Below, in pieces: positions 1-64,000 of a DNA stretch of 64,000 nucleotides (position 1 is the first letter of the stretch; each line of letters opens with the position of its first letter). A model generated the notes under the pieces. It was not told the DNA's origin. It ran no database searches and was given only the letters and a program-made list of their open reading frames with translations. Origin of the DNA: Chiloscyllium plagiosum (lineage: Eukaryota); NCBI RefSeq assembly GCF_004010195.1, contig NC_057753.1, positions 2,960,087-3,024,086 of the forward strand, read 5' to 3'. The position numbers and the translations under genes are program-made.

Positions 1-243
1 ATAAGACTATCTCGTTGGAGTCTTTGGTTACAGAATTACACTTTACAAATAATACCTGCTGCATTTCGTATAAATGTGATTATAGTTGCGTTATTGCAGA
101 CATAACAGAAAAGGTGCAGATAAGATTGGAGAGCATTGAGAGATATAAAGGTAGGTTAATAACATATGCATTTCATTGTAAAGGTATAAAGAATTACAGA
201 AATAAAAAACACTTCTTTTCATTTTGGTAGTTCTTTTATTCCA

Positions 244-799
244 GGAGTTATAAAACCAGGGACAATGTTAGCGGTTATGAAACAAAGGTATTTTGAAAAT
301 TTGGTCATGTAGCAACTACGACCAAACAGCAGAGCAACTGCCATAGAGCCGGAGAGCTGACTCCCTATCTAACGTCTTGTTCTCAAATAAATTAGAAGAC
401 ATTCTCTATCAAAAAGCTGTCTTCATATAAAACATAATCATGTTAAAAAAAGACCCAGGGAGATCAGCAGATAAAAGATTGAGGACAGTAGAAAAGACAA
501 GGAGTGTGTTAACTTGAAATTAAGTTAATGTAATATATAATAAGTATGTGATTTGAACAGCTCTTCTTGTGTTGGGGTCAGATAGTACGTAGTTAAGAAA
601 AAGGGGCTTGCATTTGTGATTAGATTTTCTTTAGTTTTCACGATGAGAGTTAGGAAAATGAATTGCTATTTATCTTTAAATAGTGGAAATTGGGAGTACT
701 CTGTCACTCATCCACATTTTAACAGGTTACAAGGTGAGACGAGCTTTTCTGGGTATTTGGCTTTGAGTAACAGAGGAGTCGGATCTCAACGTCGTAACA
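244..799 (+). mobile_element. Partial LTR of Gypsy/Gmr1-type element
   Basis: Ends ...CGTAACA at 799. Reverse-complement match to LTR 35130-35630 with the same flanking host sequence. Confidence 0.75.
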
Positions 800-869
800 C
801 AAAGTATTGCAATATTCATTGTGAGGAGAGTGATTTTTAAAAATATATTAAACCTACTTATCCATTACT

Positions 870-2056
870 TTCTTCGGATTATACAGCGTATTTTATAAAA
901 TTTCCCTAAATTTGCTTTGAGACTTTGCATCAATAAATGTGTTTGTACAGCAACTCAGCAACTGAACCTAGATCACACATTCTTGGAATATACTTTTGGT
1001 GCAACCGGAGACTTTTATAGCATAATCAGTTGCATGCCATTCATAAAACAGCTCAAGAATATACGGGCTTGAAATCACCCAAAAAGGCGACGAGTAACAT
1101 GAAGGACTTTCTCTCATTCTGCACGTCTGGGTCACGATGACCATCTGTATTGCCTTGATCACCGAATATTTCTGAGCTTTGCTGAACCATTAATACTTGT
1201 TTAACTGTCAGAGGATTCAGTGTGTTGTAACATGGCGATGGACACTTCTGCTGATTAAACCATACTCTGAGAATGCCAGCTTTTTTTTGTGTGTCCACCG
1301 CAAACATTGGATGATCCCACTAGTTTAAAGTTGTCAAAACAGTAAAATTCAAATTTGATTGGGGTTTTGTATCCTAGAGCATCGTTTAAACTGATTGATT
1401 AATTTCAAACTGTGATCAAAATAACTGAGGTATCTAGTTTACAGCCAAGTGTTGCATATATTCAATTTTCCAGAAAACTTTGAGACTTCTAGTCAGTCAC
1501 ATGACAGTTGCCTGCAACTAAGTGCAAATGGCCCATCACTCTCTCTTGTTAGTACATTACATGCCTGCGACTTCATAACGAGGAAAAGAACGAAACAGAA
1601 CAGCCAGGGAAGGATGAAGATAAGATTAAAACAATTAAGCACTGACCACAAATGAGATCCAGTGAATGTCTTCCAGTTTGCACCATTAAGTGGCGTAATC
1701 AATGACAAAGATCGTTCGTGAAGAAAATACCTTGCAAACGTCTCAGCAGAAACCATTCCTATAATCATTACTGTCTTCTATCAGTGAAATGTCTTCTTTT
1801 CAGCTTCAGGATAAAAAATGGACGGAAATCGATCAAATATGAAAGCAACACTAAACCATGCAGAGCTATCTCTGGATGTCTGGATAAAAGCATTGTTGAC
1901 ACCGCACACTTGTGTAACAGACAATTCTGCATGGAAAATGTTTGTCAGGAAAATGGTTCATTTACGCAGTAATAACGTGGTTTTCAATCACGCCCATGGA
2001 AACCGGATACTGGCTGATATATTAGGAGCAGACAGGAACACAATCTCCTAAATGAA
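870..2056 (-). pseudogene. GPCR pseudogene psi1 (exon 2 remnant), interrupted by a solo LTR
   Basis: Minus strand reads LSVTQVCGVNNAFIQTSRDSSAWFSVAFIFDRF, LNPLTVKQVL, DPDVQNERKSFMLL, QLLSCCTNTFIDAKSQSKFRE, with stops and frameshifts. Confidence 0.85.
1223..1580 (-). mobile_element. Internally deleted solo LTR inserted in TM5 of psi1
   Basis: Termini TGTTGTAAC...CATAACG. Body similar to 35640-35919. Absent from paralog psi2. Confidence 0.7.
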
Positions 2057-2969
2057 TTAGAATTAACATAGAGTGCGAGTTCCGTATTAGGCAAACAAAC
2101 GTAATACATGAAAGTAAAACAGAATTTGCTGGAAACATTCAGCAGGTCTGACAGCATTTGTGAAGAGAAATCAGAGCTTCTGTTCCAGTGATCCTTTCTC
2201 AGAACAATGGATTGGAATTCTGAAACATGCCCGTCTTTAGTGCTGAAATTAACATGGCTTAGATTCGTGCAAAATTCTCAACAAGGGAAATATATATATC
2301 CAAAACAATCAGAATCAAAACTGTTCAATAAATGGAAAAGTTCAATATATAGATAACATTGACTTCATTATGGCATTCTCAAACAGTGGATAAAGATGTG
2401 CCGTGTTCAGATTCAGGACAAACAGTTGAAAATGACAGAACAAAAAGTCGTGTAAGTCAGTCGTGAGAAGGGACTGTATAGGGGAAAGATAGACTTTGCT
2501 GTGGTTTCAAACGAGACACCAGAATGGCATGTTGGTCCTCTGGTGCCATGATCAACCATGCCTCAGAGGGAGAAGAGAATGCTGTGAATGGGGAGAATGA
2601 GCAGGCAAAGGTTGTAGTCCGTAAAGACAGGAAAAGAGATGAATTTGTGTGACGGGAGTTCAGTCAGCTGCTTAGGAAGATGAAAAGCGGATCTCCAGAA
2701 TTTAAACCTCAGAATTATTTCTTGTGCCATATGTCAGTGAAGCTAGGAATAGAACTAATTTATTTATTGTTGCCATATGTACTGAGATACAGTGAAAAGT
2801 GTTGTTTTAGGTAAAATGCAGGCAGTTCCTTTCAGACAAAATGCAGCAGGAGAGCAGAACGGAATGCAGAATACAGTATTACAGGTGCAGAGAGAAGGAG
2901 CTCAGGATAAAATTTGAGAAGTCCGTTCAAACAACTGCTAGAAGCTGTTCTTGAATTATTCGTGCATAT

Positions 2970-4230
2970 AGAACATAGAAAATGGAAATGTACAGCACAG
3001 GAGTGAACGCTTCCGCCCACGATGTTATGTCGAACAAGATACCAAATCAAACTTATCCCTTCCGCCTGCCCTTGGCCCATAACTCTCTATGGCTTGCATA
3101 TTCGTGCGTTAATCTAAAACTGTCTTCAATTTGCCTCAGCATCACTCCTGCCAGCGCATTCCAGACTCCTACCACTGCTTGTGTGTAACAACTTGCCCCT
3201 TACATCTCCTTTGAATCAGACCCCTCTCACCCTAAATGCATGGCCTCGAGATTTAGACATGACTACTCTAGGAATTAGATTCTGACAGTCAATCTTATCT
3301 ATGCATTTCATAATTTTATAGACTTCTGTTAAGTCTTCCCTCAGCATCCGTCATTCCAGAGAAAACAACGCAAGCTTTTCTACCTCTGTTTATAATTCTG
3401 TAATTCAGGAAGAACCTGGGTAAACCTCTTCTGCACCCCTCTGCAAAGCCTCTACATCCTTTCTGTAACGTGGCGAATAGAATTGAACACAGTACTGTCG
3501 GCGTGACATAAATAAAGTCTTAAAGAACCGCAACAGACAAACTGAACATTGTACACAATTCCCCAACCAATATACCAAAATCCCACTTTACCACCCTATC
3601 TATTTGCGTGGCCACTTTCACAAAGCTATGGACTTGAACCCTAGGATCCCTCTGTCCATCAATGCTGTTCAGGGTCCTCCCATTAATGGTATACTTTAAC
3701 TTAATTTTTGATCTCACAGACTGCAGCACGTCACACTTAAACGGATTAAACGCCATCTGCCAATTTCTCTGCCCATATCTGCAACTGATTTATGTCCTTC
3801 TATTTCCTTTGACAATTTTCTACACTCTCCACATCTCCAGTGATCTTTATATTTTCTGCAAACTTACGAGTTCACCCATCTAAATTTTCATCCAAGTCAT
3901 TTGTGCATATCACAAACAGCAGGAGTCCCAGTACAAATACTTGCAGAACACCACCAGTCACGGAGCACCAACCTGATAAGCAACATTCCACCGCGATCCT
4001 CTGTATTCTATCAGCAAGCCCATTATTGATCTATGCTGCCAAGCCACCATGGATTCCATGTATATTAAAACGCTGGGTGAGACTTGTCGAAAACCTTACT
4101 AGAATACATACAGTTAACATCCACTGCTCTCCCTTATTCTATTTCCCTTGTCACCTTTCCAGAAAATTCGATCAACTTAGTAAGACATGGCCTTTGGCCC
4201 ACGAAATAGTGACAAGTACGTAATATTAAT
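2970..4230 (-). mobile_element. CR1 LINE 3' portion (degenerate RT to 3' tail)
   Basis: Reads MAFNPFKCDVL...QVHSFVKVATQIDRVVK. 3' tail GAACATAGAA at the left end. Confidence 0.85.
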
Positions 4231-4240
4231 CTAAGATCGA

Positions 4241-4469
4241 CCAAGAATGTTGCTGGAAAAGCACAGCAGGTCAGTCAGCATTGGAGGAACAGGAAAATCG
4301 ATGTTTCGGGCAAAAGCCCTTCATCAGGAAAATCAGATTTTCCTTATGAAGGGCTTTTGCCCGAAACATCGTTTGTCCTGCACCTCAGATGCTGCATGAC
4401 CTGTTGTGCTTTTGCAACACCACTCTAATCTTGACGCTAATCTCCAGCATCTGCAGTACTCACTTCTGC
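4241..4469. mobile_element. Palindromic (head-to-head) Penelope-derived hammerhead-bearing short element
   Basis: Inverted arms ~4247-4334 and ~4336-4423. Flanking near-duplication CTAAGATCGA (4231) and CTAAGATCAA (4470). Confidence 0.8.
4296..4330 (-). ncRNA. Minimal type I hammerhead ribozyme motif (triplet decayed to ATC)
   Basis: Minus strand CTGATGA-A-GGGC-TTTT-GCCC-GAAAC-ATC. Confidence 0.65.
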
Positions 4470-5204
4470 CTAAGATCAATCTAAACCACAAACTCCTCAA
4501 TTTACTGCCTTTCATGTGCTTGTCCAGCAGTCGCTTAAATGTCACTCATGTGTCTGACTTTACTCCCACTTTATGATCAAAGGCGATATGTTTAACGGAG
4601 ACATAAGAGACAAGTATTATCTGCAGAGTGTGCAAGTGCCTTAAATGTGTTACCCAAAAGGTGGTTAGGCGAATACAATCGCAACTCATGAGAGGCATCT
4701 TGACAAATTCTTGACGAGGCAGCGAGTCGGGGATATGGCTTTTGGAATAATATTTTGATAAGATTAGAAGGTATCATGTATGAGCATAATCTTGGTGTCC
4801 CTAAGGGCATATGCCTATGCTGTACTCTTCTTTGTTATTTCTATTCCTTGATTTCTCTACATAGATGCTTACAGACATGCTGAGTTTCTCGAGCAATTTC
4901 TGTTTTGTTCATCTCACTTACTAGCTGCAATTTATCTTTTACAAACTCGCTGAACTGCTGGATGGAGAAATGGAGTGATATAAAAACCTTAGAGTAATAG
5001 AACTAATAACAGTCGTGCATTAATAATAGACGATATTCAGATAAACGCATTTCATTGCTGAAAATCCCTGCATACTACCAATCTTATGGAAATGAACTGA
5101 GAAAATTGAAGGATGTGCAAAATGTTAAGAGAAAATATTGAATATTGGAAATCATTTGAAACTAGAGTAAGTCAGATGCAGAGATAATTACAAAAAAACT
5201 ACAG

Positions 5205-5835
5205 TTAGATTCATAGAGTCATCGAGTTATAGAGTCCTACAGCACAGAGATAGACCGTTTGGTCCGAACTGGTCCATGCCGACAAAAATGTCTGTCCATG
5301 CTAACACAATTTCCCTGCACTTGGTCTGCATACTTCCAAATCTTTCCTATCCGTGTATTTGTCCAAATTACTTTTAAATATTTGCTAATGTACCCGCCTG
5401 AACCACTTCCACTTATCGCTCATTCTATATCCATATCACCCCCTGTGTAAAAACGTTGCCACCCATGTTTCCTTTTATTCTTTTCTATCTAACCTTAAAC
5501 TGATGCCTTCTCGTCTTCGATTCCCCAACCCTGGGAAAAAGACTGAGTACATTCACCCTATGCCTGCCTCTCATGATCTTATACACCTCCATAAGCTATT
5601 CCCCGCCCCCCTCCCCGCCCCCGACCTTAGTCTCTGACGCTGTAATGAAGGAAGTCCTAGCTTGTCAAACCTTTCCCGATAACTCACACTATTGAGTCCA
5701 GGCAGCATTCTTGCAAATTTCTTCTGCATTCTTTCCAATTTAATAACATGCTTCCTATTGCAAAGTGACCAATACTGGGCTCAACAACGTGGAGACATGC
5801 AACATAACTTCCCAACCTCTGTACTCAACGCCTGG
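5205..5835 (-). mobile_element. CR1 LINE 3' end (paralog of 22700-23320)
   Basis: VEYRGWEVML motif and (CATAGAGT)-type tail. Confidence 0.8.
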
Positions 5836-6519
5836 AATGTTCAGCATTTCTTCTAAAAAGCAAGCAGTGCTATGAAACTGTTGATCGAAGCATGATCTTG
5901 GAATATTCAAAAATAGGTCGAACATAAAGATTTTGCTAATACACATTCATGAAACAGATCTTTGCCTATCTTAGTTACCACATGCACCACAGAACAGGAG
6001 AAAGCAGATAGTCCACACCGGTAGTGTGGACACTTGATTTATTGAATATCTCCAACGATCGTCCTATTGAAAAGATTACCTGCAAATAAATGCAAGACCA
6101 GTCCATGGAAGTTTTCACAAGCCTGCTGTGTGTCTGGAAGAACACTGGCAATAATCCCCAATAGATTTATTTGCCTCTTCTCAGTTTAGTAATTGAGAAA
6201 CCTCGTTCACATGAATGGTTTTTCGACCTGATCGAGTATCTCGCTTCTGAATATTGATGCATTCAATGTAGAGGACAACATTTTTTTAAAAAAAATCGGA
6301 ACAACACATTACAACAAATTAAGCAGCACTGTATTAAATGGAAGCTGCACTAAAGTACATCTGCATAATCCAAATGATACAATCGAGGGTGCTAAATCCA
6401 AGCCATCAGAGGCGGATACGGGCATGAGGAGACTTTAAGCGATGCACCAGTGGACGTTGAGTACAACGTAAAGACAGAACTGTGTGTGCATGTCAAACTC
6501 AATTGTCAGTGACTGTCCC

Positions 6520-7075
6520 TGTGAGCCCGATAATTCCAGGAAGAAAGCGAAACAACGCCTTTTCTTCACCAGATGGCTTAGGAAATTTGCAACATCCACA
6601 AAATCCATCCCATGCTTTTACAGATACACCATTGAAAGCATACTGTCTGGGTGAATAAACGACCTGGTATGGCAACTGTTCTGCCCAGGATCATAATAAA
6701 CTACAAAAAGTTGTGTCAACAGTCAAACGTCAATCCATGGATTCCATTTGCATCGTTTGTTGCCACAGAACGGCTTGTAGCATCATCAAAGATAATTGTG
6801 CCAGGCAGTGCTCTCCTACAACCTCTTCCATCTGGCAGAAGTTACGGAAGTTTGAAAACATGCAACAGTAGTTTAAACTACAGCATCTTCCCTGTGCTTA
6901 TTAGAGTGATGAGCAGACTCTCGAACTTAAAATAGTGCCAATCCTGGTAATGTTGAACATGCCTAATGCACGCCTTATGCGAAGTAACCCACATGGCTCT
7001 GTACAACGTTTATGATTTATAATGATGTTCATATACTGCTCGTATACAAAGCTTTTCACTGTACTTTGGTAAAGA
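6520..7075 (+). mobile_element. Rex1/Babar-like LINE 3' fragment (paralog of 21360-21990)
   Basis: Reads KKAKQRLFFTRWLRKF...FYRYTIESILSG, WYGNCSAQD, LQPLPSGRSYGSLK. Confidence 0.75.
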
Positions 7076-7819
7076 AGAAAATACGTAAATCAATGTATCA
7101 ACTATGAAGATGTCTTATTGCTGATTTAGATTCAGCAAACAAAAACCCCTTTTATCCTTATCGACAGATGGATTACAGTGTTAGACTTGTTGCTAATATC
7201 CAGTTTCTCCAACCTGCAATCAGACTTTCAGACCATATAAGTCAAACGTAGTTGACCAATCACTAGTCAGCATTTACTGACAGAGAGCAAGAGAGAATTA
7301 TAATGTGGAAGAGAAAGAGATGAGGTAGGGAACACATATTGAGACACGTTGTATTCCTCTTTGGAAACGCTCGTACATCCTACCTTTTGGCCTCCTCAAT
7401 TTGCAGCCCTTTTGCTTTATCTATTACAGATCTGAATTGTGTTACATTTCCTACTGGAAATAAGTAGCATGTCAGGATCGTTTCACCACATATTTAAAAA
7501 AATACAAATCCTTACGTCTCGAACACGTTGAAGTCGCAAACATTATTTTTCGTTACATTATAGTGATATCGAGTTAGCCCGTTTAACAACGCCCATTATC
7601 CATCTCTGCAACTACACTGCGTTGTGTGATTTCTGAAAGAGATCCCTGAAGTAGGCGTTAAAAGTGGCGGGATGGAGCAGGGAGGCAATGTAAGGCAGAT
7701 GTTGTTCAAATACAATAAAGTTTCTACTTTTGATTCCTATTATTGTCGACCATGTGTTTCTTTACCAAGTCATTTCTCGAAAAAATTCAAGTACTGCAAA
7801 GACACTGGTGACTGTCACA

Positions 7820-8392
7820 TTTTATGCATCAGGCCAGACCCACTCAAAGCATTTCAAGTATGTTATATAGACTCTGTTTCTTTTTCTTAATATGAAGGTA
7901 AATGTGTAGTGGATATTCCAGATGTGTAGCAGCTGGTCAAATAGACTTTTGCGTTAAGGAAAGCAAAATTTATTTAAATATTACAGTTGAAACACGAACA
8001 AAAGAAAACAGAATTTAGAATAATTAATTACTTGAAAACCTATCCCTTTCGATATAACAATGAACCTAAAGAACTGTTCAGATTCCCTTAAAATCCCATA
8101 AATACACCCCTTGGCAAAAAGATAAATTCAACACAGGTGCTGACAGACAGGATTTCAGAGATGAAGCCAGTCAGTGGCCATCTGCTGAAGCTTGGAACCT
8201 TTGTCTGGACTTCAGCAACTTCTCGCTGTTATAACTTAGATAACTGGAAAAAACGTGAACTGGGAGAACTGAATACACCCCTGCCATCGTTAAACTAGGC
8301 TCTTACCAGATACTTCTGCACCTTTGCCTTAACAACATCTCTTGGAAAAAACCAGGACTAATTAATCTTGTTAAAGGGGCAGCATCGTCAGA
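7820..8392 (-). mobile_element. Solo LTR (paralog of 20494-21062)
   Basis: Same family as LTRs at 50223, 54897 and 58756. Ends GGGGCAGCATCGTCA. Confidence 0.8.
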
Positions 8393-8884
8393 CACACAGT
8401 CAAGGAATTGGGAGAGCGTGTTTATTCATTATCATGAAGTTAATTATCATTTGTTTCCATTTACAGCTGAACATTTTTTAATTGAATCCAACCTTTTCAT
8501 TCATGTTAACAGTAAAGATGACCTCTTGATTGTGGATATAAACGGGAGGATTGAAATTAATACAATTTTAATTTCAGTTTGCCCTCCAGCATTTCGTCAA
8601 TTCGTCGATATTTGGGCACAGTTTTGTAGTTCCGAGATGATGTTGTTCAACAAGGGATATTCGGTATAAACGATTGAATTCTCATTTCAAAGCATACCAT
8701 AGTACTGAAGAGTAAATCAATACTCAATATAGTATTAATTTTCCATAACTTGTTATTCCTTAATATGCAGGGTTCATCAGATTGGCTTGGCAATTATCCA
8801 ATGAAAATAAAACTTGTGGGATTTTGGCTTTGTATCAGAAGTTAGTCAGTATGCAGATGAAAAGTGAAAATAAATGAGAACAAC

Positions 8885-9214
8885 TTAAAATCGCTAAAGT
8901 GTGGAAACAGGCCCTTCGGCCCAGCAGGTCTACACTGGTCCTCCAAAGAGTAACCAACCCAGATCCATCCCCTTATTACTCTACATTTCCCTTGACTAAT
9001 GCAGCTAACACTACGGGCAATTGAGCATAGCCAATCCACCTAAACTGCATGCCTTTGGATTGTGGGAGGAAACTGGAGCACACCCACACAGACACGGGGA
9101 GACTGTACAAACTCCACGCATTCAGTCGCGTGTGATTGGAATCCAGCCTTGATCCCTGGTGCTGTGATGCTGCAGCGCTAACCACTGAGCCACTCTGCCA
9201 TGCTGCCGTTCCCC
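8885..9214 (-). mobile_element. HE1-type tRNA-derived V-SINE
   Basis: Box A TGGCTCAGTGGT, degenerate box B, V-domain CTCCCCGTGTCTGTGTGGGT, LINE-derived tail GGGCCGAAGGGCCTGTTTCCACACT. Absent from the duplicated partner near 19990. Confidence 0.85.
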
Positions 9215-9349
9215 TAATTAAAACTGTTTTCTTTTCACAACAAAGTATGTGAATTGTTTCAAATTCTGCATGTGAGATTGATGGCCAATGGATAGGAAGA
9301 TTAAAGTGTAGAATATAACATTGAATTACAATTAGAAGTCACTTTTGCA

Positions 9350-10058
9350 TCAATGAAATTGCTTGAAAATTAAACTGCATGGGTAGATAAATCCATCCTT
9401 TAACTCCATTCTGAATTTATTCTGAGTTCTTGGATAAATAAATGCGTTTTACAGGAACTCAAAAGCTGAAGCAGGTTTCTATTTTCCTGTGGACGAAATG
9501 TTGTCTCACTTCCGTCAGAACCTGTGTAATAAGAAACATTTACAATTGATTCATGAACTTTGGTCATGAAATGTAACGAGTATAACCGGATGAAGCTGCC
9601 AGAGATGGCAATGAGAAAAATGATGGACTTGGCCTGCTTCTCCATCTCAGTGTCACTTTGGGTCTTTCCATTACTTGTGGTTTTCAGCCTCCTGGGAGCA
9701 CTGTTGGCGGCTAGAATGTCCCTGATTGTCAGAGCATTGAGCAGTTATATCGAAATGAATGGATAATAAGGAGTCAAAACTACATGAAACCGGTCATATA
9801 CGGCCCATGCACGCGATACATAGTATGTTCATTTAAGTTCCCAAAACAGGGAACATTGTTTTCAATGTGCAAATGTTCGAATATAAAGTCAAAGATGAAC
9901 TTCTCAGACAGCTCAATGTACAGGTTGTTCCAAATACCCATATCGTTGTTTTCTTTGTATGATACTGTGCTTTCAGCTTCGAGCAAAGAATGTCTTCAAA
10001 TCGATCGAAAGTAAAAGTAACGCTTGACCTGGCAGAACTGTCAACTGCTGCATGGGTA
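9350..10058 (-). pseudogene. 5'-truncated inverted copy of GPCR gene A exon 2 (TM3 to C-terminus)
   Basis: Reverse complement aligns with 19130-19845 (KSIIFLIAISGSFIRLYSLHFMTKV, NVSYYTGSD, LQLLSSC). Frameshifted, and abutted at ~10060 by a CR1 fragment. Confidence 0.9.
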
Positions 10059-10059
10059 T

Positions 10060-10285
10060 TCTGCAGGGATTGATGTTCGACTCTTGTCTTTTCTGATTTG
10101 TATCAACAATTTGGAGATGGGGTTTGAGGACAAATTGTCTAAATTTGCTGATTATACTAAGGTAGGAGAACAAAGAATAATGAGGATAATACTAAGCAGC
10201 ATCAAAGGAGCATTGACAGGTTAACCAAGTGGGCAGACGGTAGTCCCTGCAAAGAAATGTGAGGCAATGCATTTTTTTCTAGAAC
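10060..10285 (+). mobile_element. CR1 RT fragment truncating the gene A pseudocopy
   Basis: Reads FLICINNLEMGFEDKLSKFADYTKVG. Confidence 0.75.
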
Positions 10286-11296
10286 TGGGGTCACATAGTA
10301 AGCTATTAAGAAAAGGTAGCTTGGAATTGTGAATACTGTTTTTTTGTTTAGTGTAAACATCATTTCCAACTTGTCTCCAACCTGAAAACTGCCCTTCTGT
10401 TTTCTATATTTTCGCCAATTTCTAACCAGTGCTGCTAAGGATGCATCAATCCCAGGGCGTTATGAATCTGTGAAGTTCTTTCGCGCAGAGAGCTGTCAAG
10501 GTTGGGTGGTTGCATATGTTCCATGCTGAGATACATATTTTAGTCATTGTAATAATCAAGAGTTAGTTTGAAAATGCTTGAAATTTCAGTAACGGATTAT
10601 CACATCAGCTATGACCATATTGAATGTTGGACAACAGACTTGATGGGTTGAAGAACCTATTGCTTTTCTTGCATCTTATGGTCCAATAGGAAGTTAACTG
10701 AACTAAAGAATGTAGAGTACATGCACTAAACTATTTGTTTCGCTGTTAGATATTGATGGATACTTACACTTCTAAATTAATTTTGTTTCAGTTACCATAC
10801 GTAAAGCATTTTTCCTTTGTATTATTGTGTGTGCAAGTGGGCCACACCACTCTGAATGAAATTATTGGATTATGCCACATGTAATTTATTTGTGCTGAAG
10901 TACACCTTGCCAGAGCGAATGTAATTCCATTTAACGGAGCCTTGCCACACTGAACGTATTCTGTTTTACTGAAATTTGTCACACTAGAATTTATTGGGTT
11001 TAAATAAGTTTTGATGCAGAAACTCCAAATGAGTTTCACTGAATCATTTCAGACCGAACTTAATTGGGTCTAACTGACTTTCATATGGTTAATGCACGAA
11101 ATAGTGATGAGGGTCCTTCGCAATCTTCGGATGATGTGGAATAATCTCCATATCACCTGCGATCATGCAGACTGAATAAAGCTCAGGTCAAATAATAGAT
11201 TATGTTCACCTTTACAAGCAACCTATTTCTCATCAATTATGACTATTGCTGGAACCAAGGAAATAAGCCCCTACGTTGGAGGTATTTTGTAAACTA

Positions 11297-12745
11297 CAAA
11301 GAACAAAGAAGAACAAAGACAATTTACAGCCCAGGAACAGGCCCTTCGGCCCTCCAAGCCTGAGTCGATCCAAATGTAGTCTTAACCTGTCGGTCAATTC
11401 TTAAGCATCTGTATCCCTCTACTCCCCATCTACTCATGCATCAGTCCAGACGCATCTTAAATGAACCTACCATGCCTGCCTCCACCACCTCTAATGGTTA
11501 CGCGTTCCAAACGCCCACCACCCTCTGAGTGAAGTACTTGCTGCATGTCTGCCCCTTAAACTTTCCACCTCTCACCTTGAAAGCGTGACCTCTCGTTATT
11601 GAATCCTTCACCCTAGGAAAAGGCTTGTCTCTATCCACCCTGTCTATACCCTTCATGATTTTGTCAACCTCAATCAAGTCCCCCCTCAGTCTCCTTTTTT
11701 CTAATGAAAATAAACCTAATCTACTCAACCTTTCTTTATAGCTAGCACCTTCCATATCAGGTAACATCCTAGTAAATCTTCTCTGCACCCTTTCCAAAGA
11801 GTCCACATCCTTTTGGTAATGTGGCGACCAAAACTGTACACAGTACTCTAAATGCAGCCGAACCAATGTCTTGTACAATGTTAACATGATTCGCCAGCTC
11901 TTATTCTCAACACCCTTTCCAATGAAGGCTAGCATACTATATGAGTCTAGATTAGAATGGTGCTGGAAAAGCACACCCTCGGATGCTGCCTGAACTGTTG
12001 TGCTTTTCCAGCACCATTCTAATCTAGACTCTGGTTTCCAGCATCTGCAGTCATTGTTTTTACCCTTTTAGCTAGCATACTATATGTTTTCTTGACGACT
12101 CTGTCCACCTGTGAAGCAACCTTCAGGGTACAATGGACCTGCATTCCCAGATCGCTTTGCCCATCAACTTTTCCCAAGGCTCTTCCGTTCATTGTCTTAT
12201 TCGCTCTAGAATTAGTCTTGCCTAAGTGCATCACCTCACATTTGTCTGGATTGAAAACCATCTGCCACTTCTCCACCCAACTCTCCAGTCTATTTATATC
12301 CTCCTGTATTCTCTGAGAGTCCCGTATGCTTTCTGCTACTCCACCAATCTTCGTGTCATCTTCAAACTTGCTGATCAGACCAACAGTGCCCTCTTCCAGA
12401 TCATTGATGTATATTACAAACAACAGTGGCCCCAACACTGCCCTCTGTGGAACATCACTGGTCACCTTTCTCCATTTCAAGAAACTCCCTTCAACTACTA
12501 CTCTCTGTCTCCTGTTGCTCAACCAATTCATTATCCACCTAGCTAGAACACCTGGCATACCATATGGCTTCACTTTCTCCATTAGTCTTCCTTATCAAAG
12601 GCCTTACTAAAGACCATGCACATGACATCAGCAGCCCTCCCTTCGTCTATCAACGTGGTCACTTCCTCGAAGAACTCTATTAAATTGCTATGGCGAGATC
12701 TCCCCCGCACAAAGCCATGTTGCCTATCACTGATAAATGCCTCAA
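11297..12745 (-). mobile_element. Relatively young CR1 LINE (RT to 3' tail) with nested Penelope-tail insertion
   Basis: ORFs 12019..12582 (VPQRAVLGPLLFVIYINDL, KFEDDTK) and 11498..11974 (LYKTLVRLHLEYCVQFWSP). Tail (ACAAAGA)n. Confidence 0.92.
11944..12070. mobile_element. Short Penelope-derived tail insertion with 33-bp inverted repeat and 16-bp TSD
   Basis: GCTAGCATACTATATG at 11928-11943 and 12071-12086. Perfect inverted repeat 11943-11975 / 11999-12031. Confidence 0.88.
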
Positions 12746-13209
12746 CTCGCTTTGTTCTTTGTTTTCTGCTGGATCTCTTGTTAATTTTAAGACCAAAATG
12801 GCTTTGTTTCGATATGCAAAACTATGAAAGGATGTGGCCCAAAGACAGTTGCGTGGAGTTAAGCAACCAATCAGACACGATTGCATTGAAAGGCAGAACA
12901 TACTCGAGGGCCTGAATGGTCCATTCCTGTTTCCATGTTTTTATAAAGAGAAAATGTAACTTAAATCTTAGTGCGAACTTTGGATTTCATTTTTGACACG
13001 CATATTTTGAAGAGCTATCTATTATATCAAAACATAAACGTGATCCCAGGAGTAGCTGTGTGTGTGTTTTTTTTTTAATTTCAATTCGTGTAGTTCGTCT
13101 TCTTTTCGAAAAGTAAAACAGATTAATTATGCCCCAAGAGACTGGAATAATGGATAAATGCTTCTTTCCTTCTACGCATTACTGAACTTACCCAGAGCAA
13201 CTGGTAGTC

Positions 13210-13279
13210 ATGCATGGAATACCAAAAGGTCTTGTGTTTGCCATTTACTATCCCATCATTGCAGCTATCGGGGTTCCAG
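13210..13279 (+). CDS. GPR139/GPR142-like GPCR gene A, coding exon 1 (MHGIPKGLVFAIYYPIIAAIGVP + G)
   Basis: ATG at 13210, 70 nt, ending at phase-1 donor CCAG|GTAATA. Encodes the TM1 start YYPIIAAIGVP. Near-identical 70-nt exon at 47241. Confidence 0.88.
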
Positions 13280-14363
13280 GTAATACAGTCAGTTACGGTG
13301 AAGGGAATCATGATGAGCTGTATGAATGTTTCAAGTTACAGCAGAATTTCCTTCTGTGAACGAAATGCCACCTGCCATTCGATAATGTGGTAATATCACG
13401 TCTTTCCAGGAATAGTTTTCCTCTTAAATTATCTGTAAGCATGGTACTATTATTTAACGTGAACATTTTACATTAAACTTCATAGAACATGTTTTCTTTA
13501 ATAATGGCATAATTTGGTCGCTTTAAAAGTCATCACGCTCCCTTTCCATGACGTGACTTCTGTGCATTAGCAGTTCCATCAACTCATACTTTGGATAATT
13601 TACTCTTTGGCGCTCGATGTTAATCCAATGCTATGATGTGTTTGCTGCTACTGAAACTGTGAGTCATTGAAAACGATATATCAGATAGAAGTTGCTGTTT
13701 TATTGTGATATCAGGATTGGGGTTCTGTGGCGGCATATCGCAGTATTGTCATATTGTAAAGACATGAGTACAATGTCATGAGCATTGTCCAGTTTGTTGA
13801 ACTTTCACATTGCATCAAGCGTTTTTGTTTTTCTCATTCTATTTGTGCAGCGAGTTCGAACTAGTTATGTCGTGTAAATGTCGAACCATTTAACTATTGG
13901 AACTTGCGATTTTGAAATTTGACAGTGCAGTAACAACACCACTGTGATGTATTGCTATTGGTATTCGTGGTGAGATTAATTTTCACAAACAGTTGATTCA
14001 TCCAGTAATATGAAAGACAGAGTAATTTCTGAAATTATCCAACGAATTAAAGTTATTTGACGGATGCTATTTAAAGTTGAATATTTAGTATAAAAGAAGA
14101 AAACCATTTATCATTACCAATTTCTAAGTGAAATGTATTGTCTAGAGAATTGCACTATGCAGAGTTACCACCAAGAAAATAGAACAGTACCCAGCAGACT
14201 ACAGACCTTTCGGCCCACGATGTTGTGCAGAGCATTTATCTTGAGCTACGTTTAACCAAACCTGTACACCCCTCAATTTACTGCTGTCCATGTGCTTGCC
14301 CGGCAATTGCTTGTATGTCCCTAATGTATCTGATTCTACTGCCTCCGCTGGCAGTGCATTTCA

Positions 14364-15439
14364 AGTCCAGTCCCTTGACACCTCCACCTGCCATGACCAG
14401 GCCCTCCAAGCACTCCGTTTCATCCCCTCCTGAAGTCCCCACCAGTACGCTTCCACTGACACTCTGATTCTTTTGGCTGAACTAGTCCTCACCATCAACA
14501 ATTTTTTCTTCGAATCCTCCCACTTCCTCCAGAAGAAAGAGGTAGCCATGGGCACCCGCACTGACCCCAGCTATGCCTGTCTCTTTGTCGGTGATGTAGG
14601 ACAGTCCATCTTCCGGAGTTACACTGACACCAGCCCCCTCCTTTTCTTCCGCTACATTGATGACTGCATTGGCGCCACCTCGTGCTCCCACGAGGTGGTT
14701 GAACAGTTCTTCAACTTCATCAACACGTTCCACCCCGACCTTAGACCATAAATTCACCTGGACCATCTATGACACCTCTTCCCGTTCCTGGAACTTTCCA
14801 TCTCCATCAACGAGATGGGGTCAGGGGTCTACATTGGGGACCCCAGACGCCTTCTCACAGAGCGCTTCAGAGAACATCTTCAGGACACCCGCACCAATCA
14901 GCCACACTGCCCTGTGGGCGAACATTTAAACTCCCCTTCCTACTCTTCCGAGGACATACAGGTCCTGGGCTTCCTCCACCACCACTCCCCCACCACCAAC
15001 GCATGGAGGAAGAACGCCTTATCTTCCGCCTCTGGACCCTTCAACCCCATAGAATCAATGTGGACTTCACCAGTTTCCTCATTTCCCCTTCCACACCTTA
15101 CCCCAGTTCCAACCTTCCAGTTTAGCGCCGTCCTCATGACCTAGCCCACCTGTCAACCTTCCTTCCCGCCTATCCAGTCCACCCTCCTCTCTGACCTATC
15201 ACCTTCACCCCCAGCCTTCATCCACCTATTACACTGTCAGCTACCTTCTCCCCAGCCCCACGCCCTGCCATTCATCTCTCCATCCTCGAGGCTCCCAGAC
15301 TCATTACTGATGAAGGGCTTTTGCCCGAAACGTCGATTTTCCTGCTCCTCAGATGCTGCCTGACCTGCTGTGCTTTTCCAGCACCACTTTAATCGTGACT
15401 CATATCTCAGCGTGTGCAGTGCTTGCTCACTTTCTTCTG
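14364..15439 (+). mobile_element. Penelope-like retroelement, 5'-truncated (RT + GIY-YIG + hammerhead 3' repeat)
   Basis: RT motifs LVLTINNFFF, AMGT, PSYACLF, FRYIDDC. Endonuclease YIG...TERFREHL...PVGEHLN. Flanks GTGCATTTCA (14354) and GTGCATTCCA (15440). Confidence 0.9.
15303..15338 (+). ncRNA. Minimal type I hammerhead ribozyme motif, intact core
   Basis: CTGATGA-A-GGGC-TTTT-GCCC-GAAAC-GTC at the 3' end of a Penelope element. Confidence 0.75.
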
Positions 15440-16754
15440 GTGCATTCCATATACCCACCACTGTCTGCGTAACGAACCTACCTCTGACATCTCCCCTGTA
15501 CCATTCTACAATCACCTTAAAATATGACCCCTCGTAACAACCATTTCTGCCCTGGGGAAAAGTTTCTGGCTATCTACTCTATGTATGCCTCTCATGACCT
15601 TGTGCACCTCTATCAAGACACCTCTCCTTCTTCTCTCCAGTGTGAAAAGCCCGAGCTAACACAGCCTCTCTTCATAAGACAAGCCCTCCAATCCAGACAG
15701 CATCCTTGTAAATGTCCTTTGTACACTCTCTGTTGCATCGACATCCTTCCTGTAAGGAAGTGATCAGAACTGTACACAATATTCCAGATGTGCTCTAACC
15801 AGAGTTTAATAGAGCTACAGCAAAATCTCGCAGCTCTTCAACTTAATCCCTCTGTTAATGAAAGCCAAAACACCATACGCCTTCATAACAACCCTATCAA
15901 CTTGGACCACAACTTTGAGTGATCTGTGCATGTGAACCTCAAGATCCCGTAGTTCCTCCACACTGCCAAGAATCCAGTCTTTAACTCCGTATTCAGCATT
16001 CAAATTCGGCTTTCCAAAATGAATCACATCTGCAACTTCTCAGATCAGCTCTGTATCCTGTCAATGTCTTGTACCGTGCAACAGCCCTCGACACTACCTA
16101 CAACACCTCCGACCTTTGTGTCATCGGCAAACTTACTAAACCAACCCTCCACTTCTTCATCCAAGTTTCTGCTCTCAATCCTTGATGTTCACAAGACAAT
16201 GTTCATTTTGAACTGCTTCAAACGTGTTAACGATCACTGTTGGGTCTCATTACATGGTTGGATCTTACTTTCAATGATGTTATTCTGAACAGAAAGAAAT
16301 AAGCTTATAGTCAAAGCAGAAGTTTCCAATCCAAGGTGGTGACTCACATTTGTGATGCTCATAATGATCCTTTGTAAAGGATAGGGAGCCAATCATGTAT
16401 TTTTCTTTGTAATCCTACTCCCTGTCTCTCTTACATCTATACATACACACGTTTTGACTTCTCCCCACGCATCTCCCTCACGCTCACTTGCTGACAATGT
16501 TGTGATTGTGTCTACGCCACTACCCTTTCATGGAGTTATCTTCCTCCACATCAATTATCATTGACTATTCCACAGAGATTTCTGCTGTCACAGATTATAT
16601 ATTTCATTCCTTTGTGTCCAGGATGATATCCTCGATGTTGTGTGTCCAGCAAAATTTCCGAATGAACTGGGTATCTGAGGCAAAAGTCCTTGATTAAGCA
16701 TCCAATGTTTATCTAGGTTCATTGTCATTGCTCACAGTTCTGATCAGTAACGAG

Positions 16755-17790
16755 GAGTCATCGAGTCACACAACATGCCAACTGCATCTTAATACTAACT
16801 CATCTGCACCAACAGTTCTCCCATCCTGACAGTCCAATTTGACAACAGTTGGTCCATATCCCTCTAAACTCTTCTTACTCATATAACCGTCCATCTATCT
16901 TTTACATGTCAGAATTGCACCTTCCTCCACCACTTCCTCTGGCAACTCCTTTCATACATGGAGGATCATCTGCATGAAAGAGTCGCACCTCAGTTCCTTT
17001 TCAAATCAATACCCTCTCACCTTAAGCGCACGCCCTCTAGATTTGGACTTCCCCCACTATAGTAAATTAACTATTCACCCTATCCATGCCCCTCGCGATT
17101 TTATAAAGATCCAGAAGATCACCCCTCAGCCTCCAATGCTTCAAGGGAAAAAGGTTCCATCCTTTTCAGCATCACTGTATTACTCAAATTTTACAGTCCC
17201 AGAAATATCTTGCAAAACTTTCCTTCACCCTCTCAAGTTTAACGTCATCCTTCCTATAGAAGGCCGTACACATTTCAAACAGTCTTCTTAAAATAGCCTC
17301 ATCAATGCCGTGTACAGCCGCCACATGTCGTCTCAGCTCCTATACTGAATGTATTGACCAATGAAGGCAAGCATGCCACATAACTCCTTCACTATCCTGT
17401 CCACCTGCGACTTCATAATGCCCATTATAATTTTGTAAATCTCTATAAGGTCACCCCTCAGCCTCCGACGCTCCAGGGAAAACAGCCCCAGCCTGTTCAG
17501 CCTCTCCCTGTCGCTCAGATCCTCCAACCCTGGCAACAACCTTGTAAATCTTTTCTGAACCCTTCCAAGTTTCACAACATCTTTCCGATAGGAAGGAGAC
17601 CAGAACTGCATGCAATATTCCAACAGTGACATAACCAATGTCCTGTACAGACGCAACATGACATCCCAACTCCTGTACTGAATACTCTGACCAATAAAGG
17701 AAAGCATACCAAATGCCTTCTTCACTATCCTATCTACCTGCGACTCCACTTTCAAGCAGCTATGAAACTGCACTCCAAGGTCTCTTTGTC
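16755..17790 (-). mobile_element. Two nested or tandem CR1 3' fragments
   Basis: ORF 17333..17962 has VESQVDRIVKKAFGML...QFWSPSYRKD, then restarts at KSQVDRIVK. Confidence 0.85.
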
Positions 17791-17824
17791 TCCTGATTCC
17801 TGATGAAGACGAGATTTTCCTGAC

Positions 17825-18115
17825 CAAGGACTCAGTGGTTAGCACGGCCATCTCACAGTGCCAGGACCATGGGTTCGATACCACCCTCTGCAGACTGTTT
17901 TCATGGAATTCACGTGTTCTCCCCATGTCTGCGTGGGTTTCCTCTGCGTGCCCCAATTTCATCCCATAGTCCCGGGGATGAATGGAATTGGCAGATTAGA
18001 CATCGGAAATGCTGATTTCCAGGGGGAGGACAGTGGGTTGATCCTAATAGGATTCTATGTGGAAGATTACTATGAAATGGAATGTGGCGATATGGCCTGC
18101 TACAACATTGCAGAT
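17825..18115 (+). mobile_element. HE1-type V-SINE, preceded by a deleted hammerhead-element remnant (17795-17825)
   Basis: CTCAGTGGTTAGCAC box A, GGGTTCGATACC box B, V-domain TTCTCCCCATGTCTGCGTGGGTTTCCTC. Confidence 0.82.
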
Positions 18116-18936
18116 TATCTGACTCAAATTGAGTGCACAATTTTCCAAAATGTAATAAAAGACCCAAATTTTAAAATGAGATGGTATGTTCTTGCATTAG
18201 CGGTGTATTGAACATATTTGTTTTGTTTCCTCACTTTCTTTGTCTTGCATTATTGTTTTGTAAATGCACTATTTTCTCTCATGTTCAGATCCATTGTCTT
18301 CTTGAAGATTTTGCCTTGATTAGATGTAAGTTAATTTGTTATTGTCACATGTACCTAGGTGCAGTGAAATGCTTTGTTTCACATGCACTTTAGACATATT
18401 GTAATGCAAAGTGCATCAGGGTAATAAGACAGAGTGAAGAATAGAATGCTATGGCTACAGAGAATGTGCATAAAAACTAAGATCAATATTACATTTAAAA
18501 TTTGTGAGGCCTGTCCAAAAGTCTAATAACAGTGGGGAAGATATTGTTCTTGAATATGTTGTTACGTATGTTTAAGCTTTTGTATCTGTTGTGCGACGGA
18601 AAACATTAGAAAAGATTACAACCGCGTTGAGTAGGGGCTTTGATTTGATGTTATAACGGTTATTTCGGCCGGTTTTCAACGCACCATTGATCTTTGTTAG
18701 GTTTAATTATATTGGAGTATCATTGTTTCATCTCAATGGTTATTATAAACAGAGAAAAAAGGAGTGTATAGCAAAAGGGGAACTTCAGTCGTGAACCTCA
18801 GTCAGATCCAGCAAAAGGTAAACTTCATTTCTCAGAGCCAATCAAGTGTTTTATTTCTGCATTCGTTCCATCCCTCTCATGCATAAACATTGAGCTTAAT
18901 TTTCTCAATACGATCTTCTCTCTGTATTTCTTACAG

Positions 18937-19844
18937 CGAATTTTGCAGTTATTGTGATTCTGTGTCGAAGCAGATGCGGTCTGTCCAGATGTATAATTTG
19001 CTACCTGGTGTCTATGGCAGTCACAGACCTCTTGCTCATTATCACCGCTGTAATATTGAACCGGATCAATGGCATTTATTTCCCATTCAGTTATTTGTCA
19101 ATCACACCAATATGCAGCCTTCGTATTGCTGTAACCTATGCTGCTATTGACAGTTCCGTCTGGTTAACGGTCGCGTTTACATTCGATCGATTTGTGGCCA
19201 TCTGTTGCTCGAAGCTGAAAGCACGGTACTGTATAAAGAAAACAGCAGCATGGGTAATAGGCACAATCTGTACATTGAGCTGTCTAAGAAATTCATTTTT
19301 GTACTTTATATTTGAACCTTTGAAATTCGTAAACAATGCTGCTTGGTTTTGTGGAATTAAATTAACATACTACACATCACCTTTCTGGATCATATTTGAT
19401 TGGTTTCATGTAATTTTGACTCCTTATTTTCCATTCATTTCGATTTTGCTGCTCAATGCTCTGACAATCAGGCACATTCTAGCCGCAAACAGAGCCCGTA
19501 GGAGGCTCCGGACAACAAAGAATGGAAAGACCCAAAATGACCCAGAGATAGAGAAGCGGAGCAAATCCATTATTTTACTCTTTGCCATCTCTGGCAGCTT
19601 CATCCTGTTATACTCATTATATTTCATGACCAAGGTTTACATACGAATTACAAACGTTTCTTATTACACAGGTTCTGATGTTAACGAGGCAACATTTAGT
19701 CTGGAGGAATTTGGATACATGCTTCAGCTTTTGAGTTCCTGTATTAACCCATTTATTTATGCAGGAACGCAGAATAAATTCAGAATGGAGTTAAAGAATG
19801 GATTTGTCTACCCATACAATTTAATTGTCAAACTATTTCATTGA
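18937..19844 (+). CDS. GPR139/GPR142-like GPCR gene A, coding exon 2 (spliced product 325 aa)
   Basis: Polypyrimidine tract plus TTACAG acceptor ending at 18936. G|CG AAT gives ...GVPANFAVIVIL, in frame with ORF 18954..19844. 7TM motifs MAVTDLL, PIC, SVWLTVAFTFDRFVAIC, WFC, LLLNALTI, NPFIY, KFR. Confidence 0.93.
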
Positions 19845-20241
19845 TGCAAAGGTAACATCAAATTCTAACTCTATGTTACATTCCACATTTTAATATTCCT
19901 ATCCAAGTCATGCGTGGTCATCAATCTCACATGCATAATTTGAAAAATTCAAAATCTTTGTTGTGAGCAATAGTTTTAATTATCCACAAGCAGTCTATTT
20001 ATGTTGTTCTCATTTATTTTCACTTTTCATCTGCATCCTGACTCAATGCTGATACAAAGCCAGGATCCCACAAAGTTTATTTCCATTGGGTAACAGACAA
20101 GCCAATCTGGTCGGCCCTTCATATTAAGGAAGAACGAGCATTTAGAAATTTAGTACAATCCTGAATGTAGATTTAGTCTTCTGTACTAGGATATACTTTG
20201 GAATGCGAAGACGATCTTCCATACCAAAATATCTCTTGTTC

Positions 20242-20247
20242 AATAAA
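20242..20247 (+). promoter_or_regulatory. Candidate polyadenylation signal of gene A
   Basis: AATAAA ~400 nt after the stop codon. Motif only. Confidence 0.3.
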
Positions 20248-20493
20248 GCCGTCCCTGAACCACAAAATTGTGCCCAAATATGGACAAACTGACGAAATGC
20301 TGGAGGGCAAACAGAAATAATAATGATATTAATTTCAAACCTCCCCTTTATATTCTCAATGAAGGGTCATCTTGAATGTTAACAAGAATGATGATCTTGG
20401 ATTCAATAAAAGTGTTCAATTGTAAATGGTAACAAATGATAATAAACTTCATGACAAGAAATAAACACGCTCGTCCAATTCATAGAATAGGTG

Positions 20494-21062
20494 TGTGACG
20501 ATGCTGCCCCTTTAACAATGTTATTTTGTCCGTTATTTTCAAAACATGCTGTTAAGGCAAATGTGCAGAAATGTTTGAGAAGAGCCTAGTTTAACGATGG
20601 CAGGGATATATTCAATTCTCCCAGCTCACGATTTATTTCCAGTTATTTGAGTTGCAACAGTGAGAAGCTGCTGAAGTCCAGACAAAGGTTTCAAGCTTCA
20701 GGAGATCTTTCCTGACTGGCTTTATCGCTGAATGTTCTCCTGCCTGTAAGAACCTGCGTCGAATTTACCATTTGCCAAGAGGTGCACTTATGGGATGTTA
20801 TAAGAATTGGAACAGCTCTTTAATTGCAATATCGAGTTGTTTAGGTTTTCAAAAATTAAATTATTCTAAATTCGGTTTCCTTTTGTTCGTGTTTTAACTG
20901 TACTATTTAAATAAATTCTCTTTTGCTCAAAGCAAAATTCTGTTCGACACTTTGCATCACGCCTGGCATATCTGTTTCACAACTGCCTTTAAAATAAGAA
21001 AAGGAAAGGGTCTAGGCGACCTTTTTGCAATGTTTTGGGTGAATCTGGCCTCGTCCGTAACA
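20494..21062 (+). mobile_element. Solo LTR downstream of gene A
   Basis: TGTGACG...CCGTAACA termini. Same family as the LTRs flanking the 54897-59513 element. Confidence 0.85.
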
Positions 21063-21359
21063 TATGAAGCTCACCAGTGGCTTTGAATTTCAATGAGAAA
21101 TTACTTGATGAAAAAACACATAGTTGACAGCAATAGGAACCAAAAGTAGATTTAGGAATTAAAAGTAGACAAGCGACTGGTTAATTAACTTGAACCTATG
21201 TGCTCTGCAAGCTTTATTGTAGGTTGAATATTCTGAATAATATTAGTGAAGTTAATATTGTACTCCATCTGTGGACAAAGGTAAAGGGGGTTTGTGTTTG
21301 CTGATTCGACAACAGCAATATGACGTCTTTCTCAAAACTCGCTAAGACTTCTTTATGAC

Positions 21360-21990
21360 GGGTAGATTGATTGATTTATTGTCACGTGTATCTAAGTACA
21401 GTCAACAGCTTTGTTTACGAGCAGTTCAGGCAGATCATAGTAAGCAAATACATGTAAATCATCGGTTGAAAAGAAAACTTGGACAGAGGCACACAGGTTA
21501 CATTATACTGGATGCATCAATATTCAACAGCGAGATACTCGAACATGTGCACGAGGCAAGGTCAACATTAGCAGAATCAGCATTATTTGAAGGTAAAGAG
21601 TTCGTTCATCAGTCTAATAACGGCAGGGAAGACGCTGTATTTGAACTTACTGTTGCATGTGTTGAAACTTCTGTATCGTCTGCCTGATGAAGAGTTTGTA
21701 GAAGACCATTACCGGTGCATGATTGTCTTTGATGACATTGGCAGCCCTTCTGAAGAAACGAGCGGTGCAAATGGAGTCCATTCATGGAAGGTTTACTGTT
21801 CACACAACTTTCTGTAGTTTGATACGGTCCTGGGCACAGCAATTGCCTTACAGACTGTTATGCATCCGGTTAGTGTGTGTTCAATGGCTCATCTGTCAAA
21901 GTTTGGGAGGGACCTTATGGACGTTGCAAGTTTCCTCAGCTATCTGGTGAATAAAAAGCTGTTTTGCTTTCTTCTTGGAATTGTTGTCAG
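21360..21990 (-). mobile_element. Rex1/Babar-like LINE 3' fragment
   Basis: (GATT)n tail at 21365. Inverted paralog of 6520-7075. Confidence 0.72.
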
Positions 21991-22699
21991 TTTCACATGT
22001 ACAGTCTCTGGCACTGAGTTTGACGAGGTCCCCATTCCTTCTTTTAGTTGTACCCAGCGTCCACTCTTGCGCCATAGAACAACTTAAAGTCTCCTCTTCT
22101 CCACATCCACCTGTGATGGCATGGATTTAATGCCTTTACTTTTATCATTTGGATCCAACATCTGTTCTTCTGTGTCGCTTCCATTTAATCCGGTGTTGCT
22201 TAATTTTGAGCAAACTAATGCTCTGTACCTGTGTTTAAAAGTGTACTGTCCTCTATACTAAATGCAGCAATATTCAACAGCGAGATACTCAACCATGTGT
22301 AACATCCATTCATGTGAACTAGGTTTATTAATCATTAAACTGAGAAGAGACAAATAAATGTATTTGGGATTATTGCCAACATCCTTCCAGACACATAGCA
22401 GTCTTGTGAAAGCTTCCAACCAAAACATCTTGCATTTATTTTCAGATTATCTTGTTCAACAGGACGTTCATTGGAGATTCGCAATAAGCCAAGTGCCCAT
22501 GTTACCAGTGTGAGCTGTCTGCTGTCTCCTGTTCCGTACATGCAAACATCTGGTAACCAAGAGAGGCAAGATCTGTTTCATGAATGCATGTTTGCAAAAT
22601 CCCTAGGTTCCACTTATTTTTGCATATTCCAAGATCATGCTTCTAGCAACAGTTTCATAGCACTGCTCGCAATTGAGAAGAATTACCGAACATTCCAGG

Positions 22700-23320
22700 C
22701 AGTGAGTACAGACGTTATAACGTTATATTGCAGTTCTACAGGACCTTGTTGAGCCCAGACTTGGACTGCAGTGCTCAGTATTGGTCAGCTTGTTATAGGA
22801 AGGATGTTACTAAAATGGAAATAATGCAGAAGAAATTTGCAAGAATGTTGCCTGGACTCAATGGTGTGAGTTATAGGGAAAGGTTGCAAGAGCTAGGACT
22901 TCCTTCATTAGAGCTTCGGAGACTGAGGGGGTTACTTATAGAGGTGCATCACATCATGAGAGGCATGCATAGGGTGAATGTCGTCCGTCTTTTCCGCGGA
23001 GTTGGGGAATCGAGGGCTACAGAGCATCAGTTTAAGGTTAGAGGAGAATGAATAAAAGGGAACCTGAGTGGCAACTGTTTTACACAGAGGTTGAAACGCA
23101 TATGGAATAACCTGCCAGCGGACGTGGCTGAGGCGGGTATATTAACAACATTTAAAAGGCATTTGGACAAATATATGGAGAGGAAAGGTTTGGAAGTATA
23201 CGGATAAAAAGCAGGGAAATGGGGTTAGCACAGACAGACATTTTAGTCGGCATCGAACAATTTGGGACAAAGAGTCTATATTTGTGCTGTAGGACTCTAT
23301 AACTCTTTGACTCTATGTAT
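22700..23320 (+). mobile_element. CR1 LINE 3' end
   Basis: ORF 22728..23051 (FYRTLLSPDLDCSAQYWS...LRRLRGLLIEV). Confidence 0.85.
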
Positions 23321-23684
23321 CTAACTGCAGTTTCCAAAATCACCTCTGTATCTGACTTACTCTAGTTTCAAATGACCTCCAATATAAAATACCTTCTCTT
23401 TATGTTATGCACAGCATCCTTCAATTGTCTCATTTCATTTCCATAAGGTTGCTATTATGCAGAGAGTTTCGGCAATGAAGTGAGTTCTTCTGAATACCAA
23501 GTATCCTCAATATGTCACAATTATAATTTCTATTTCTCCATTGCTCGACATCACTTAATTTCTCCCTCCAACACTTTAGGGGTTTGTGAATGATAAATTG
23601 CAACTCGTAAGAAGTGTGCTGAACAAAACAGAAATGGCTCGAGAAATTCAGCAGGTCTGGCACCATCTGTTTCGAGAAAGCAAG

Positions 23685-26600
23685 GAATAAAAAGAACACA
23701 TAACAGTACAGCATAGGCAAAGGTGCTCAGGGATGCCAAGACTATCCTGTTACACGGTGTCCTTCTAAACTAAACAAGATATTACCTTTCCAATAGACAT
23801 ATCCCTCGACTCGCTGCCTCCTCCTTTTTTTGTCAAGATGCCTCTCAAGAGTTTTTATTGTATTCGCCTATCCATGTCTTGGGTAACGGGTTCCAGGCAC
23901 TTAACACACTTTATATAAAATACTTGCCTCTCACATCTCCTTTGAGCAAGTTTCCTTTTACCTTAACGTGGCAATAGAGTGAGAGACATTAGAGACAGTT
24001 AAGTGACTGCTGGACAAGCACATGGACGTCAGTAAATTGAGGGGTGTGGAGGTTAGGTTGATCTTTGGTTAAGCAAAATGCTCGGCAGAACATCGTGGGC
24101 TGAAGGGCCTTTACTGTGCTGTTATGTTCTGTATTCTATGTTAAACCCATATCCCCTGCGAAATGGCATTTCTAACCTGGAAGAATGTCCCTGATAATTC
24201 ATTCGACCAATGCATCTCATAATTTGTAAGCTTCTATTAGGCCGCTCCGCATCCTTTGATGTTCAAGTGAAAAGAAACTTTTGTTCAGTCACTGCAATAG
24301 CAATAGCATCCAAACGGAACAAAGTTCTGAGAAGCCATTGTGATGCGCTCTCCAAAGCCTCCATGTCCTTCTGGTAATGTGGTGAACAACCCTGCACACA
24401 AGTTTCCAAAAGTGTCCGAACTAATGTTCGAAAGAACTGCAACATGACTTCCTAATTTTTAAGTTCTATGCTCAAACACTGAAGGCAAGAACGTCATACG
24501 TCTTGTTAACCAACCTATCAGCTCGGGTAGATGCTTTCACTGAAAGACTTGTATGCCCAGATTCCGCCGGAAATTAATGGGCCTAAGCGTTCTGCCATTT
24601 ACAGTATATTTCCCTCCTGCATTAGACTTTTCAAATTGAATCAACTCATATTTGAACTTTGAACTCCGTCTGCCATTCCTTTCCACCAGTCGCTAGCCGA
24701 TCTAATTCCTGCAATATTCTCCGACCATCTTTGTTACTGCCCACAGCTCCACCAATCTTTGTGTGGTCCGTAACCTAAATAATCAGGCCAGCTGCATCTC
24801 TTCCAAACCATCCTCATACATTACAAGCAACAGAGGTCCCTACTCATCACTGCGGAACGCCACTCATCAGAGATCTCCAGTCAGTAAACCATCCTGCCAT
24901 CTCCTATCACAGACTTGATTTGATTTGATTTATTACTGCCACATGAACCTCGGTAGAGTGAAACGTTTTCTTTAATGTGCATTGCAGGCAGATCATGCCA
25001 CACAATGATCATAGGGTGATCAAAAACAGCGAAAAAAAAAGTTGCAAACGCAATTAAGATGCACAACAGGCAAGATCAGCGTTCGGTTTGAAGTTTGAGA
25101 CGTCAATTCATAAATCTCAAATCAGCGGGGAACAAGTTGTTCTTGAACATGTTCGTAGCGTATTTAAGCTTTTGTATCTTCTATCTCATGGATGAAATTG
25201 AAAGAGGTTATACCTGGAGTGGGACGGGTCCTTATTATGTTGGCTACTTTTCCGCGATATTGAAAAGTCCAGATTGAGTCAATGGATGAAAGTTGGCTTT
25301 TCTGATAGACTGGGCTGTTAACTATGACTAAGCCAGTTTTATATTCTCCTTATTGCTTAACCCCAGATCCCTTGTGACCTCTTCTATTGTATCAGCATGC
25401 AATGAGTGATCTTGTCAAAGGCGTTGCTAAAGTCAAGGTAGAGAATATCTACCATTGTTTCCTTATCAGTCAGCTTTATAATTTCCTCGAAAGATTCATT
25501 CAGGTTTTTGAGACATGACCATCCTCGCACAAAACCATTACACATGTTACTAACCGATCAAATTCCTGTGATATTCTCCGGCCATCTTTTTCACTGTCCA
25601 CCGCTCCTACCCATAATATGTCCATATTTCTCTCAATGTAAGCAAGTACTATACTCAACAAACTTTGCCAATAATTTCCGTCACTGATTTAAGGCTCCCC
25701 AACCTGTGCTTTTCCAGATTATCCCTGTCGTCCTTCTTAAACAAAAAAACAAGTTGACTAATCTCCATTCCTTCCGAACGTCTCCTGTGACTGAAGAGGA
25801 TACAAAGATTTCGTACATGACCAAAACAATTTCCTCATCTGCCTGCCTCGACATTCTTGGACAGATTCCATTCAAGCCTTGGGATTTCGCGATATTCATG
25901 CTTTTCAATACACTCCATATCTCCTCCATGTTTCGGTTCGTGTGCCCCATAATATCAACAAATCTTCCCCCACACTTACATCCACCATATCCTTCTGCTT
26001 CATGTGTACCAATGCAAAGCATTTGGTAAGGACCTCATGCAAATCCTCCGGTTTCATGCATAAATGTCATTTGTCCTTGAGTGGACTTACCCTTTCCCTT
26101 ACATTGCTTTCACGCCTTATATATGTTTAAGAAGCCTTGATAGTGTCCCTAATCATGTTTACCAATGATATTTCATGCCCAGTTTTTATTCTCTTAATTC
26201 TTTGTTTGAGTTATTTAGAACATAGAACATATAAAAGCACAACACAGAACAGGCCCTTTGACCAGGTTGAATTCCATCTGCCATTTCTCAGCCCAGCTCT
26301 GCATTCTATACGCTGAAGCCTGCAGTAGCCCTCGATATAATCGACGACACCTCCAACCTTAGCGTCATCTGCAAATTTCCTAACCCACCCCTCAACGTCC
26401 TCATCCAAGTTATTTATAAAAAAGAGCAGAGCCCCAAGAACAGAGACCTGCGGGACTCCGTTCAACACTGACCTCCAGGCAGAATACTTTCCAGCTACAA
26501 CCACTCTATGCCTTCTGTCAGCCAGCCAATTCTGAATCCAGATTGCCAAATCTCTCTGTATCCCATACTTCCTGACTTTATAGATGAGCCTACCATGCAG

Positions 26601-28720
26601 AACCTTATCAAATGCCCTGGTGAAGTCCATATACACCACATCCACTGCTCGACCTTCATCGACCTGTCTTGTCACCTACTCAAAGAATTCAATAAGATTT
26701 GTGAGGCATGACCTGCCCCTCACAAAGCCATGATGACTGCCTTTAATCACATTATGCTTTGCCAAATACTCATAAATCCTATCCCTCAGAATTCTTTCCA
26801 AAGCTTTGCTGACCACAGGTGTAAGACTGACTGGTCTGTAATTGCCAGGGATTTCCTTGAAAAGCGGAACGACATTCGCCTCCTTCCAATCCTCTGGTAC
26901 GACTCCCGTGGAGAGTGAGGAGCCAAATATCCTCACCAGCGACTGAGCAACCTCCTTTCTTGCTTACCAGAGCAGCCCAGGATAAGTGTGGTCTGGCCGT
27001 GGAGACTTATCAATCTTAATGTTTTCCAAAATTTCCAGCACATCAACTTCATCACTCCTGATCTGGTCAAGACTGTATCCCAGTTCCTCTAAGGTTTCAT
27101 TCACAACAAGGCCTCCTTCCTTGGTGAAAACCGAAGCAAAAAACTCATTTCGGGCTTCCCCTATCTGCTCAGATTCCGCGCACAAGTTCCCTCCGCGATC
27201 CCTGATCGACCCTACCTTCTCCCTGATCATTTTCTTATTCCTCATGTATGAGTAAAATGTCTTTGGGTTCTCCGAATCCTTCTCGCCAAGCCTTCTTCGT
27301 GCGCCCTCCTTACTCTCTTCAGTCCATTTCTGATCTCCTTTTTAGCAAGCCTGTGATCCTCTAAAGCTGTGCTAGATCCTTGTTTCCTCCACCTTACGTA
27401 AACTGCCTTCCACCTTTTGATGAGAAGCTCCTCTGTGATCTTCATCCAAGGTTCTTTAATCTTACCCCTTCTTACCTGTCTCAGAGGAACAAATTTGCGC
27501 ATCACTCGCAACAACTGCTCCTTAAGTAGTATCCACATGTCTGCTGTGCCCTTCCTGTGGAACAATTGCTCCCAGTCTGTACTTCCCAACTCCTGTCTGA
27601 TAGCGTCATAATTTCCTTTTCCCCAATTAAATATCTTCCCTTAGTAACTCCTCCTTTCCTTCTTCAAGGCTATAGCAAATATGGTAAATTTCCTGCTATC
27701 TTTGTGATCACTGAGATGCTCACCTGTCTTCAGTTTCCCAAGCTTTACATGTGCTTCCATGTTTGGTTTTACCGAGAAACAGTGGCTGCAAATGCACATT
27801 CCTCAGTTCCTGGTTGATTCGATGGTACCTCGTCTTCTCCTAATGTAGTACTTTCACCCAGGACTACATTTATCCTTCTCCGCAATTGAATGCAAACTTA
27901 CAGAATTACAAGCACTTGTCCCGAAATGCTCCCCCACTGAGACTTCAATCACGTGGCCGTGTGTATTGCCCAATTGCAGGGCTTGTACGGCCTCTCCCTA
28001 TTTGGGTTGAATAGATTTCCCCCAGCACAAAGTCAGTCCCATTCAACACAGGGAAACTGTAATAACCCGCGACAATAACGTTGTTGCTTTAACATTTTTA
28101 CATTATCTGTATACTTTTCTCTTCCTCTACCAACCAATAGCTGTTGGGAGGTCTGCAGTACAATCACATAAAAATTCGTACACATTTCCTATTTCCAAGC
28201 TCCACTCGTAGGCCCTCGCTGCATGAGCCCTCTAAGGTTTCCTCCCTCAGTACAGCTGTAATATTTTCGCTTACCACTAAAGGAACTGCCTCAATTCCGT
28301 TACATTCATTTCTATCTAATTTGGAACATTCAGTTCCTGGAATGTTCAGGTGCCAGCGTTGTCCTTTCTTAGTCAAGTATTAGTCTGAGCTATAAGATGA
28401 CAGTTGTATGTGTTCATCCAAACTCAAAATGCATTTTCCTTAGCTGTCATACTTCTCGCATTAAAACAAACATATACTACAGCACTGGTAATAGATCAGA
28501 AGTCTATCCCTGTCTGGTCTTCCTCTTAGTACCACTGGCCTTAATTTCTGACTCCTCCGGACCTTTACTTGACCTAAAACTCTGGCTTCCCCATCCCCAT
28601 CACACCTGCTTGAATCGTCCAAAATAGTACGATCAAATCTTCCTGCATGGGTACATGTGCCCTCCAGTTTGGTTGCAACACATCCTTTATTACAAGTCCC
28701 ATCTCCATGGAAGGCATCCT
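23685..28720 (-). mobile_element. Cluster of nested CR1 fragments (EN, RT, 3' ends) with a Rex1 tail at ~24915-25320
   Basis: ORFs 26211..26675 (VVYMDFTRAFDKV, VPQVSVLG, KFADDAK), 26676..26936 (NYRPVSLT), 26964..27589, 28164..28376. Confidence 0.88.
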
Positions 28721-28759
28721 AATTGTGCTTATTCCTGAAGCAACTGTTCCTGTGCCACC

Positions 28760-29180
28760 CTTTTTGGAAGGTATCCAACTGCACGAACAAATTGCCTGAT
28801 CATTATCAAGTTATCTGTTGGTGCACAGTTTCACAGCACACACCATCTCCCTGTCTCTACACACATCCCTGGAAAATTTTAGTAACAAAGATACCTATTT
28901 TATGCTCTTACTTATTGACTACAGTTTCGACTTCAACACCATAAATTCAAACAAACTGACCTCTATACTCTGACCTCAGTTTCGGTTCACCCCTGTGTAA
29001 GTGGATCTTCGACTTACTGACTGCTTTCAGTAAGAACTACTCCTCTACCGTAATCCTCAGCAACGGTGCCATAAAAGGTTGCCTACTCAGCATTCCCCCA
29101 CACGCACACCCATACTTCTAATATACTTACGACTGTGTGTCCAAATACCGCCTCAAATCCATTTACAAGTTCGCTGGAGC
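28760..29180 (+). mobile_element. Rex1/Babar-like RT fragment
   Basis: Reads LLLIDYSFDFNTI, PLCKWIFDLLT, NGAIKGCLLS, IYKFAG. Confidence 0.7.
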
Positions 29181-32100
29181 TGGATGAACTTCCGTTCAAT
29201 CGGGAGACGAAGGAGGTAACAGAGAGGAGTTGCAGAGAGGTAGTCTCACCTTGGGTACAGGAAAAAGGAAGATGGGTTGCAATCAGGGGACGGAAAGGTA
29301 ACATGCAGACAGTGCAGGGATCCCCTGTGCCCATTCTCCTCAATAATAAGTATACCATTTTCGATACCTTTGGGGGTAGGGGTAGCCTTACCAGGGGAAA
29401 GCCATCGTGGCCAGGTCGCTGGAAGTGAGCCCGGCTCTGTGGCTCAGAAGGGAAAGGGTAAGTATAGAAAAGTGCTACTGGTGGGAGATTCAATAGTTTG
29501 AGATTCGGACAGGAGATTCTGTGATCCCGAACAGGGCTCGTGGAAGATATGTTGCCAGAGTCCGGGATATCTCTGATTGATCCTACAAGATTCTGAAGCG
29601 GGGGAAAGGGGTGAGTGTCAGGAATAAGAGTGTTGAACTTAGAGCATGGATCAGTACTTGGAAGTACGATGTGATGCCCATAACGGAGACATGGATTTCG
29701 CAGGGGCAGGAATGGTTGCTGGATGTTCCAGGGTTTGCATTTTTTGAAAACAACACGGAGGGGCATAAAAGAGGAGGGAGAGTCGGATTGATTCTTAATG
29801 AGTGCAACATAGCTGCAGCAAAGTAGGTTGTTTGCCTAACGATTCAGTATGTGTGGAAGTCAGTAACAGGAAAGGAGCAGTCACTTTATTGGATATTTTC
29901 TACAGACTCCTCCCACCCTCGCTCCCCCCAAAGGGCACCAGAGATATGTAAGAACAGATTGGGCAGCAGATCTTGGAACGGTGTGGATGTAACAGAGTTG
30001 TTTCTATGGGTGACTTCAACTTCCCCAATATTGATTGGAGCCTCCTTCGTGCAGATGGTCCAGAGGGAGCCGATTTTGCAGGTGCGTCAATGAAAAATCT
30101 CTGACTCAATATGTCGATAGTCCTACTAGGGAGGAGGCCAAATCATATTGGATTTGGGGCTAGGCTACTGGTAAGGCGAGATTTCAGATCTCTCAGTGGG
30201 ACAGCATTTCAGTGATAGTGACCCATAACTACCCCATCTATACCACAGCCGTGGAGACGGATAAGAACAGACAGAATGGAAAGGCATTTATTTGGGGGAG
30301 TGGAAATTAAAACTGCAAATGGACAGGAGCTGTGTGTATAAATTGGCAACAATTGTTCTGAGGGAAATGCACAACAGAAACGTCAAGGGTGGGTTAGTAA
30401 ATTTGCCGATGTCACAAAGGTTGGTGATGTTGTAGATAGTGCCAAGGCCTGTTGCAGGCTACAAGACATTGACAGGATGCAGAGCTACACTGAGAAGTGG
30501 CAGATGGAATTCAACCTGGATAAATGCGAAGTGAAGGTCGAATTAGAATGCTGAATACAGGGTTAAAAGCAGGATTCTTGGCAGTGTGGAGAAACAGCGG
30601 GATCTTGAGGTCCACATGAACAGGTCACTGATAGGGTTGATAGGGTTGTTAAGAAGGTATACGGTGTTTTGGTTTTTATTAACAGGGGATTGAGTTTAAG
30701 AGCTACGAGATTTTGCTGCAGCTGTATAAAACCCTGGTTAGACCACACTTAGAATATTGTGCACAATTCTCATCACTTCACTATAGGAAAGATGTAAATG
30801 CTATAGAGAGAGTAAGGAGGACATTTACCAGGATACTGCCTGGCATGGAGGACCTGTCTTATGAAGAGGGGTTGAATAAACTCGGGCTTTTCACTCTGGA
30901 GAGAAGAAGGAAGAGAGGTCGCTTGATAGAGGTGTACAAGGTAATGCGAGGCATAAGTAATGTAGATACCCAGAGATGTTTCCCCAGGGCAGAAATGGCT
31001 GTCACAAGGGTCGTCATTTTAAGGTAACTGGATGAAGGTATAGCTTATGTCAGAGGTAAGATCTTTACATAGATACTGGTAGGTACATGGAATGCCCTGT
31101 CAGAAGTGGTAGTACAGTGAGATATTACCGACAATAATGTGACTGCTGGACAAGCATATGGACGGCAGTAAATTGGGGTGTGGAGGTTAAATTGATCTTA
31201 GAAAAAGCATGGTCTCATGAGGGGTAGTCAGCATGGCTTTGCGCATGGCAGTCATATCTTACTGACTAAGGGAAATCGATGAGTGCAGAACAGTAGATGT
31301 TATCTATATGGGTTTTTGTAAGGCTTTCAACAGTGTCCCTCATGGTAGTCTCATCCAGAAGTTTAATATGCATGGGATCCATGGCGACTTAACTGCATGG
31401 ATGCAGAATTCGCTTGCCCAGAGAAGGCAGAGGATAGTACTGGATATACACAAATAACTTGGATGAAAATTCAAATGGATGATTAAGTAAGTTTTCAAAA
31501 GATGGAACGATTAGTGGAGTTGTCTATAGCGTAGAAGGTTGCCAAATTTTACAGCAGGATATGAATCAGTTGCAGACATAGCCGGACAAATGACAGATGG
31601 AACCTCATTCCTGTCAGTGTGTGGTGCTCCAGTTTGGGAGTTGAATATTAAGGAAAAGTACACAGTTAATGGAAAGACTCCGAACACCATTGAGGTAGAG
31701 AGGGATCCTCCAGTTCACTTCCATAACTCCCTGACTGTAGTCAAGCAAATAGATAGGGTGGTAAAGAGGGCGTTTGTCAGATTGTTCGGGAACAGCGTAC
31801 AAGAGTCAGGTTGTCATGTTGCAGCTTTATCAGACTTCGGTTAGGCCACGTTAACAGTGCTGTGTTCAATTCGGTTTGCCATGTTACCAAAAGGAGTTGG
31901 AGGCTTTGGAGGGGGTGCAGAAGAGGTTTACCACGTGCAGCGTGGATTACATGGTTCAATGTATAAACAGAGGAAGGAAACCTCGAGTTGGATTCTCTGG
32001 AGCAGCTGAAGGAAAACTGAACAGAAGTCTATGAAATTATGAGACGTGCAGACAGGATTGAAGATAAGAATCTGATTCCCAGCGTTGAAATGTCGAAACG

Positions 32101-32390
32101 TGCGGCCATGCATTTATGGTGAGAGTGCGATAGTTCAAAGCACATGTAAGGGGCAAGTTGTTTTTTACACAAAGAGTGGTAGGAGTCCAGAACGCACTGG
32201 CAGGACTGGTACTAGAGGCAAATGCGATAGGGGGCATTTAAATGACGTTTAGAAAAGGACATGAATATGCAAGGAATGAAGGGGAATGGGCCAAGGGCAG
32301 GCAGAAGGGAGAAATTTAACTTGGCATCAGTTTCAGTACAACAGCGTGGGCAGAAGTTTTCGCTCCTGTGATGTGCAGCTCTACTTTCTT
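29180..32390 (+). mobile_element. CR1 fragments: ORF1 esterase (GDS), EN, RT and two 3' ends
   Basis: KVLLVGDSIV, ELRAWISTWKYDVMPITETW, LYKTLVRPHLEYCAQF. 31200-32390 is the inverted paralog of 2970-4230. Confidence 0.85.
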
Positions 32391-33179
32391 TGTTGTATAT
32401 GCAGGAATACAGCTTCTTGCAGTTGTTATCAGCCTTTGGAACAGACTTCTCAAAGGTTATTCTGATCCTGCGCTCTCTGCATCTGTAATACAGCACTCTG
32501 CACTCTGTTCTCCTCCGCTAATGCGCTTTGTCTGACACGATCTGTCCATATGGTGCCTATGGCAGCACGTTTTCACTGTATCTAGGTATATGTGGCAACA
32601 ATAAATCAATCAATTTTACTCTTAGCCTCACTGACATATGGCACAGGAAGTAATCCTGAAAATAAAATTCTAGAGTTTCGGTTCTCGTCTTCTGACCCAA
32701 CTCACGGAATCCCCTTCACAGGACCTCATCTCTTTTTCTACCTGTCTGGTCAGAACCTATATGAACTACAACCTACGGCTGTTCATTCTCCCTATTCACA
32801 GCATTCTCTGCCCGCACTGAGACAAGCTTCATCATGGCACCAGAGGAGCAACGTAACATCCTAATATTTCGTTTGCGACCACTGCAACTCCTATCAGTGC
32901 CCTCACTACAGAATCCACTATCTGCCGGCCTGCAAGATTTTTTTGTCCTGTTATTTTTAACCATTTGTCTTGAATATGAATGCATTACATCTTTATACAC
33001 TTCTGAGAATGCCTCAATAAAGTCGATTTTCTCCACGTAATGAACATTTGCATTTATTGAGCGGTTTGGATTTCAAATGGTTTGGTTATATCTTTGTCCT
33101 GTTAAGACTTTTGCACGAGTTTAAGGCACATTAATTTCAGCATTAGAAAGGGACACATTTCAGAATTCCAATTCACCTG

Positions 33180-33262
33180 CTCTGAGGAGGGATCAGTGAA
33201 CCTGAAACGTTAATTCTGATTTCTCTTCACGAATGCTGTCAGAAACAGCAACTTCTGTTTTT
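33180..33262 (+). mobile_element. Penelope-derived short repeat with degenerate hammerhead core (second subfamily); paralog at ~2115-2205 on -
   Basis: CTGAGGA-GGGATC-AGTG-AACCT-GAAAC-GTT followed by a GATTTCTCTTCAC..ATGCTG tail. Confidence 0.55.
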
Positions 33263-33740
33263 TTTTCTGTTTGCTTCATGTGTTACTTCTGTTGGCCTAA
33301 TACAGAACTTACTCTCTGAGTTACTTCCGGTTCATTTAGGCGATTGTGTTCGTGTCCTGCGGACTTTACAATTTTTCCCAACATATCACCCACTATCTGG
33401 TCTCCATGGACGTTACTAAAAATACTGCTGGTACTGCGTTTATAATGAACCGTTTTCGTGACAAATACTTTCCAGGCAATTGTCAATTTACAAGCCTATG
33501 CTGACAATAATGCCATTGTCCATGAATCAAGAGACATTTCTGTCTGGGTTAACGTTGCTTTCATACTTGATAGACGTTTGTCCATTTTTATTCTGAAGCT
33601 GAAAAGAAACTATTTCCCTGACAGACGACAGCAACGATTAGAGGAATGATTTGTGTGCTGAGACGTTTGAAAGGCATTTTCTTGATGAGCCCATCTATGT
33701 CATTGATAACATCACTTGTTGGTGCAAATTGCAAGATATC

Positions 33741-34638
33741 CAGCGGGTCTTGAGAAGATTTGGACCTCAGGTTGATGTTTTTGATGTAGTTTTGCTCACT
33801 GAGCTTGAAGGTTCATTTCCAGACGTTCCAACATCCACAAACGAAGCTGCATCAGAACATTATTTCAACGAGCGAACACACACAGCAGCACAGAAGAACT
33901 ACGCAGAGGGAAATCACCTATACCGTGTATTCAAAGGGAATGGGCACCCAATGAACACAGTCCGCAGATTTCTCAGCAACAAACCCAAACAAGCAGACAA
34001 GACACGTCCAGAAACCCTAGCCACTTTCCCCTGCAACAAAGACATCTCGGAAATGACTGCCAGACTACTCAGACCCCTTGGCATCATGGTAGCCCACAAA
34101 CTCACCAACACACTAAAACAGTTCATGAACTTGAAAGACCCCTTACAGACAACAAGCAAAGTAATGTCACTTACAAAATACCGTGCAAGGACTGTAACAA
34201 ATATTATTTGGACAAACAAGCAGAAACTTAGCCACCAGGATATTTGAAAACCAACTTGCCACAAAAAGATTATCCGTCCATACGGAGGAGGAAGGACACC
34301 ACTTCGACTGGGACTTCACATCCATCCTAGGACAGGCCAAACAAAGACATGCACAAGAATTCCTCCAAGCATGGCATTCCAACCGGAACTCTATCAGCAA
34401 TCACATCGAGTTAGACCCCATCTACCACATCCTGAGAAAAGGGACCGGAAATGACTTCACCACAGGAAATTACATCACCACAGGAAATGACATCACAAAC
34501 CCAAAGAAACCCAAAGATAGAAATAGAAAGCAGAAATTTTCAGCAGTGCTTCGTCTGAGGCCCACTGAAGATGTTACCTAGTAAGGTGACGAAACATCTG
34601 GAAATGAACCTTCAACCTCAGTGAGCAAACCTACATCC
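33741..34638 (+). mobile_element. Penelope-like element with inverted pseudo-LTR, inserted in psi2
   Basis: ISEMTARLLRPLGIMVAHK linker and TYKIPCKDC...GQTSRNLATRI (GIY-YIG). Inverted repeat 33783-33827 / 34593-34637. TSD-like TGCAAGATATC / TGGAAGATATC. Confidence 0.88.
34561..34601 (+). ncRNA. Minimal type I hammerhead ribozyme motif (third subfamily)
   Basis: CCA-CTGAAGA-T-GTTACC-TAGTAA-GGTGAC-GAAAC-ATC-TGG. The inverted copy preserves AACGTCTGG. Confidence 0.7.
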
Positions 34639-35129
34639 TGGAAGATATCTACTTTATCCCACTTGTGGTCAGTGTTTAATTATTTTACTCATTTTTGCAT
34701 CCCTTGCCTGCTGTTCGTTTTGGCTTTTTCCCTGATTACTCTGACATGCAAGCATATTTTAGTGGTTCAGTACTGCTTGGAAATATTCTGCTATTAGGGC
34801 AATAAAGACAGTCATCATGACCATGCATGGAAATCCTTCATGTTAGTCCTCACCATTCCGGGCGACTTTAAGCACGTGTGTTCCTCAGTTCTCTTATGAA
34901 TGTTTTGCAAATGATTATACGACAAATATGGCACCTAATTATGTTCCAAGAAAGTGTGAACGAGGTTCAGTAGCTCAGTTGCTGCACAAACACATTTATT
35001 GATGCAAAGGTTCAAAGAAAAGTTAGGGAAATTTTCCAAAACATGCTGTACCATCCGAGAAATTAATAAATAAATTGGTTTAATAAATTAGTAATTCGCG
35101 GTCTTCATAATAAATATTGCAATTCGATA

Positions 35130-38100
35130 TGTTGTGACGTGGAGGTCGACCCTCTGTCAATTCAAGCCAAACATAATCTGTAAAAATGTGAGTTAGTGAC
35201 AGAGAACTCCTAGTTTCCACTATTTGAAGAAAAATAGCAATTTAGTTACCTTACTCTAATAGTGAACACTCAACAAAATCTATTCATAAATGCAAGCCCC
35301 TTTTTCTTAACAACTTATTATCTGTCCCCAACTCTATAGAAATGTTGTTCCAATAACACACATTAACTTAATCTCAAGTCCACACACTCTCTGTCTTCCC
35401 GGATGTCCTCAAGCTTCCACCTGCTGATGTCCCAAGGTCTTGTTTCTTTTTACTGCAGGTATGTTTTCCATGAAAAAATCCTTTTGACAGAGAGTGCTTT
35501 CTAATTTCTTTCAGAGCAAGATGTTCGATGGGGAGTTCGCTCTCCAGCTCAATGGCAGTTGCTCTGCTGTTTGGTGTCAGTTACTCTCCGACCAAATTTT
35601 CAAAACGCCCTGGTTTTATAATCTCCAACTTTGCTCCCTGCTTTTGGTCCGATATTGTGAAAATAATAAATTCAAACTCAATTGGGTATTAGTAACCTGA
35701 GCATAATTTTAACTAATTGGTTAAATTCGAATTGTTGTCAAAACAACAATCAAAACTCAGGAGTCAATTTCACAGCCATTATTTGCATGTACACTTTGGA
35801 ATAGAGCATTCTCCAAGCCTTTGCATTCAGCCAGCTGAGTCCGCACTTTAGGTTTACTTCAATATTCATAAAATACTCTCGATCTTAAAGTGAGCATACA
35901 CTCATTCGACCTCATAACACCTCCCCACCCCCACGCTCCCCATTTAAAAATAAAATTAACCATCACAATGAAACTATGGCTTCATTTTGTTTTCCCTGAT
36001 TCATGATACAATGACCATGAAATGCATATGCTATTATTCAAGTTATACCTCTCATACCTCGCCAATCTTATCGATACGTTTTCTTTTAAATTTGCAATGT
36101 CACATCTGCTATCACATTTTTATGACCCACAATATGTACAATTAAAAGTCTGCAAATTCAGACTCCATCCATGTAGTCGCATATATTTATCTTAAAATCT
36201 TTCCAAAAACGTGAAAGGTTTGTGGTCCGTGTGCACTACTCTCTCCGACGCATTGTTTGTCACATAAATATTGAAATGTTGTAAGGCCAGTACAAAACTC
36301 AATTAGTCTTTTTTTCGATGGTGGAGCATTTTCCTTGGTGCGGACTGAATTTCTTTGAAAGTAGCCAATTGGCCACTCACTTCCATCATCGTCTTCCTGC
36401 ATCAATACAGATCCAACCACTATACCGCTAGCATTGGTTGCAACTTTGAAGGCTTTCATAAAAAAATTGGTGTAGCTAAAACTACTGGAGTATGTCGCTT
36501 AAGTTGTCAAATGCCTCCTGACATTGTTATGTCTACCGAAATGTTGTCTTCTTCTTTAGTAAATTCATCAGCAGTGCCACCACGCAGCTGAAATTTGGAA
36601 TAAACTTCCAAACACGGTTAATCCGAAAAAATGTAGGACCTCTTTCTTCGAGGATAGTTGCACAAAATTCCTCAATAGCTTTGCTTTTCACAATTGTTCA
36701 AAGAGCTCTTCCAACTGTGCCATGTGACCATTCCATGAATGGCTAAAGATCATTGTATCGTCGAGATGAACTGAACAATTTAACAACCATAAATCTGTTC
36801 ATGAGACTTTGGCATGTGGCAGTTGGGATCTTCATTCCAAAGGACATCACGTCGAATTGATCTCATCCATTTGGGGTTGTAAATATAGAAACTTCACTCT
36901 CATAAAGGTACTTGCCGATAACCACGCAGTAAGTGCAACTTTGTGATCTAATTGTCTTTCTAACTTTCTCTATGCAGTCCTCCAACTTGTATTGCATAGG
37001 AGTCCGATTTAGTTACAGTGTTGACCTTCCAATAATCAACACAAAATCGTTCAGTCCCATCAAGTTTGGGACTAACACGACCGGCAAACTCCACCCACTC
37101 TGAGTCAGTTCGATGAGGAGTAAGCCTGTAGGTGTGTTGTTTTACTGGGACAATAGTCCCTACTCCTACCTCATGCGCAATAGTTTTAGTTCTTCATTTT
37201 CTATTCCTGAATATAGCCTCATTATGCTGTAACAAACCTTTCAACTCAGTTCTTTGATCCTGAGTCAGATAGTGCATGATCCTATTCAATTCTTCAAGGA
37301 CTTCTTCGCCCTTTAACGAACATTAAAATCCACACCATCTGGATTGGTTCCTCACTCTACAGGGCAGTAACTAACATCTGCTTTTTTTTTTCCAGTTGCC
37401 TGTCTCTATTATAGTAAAGTTTCAACATATTCACATGACATAACTGAAACAGTTTTTTTTTTCTCTACCTGGCATCATTAGCAAATGGATTACCTGCCTC
37501 AACTTTTTCTCAATTTGATAGGTACCACGAAATCTGGCTTTGAATGGATCTCCTACTACTGGTAACGGGACTAATATATCATCTCCACGGGAAAACGTCC
37601 GAATTTGTTTTTTTTCTACCTCCTGCTTCTTACTATGCTGTGCCCTCTTCCGGTGCTGTTTAGCGAATTCGACTAACCGATTCAATCTCTCCCTCGCCTC
37701 AGATATTTAATCCATGTGTGAGATATCTGACTTCAATCCTATCAATTTTTCTTTAAATGGTTTCTAAGGCCCGCTCACTTCATGCCTGTATATTAACTCA
37801 AAGGGAGTAAACTGAGTAGACTCGTTTGGTCACGTCGTAAGGTAAAAAATGTGAATGCAACACCTTGATCCCAATCATTCTGTTATTCCTGACAGTACGT
37901 TTTTACCAGGTTTTCAGTGTCTGATGCCACCTTTCCAATGCTCCTAAGGATTGAGGATGGTACGCACTTGATTTAAAGTACTGTATGCAGAAACAATCCA
38001 TGACTTCCTTAAAAAGACGAGCAGTAAAATTAGACCCTTCATGTGACTGAATCTCTCTGGGTAGCCATACCACGTGAAGAAAGCTACTAACTCCTCCATC

Positions 38101-38345
38101 AATCGTTTTGCCCTAATATTTCATAATGGAATTGCCTCCAGAAACCTGGCAGATACATCCATTATGTTTTGTAAGAACTTGGTGTCCCCGTTTAGCTTTA
38201 GGGAGGGATTCAAACAATTAATGGGAACCCACGTGAAAGGTTCTTCGAATGCGGGAATTGGCTGCAAAGGTGCTGGTTTAATTACCACCTGTGGCTGACC
38301 TATCATTTGCCATGTATGGCATGTAAGACAAACGGTCACCGTATT
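35130..38345 (-). mobile_element. Gmr1-type Gypsy retrotransposon, 3' half (INT-RT-RNaseH-PPT-3'LTR 35130-35919)
   Basis: Integrase (CLTCHTWQ...PIPAFEEPF, MDVSARFLEAIPL) lies upstream of RT and RNaseH (FKVATNASGIVVGSVLMQED). Purine tract at 35920-35934 on minus, adjacent to the LTR. Confidence 0.87.
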
Positions 38346-38352
38346 CTTGTGC

Positions 38353-38442
38353 ATTCCTGATGAAGGGCCTATGCCCGAAACGTCGATTCTCCTGCTCCTT
38401 GTGTGCTGCCTGACCTCCTGTGCTTTTCCAGCCCTACACTGC
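38353..38442 (+). ncRNA. Hammerhead-bearing Penelope-derived short element, intact core
   Basis: ATTC-CTGATGA-A-GGGC-CTAT-GCCC-GAAAC-GTC-GATT plus the family tail. Confidence 0.75.
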
Positions 38443-38888
38443 AACAGGATGGAAAGTGGGAAAGGGCAGGCCCTTCACTACAAAACAAAGACTAGATCAC
38501 ACTGGGAGCAGTTTACCACAGGTAGAAAAACAAGCCCTGGGGGTGAAAAGGAAGTGAACGGCCTCAGGTGTTTCCACTGTAATAGGGCGGGACACGTAAA
38601 AATACGGCCCTAGTCATTGAAGGAAGGGACTCTGGGTAAAATGTGGTAAGTTAAGTCAGTGGGGTTAGTGAAAGTAGTAATGGAAACCCCAGGAAAAGTT
38701 GAGAAGGTGCAGGGGAGTGCACAGCCTAGGAGCGGGCTGATTAATGAGTTAGTGCCCGATCTCTTATGAGACTTCAAGTCAGTGATTTAGTTTAATCAGG
38801 AAGAACAGCGAGAGGAGGGAAAGCAATTACAATTTTAAGGTATCTCCCCAGTCTCTACTTGTAAGAGATAAAAATATTTGCACTCTTT

Positions 38889-40516
38889 AGAACATAGAAT
38901 ATAGAACAGTACAGCACAAAACAGACCCTTCAGCCCACAACGTTGTGCCGACCATTGATCCTCATGATGTACCCTCAAATTTCTGTGACCATATGCATGT
39001 CCAGCAGTCTCTTAAATGTCTCCAATGACCTTGCTTCCACAACTGCTGCTGGCAACGCATCCCATGCTCTCACAACTCTCTGTATAAAGAACCCGCCTCT
39101 GACATCCCCTCTATACTTTCCTCCAACCAGCTTAAAACTATGACCCCTCGTATTAGCCATTTCTGCTCTGGGAAATAGTCTCTGGCTATCGACAATATCT
39201 ATGCCTCTCACTATCTTGTATACCTCAAATGGTCCCCTCTCCTCCTCCTTTTCTCCAATGAAAAATGTCCGAGCTCAGTCGAACTTTCTTCATAAGATAA
39301 GCCCTCCAGTCCAGGCAGCATCCTGGTAAACTTCCTCTGAACCCTCTCCAAAGCATCCACATCTTTCCTATAATAGGGCGACCAGAACTGGATGCAGTAT
39401 TCCAAGTGCGGTCTAACCAAACTTTTACAGAGCTGCAACAAGATCTCACGACTCTTAAACTCAATCCCCCTGTTAATGAAAGCCAAAACACCATATGCTT
39501 TCTTAACAACCCTGCCCACTTGGGTGGCCATTTTAAGCGATCTATGTACCTGCACACCAAGATCCCTCTGTTCCTCCACACTGCCAAAATTCTTATCCTT
39601 AATCAGCTTTAAATTCGACCTTCCAAAATGCATCACCTCGCATTTATCCAGGTTGAACTTCATCTGCCACCTCTCAGCCCATCTCTGCATCCTGTCAATG
39701 TCCCGCTGCAGCCTACAACAGCCCTCTTTTCTGTCAATGACACCTACAACCTTTGGTCGTCTGCAAACTTGCTGACCCATCCTTCAATCCCCTTATCTAT
39801 GTCATTAATAAAAATTACAAACAATAGAGGCCCAAGGATAGAGCTCTGTGGAACACCACTCACCGCAGACTTCCAGGCAGAATATTTTCCTTCTACTACC
39901 ACTCGCTGTCTTCTGTTGGCCGCCAATTCTGTATCCAGACAGCTAAGTTCCCCTGTATCCCATTCCTCCTGACCTTCTGAATAAGCCTACCATGGGGAAT
40001 CCTATCAAATGCCTTGCTGAAGTCTACATACACCACATCCACAGCTCGACCCTCATCAACGTTTCGAGTCACATCCTCAAAGAACTCGAAAAGATTTGTG
40101 AGGCATGACCTGCCCCTCATAAAGCCGTGTTGACTGTAATTAATCAAGCCATGCTCTTCCAGATAGTCATAAATCCTATCCCTCAGAATCCTTTCTAACA
40201 CCGTGCAGACCGACAGACTTATTGGTCTGTAATTGCCGGGGATTTCCCTATTTCCTTTATAAAGAGAGGAACTACATTTGCCTCTCTCCAGTCCTCAGGT
40301 ACGACTCCAGTGGAGAGCGAGAATGCAAAGATCTTCGCAAGTGGTGAAGCAATTGCATTTCTCGTTTCCCAAAGCAGCTGAGGACAAATCTGGTCTGGGC
40401 CTGGCGACTTGTCAATTTTTAATGTTTGACAAAATTTTCAGCACATCAGCTTCCTCTATCTCTATCCATTCCAGCATGCACACCTGCTCTTCAAAGGTTT
40501 AATTCACTACAAAGTT
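38889..40516 (-). mobile_element. Young CR1 LINE (RT to 3' tail)
   Basis: ORFs 39896..40201, 39744..39926, 39211..39780, 38975..39211 with canonical CR1 RT motifs. (AGAACAT)n tail. Confidence 0.93.
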
Positions 40517-41004
40517 CGTCTTTCTGACAGGTTAATCGAGAGATGGCGATTTGTGGAATAGATGGACAGAAAATTTGTGTTCCTGTGTGTAATATCAGAT
40601 TGGAGACCCAAATAAAGACTGGGGAAATAATAGTGGGAATGATGGACAGAGTATCTGTTCCAGGATTACAATTTATTCTTGGAAACGCCCTAGCAGAATT
40701 CAAGATGGGAGTGACGCCCCTTGTGGTGGAAAAGCCAAGTGAAAGCTAGGGAATGAAGGAGTTAAAAGAAAATGTCCTGAAATTTTTCCAAACTGTGATG
40801 TAACAAGATCCAACTTCCATAAGTTACAATAAGAAGGAAAAACTAAAGAGAGAGATGAAGGAGTTGATATTCAGTTGGCTGACACCCTGTTTGATACAGT
40901 GGTACAGGAACAGCCCGAACAAGTAGAGGGTCAGGCAGGAGTGTTTATTCCTGAAAAGCTAATGGACTTAAACAGGTAAATGGTACACTAAAAGATATAT
41001 ATAC

Positions 41005-41060
41005 CACACACACACACACACACACATATACATACGCATATATGTATGTATATGGATATA
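41005..41060. repeat. (CA)n/(TA)n microsatellite
   Basis: CACACA run followed by TATG/TATA-type repeats. Confidence 0.9.
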
Positions 41061-41344
41061 TGCTCAGAAAAGAAATCCGAATTTATTCACAAGAGTTATT
41101 ATTCTAAGGATAGAATTCTAAAACGAAAATGGAGACCACGGCAAATTAGTGCAGAGGAAAAACATGTGGCTGTGCACCAGAATGTGTTGCTGGTAGCATA
41201 CGGACAGGAATTAATGCAGGTAAGGCATGAATTACTAGTGGGAGGTCACCTAGAGGTGACGAAGACTCAGGCTAAAGTGACAAAAGCACTTCTATTGGCC
41301 TGGACTGCATAAAACTGTGGTCGAACTTTGCTGTAAATGTGGCA

Positions 41345-44238
41345 GAAATGTCCACTTAGTCCCAGACATCACAGTACTGCTCTTTTTTTCCCGATATCAT
41401 ATGAAATTCTCGAATTACGTTTGTTTTTGCATACTGTCGGGCAATCTGTCCATGTCCATTAAGATGGCCAAGCAAGGTGACTTGGGCTTTGGCAAATTAA
41501 ATCTCAGCCATGTTTAACACCAAGCCTGCCGACTGACGTTGATTGAACAGTTCTGATCAATGTTGCAAATGTTCTTTTCACGTGTGACCGAAAACGGCTG
41601 GGTCATCAATACAAACTACACAACTGCGAGATGCGAAAGTGACCTCATTGGTTCGTCTTTGCAATATGGCTGGCGCATTTTTCATACGCAATGGCATGAC
41701 TTTAAATTGATACAGTCCAGTCGGCATGACGAAAGCCAAAAGTTTCTTCGCTCTTTCAGAGAAAGGGACCTGCCAATCCCCTTTGAATGAGTTCAACTTA
41801 AAAATGTAAGCTGTTTGCCTCTCATTCTCAAAACAGTCTTTCAAACGTTGAATTGGCTTTTTTTCAAACTTTGTAACTGCATTGACTTTAAGATAGTCCA
41901 CACATAACTATTGAGTACCATATGGTTTTGACAACATTGCTATTGATGAACTCCATTGACTGCAACTCAATTCGATTATGTCGTTTGGAGCATGCGTTCA
42001 ATCTCCTTTTAAACTTGAGAGTGTGAAACCAATAAGAATGTTGCTTAATCAGAACAACATTTCCTATCTCTACGTCATGCATAATGAGGTTAGCACTTCT
42101 TAGCTGATTTCCACACTCTCCTTTTGATTTCCTTCCCTGTCAAAACATATTTTGAGCATATTCACATGACACACTATGAAATTTCTTTTCATCTGGAGTC
42201 CTTACCTAATAATTCACCTCACTCAATCTTCTTTCGACTTGATCTGGTCCACTAAACCTTGCTTTTAAAGGTTCACTTACCACTGGAAGTAACACTAACA
42301 CTTTACCTCCGATAGCAAAATTGCGAGTTTTTCATTTGTTAACTGCTTCCTGTTTCACTGAATGCTGTGATACTTTTAAATGCGGACTAGCCAACTCCCC
42401 CGCTCTATTTCGCCATTCCATAAAATTTGATAGAGTCCAAATGTGTGTTCTTTGAATTCTGACTTGCCAGTTTCTCTTTTATTAATGTTAGCAGTCCTCT
42501 CACAGCATGCTGAAAAACCCATTGAAATGAATTGAATTTGCTCGATGCATTTGGCGCATCTATGCGTGCAAAATCTTAAAAAAAAAACAGAATACCCTAA
42601 TCCCAATCATCTGGATAGTCTTGGCTATAACGCTTCAATTTGAATCTTAATGCCTAATGGCATCTTTCTAGCGTTCACTGCGATTCTCGATGGTGTGCAG
42701 TAGATTAGACTTGCTTTTTTTTCCAGAAGCTGTCCATAACGTCCTTGAATAATTTTGACGCAAGGTTTCAACCTTGAAATGATTGTGTCTCTGTGGGTGC
42801 TCCAAAAATTTGAGTAACTCTTCTTCAATACTTTTAGCTTTGGTAAGTGTAACGGAACGGCTTCTGTAAATCTAGTGGACGCACCCATTACTGTTAACAA
42901 ACACTAATTTCTACTTTTTTTGTTTTAGGTAGGAGTCCTTCACAATTAATTAAGACTCTTGTAAAAGATTCCTCAAATCAGGAGCAGGTATTAAAGGTAC
43001 GGGCTTTATTATTGTCAATAGTTTTCCAATAACCTGACATGTATTACAGTTGAAAAATGTGGTGCTGGAAAAACGCAGCAGGCCAGGCAGCGTCTGAGGA
43101 GCAGTATTACAGTGTCTGGCAAAATTCAACGACATCCTTGTGCAGCCCGGGCCACTAAAAATGTCTTTGCATTTTGGCTTGAGCTTTTCTTACCTCTAAT
43201 TGACCTTCATGTGCTACCCGCAACACCTCCTTTCTGTAACTCACTGGCAATATGACTTGGTGAACTTTTGCCCATTTCTCATCTGCCTGAATCTGCCATC
43301 TCATCATTAAGACATAATTTTTAAGATAATCGCACTTAGGAATACATTCAGATTCTTCCTCTGTGTATGTTTTTTGATATGACTGCTTTAGTTTTTCATC
43401 TTTCTGCTGTAACTCAGTTAATATCTCTAAGCTAAAGATGTTTACTTTATCGTCCATCTCCTCCTGGCGTGTCGCAAACATTTGATCATACAGGCTCTCC
43501 AATAATTCCACTTAAGCTTTCTTATCCGAACTCTTTGATGTCTCCTGTTTCAACTAGTGACTTTGTGACCTCGTTGCCATGCAGTCCAGAAAAGTTCCTT
43601 TAATAGCTCAGTTTCCCGATTTTACAGTGGCAGCGCTCCTACGCGTGAACCAGCAAGGACAAATGGTATTCCTGGAGACAAGATGTCCAGTATTCTTGCC
43701 ACATTTGTCTGCACTTCACCGGACACCTGAACATTATTCTGCATAATTCAGTACTTCTTGTCCTACTGTGAATTCCCGTTACTTGCACTTTTGTTTTCTG
43801 ACAATAGACCTCTAAAGGTACATATCTCGTCATCTTTCAACATCAAAGATTGAGAGGATCCTGTATCTCTTAATATTGTAACCTCTTTAACTGCTCCGTG
43901 AGACAGGTGTGGGTAAACTTTACCTTCGCAAGTGTATGGTTTAAGAAATCTGGCACTTACTTCTTAACCAAGCTCCGACCAGTTTGTACATTCTGGTGCA
44001 ACTTTTTAATCTCCACTGTGTTTTCTGTTACAACTCCAACCAGATTCAGTGGCTTGTCCTGTTTTGCTACGTCTGTCATCCCAGCGTTTGTTTTCTAAAC
44101 CACCAACACTGTCATTTCACATGGCCTACTTTATTGAAGTGAAAACACCAGAGCTTTTTAATTACTCTTTCCCCTTCTAGAGTTTCCCTTTTCTCCCCTG
44201 CAGTAAATTACCCTCGTGATCTTCACTGAAATCTATTG
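41345..44238 (-). mobile_element. Gmr1-type Gypsy internal fragment (gag-PR-INT-RT)
   Basis: LRDTGSSQS protease, EVLRVAHEGQLEVRK, STRFTEAVPL integrase, FVMPTGLYQFKVMPL and CIDD RT. 53-bp Penelope tail inserted at 43051-43103 with TSD GTATTACAGT. Confidence 0.85.
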
Positions 44239-45730
44239 AATTCATTGAGGATGTGACAAGACAGTTGATGCAGGTCGAGCAGTGCATGAGGTGTGCATGG
44301 ATTTCAGTAAGACATTTGTTAAGGTTCTACCCGGTATGCTTATTCGGAAAGTTAGGACCTCTGGGATATTTGGACATTTGGATGTCTGGGTATAGAATTG
44401 GCTGTACGAAAGAAGACAGTGAGTGGTGGTGGATGGCAAGTATTCTGCTTGAAGGTCAGTGAGCAGTGGTTTTCCCACAGAGAACCGTTCTTAAGCCTCT
44501 GCTCTTTGTAGCTTTTATAAATGACTTGGATGAAGAAGTAGAAGGGTGAATTATTTATTTTGCCGATGACACAAAGGCCAGTGGTGTTGTAGATAGTGTC
44601 ACGGGTTGTTGCAGGATACAACAAGACATTGACACGATGCAGAGCTGGGCTGAGAAGTGGCAAGTGGGTTTCAACCTGGATAAATGCGAAGTGATTCAGT
44701 GTGGAAAGTTGAATTTAAGTGCTGTATACAGGGTTAAAGACTGGATTCTTGACAGTGTGGAGGAACAGCGGGATATTGGGGTCCACAGACATAGATCCCT
44801 CCATGTTGACACACGGGTGGATAGGGTTGTTAAGAAGGTGTATGGTGTTTTGGCTTTCATTAACAGGGGGATTGAGTTTAATACCCGGGAAGTTTTGCTT
44901 AAGCTCTATAAAACACTAGTTAGAGAACACTTGCGGTATTGTGTACAGTTCTGGTCACTTCATTATAGGAAGGGTGTAGAAGGTGCAGAGAGGGTGCAGA
45001 GGAGATTAACCAGGATTGCCTGGTTTGGAGGGTTTGTCTTATGAAGAGAGATTGATTGAGCTCAGTTTTTTTCACACTGGAGAGAAGAAGGAAGTGATGT
45101 GAGTTGATAGAGGTGTACAAGGTAATGACAAGCAAAAATAGATTAGAGAGCCAGAGACTTTTCCACAGGGCAGAAATGGCTGTCACGACGGGGGAGTGGG
45201 GGTCATAACATTAAGGTGATCGGAGGAAGGTATAGGCGACAGATCAGAGGTAGTCACATTACACAGAGAGTGGTGGATGCACGGAGCGCACTGCCCGCGG
45301 TCGTCATGGAGTCAGAGACATTAGGGATATTTGAGTGACTGCTGGACAAGCACATAGACGGCAGTAAATTGAGTGGTGTGTCGGCTAGGTTGATCTTAAA
45401 TTAAGATAAATGCTCGGCATAACAACGTGAGTCGAAGGTGCTGTACTGTACTCTACTGTTCTGTGTTCTATGTTCTGTATTCTACCGTGCTTACAACACA
45501 CTTAAGACTGACTGGTCTGCAATTCCCAGGGATTTCCCATTTCTCTTTCTTGAACAGAGGAACAACATTCACCTCCCTGCGATCATTTCGTGCTACTTCC
45601 GTGGAGAGTGAGGATGCAAAGATCATTTGCAGAGGTGCAGCAATCCCATTTCTCACTTCGCGAAATAACCTTGGATATATTTGATCCAGTCCTGGGGATT
45701 TATCTATTTTGATGCTTCCCAGAACTTGCA
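44239..45730 (+). mobile_element. CR1 LINE RT to 3' end, followed by an inverted CR1 fragment (45480-45730)
   Basis: ORF 44637..45044 (WAEKWQVGFNLDKCEV...CVQFWSLHYRK). TTCTATG tail. Confidence 0.88.
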
Positions 45731-46017
45731 GACCCTACATGCTTCTCACCAAATTTTAAAAATGCTTGAATATCTTTAAACAGATCCCCACCAGGCCTTT
45801 GCCTATCCTGGGTTTGCTCATCCTCACTCTCCTCCTCACTAAGCATGCCTTCAGCCTTCATTTCCATCTTTTGACACCAACCTTCTGGTCCAAGTGTTGG
45901 AGAGAGGCGCGTACCCTTGTTACAACTGATTAAATAACAAAGTGATTAAATAATAATAAAGCAGATATATCCATACAGAGAATATCTCAGAAAATGTGCA
46001 TCTTTCAGCAAGTAGAG

Positions 46018-46945
46018 CATGGATGACACCAAAATTGGAGGTGTAGTGGACAGCGAAGAGGGTTACTTCAGATTACAGCAGGATCTTGACCAGATGGGCA
46101 AATGGGCCGAGAAGTGGCAGATGGAGTTTAATTCAGATAAATGCGAGGTGCTGCATTTTCGGAAAGCAAATCTTAGCAGGACTTATACACTTAATGGTAA
46201 GTTCCTGGGGAGTGTTGCTGAACAAAGAGACCTTGGAGTGTAGGTTCATAGCTCCTTGAAAGTGGAGTAGAAGGTGGATAGGATAGTGAAGAAGGCTTTT
46301 GGTATGCTTTCTTTTATTAGTTAGAGTATTGAGTACAGGAGTTGGGAGGTCATGTTGCGGCTGTATAGGGAATTGGTTAGGCCACTGCTGGAATATTGCG
46401 TGTAATTCTGGTCTCCTTCCTATCGGAAAGATGTTGTGAAACTTGAAAAGGTTCAGAAAAGTTTTACAAGAATGTTGCCAGGGTTGCAGGGTTTGAGCTA
46501 TAGGGAGAGGCTGAACAGGCTGGGGCTGTTTTCCCTGGTACATTGGAGGCTGAGGGGTGACCTTATAGAGGTTTACAAAATTATGAGGGGCATGGTAGGG
46601 AAAATAGGCAAAGTCTTTTCCCTGGGGTGGGAGAGTCTAGAACTAGAGTGCATAGGTTTAGGGTGAGAGGGGAAAGATATAAGAGATCGAAGGGGCAGCT
46701 TTTTCACACCGAGGGTGGTATGTATGTGTAATAAGCTGCCAGAGGAGCTGGTGGAGGCTGGTACAATTGCAACATTTAAGAGACATTTGGATGGGTATAT
46801 GAATAGGAAAGTTATGGAAGGATATGGACCGGGTGCTGGCAGGTGGGACTACATTGGGATGGGATGTCTGGTTGGCATGGAAGGGTTGGACCGAAGGGTC
46901 TAGTTCCACGCTGTACATCGCTATGACTCTCTGGCTCTATGACAC
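46018..46945 (+). mobile_element. CR1 LINE 3' portion ending ~300 bp upstream of gene B exon 1
   Basis: DDTKIGGVVDSEEGY...WQMEFNSDKCEVLHF, RLRGDLIEVYKIM. Confidence 0.9.
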
Positions 46946-47240
46946 GACTATAATGGATTGAACCATGGTTCCAACCGCTTCTTAAAACCAAAACAGCTAC
47001 AGCTCTGTTATTGTCTGGGTATTTCACTTTGGAATCTTGTCAGGTCCCTTGAAGAAATATTTAATTTCACCAAAATGTAAACACCAGCTGAATAATAGCT
47101 GCAACAACATGTTGGGTTTCCATGAATGTAATTATTGCCGAAACTGGAACAAACTAATCATCTCTCTGGAGGATAAGATGAAGTATAATTGTGCCTGGTT
47201 GTCATCAAATTTCAGAATGTACTTCGACTTTCCGATAGAA

Positions 47241-47310
47241 ATGCACGCTCTGCTGAGAGGCCTGGTGTTTGCCATTTATTATCCCATCATTGCAGTTATC
47301 GGGGTTCCAG
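47241..47310 (+). CDS. GPR139/GPR142-like GPCR gene B, coding exon 1 (MHALLRGLVFAIYYPIIAVIGVP + G)
   Basis: ATG at 47241, 70 nt, donor CCAG|GTAAAG, paralogous to exon at 13210. The frame is open further upstream, so the start could be earlier. Confidence 0.86.
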
Positions 47311-47819
47311 GTAAAGTACTACAGATATTTAAGAACCATTGAATCATACTTGTCTGTGCCAATCTATTAGGTTTATCAACAGAACCTTTTCATGTTCGAT
47401 ATATCATTTATTATATTTAATGAAGATACCTTCTCCTTTCTGCGGTTTAATGTCTTTATGGCAATTTTTATCTTCCTCCCTGCAACGGAGTCACTTTTTC
47501 CAGTTTTAGTCGTGAAGTTTTATTTACTTTCCGACAAAAGTTGCGAGTATTAATTCTTAATTCTTCAATTTATCAAATTTAACATCGTCACTCTCCATTC
47601 AATCAGAACAGTCTGATCATAATAAATGGCATAGTTACTTCCCATGGAAGTTGTCATTCCATCGTTTCAATTACGTAATTTCTTGCGTTAATATTTCATA
47701 TTTAATGCGTCAAAGGTTGCTCAGTTGTGTTCGATCAGTTGATCAGTTCATGTGGGTAAATATTCACACAGCTATCACGATCTAAACGAAATTCTGTCAG
47801 GTTATTGTCACCCTTGTTG

Positions 47820-49745
47820 TGCATTAGTTATCAAGTTGTGCCTGTGCCATTGTGAAATTGCACAAAACCCAGGATAAGAGGATCTCAACGAGCCTTCCGC
47901 TCGTCAGGGATACTATCACCTACATGCAAGACACGGGGTGTGGATATCTGCCTTATGAACCTGGGCAGGAGAAGGCATTTGACAGGATATTGCACACCTG
48001 CATGTGCGTTGTTCGGATGGATTGGATCTGACTGCTCCATACCAACATCTTCGTGCAGTCTTCATCAGAAGTGGTAATCAGAACGACTCCCACTCAGGTC
48101 CGGAGTCAACAAACTGTCCACTTTGCCAGCCTTGTTTGTGTTTGTACGGAATTCTTGCTGGGCAAGCCCAGCAAGGTGAATACTCCAAGCAGTGAAGACA
48201 TGCAGAATAAAACCTCGCTGTGCTTGAATGACGTTATCATTTTCTACTTGGATCCACCGTCAGAGCACAAAATCCTGAACGTTACCTACCAGTGCAAACT
48301 GGCCTCTGGAACCGAGGTGTGTGCAGTCAAGAGCACGTTCATGTTCTTTGAGAACTGGACTTATCAATCGTTTGTCCCCTTCCGCATCAGGGCACATTGT
48401 CTGAAAGTGTCAGGAATACGCTTCAGAGGACCTGTGGTGTGCACAACTACTTGGGAGGAGCGTACCACCGGGGTGAGGCAGTAACCGGGCTTATGGGAGC
48501 ACCACTCCCTTTTCATTGCGACTAAAAACCTGATCAGCAGGTGTGAGGTACCCTTGGTGTTGCTGTACGTGGCCTAGGTGTGTTCCACTCCCCGAACCTG
48601 TACCCTTGCAACTACCCAAGTCATCTTTCATTTCTTCTTGAGGTCAAGAAAGGAACATATTCACAGAGGTATCATGTACAAAGCTCTGGATAAGGAGAGG
48701 TGAAAGGCATACTCAAAGCTGCACTCGTCCTAATGGCCGCTTTTGTTCACAGCTGCATTAACCTGTGCATAGACCCTCAAAATACAAGCACCACTGTTAC
48801 TACGTAACTAACGTTCTCCTGGTCCCCGGTGTGTTGAAGGATGGATCTGACCACATTGCAGCTGAATATTGACAACCGTTAGACTTTTCCAAATCACCTA
48901 TCTCTCTTTCATGGAGAAATTTAGATGGAAAGCGCCTTTAATGATCAGGCCATCAGGGAATTGTCAGCATATCGGGTCCTCAAGACAATATGGCAAAAGC
49001 AGAGAATAGATCCCTTCACGTGGATCGCTGAGCAGGCAGTCAAAGTCATTAAGCAGACTGCCTCATCGCGAAAACTTTCCAACAAGCACCAAGACATCTT
49101 CTGGCTGGTGGTGAGAAGGGAATTGCCTGGCAGATCATTCATACATGCACAGACTCTCTCCACACCGACACACTGCACTCGATGCAGCTAGGGCTTGGTG
49201 AGGGTGAAGGGTGTGTGGGGCAATGAAAGAGGCTTTCACGCATATCCTTCTGGAATGTGCATTTGCAAAGAAGATCTCGAGAGAGAAGCATAGTTTTTGT
49301 CAGGTTTCATCCCAAACAGTTTTGTGACACAGGAATCTTCCCTATGAGCTTTTCCATGGAATGACCATTGACTGTGAATGGAGAGCCATCAATTTGGTGA
49401 AAAAGACTTATTGGTCTTCCAGTGCAGAGCTGACCTCGACTGGATGTTGCAAACTGGCACATTTCAAGGTCCAGGATCACGTCCTGATGATTGTATTAAT
49501 GCTAGGAGCTGCTGCTGCCAATATGGGGAAATATTGCTGTCTAAGGTACTTCTTCCAAAGTATAGAGAGGGTTTGTTCAGTTCTGAGAGCCCTTTCAGGA
49601 TTTATCCGAGAAGTATACAATTCCAATGCATTTGTTTTTATCTCTATATATATAAAGAGTAAGAATTGTTTAAGGGCCACTTGTACGAGTACATGCTTTT
49701 TTTTTTTACGAATGAACTTTATGTTTGCAGTGATGGAAAGTCTGT
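47820..49745 (+). mobile_element. Degenerate Tx1/L1-clade LINE in gene B intron
   Basis: NLGQEKAFDRI RT motif, LSNKHQDIFWLVVRRELP, C-x2-C...HILLECAFAK zinc finger. Confidence 0.75.
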
Positions 49746-50222
49746 GATGTATCCTTGGCAGATGAGGAATAGTTCCATAAAACGGGTTATTAAGTGAATA
49801 AAGAAACGTTATTCATCACCAGGATATCGGACGAAATATATAAAATGTAGTTCTGGCCTCAGGATAAGAACCCCAGCAACAGCACACAATTGTATGATTG
49901 AATTTATATTCAGTTGAAGTGGAGAAACATGAGATAAGACTAGCATTTCAAATTGAAATAAGGGCAACTATGCAGACAAGAAGGCTGATCTGGCTGACAT
50001 AACCTGTCCTTCTTGAAAAGAGGATAGATTATTAGAGGTCCATTGACAGTCATATTATGGGACGTTCTCGAATGATCAGAAGTAGGATAACCCCACAATA
50101 GCGAAGATCTCTAAAGAAGGGGACCACCTTCACTATTTAACTAAAAAGAAGAATCACGCCAAACTTAAGGGAAAAAAAATCACTGCACAAAGAGGAGTGG
50201 CAAGTCAATTGACTGAGCAGAA

Positions 50223-50822
50223 TGTTGTGATTGTCCAAGCCAGACCCACTCAAAGCATTTCAAGCCCAGACGCCAACTTTGCTATTTGTTTTCAGTAGGT
50301 GTAATGCGGATTTTCTGGGAGGGCTGCAGTTGGTCAAACTGCTTAGTTTTAAAGGAAACAACATTTATTTACAAGATTACCGAATGAAATACAAGCAAAA
50401 GGGAATAGAATACAGAATAACTTAAACTATCCGAAAAACCAACTGATCATCCCAACTTAATGGTGCTGTTCCAATTGCTTGTAACACTCCCCATAAACAC
50501 CCCTTGACGTAAAAAGTGAAATGGTACACAAGGTCTTACAGGGGAAACGTCAGAAAGAGGGTACTAACGTGAACCTGCTTCCTTAGGTCCAGCAGCTTCA
50601 AAACACTACTGTGCTAAAACCAAACCAAACCCGAGCTGGGAGCACTTTCATTGTGCAAGTCTTCGTTTTAGAAAGCTAAAAAGCCTTCTGCCTGAGGGCG
50701 TATGTGTTAGCTAAAATCAAACTGGCCCAATAACCCATCCAAATCAGAGTCTGTGTCAGTTCTGAGCACTCTGAAAAAAACGAAGGAAAACATTACCTTG
50801 TCAAAGGAGAAGCATCGTCACA
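50223..50822 (-). mobile_element. Solo LTR nested in an old CR1 ORF2 remnant (~49750-52200)
   Basis: Ends AGCATCGTCACA. Same family as 20494-21062. Confidence 0.8.
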
Positions 50823-52436
50823 GTATAAGGAAAGACTGAGAATCACGGAAAGGTTAATCATGAGGAAACGCGAGATGAACCTAGTTAGAATCGTGAAATG
50901 AATGATAACAGATTCTAGACAGAATAATACAGAAGAGGAATGGAAAGAGTAAGCCAAGTGAACGTTGATCATCTCTTGAAAGAGACTGGGGAGATTATGG
51001 CGGTTAATAAAGAAGTGGTGGGTGATTATTGTTTGTCTTTCCTACGGAAGATAAAAGAAACCATCCCACCTATAGCTGAAAATCAGATACAAGGAAGGGA
51101 GAGATGTACTTAGTGAAACAACAGGCATAGGAAAGAGGCATAAGCAAGTGTGTAGCTCGGCTATTCACAAGGCTCTGAGTCCAGAAAAGTTCACGACAGG
51201 CCTTAAAGGAACTTCTCAATGAGGTAATAGATATGTTGGTGCTAAATTTATGAAATGTCTTACTGTCATGATAGGTTACATGGGAAAGGAAAGTAGCAAA
51301 TATGCCCTTTCTGGAAGAGAGGGAGATAGAAAACGGGACATTGTAGACCATTCTGTGTGACATCTGTCTGTCTCTGAATAAGGGTTTTAAAATGGAAGTT
51401 CTCGAATCTTCTGGGACATTCCCTGAATCTAAAAATTCATCGACGATTATTACCACTGGTATTCCTTTTTTGTAAATCCAAGAACACAACCCAAAAGCTC
51501 CAGGGATGCTGCTATCTCCCAAACACCCATTCCCCTTCAGCCCTGAAATATTTGGAATTTTTGATATGTTATCAATGCTCTCCACCAAGAAGACTGATGC
51601 AGATTAATTACTCAACTTGTCTGCCATTTTATGATTTGTTATTATTATTTCCCCAGCCTCATTCTCTAAGGGGTATTTGTTCGCTTTGGCTGCTCTTTCC
51701 AGTTGAATATTTTTAAAGAAACCATTATTGTTCGTCTTCATAATCCTCCTTTCTCTGACTCACTAGTTTATTCCATCCCTCTTAATTTTAGATGACCTTT
51801 TGTTAACTTTAATAAGTTTCCAAATCTTCAGGTTTACCAGTATTATCTGCATATAATTGTATCATTTTACTTTTCCTTTTTCATTTTGATACTGTTCTTG
51901 TCTGTCATCCCTATGTCATTAATTCATTTAAATGCTGTACCTGATCTAATTTTCACACTCCAAAACTAAATGATAAATTTCACCAATAGAGGAACTCTTA
52001 TTCTGAGATTATTTTTTAAATTGGTTTCATTATACATTTAATGATCTCAAATTGCCTGATCAGAGATTGGATTTATAGCATATTGTTCCAGGAAGCTCTC
52101 CCAGATACACTCCATGAATTCTTCCTCATGCCAATCTTTGCCAATTTGATTGCTTCAAACTACATGAACATTTACCCCATTTATAGTTACTGTGTTTGGC
52201 TTTGTTTTCAATGATGTAATTCCGTTATTCTGTATTCTCTGAATGCTGCTTTTGTTCGGGGCCCTATGGTGTAATGCCTTCTGTGTTTTGGGTGTCCAAA
52301 AGATGTTGGAGCACAATTAGGCCATTCTGCTCATTGCTCCACCATTCAATTATGGGTAGTACACTTTTAAATTCCATTTTCCTGCTTTCTCCCTTTGATG
52401 TCTTTCCAAATCAACTACTTATCTATGTTTATCTGA

Positions 52437-53001
52437 TGTGCACTGAGATAGATATGTTCTTCTTCCCCTTGATAATTCTGGTCTCCACATTGTGGATTCC
52501 ACACTACCAAATCCAAGACCTTTTTGTGTATCACACTCATTTTACTCATGCTAGCAACGCTACTGCAACATCCTTTCTTCCATGCCTTATCTTTTGACAA
52601 GTCACGTGACCCTGAATATTTAGTTACCAACTTTGACCTCTTTCTAACTATGTCTTTCGTAATAAAATCATGCCCATTAACTGGTTTTTCAGTTGTTAAT
52701 TCATTTTGTTTTCTGAATTGTGCACTGAGATAGATATGTTCTTCTTCCCCTTGATAATTCTGTTCTCCACATTGTGGATTCTGCACTACAAAATCCAAGA
52801 CCTTTTTGTGTATCACACTCATTGTACCTCATGCTAGCAACGCTACTGCAACATCCTTTCTTCCATGCCTTATCTTTTGACAAGTCACGTGACCCTAAAT
52901 ATTTAGTTACCAACTTTGACCTCTTTCTAACTATGTCTTTCGTAATAACATCATGCCCATTAACTGGTTTTTCAGTTGTTAATTCATTTTGTTTTCTGAA
53001 T
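52437..53001. repeat. Recent tandem duplication, 2 x ~282 bp
   Basis: Units start at 52437 and 52719 (TGTGCACTGAGATAGATATG), with only a few substitutions and one small indel. Confidence 0.95.
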
Positions 53002-53829
53002 AAAGCATAAATTTAAGTAAAAAGTCAATAATTTTGTGCTTTTATCATTTTTCCGACTTTGATACTTTTGCTTTCTTGTGTAGTTGCACTCTGTCGTTTT
53101 GGTTCACATCTTTAGTATCGTTATATAAGCAGTTGCCCTGTAATGCTGACATACAATTTGCTCTGTGTGTCGACATATTTCTCTCAGCGAAACCTCCTCA
53201 CGCTCTCATTAGTTTAAATCCCCCACTCTCCAGCCTTTGCTATTTGCTGATCCCAAGATGGCTTAAATAAAGCTCGTCTCATTGAACTGTGTCTTTGTAC
53301 TCCAATATTAATGTCAATACCCCACAAACAGAAACTCATTTCAATCACAATATTGTTCAAGCCATGCACTTAACTCCTCACTTTTTATACCTCATGTTAG
53401 TTATCCCACAGCTCAAGCAATCATTACGATATTACCTTTAGTTTCTCTGGAGCCATAACACTATATTCGTTGCTCTGTTCTATTATAGTCAAGCTTGTGG
53501 TGATGGAAAAGCAGAGCATTTCATGCTGCTGCCTGATCTGATGTACTTTTCTAGTACCACACTCTCGACTATGATCCCCAGTCCTCACTTTCTCCCCTCT
53601 GCTGTGTTCTGTTACCCTCATACACTTTATTTGGTGTGATCTGCCTGTTTGGCGTGCAAACCAAAGCTTTTTTTCTGTACCTCGGTATATGTGACAATAA
53701 TGAATCAGATAAAATCAAATTGTTTGAGCAGAACATGCTTTCAAAATAAATATATGTCTCATACCAAAGAAGATCTTTGCAACTGTATCCGTGTTAAGGA
53801 TTTCGCCAGCTCTGAGGCAATGTGTTTCA

Positions 53830-54310
53830 ATCTTGCATGAGGAGAACACAGCCATTGTGACTGCTGCTCTTGGTTCCAAAAAGGGAATTTATTTCCCAAT
53901 TATACTATCTGCCAACACAATTTTATTCGCATTCCTCCCCGCACGTAGAAGGCTCCTTATATCACAACGCATTGTCACTTGTTCATCCTCCCTGCCATTC
54001 TCATTCTCGTCCATGCATCTTGAAAGAACATCAAAACTGTTGGATGATTGTAGGGAAGGAAGATCCTTGAGGAATCCCACGTGAGTTCCCATAGCTACCT
54101 CAGCTGCATTCACGTCTATCAGTCCCTGATTACAGGCTAAATTTTAATTACCTCCTCTAAGGGTTGTGTCATCCACCTAGAGCAAAGCTTCCATGTAACT
54201 ATCCCCCTACCTGATGCAACGCAATGACTGCACCTCAGCTTCCAGCTCCATGGTTCAGTTCTGCAGCTGCTTGAACAATGAACATTTGCTACTGAGGCAT
54301 TCGCTGCAGA
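53830..54310 (-). mobile_element. Degenerate CR1 ORF1 fragment
   Basis: SNSFDVL...IVLADSIIG, an esterase-like GDS motif region. Confidence 0.6.
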
Positions 54311-55346
54311 TCACTTAGATGTACAAAACCTTCCAGTGCTACAGTAGTAACAGAGTCAACATTTCGAGATTGATGTAACTCTATTGAGAAGGGAAGAAAA
54401 GTAATATTATGCAGTTGGTAGAGGGGCAAGAAGAGATAGTGGAAAGGTGGCGTGGGTGCCCAAACCAAATGGTGTGCACGTGATGGGAAAGGAGTGATTG
54501 AGACGTAAGGTACGTGTTGATTGTACGTGTGTAAAGGAGAAAATTGGTCATCTCTGCTTGGACCAAAGCCACCAAGACAGAGATAAGGCATGGTGGAGAG
54601 GGCAGAGGTTGCAACCGAAATGTAAGAGAGTGAAATGCTCTATATTTGATGAACCCATTATTGATTCCAGAAGGATGCCCATTCAGAAAATGAAAGTTAT
54701 TCCAAACCTTCGCTCTTCCAGTTTGTTTTGTACTCTGCTGGTACATAGATGATTGACTTTGGGACTCTGTAGCTTCGAAGATAGTGGAAATAGGCTCATT
54801 GAATACTTATGGTCGCAATTAAATCGGTTCCTTTCTCGCAAGTGAGAAAAAAAGTTTATTTGGTAAACAGGAATGTTGTACTCCACAGATGAACTGTGTT
54901 ATGGACCAAGTCAGAAATCCTCAATACATTTTAAGAAGGTTGCCCTAGACCCTAGCTTTTTCATACTTTAAACACAGCTGTGAAGTCCATGTTTCAGGTG
55001 TGATGCAACTGGTCAAACCACTTAACTTTAGGCAAAACAGAATTTATTTAAATACTACACGTGAAATTCAAACAAAGCAAAGTGGAATTTAGAATAACTA
55101 AACTGTTGGAAAACTTAAGCGACCCGATATTACTAAGTAACTGTTCCTATACAATCCCATGAACACTCCCCTTGCCACAAAGGGAAATTCAAGCTCAGAT
55201 ACTTACAGGCGGGAGACAATAACGTCCAGAAGGGATATTTCACAAGAAGTCACGGAATTCTTTGCTGAAGCTCGCAACTCACACATCTTGAAACTGCTAC
55301 AGGTAAAAGAAAACTTTAAGAAACATGTATTGGGAGAACTGGCCTT

Positions 55347-55440
55347 TCCTGATGAAGGGCTTATGCCAGAAATGTCGATTCTCCTGCTCCTCGAATGCTG
55401 CCTGACCTGCTGTACTTTTCTAGCAACGCATTCTCGACTT
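55347..55440 (+). ncRNA. Hammerhead-bearing short element (decayed) inserted in LTR
   Basis: CTGATGA-A-GGGC-TTAT-GCCA-GAAAT-GTC-GATT plus the family tail. Confidence 0.6.
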
Positions 55441-58400
55441 CCCTTTCATTGTTCATCGTCCTCTTCCGATTTCTCTTCAAAAAAAAACAAACTCAAAATA
55501 GTCTTTTTTAAAGTGATAACATTTTCATATCTCCCACCTTTAAAACATGAACCATCAATATACAAAGCTGGCTTCGTTTTAAACCCTTTAGTCTCATTCT
55601 GTTAGTACACAACAAAATATACATATTACATTGACTCTAAGTATGCAACATTTCACGATTCAACGAAATTTTCTGCACTTCTTCAATAAGTCAGTGAATG
55701 GAGCAAGCACACTGCTAACATTTGGCACGAATACTTGATTAAAAAAATCCATGCAATCTCAGGAAACGTAGCACTCTCTTTTCGTCGATGTTTCGTCCTC
55801 AACAAACTTTGTTTTCACATTCTGTAGGGGTCATCTGTCCATGTCCGATAACATGGCCCAGTAGTGTGACTTGGGCTTTGGCGGATTAAGTCTTCACCAT
55901 GTTTATCGACAAGTCTGCATCCCAAAGCCAATTGAATACTTCCAATAAATGCTGCAAGTTTTTCTAATGGGAAAAGGTGCAAACGATTTTCTTTATCCTA
56001 ACCGTCTGGATAGCCTTGACAAGGTGCCCATAACATGCCCTTTAAAGTTTGATGCCACCCTTCTAACATGCGCTGCAATTCTGAGTGGAACGCAATGGAT
56101 TGGAATTGGTTTATTCCTAAGCTATCATTTCTGCCTTGAATATTTTTGATGTAAAATTTGACCCTTGATCTGTTGTATCCCTGTAGATAGTCCGGATCGA
56201 ATGTAAAATTTTAATAACTAATAGACGTTCCTTTCAGTTGTAGTATTGCGTAATGGAATGGCCTCTTTAACTATAGTGGATACATCCATTATTGTCAACA
56301 AATACTGATTCCCACGGTTTGATTTAGGTAAGGGTCCTATGCAATTAATTAAGACCATTGCAAATAGTTCTTCAAATACATGAATGGGTTTTTAAAGTGC
56401 TGCTTTTAATACTATCTGAGGTTTTCCAATTACCTCTCGTGTATGACATGTCTGTCAAAATCGAACTGCATGCTTATGCAGTCCAGTCCAGTTTAAAGAT
56501 ATTTTTTGTATTTTGACTTAAGTTTTCCCCACCCCTAAATGACCTCCTATTACCCATAACACCTCCTTTCGTAACCCACTTGTAGTACAATGTAATGAAT
56601 TTCTGTCCATTCCTCATCCAACTGAATATATAATGGATCTACATTTCCTCGTCAAGTTATCATTTTTTTAAGATAGTAGCATTCGGCAATAGACTCAGAT
56701 TTCTGTTCTGTGCCTGTTTTCCAATACAATTGCTTCAGATTTTCATCTTTCTCTTGCAACACAGTTAATTTCTCTGAGGTAGAAATATTCACTTTGTCCT
56801 CCATCTGCTCTTGCTTTGACTCAACCATTCGATCAAACACGGTCTCCCATAATTCCAATTCAACTTTATTATCTGTATTCTTTGATTTCTCGTCTTGTTC
56901 CAATTGGTCGCTTTGTGACCTTGTTATCATACAGTCCGGAAACATCTCAGGATGTGCTTCCAGTAATACCTCCATTGCCTGGCTCTCCACTAGCTTTTCA
57001 ACCACAGTAGGCAGCACTCCAGCCTGTGACCCAGCTATGTTGTCAGCAAGAACAAATTGCATTCCTGGAGCTGAGAGTTTTTCCACTACTCCTACCAGAA
57101 CGTCTCTACTTTTCACTGGACACTCTAACCTGCATAATTGAGCAGTTCTTGTCTCACCATGAATTTCACACACTCAGATATATTCCAGTAAGAATCCTTC
57201 TGAGTTGCATATCTCTTCATCTTTCAACTGCAAAGATTGCATGATCCTGTATCTCGTAATACCGTAAATCATTTATCTCCTGCTCTTGACTGCTGCGAAT
57301 AAATCTCATCTTCATGAGCAAATGCTTTAAAAATATCCGGCACTTCCTTCATAACAAACCTCTAATCAGCTTTTTGCCTCCACTGTTCTTTAACAAAATT
57401 GGCTGGCTTATCCCGTTTTCCTACATCCGTCTTCCCAGTTCTTTTTCTAAACCACCAACGCTATGAATTTATGTAGCCTACATTATCACAGTGAAACACT
57501 TGAGGTTTTTAACTTCTCTTTCCCGTTCAAGGGATTCCTCTTTACACTGTGGTAAGCTATCTTTATTATCTTCAATGAGATCTACTTTCATAACCACCTG
57601 AGGGTTTCTATCCCCCACAGATTGAATTTGATCATGGAAACCAAACTAAGATTTATGAAGAACACATAATCTTCAGCCATTTCAGCAGCTAAACGTGCCG
57701 TTTTAACTCTCTGCTCTTCCACGAGAGTTCTCACTACCTCTGGATGTGAATTTTTTTAACTCTTCCAAAATGATCGTCTCTCTATGACCATCATATTTTT
57801 AATGTCCTTATCCACCGATCAAAATTATTTTGTTTGGTTCTTTCAAACTCAATGTATGTTTGAGCAGGGTCCCTTTTTCGATTCCTGAAGCGTTGTTCGT
57901 AGGCTTCTGGCACAAGTTCATATGCACTTAAGATGGCTTTCTTCACCTCCTCTTACTCCCTACATACCTCCTCTGATAGTGATGCAAATACCTCCTTGGC
58001 TGAACCGACCAACTTTGTTTGGATCAACAAAACCCATATATTCACTGGCCATTTCATTTCTTTCACCACTTTCTCAAATGAGATGAAGACGTCTTCTACA
58101 TTCTTCTCATCAAATTTGGGCTGTACTTGGATATATTTAAATAGATTCCCACTAGGCCTTTGGCCACCATAGTTTTGCTCATCATCACTATCTTCACTAA
58201 GCTTACTTTTTACCTCCATTTCTTTAAGCCAACTTTCCTGTCTAATTGCAAACTTCTGAAGTTCAAACACTCTCTCTTCTCAGTTCTCTCTCTCTCTCTT
58301 CTTCCCTTCCTTCTGCGACGACCTTCCTCTTCTTTGCTTTTTGTTCCGCCAGAGTGAAGCTTTTCTCTTCCGATTCCTTTGCTTTTTATCATAAATCATG

Positions 58401-58734
58401 CTGTTTCAGTTCTCTTTCATGTTCAAGCTGTTTCATATGCCATTGAATTCTACCCATTTCCTAGATTCTGATGGTGTTTCCAGCGACCTTAAATGTCGAG
58501 CTGTTGCTGTAATTGCTTCTCGTTTTCTCACAGCTTGCCTTGCAATTTCAACAGCTTTGCGTTGCTCACCTTTTGTGAAACTCGCAAAGTTATTTCCTCC
58601 ACCCTCAGAAAACTCGTAGTGACTGAAAGAGCCATTGCTTCACAAATTAAAGCGTAATCCAATCGAATTCAGCACCTACCTATCGCTCTGTGTGTGTCGA
58701 ACAATCCAAACGCTCAAGTGGAATTATAGAATCA

Positions 58735-58752
58735 ATCCTAGACGATCCCCCA
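58735..58752 (-). promoter_or_regulatory. Primer-binding site, tRNA-Pro type
   Basis: Minus strand TGGGGGATCGTCTAGGAT, 15/18 match to canonical PBS-Pro TGGGGGCTCGTCCGGGAT, 3 nt from the LTR edge. Confidence 0.75.
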
Positions 58753-59835
58753 ATCTGTTGTGGACCAGGCCAGACGTCCACAAAATATTTTATAATGTAG
58801 CCTAGACTCTCACCTTTTTCTTAACGTCAGATGTGAAGTGTGTGTTACAGGTGTGATGCAACTGGTCAAATCATTCAGCTTTAGGCAAAACAGAATTTAT
58901 TTAAACGCTACAGTTGAAACACAAACAAAAGAAAGCAGAATTTAGAATAAATAAACTATTGGAAACCTTAACCGACTTGAAACAGTAACGAGCACAAAGT
59001 AAATCTTCCGATGCAGGCCGTCAACACACGCCTTGTTAAAAAGACAAATCCAAAAGATAATTCTAATAGGCAGGAGGGAACAACATCCAGAGACGGAGAT
59101 TTCAGAGAAAATCAGAGGAATTGTTTACTGAAACTTGAAACTGTCCGGGAATCACACATCTTGTGACTGTACAGCTCAACACAAACGAGACAAAACATGA
59201 CCTGAGGTAACTGGTCACTCTCTTTCCATTGTACACATAGACTTCTGTATCTCTGTCTTTACGACTTCTCTTCAAAAAACCCATCGTCACACCTCGCACA
59301 TTAAAAAAAAATCATCAACATTCAAAGATGGCTTTATTTTAAAGCCATTAGTCTTACTCTGCGACGTTTAACTGACAAACAATGAGAACTCTGACCTGAG
59401 AGAGTGGGCTACTCCCCTTCCATTGTGAAACTAGACTATTCCGCGCCTGTGCTTTATGGCGTCTCTTTTCAAAAAAGCAAAAAATAGCCTTTTAAAGTGA
59501 CAGCCTCGTCACAACATTGATTTTACTCATGTCAGATAGGGTTAAGGGGGCTGATGTCTCATTTTTGCTCCACATTTACAGTAAGCATACACTTTGGTCG
59601 GTCTCACTGAATTATTTTCAGAACTTATACACGTGATCTGCTAAATTTTTTACCAGAATGGCTGTATAAAAACAAGGAAATAAGTACCCAAAACAGACAC
59701 AATCTTTGTCAAAGTTGTGCCACGTTTCAAAATGTATATTTCACTCAAAAGCCTGCAGCATTCGTTATTTTGTTGGATTACAATAGTCATGTCCACAATC
59801 TTTTCTATCTTTATATCTCTGTCTATCTGTTACAG

Positions 59836-60761
59836 CTAACCTGGCAGTAATTGTGATCCTGTTGCAAAGAAGATATGGTCTATCTGGATGTATCACATAT
59901 TACATCGTGTCCATCGCAGTGGCAGATCTTCTGGTTATGGTCATGACCGTAATATTAAACCGGATTGCTGGGATTTATTTTCCCTACAGCTTCCTGTCTA
60001 TCACACCAGTATGCAGTGTACGTAATGCTCTAAATATGGCAGTTACTGACAGTTCTGCCTGGCTGACAGTCGTTTTCACCTTTGACCGATTTGTGGCCAT
60101 CTCTTGCCAGAACCTGAAAGTAAAATATTGCACCAAGAAGGTGGCAGCGTGGGTTATAGGAATTGCATGTGCATTGACCTGCCTAAAAAATATCTTCCGG
60201 TATTTTTATTTTGAACCAAGGTACGTAATTAATGGCATACCCTGGTTCTGCGACATCAAATCAATATATTATACTTCACCAGCATGGACTGCATATGATT
60301 GGATTCGACCTATTTTAAACCCTTGTCTCCCATTCATTCTGATTTTGCTGCTTAATGCCCTGACCATTAGACACATTCTCGTGGCTAATAGAGCCCGTGA
60401 GAGACTTCGGAATCAGAGAAATGAAGAGAATCAGAGTGACCCAGAGGTAGAGAGGCGCAAAAAGTCCATTATTTTACTCTTTGCCATCTCAGGCAGCTTC
60501 ATCCTGCTGAATTTATTATATTTTGTAACAATCCTCTATGTCCGAATTGCGAATGCTACTTATTCCTCAGGTGCTGATGTCAATAATTCCACATTTGTTC
60601 TCCAGCAGAGTGGATTTATGCTTCTGCTATTGAGCTCTTGCACCAACCCATTTATTTACGCTGGGACGCAACGTAAATTCAGAGACGAGTTAAAGAATGT
60701 GATTAAATATCCAAAGAACCTATTCTTTAAAACAGTCAAACTGGAAAATCGAAAAATCTAA
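59836..60761 (+). CDS. GPR139/GPR142-like GPCR gene B, coding exon 2 (spliced product 331 aa)
   Basis: Acceptor TGTTACAG ends at 59835. G|CT AAC gives ...GVPANLAVIVIL, in frame with ORF 59853..60761. Motifs IAVADLL, PVC, FDRFVAISC, WFC, NPFIY. Intron 47311..59835 is 12.5 kb. Confidence 0.93.
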
Positions 60762-62139
60762 CATGGCCTATTTTTTTTACCTTGTGTTTTCCTGAGGGAC
60801 GCCATTTGAAATCTGAATGTAGTAAGGGAACTTCAGTATATATTAGAAGTGCAGCAAATTTCAGTTTTACTCGCAGATAGAGTTCCCATCTCTCCCCTGT
60901 TCTGATTCAGGTTTTGCATATTCCCAATTCCTAATCGTCCTCCTCAGTGCAGATTTTGACCTGCTCTCATGCTTTGTATTCATTCCTCAACTGGGAATAC
61001 TTAATTACGCAAAATCATTTCAAATATCACATAATGCTCACACACTGCAATGTCTGCATCTGCAGATTGACAAATATTCCAAGGTCATGACACCAGCCTG
61101 AATGATGAAGATGACTGACCGTTGTTTCACGCTTGATTGGTTGCATGCATTATTGCCTCTGCTACCCCACAGCATCCAAGGTATTGCGAATGGCCAGGTA
61201 CACATTGTTTCACACAGAGACCTCGCAACCTAAACTGTATAGGGAGACGTTCTGTGAAACAGGTCTCAGCTGCAGATTAAGCAGCTTTGCAGTTTCTAGT
61301 CAATAATAATACAGCAGATTCTTGCAAAATCACAAGTGACAACAGATTGCAAAACCAACTAAGGACACATAATTTCACACTGCTGTAAACCACCAAAGTT
61401 TCAACTTTGGTACCTGATAGTCTCTAATTCTTGTACCAGAATGTTCCCATATCGTTACTTGTGCAATTTCTTCACATAAGGTCACTTTCAGCAGATATAA
61501 TTTTCGGCAGAAAACCAACATTTGAAGATGGCACACAAATGACCGCACAGCCAAGGCCAACAATCATTGCAGTGAGCTTGAACATGATAGAGACAGTGCA
61601 GTGAAACAAACTGCTTATGTTCAATTTCCTCTTCTAAAACACACTAACCAGATTGCTATGACTCCTGTCAATCTCACAGGGCAACGTCTGATAGACATTC
61701 CTAAACAACTAGCACATGGCAAATCCTAAACTCTTTCATGTTCCACCCTTCCCTCCCCTTCCTCTTCCCATTGAGCTCTCGGTCAAGTAGTTTTTGATGT
61801 AAACCGAATGCCAAACTTTACTTCAAAAAAGGGGAGTAGGGATCCAAGATGCAAAGCATTGAGACGTGAGCTGTTGACTGATGGCAAGTTAAAGAGACAT
61901 GAGCATAGCATTGCCCTTGCACTTCCACAATGATTCTAAGAATGAGCACTGTATCCGTCTTCCCAGATTAAGTCTCCTTCCACATTTGCGGACGTTATTG
62001 GGCTATGAAACTGAGACATGTTCACACTAGATTTCAATGTGAGGAAATTATAGTCGGACTGATCTCATGCTGTGCAGCGCTTGTACTACAAGGCTGTGCA
62101 GCGCAGGCTGTGGAACAGTGCCCGTTTCAATGTGCTCAG

Positions 62140-62360
62140 CTGCAGGAAAGGGATTGAATCTTCCCTGCACGCCCGCCAGTGCCAGTACATCCTTTCTCAA
62201 GTAAGGAGTCCAAAATTGCAGGTTTGGCCTCACAAGAACCAACACAACGGCAGCATCATCTCCCTGTTTGTAAATGTAATCCCTCTGAAGGACAGTCTTC
62301 CATTTGTCGTCTTGGTTACCTGCTGCACCTGCAAACTAATTGGTTTGACCTGACTGGTTG
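62140..62360 (-). mobile_element. CR1 fragment
   Basis: LVRPNLQFWTPYLRKDVLALAGVQGRF. Confidence 0.75.
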
Positions 62361-63099
62361 ATCGAGACTGATATATGTCCTATTATAAAGAGCAGGAAGT
62401 TAAATCTTTCACATTATCGCTGAGTATTTGCCGTGTACCAATATCTGTATATTCGCTATATTCTGTGCTTGCAAACCGTTGCCACCTTTCTTTTCATGCC
62501 AGCATTCCGTCTCTACTTTGTGTTATTGTTTTACAAGATGTATTCATCACTGGCCAGAACCAGCATTTTATTCTCCATCCCACATTTGCCGGGAGAAAGT
62601 GGGGATGAGCTGCTTTATTGAATCACTGCAGTCCTTGAGTTCAAGTTCCTGAGTGATTGCAGATGACATTTGTAGTTCTGGTGCAAAGCATCAACACTAG
62701 CTCTACTGATTATCGTAGAGCTATTGACCCTTTTAAATTTTCAATCTGTAAGAAATGGCTGTTCATTTCGGCTGTTCATTGCACAAAATGTATAAATCTT
62801 CATTGACTGAGGACAGAAAACAAGCCCTGTTGGTTAAAACACGAATTCCTAGCCACGAGAACACCACAGAAACGGCCTCTAAACTTTAACACTTCATTTG
62901 TCTGCACTATCTTTCCACTTTCCTCTTTCAGTTCCACCATTTTCACCAGAGTCAAGTTTCTCTATCAAAATGGTATGTTTAAGCAGAACTCAGCCAATTC
63001 CCTCAGTGAATTACACCCTTTGCTTTGAGCTGGCATGTAATGCCGACACTTTTCCTCCTTTAAGACAGTTCCCAAAGCCTACTATCTTTGCCCAAGCTT

Positions 63100-64000
63100 T
63101 GTCTCAACTCCCCAGAAATGTATCTCGATGTATAACTGTGCAGAAGATGCGTCTGGGCAGCACCTTGGGATACTTCATGACTGCTAAAGAAGTTATGGCA
63201 ATATAAATTCTTGCCAGACAGAAACAGACAGAGACAAAATCATCTCTTGTGAAGAGATTCTTCACAAAACCTCCGCCAGCAGGAGTTATCTGATTAGCTA
63301 CTGTGGCCAATACATCAGGGATTGGAAGACTTCAGAAAAATACAATCTTCTGTTTGCACGGCAGAGTAGTTCCAACTAGTCCCAGAGTTTTCCACAAGTG
63401 CCTTATCCCAGCTAATAGCCTTCTTAATATTCTATGGAAAATATCTCGTGTTTTCCAATTTTCAAAATGGTTAGTGCCCAGAACTGGATGCAAGTCCTTG
63501 GATGAAGCAGCTACAATCATGACAAATGTTTTCTATGTCTCACTGTACAAAGTCTACAATGTCCCTCGTTCATCTTGGTCTCAATGTATCGTGGTGTATT
63601 CACATTTCATTCAAATATGCATGCCAGGAGCCTCTGTTTATGCAATATGTTTGTAGTTACATACGTTCTGTTACATTGATTTATTGTGTTCTTTTAAAAA
63701 GAATTGAAACACTTCACAGTTCTCTGCATTAAATTTCATCTCCCTCTTGGCAACCATTCTGAGAATCGCTTTTTATTCGCTTTGATGTTCTATGTTATGA
63801 ACGCACTTATCGACTATAGCAGAGTCTCTTACTGTCCATAAAATTTGCAGTTGCGCCTGGTGCACCAAATTCAAGTCATCATTAAACATCAAGAAGGCAG
63901 GATCCTAAACTTGAACCATGAGGGGTTTTGCTATGACATTGTATCTGGTCGGGAAATTGAAATGAAAATCGCCTCGGTGAATAACACAATTCCACCAGCA
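63100..64000 (-). mobile_element. Old degenerate CR1 RT/3' region
   Basis: Minus-strand remnants PHGSSLG, LMFNDDL, EMKFNAENCEV, CIQFWA. Confidence 0.6.

Follow-up and report, generated by a model that had tools for sequence, protein, structure and literature searches.

Receptor repertoires of the OR, TAAR, V1R, V2R and T2R types are arranged in tandem clusters, evolve by birth and death, carry many pseudogenes and vary on the ligand face. Rodent MRGPR and formyl-peptide receptors are orphan class A receptors that have also expanded in tandem; they show positive selection on extracellular parts, sense peptides and operate in sensory neurons and immune cells. According to extracts of PMC10869828, the largest OR repertoires hold 2,278-2,399 complete genes, and the olfactory repertoires of cartilaginous fishes hold a mean of 43.8 genes (range 20-62). 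Cartilaginous fishes are described as GPCR-poor in extracts of PMC8455134, where MAS1-type receptors are also reported absent from them. The family described here resembles the OR to T2R repertoires in all of the above features, and its copy number approaches that of the largest OR repertoires, but it belongs to another GPCR lineage, has one coding intron and is under selection on the rim of the binding site, not in the deep pocket. It is likewise unrelated in lineage to the MRGPR and formyl-peptide receptors, which number tens of genes as compared with hundreds to over a thousand.

The window (the whole 64-kb stretch of the Chiloscyllium plagiosum genome that was analysed) is a slice of a multi-megabase array of family genes. 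An earlier note on this DNA proposed five paralogs, two intact two-exon genes and three pseudogenes, and all five loci were confirmed (Table 1). However, C and D form one inverted duplicate of the block running from gene A exon 2 to E, and the five loci are therefore not five independent births. Genes A and B have GT-AG introns of 5,657 nt and 12,525 nt, respectively, read through their spliced exons without internal stops and encode proteins that are 64% identical; further along C44 are two paralogues of gene B, one 52 kb away with 93% identity and one 21 kb away with 89%. Pseudogene C matches gene A with a summed E of 4e-72, lacks the first ~65 codons of exon 2 and was probably dead from birth, while the matches of D (E 3e-9 to 2e-11) and E (E 1e-10) are weaker. 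No exon 1 for C, D or E was found within the window. As such, the motifs said to be shared by the paralogs need qualification: YYP..IGVP sits in exon 1 and is present only in A and B, and the other motifs are degenerate in C, D and E. No promoter common to A and B was found beyond 9-11-nt chance words, and none of the four arrays in the window was a 26-bp satellite.

Table 1. Features of the family in the 64-kb window.
Feature	Position	Strand	Description
Gene A exon 1	13210..13279	+	Runs from ATG to phase-1 GT donor; encodes the N-terminus and the first half of TM1; fits the genome-wide exon-1 pattern
Gene A exon 2	18937..19844	+	TM1 Asn1.50 to TGA; intact; spliced product 325 aa
Gene B exon 1	47241..47310	+	ATG to phase-1 GT donor; fits the genome-wide exon-1 pattern
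Gene B exon 2	59836..60761	+	Ends in TAA; intact; spliced product 331 aa
Pseudogene C	9350..10057 (approximate)	-	Inverted copy of gene A exon 2 with a truncated 5' end; contains stops and three single-base deletions
Pseudogene D	857..2030 (ends approximate)	-	Strongly decayed exon-2 remnant; inverted partner of E; interrupted near 1230-1640
Pseudogene E	33330..35063 (start approximate)	+	Decayed exon-2 remnant; split by a ~0.9-kb insertion at ~33790-34650
Inverted segmental duplicate	252..10057	-	Holds C and D; duplicate of 19134-35645 (gene A exon 2 to E); 72-80% nucleotide identity in four blocks

Membership in class A is evident from Pfam 7tm_1 matches to exon 2 of both A and B (E 7e-24 and 2e-22) and from N1.50, D2.50, the C3.25 and ECL2 cysteines, DR, P5.50 and NPxxY, all of which are invariant columns. 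The predicted structure model has seven long helices (pLDDT 68), and a fold search with this model returned generic class A receptors only. No OR, TAAR, V1R, V2R or T2R profile was matched by the window genes, which hit 7tm_1 only in Pfam (the trees did not include OR or TAAR sequences); a weak Srx match was seen in two of five homologues. The nearest solved relatives in a PDB profile search were TRHR and GPR139, with GPR139 among the top matches, and GPR139 was absent from the matches of a single-sequence PDB search. The suggestion that A and B differ most in ECL2, the top of TM5, TM6 and ECL3 was upheld only as a moderate extracellular excess, with differences at 49 of 110 extracellular-facing positions versus 54 of 180 core positions (Fisher p 0.009). 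Identity is low at the TM5 top (5/14), TM3 top (5/11), ECL3 (8/17), TM6 top (7/13) and ECL2 (19/33), but it is also low away from the extracellular face, in lower TM2 (7/14), ICL2 (16/27) and ICL3 (16/27).

Genome-wide counts extend the proposed tandem birth-and-death family far beyond five copies. The TM3 motif has 1,533 matches and the exon-1/donor motif 1,355 in the C. plagiosum genome, with no match to either reversed control, and all 40 TM3 matches retrieved were family sequence. Because cassettes of exon 1 and of exon 2 are also duplicated independently of each other, and orphans of both kinds exist, the number of complete genes lies below both motif counts. At least 381 distinct near-full-length loci were recovered across three genome searches, about 278 of them with stop-free exon-2 matches (by hand count, within the matched part). 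Among 40 hand-picked motif matches, exon 2 was intact in 9 (10 with L140), broken in 23 (22) and interrupted by N gaps in 8. The cassettes carry 40- and 65-bp minisatellites. A transposon-borne origin of the dispersed C8 copies is unsupported, as these have the intron, the minisatellites and the 3' flank in common, like segmental copies.

It could be argued that this expansion is mostly passive, a few functional orphans having been multiplied in duplication-prone, minisatellite-rich regions while most copies stay idle. Broken sequence at most sampled motif matches, the minisatellites, the orphan cassettes and the probable death at birth of pseudogene C all agree with this explanation. We nevertheless consider it improbable, and for the family as a whole already largely refuted, given the stop-free exon 2s, a core omega of 0.19-0.25, site-specific omega far above 1 at sites that recur across species, the presence of transcripts, and subfamilies that chimaera and rays share with this shark. 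Relatives were found in sharks, rays, skates and chimaera, in line with the claim of a lineage-specific expansion in cartilaginous fish, and RefSeq models from sharks, rays and chimaera named 'probable G-protein coupled receptor 139' or 'neuropeptides capa receptor-like' are family members whose names are automatic only. We found no published account of the family's size, origin or selection in a literature search whose reach did not extend to some shark genome papers and supplements; the paper supplements searched for GPR139 held no relevant entry and one unrelated GPR142 row.

The nearest relatives in our trees are the GPR210-type orphans (Rinne et al. 2019, PMC6504862, in extract) and an amphibian and sturgeon 'probable GPR139' gene, with GPR210 names provisionally assigned from taxa and position. 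The family groups with the salamander genes (support 100/99) and the two together with the GPR210-type clades (98/97), at 29-32% identity to the GPR210-type and amphibian relatives. It thus lies nearer to the GPR210-type genes of coelacanth and teleosts than to GPR139/142. The same shark genome also contains a distinct orthologue (64%) of the coelacanth GPR210-type gene, which makes the family a sister subtype. C. plagiosum retains two separate GPR210-type genes, in which the intron position is identical to that of the family. The amphibian gene is a conserved sister gene found as 20 clusters, one per amphibian species listed, at 66-74% identity to the salamander query, and this single copy per species listed is unlike the expansion in sharks. 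In 101 of 105 loci, GPR139, GPR142 and the two GPR210-type genes among them, an intron acceptor was predicted at one shared site; the four misses were an N gap, a broken copy, a wrong pick and an unrelated outgroup. The shared intron is in phase 1, two bases ahead of the TM1 Asn codon, and places the family in the wider GPR139/142/210 clade. GPR139 and GPR142 also resemble the family in having two exons, motifs in the W3x42 region and at DR, and Asn at 5.58.

The RefSeq names, this intron position and the PDB profile match could suggest that family members are orthologues or recent duplicates of GPR139 or GPR142 that sense Trp or Phe. We regard this as scarcely credible, and orthology itself is refuted by several observations. 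GPR139 (C21) and a GPR142-like receptor (C24) exist separately in the C. plagiosum genome, each as a single gene, whereas family members are only 20-22% identical to GPR139/142 and an AU test rejects their grouping with GPR139 (p 4e-20). The earlier note was thus correct that these are not true GPR139 orthologs; neither the few genome-wide copies in 1:1 GPR139/GPR142 relationships nor the uniform purifying selection that it named as contrary evidence was found. On sequence evidence, the family arose beside the GPR210-type orphans and not from GPR139/142.

Sensing of Trp or Phe by analogy with GPR139 is not supported either. When the pocket residues of the Trp/Phe receptors (GPR139/GPR142 structures PDB 7vug and 9m42) were compared with 123 family sequences, F3x33 was kept in 26, H5x43 in 43, W6x48 in 86, R6x51 in 3, N7x38 in 4 and E3x32 in none. 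Gene B has none of the five residues F3x33, H5x43, W6x48, R6x51 and N7x38, and gene A has H5x43 alone. In a young subfamily elsewhere in the genome, deep-pocket positions hardly vary. A deep pocket that stays constant while the rim is hypervariable would suit peptide-sized ligands better than free amino acids.

Variation concentrates on the extracellular face, as had been presumed for the ligand-facing parts, but its intensity depends on the subfamily. Purifying selection acts on the window's own subfamily (omega 0.25, 29 sequences), whose extracellular face is only relaxed (0.30, as against 0.19 in the core); a home-made codon model, used for all site tests, found no positively selected sites under M2a in this subfamily or in the C46-type set. 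In the young subfamily (32 copies), the comparison of M2a with M1a gave an LRT of 631 and an omega2 of 9.6. All 14 selected sites fall among the 107 extracellular columns (of 287 in total), and the result is reproduced when the alignment is cut into thirds and each is analysed on a tree of its own. Thirteen of these sites are within the 20 most variable in 18 whale and zebra shark proteins and also in 52 horn shark proteins. The N-terminus of this subfamily is long and variable (omega 0.93 versus 0.31 in TM1, 7 copies). An omega near 10 is above odorant-receptor values and is typical of host-pathogen or gamete recognition, and arms-race selection of such intensity is typical of immune receptors.

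Accordingly, an innate immune or barrier repertoire comparable to the MRGPR or formyl-peptide receptors deserves attention, though we think it rather unlikely. Leukocytes, mast-like cells or epithelial cells would detect microbial or parasite peptides via the rim, or the rim would vary so as to evade binding by pathogen proteins. The high omega2 at fixed rim sites that vary in several shark lineages over a constant deep pocket, the N-terminal variability and the arms-race intensity are in keeping with such a role. However, older subfamilies, including that of the window, are under plain purifying selection, and no immune-gene neighbours were recognised by eye in the ORFs of twenty 10-kb loci. 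If the role is immune, the oldest jawed-vertebrate lineage still alive would possess a system of innate recognition that has gone unnoticed.

Fast rim diversification would also suit reproductive or social recognition, in which gametes, reproductive epithelia or pheromone neurons would carry receptors for peptides specific to an individual or a species. Extracts of PMC6380545 describe GPR139/142 as orthologues of MIP peptide receptors, which points to a peptide-receptor ancestry that includes the MIP/sex-peptide receptor group, and shark v2r paralogues are expressed in testis too (PMC11979771, in extract). The chance of such a role seems slim, since hundreds of paralogues would exceed the usual need of gamete recognition.

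The explanation that we favour, with a probability of about 0.5, is that this cartilaginous-fish family of class A GPCRs, with more than 1,500 copies and the window as a 64-kb slice of its tandem array, likely serves as a repertoire of sensory receptors able to discriminate among many external peptides or chemicals. All members would signal through one G-protein pathway by means of their constant transmembrane and intracellular core, and specificity would lie in the variable rim (N-terminus, ECL1, ECL2, TM6 top, ECL3 and TM7 top). In favour of this explanation stand the copy number, the birth and death of clustered genes, the constrained core, the rim selection in the young subfamily at sites that also vary in other sharks, the polyadenylated transcripts, the description of GPR139/142 as MIP peptide-receptor orthologues and the small olfactory repertoires known from cartilaginous fishes. 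Expression would likely be sparse, with a few receptors per chemosensory cell in the nose, skin, mouth or gut. The sensory reading has to contend with catshark olfactory neurons, which in extracts of PMC10116579 are already accounted for as microvillous cells expressing V2R/OlfC receptors. Tentatively, and with more doubt than confidence, the family might be the chemoreceptor repertoire hitherto missing in sharks, rays and chimaeras, a seventh chemosensory GPCR family of vertebrates. It would then comprise hundreds of functional receptors, as against the 20-62 known before, and would derive by independent recruitment from an orphan peptide receptor that survives as a single gene in amphibians. 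Through this family, the paradox of shark smell, in which large noses are paired with few olfactory receptors, becomes testable. Whatever the function, a family exceeding 1,500 loci in a single shark, with open frames in a few hundred or more and an intensely selected binding rim, contradicts the notion of GPCR paucity.

An omega near 10, the broken motif copies (23 of 40) and the separately duplicating cassettes were also counted against a sensory role. The same cassettes could provide combinatorial N-terminal diversity. Since the window's subfamily and the C46-type set show no positive selection, a single mechanism might not account for every subfamily. Exons of gene A drew essentially no reads in 2% of one single-cell run. 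Of four read sets aligned to gene A, two proved to be DNA, one covered repeats only and one gave no alignments, an outcome neutral as to its expression, and no RNA data set was listed for gene B. The young subfamily yields polyadenylated sense transcripts, with reads ending in poly(A) just past AATAAA or ATTAAA (one single-cell run, tissue not given).

Six-frame translation and tblastn recovered two intact two-exon receptor genes (A and B) and three broken remnants (C, D and E) in the window, which agrees with the five paralogs described in the earlier note. Both introns are GT-AG and in phase 1, and the stop-free products (325 aa for A, 331 aa for B; 64% identity) both match Pfam 7tm_1. Remnant C, an inverted duplicate of A exon 2, misses approximately the first 65 codons and carries stops and three single-base deletions, and D and E form an inverted pair, both decayed. 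For none of the three remnants could an exon 1 be located. Two window blocks are inverted mirror copies (72-80%), and thus C and D stem from a single inverted duplication. Pseudogene E contains an insertion that has no Pfam match and presumably resembles the 3'-terminal sequence of Penelope-type retroelements. Introns and spacers are filled with LTR-retrotransposon-like remnants and LINE reverse-transcriptase fragments, and the gene B intron holds a recent 283-bp tandem duplication (97%).

Coordinates of receptor genes and associated features (window positions unless a contig is named)
Feature	Location	Remark
Gene A exon 1	13210-13279	exon of intact gene
Gene A exon 2	18937-19844	exon of intact gene
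Gene B exon 1	47241-47310	exon of intact gene
Gene B exon 2	59836-60761	exon of intact gene
Mirrored blocks	252-10057; 19134-35645	
Insertion in pseudogene E	33790-34650	
Decayed LTR-retrotransposon-like remnants and LINE reverse-transcriptase fragments	36190-44235; 55800-58300	RT, RNase H matches
LTR-like and LINE fragments	11500-46900	many sites
Tandem duplication	52437-53001	
GPR210-type orphan receptor gene L031	G000:C26:36600769-36601743	
GPR210-type orphan receptor gene L032	C98156:21305-22210	
Young subfamily	G000:C8 (L106-L125, L146-L175)	also many unplaced contigs
Cassette-order regions	C8:1880001-2080000 (L177-L196); C8:10566001-10646000 (L208-L215); C8:6706001-6766000 (L200-L205)	

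The window lies at 2.96-3.02 Mb of contig C44 in a 3.56-Gb genome. A gene B query scored 129 of 8,163 candidates, all near full length (58-100%); by hand count, approximately 79 of these fall within the 1.5-13 Mb stretch of C44. Two further queries gave disjoint sets of 121 and 131 scored loci, so that at least 381 distinct loci were obtained, approximately 278 of them stop-free within the match (hand count), in a set of best-scoring copies that is skewed to intact ones. A TM3 pattern, which recovers 87% of the 91 loci used to build it, matched the genome 1,533 times and an exon-1-plus-donor pattern 1,355 times, with no match for either reversed control; the TM3 count is a lower bound, as gene B alone matched among the window's five loci and 6 of 30 young-subfamily loci were missed. 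Forty TM3 matches, hand-picked rather than random among the first 100 listed, were all family sequence, and by script their exon 2 was intact in 9 (10 with L140), broken in 23 (22) and interrupted by N gaps in 8. An estimate of a few hundred intact copies of exon 2 is safe, and extrapolation gives about 500; the number of complete genes is lower, since cassettes of either exon also form partnerless runs. Six exon-1 cassettes without exon 2 occur over 200 kb in the first cassette-order region, where ten N gaps may conceal some, and orders such as E1-E1-E2-E2 occur among the three regions. Exon cassettes duplicate independently of each other, and splicing that combines them would be possible. 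Many copies sit on contigs that are unplaced, and allelic versions may be among them, although 32 young copies are 81-97% identical (median 92%).

Two queries matched 1,358 and 2,276 database proteins; the top 120 for either query came exclusively from sharks, as do the window's closest named relatives, and named representatives also occur in skates, rays and Callorhinchus, consistent with the lineage-specific expansion proposed earlier. The nearest proteins beyond cartilaginous fishes are a conserved, single-copy orphan GPCR of amphibians (20 clusters, one per species) and a sturgeon (P0218, P0418-P0437), mislabelled GPR139, in which Ser replaces Asn1.50; none of the 25 matches listed for it was from an amniote or teleost. 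One GPR139 gene (C21), one GPR142-like gene (C24, 55% to GPR142) and two low-copy GPR210-type genes, orthologous to coelacanth and teleost genes, lie separate from the family in this genome. In the accessible text of Rinne et al. (PMC6504862), GPR210A/B are named as orphan receptors of coelacanth, gar and fishes that lie close to GPR139/142, and we infer the equivalence of our sequences with that name. The position of the predicted exon-2 acceptor is common to the family and the GPR139, GPR142-like and GPR210-type genes (101 of 105 loci). A 32-row tree united the family with salamander genes (support 100/99) and this union with GPR210-type genes (98/97), leaving GPR139/142 apart, and an AU test rejected forcing GPR139 into the family (p 4e-20). 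With a separate GPR139 gene present as well, orthology to GPR139 is exceedingly improbable, as the earlier note had held. A chondrichthyan-only clade is weakly supported (83/65). Chimaera and ray sequences are interspersed among shark subfamilies in a quick 81-row tree, which suggests that the expansion began before these lineages split.

The family is genuine, and we infer a receptor repertoire derived from an unexpected orphan lineage. RefSeq carries its genes under automatic names, and the accessible text of the literature (including PMC10620051, PMC11979771, PMC12208981, PMC8455134, PMC7677710 and the Squalomix preprint) contains no description of it. Published emphasis, in the text available, is on few olfactory receptors in cartilaginous fishes (PMC10116579; PMC10869828) and a paucity of GPCRs (PMC8455134). 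New elements are the AU-tested GPR210/amphibian placement, the mapping of pocket residues, the replication of selection on the rim and the evidence from poly(A) tails.

Residues required for the action of Trp/Phe or agonists on GPR139, taken from the accessible parts of PMC5430874 and PMC8807744 and mapped via the shark orthologue, are variably kept among 123 family sequences: E3x32 in 0, F3x33 in 26, H5x43 in 43, W6x48 in 86, R6x51 in 3 and N7x38 in 4. Judged from these residues, the Trp/Phe sensing once proposed by analogy is not transferable to the family. The proposal that variation concentrates on the ligand face fared better. Of the extracellular-facing positions, 49 of 110 differ between genes A and B, against 54 of 180 in the core (p 0.009), a genuine but modest excess. 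The window's subfamily (29 sequences) has an M0 omega of 0.25 (core 0.19, extracellular face 0.30) and no improvement under M2a, as in a C46-type set (29 sequences); it therefore shows no positive selection. The young subfamily, a recent group outside the window that came to light during sampling of family copies, does: under a home-made codon model without a gene-conversion term, 32 intact copies gave an M2a versus M1a LRT of 631, with omega2 9.6 at 14 sites, all extracellular (ECL1, ECL2, TM6 top, ECL3, TM7 top). The signal stays with a separate tree per alignment third (17 of 18 sites extracellular). In independent RefSeq proteins, moreover, 13 of the 14 sites rank within the top 20 for variability, both in 18 from whale/zebra shark and in 52 from horn shark; this recurrence speaks against noise from assembly. 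The deep pocket of this subfamily is nearly fixed.

The family is thus very large, evolves by birth and death, and combines a constrained signalling core with a variable face; passive amplification is a rather improbable account of it. The repertoire would discriminate many external ligands, probably peptide-sized since the pocket is constant, the rim variable and the wider clade of MIP-receptor ancestry (PMC6380545, accessible text). We give roughly even odds (about 0.5) to its use in sensory cells, where expression is predicted. Use in immune or barrier cells is possible but unlikely, reproductive recognition is improbable, and roles may differ between subfamilies.

Young-subfamily copies (83-100% identical among the 131 scored) have a comparatively long, variable N-terminus of approximately 60 aa (omega 0.93, 7 copies) that opens with 14-aa repeats of varying number, and introns with 40-bp and 65-bp minisatellites. 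A block of approximately 0.8 kb, common to both exon types, lies approximately 2.1-2.5 kb upstream of many of their exons. In 2% of single-cell RNA run X5, gene A exons had essentially zero reads. One young copy had 256 reads in X5, of which 2 were at least 99% alike, so several paralogues probably contribute. These reads peak at the 3' end on the sense strand, and poly(A) tails occur at three positions directly past two polyadenylation signals, where a genomic A-run is absent. One contig of RNA set X7 joins a GT donor in the 0.8-kb block of locus L176 to the exon-2 acceptor; its upstream exon is non-canonical, and the product would be a receptor without most of TM1. At L147:1400-1780, X5 reads in opposite orientation, which carry T-runs near 1634-1637 and show a sharp loose end at 1780, possibly represent an antisense transcript across the start of exon 2.
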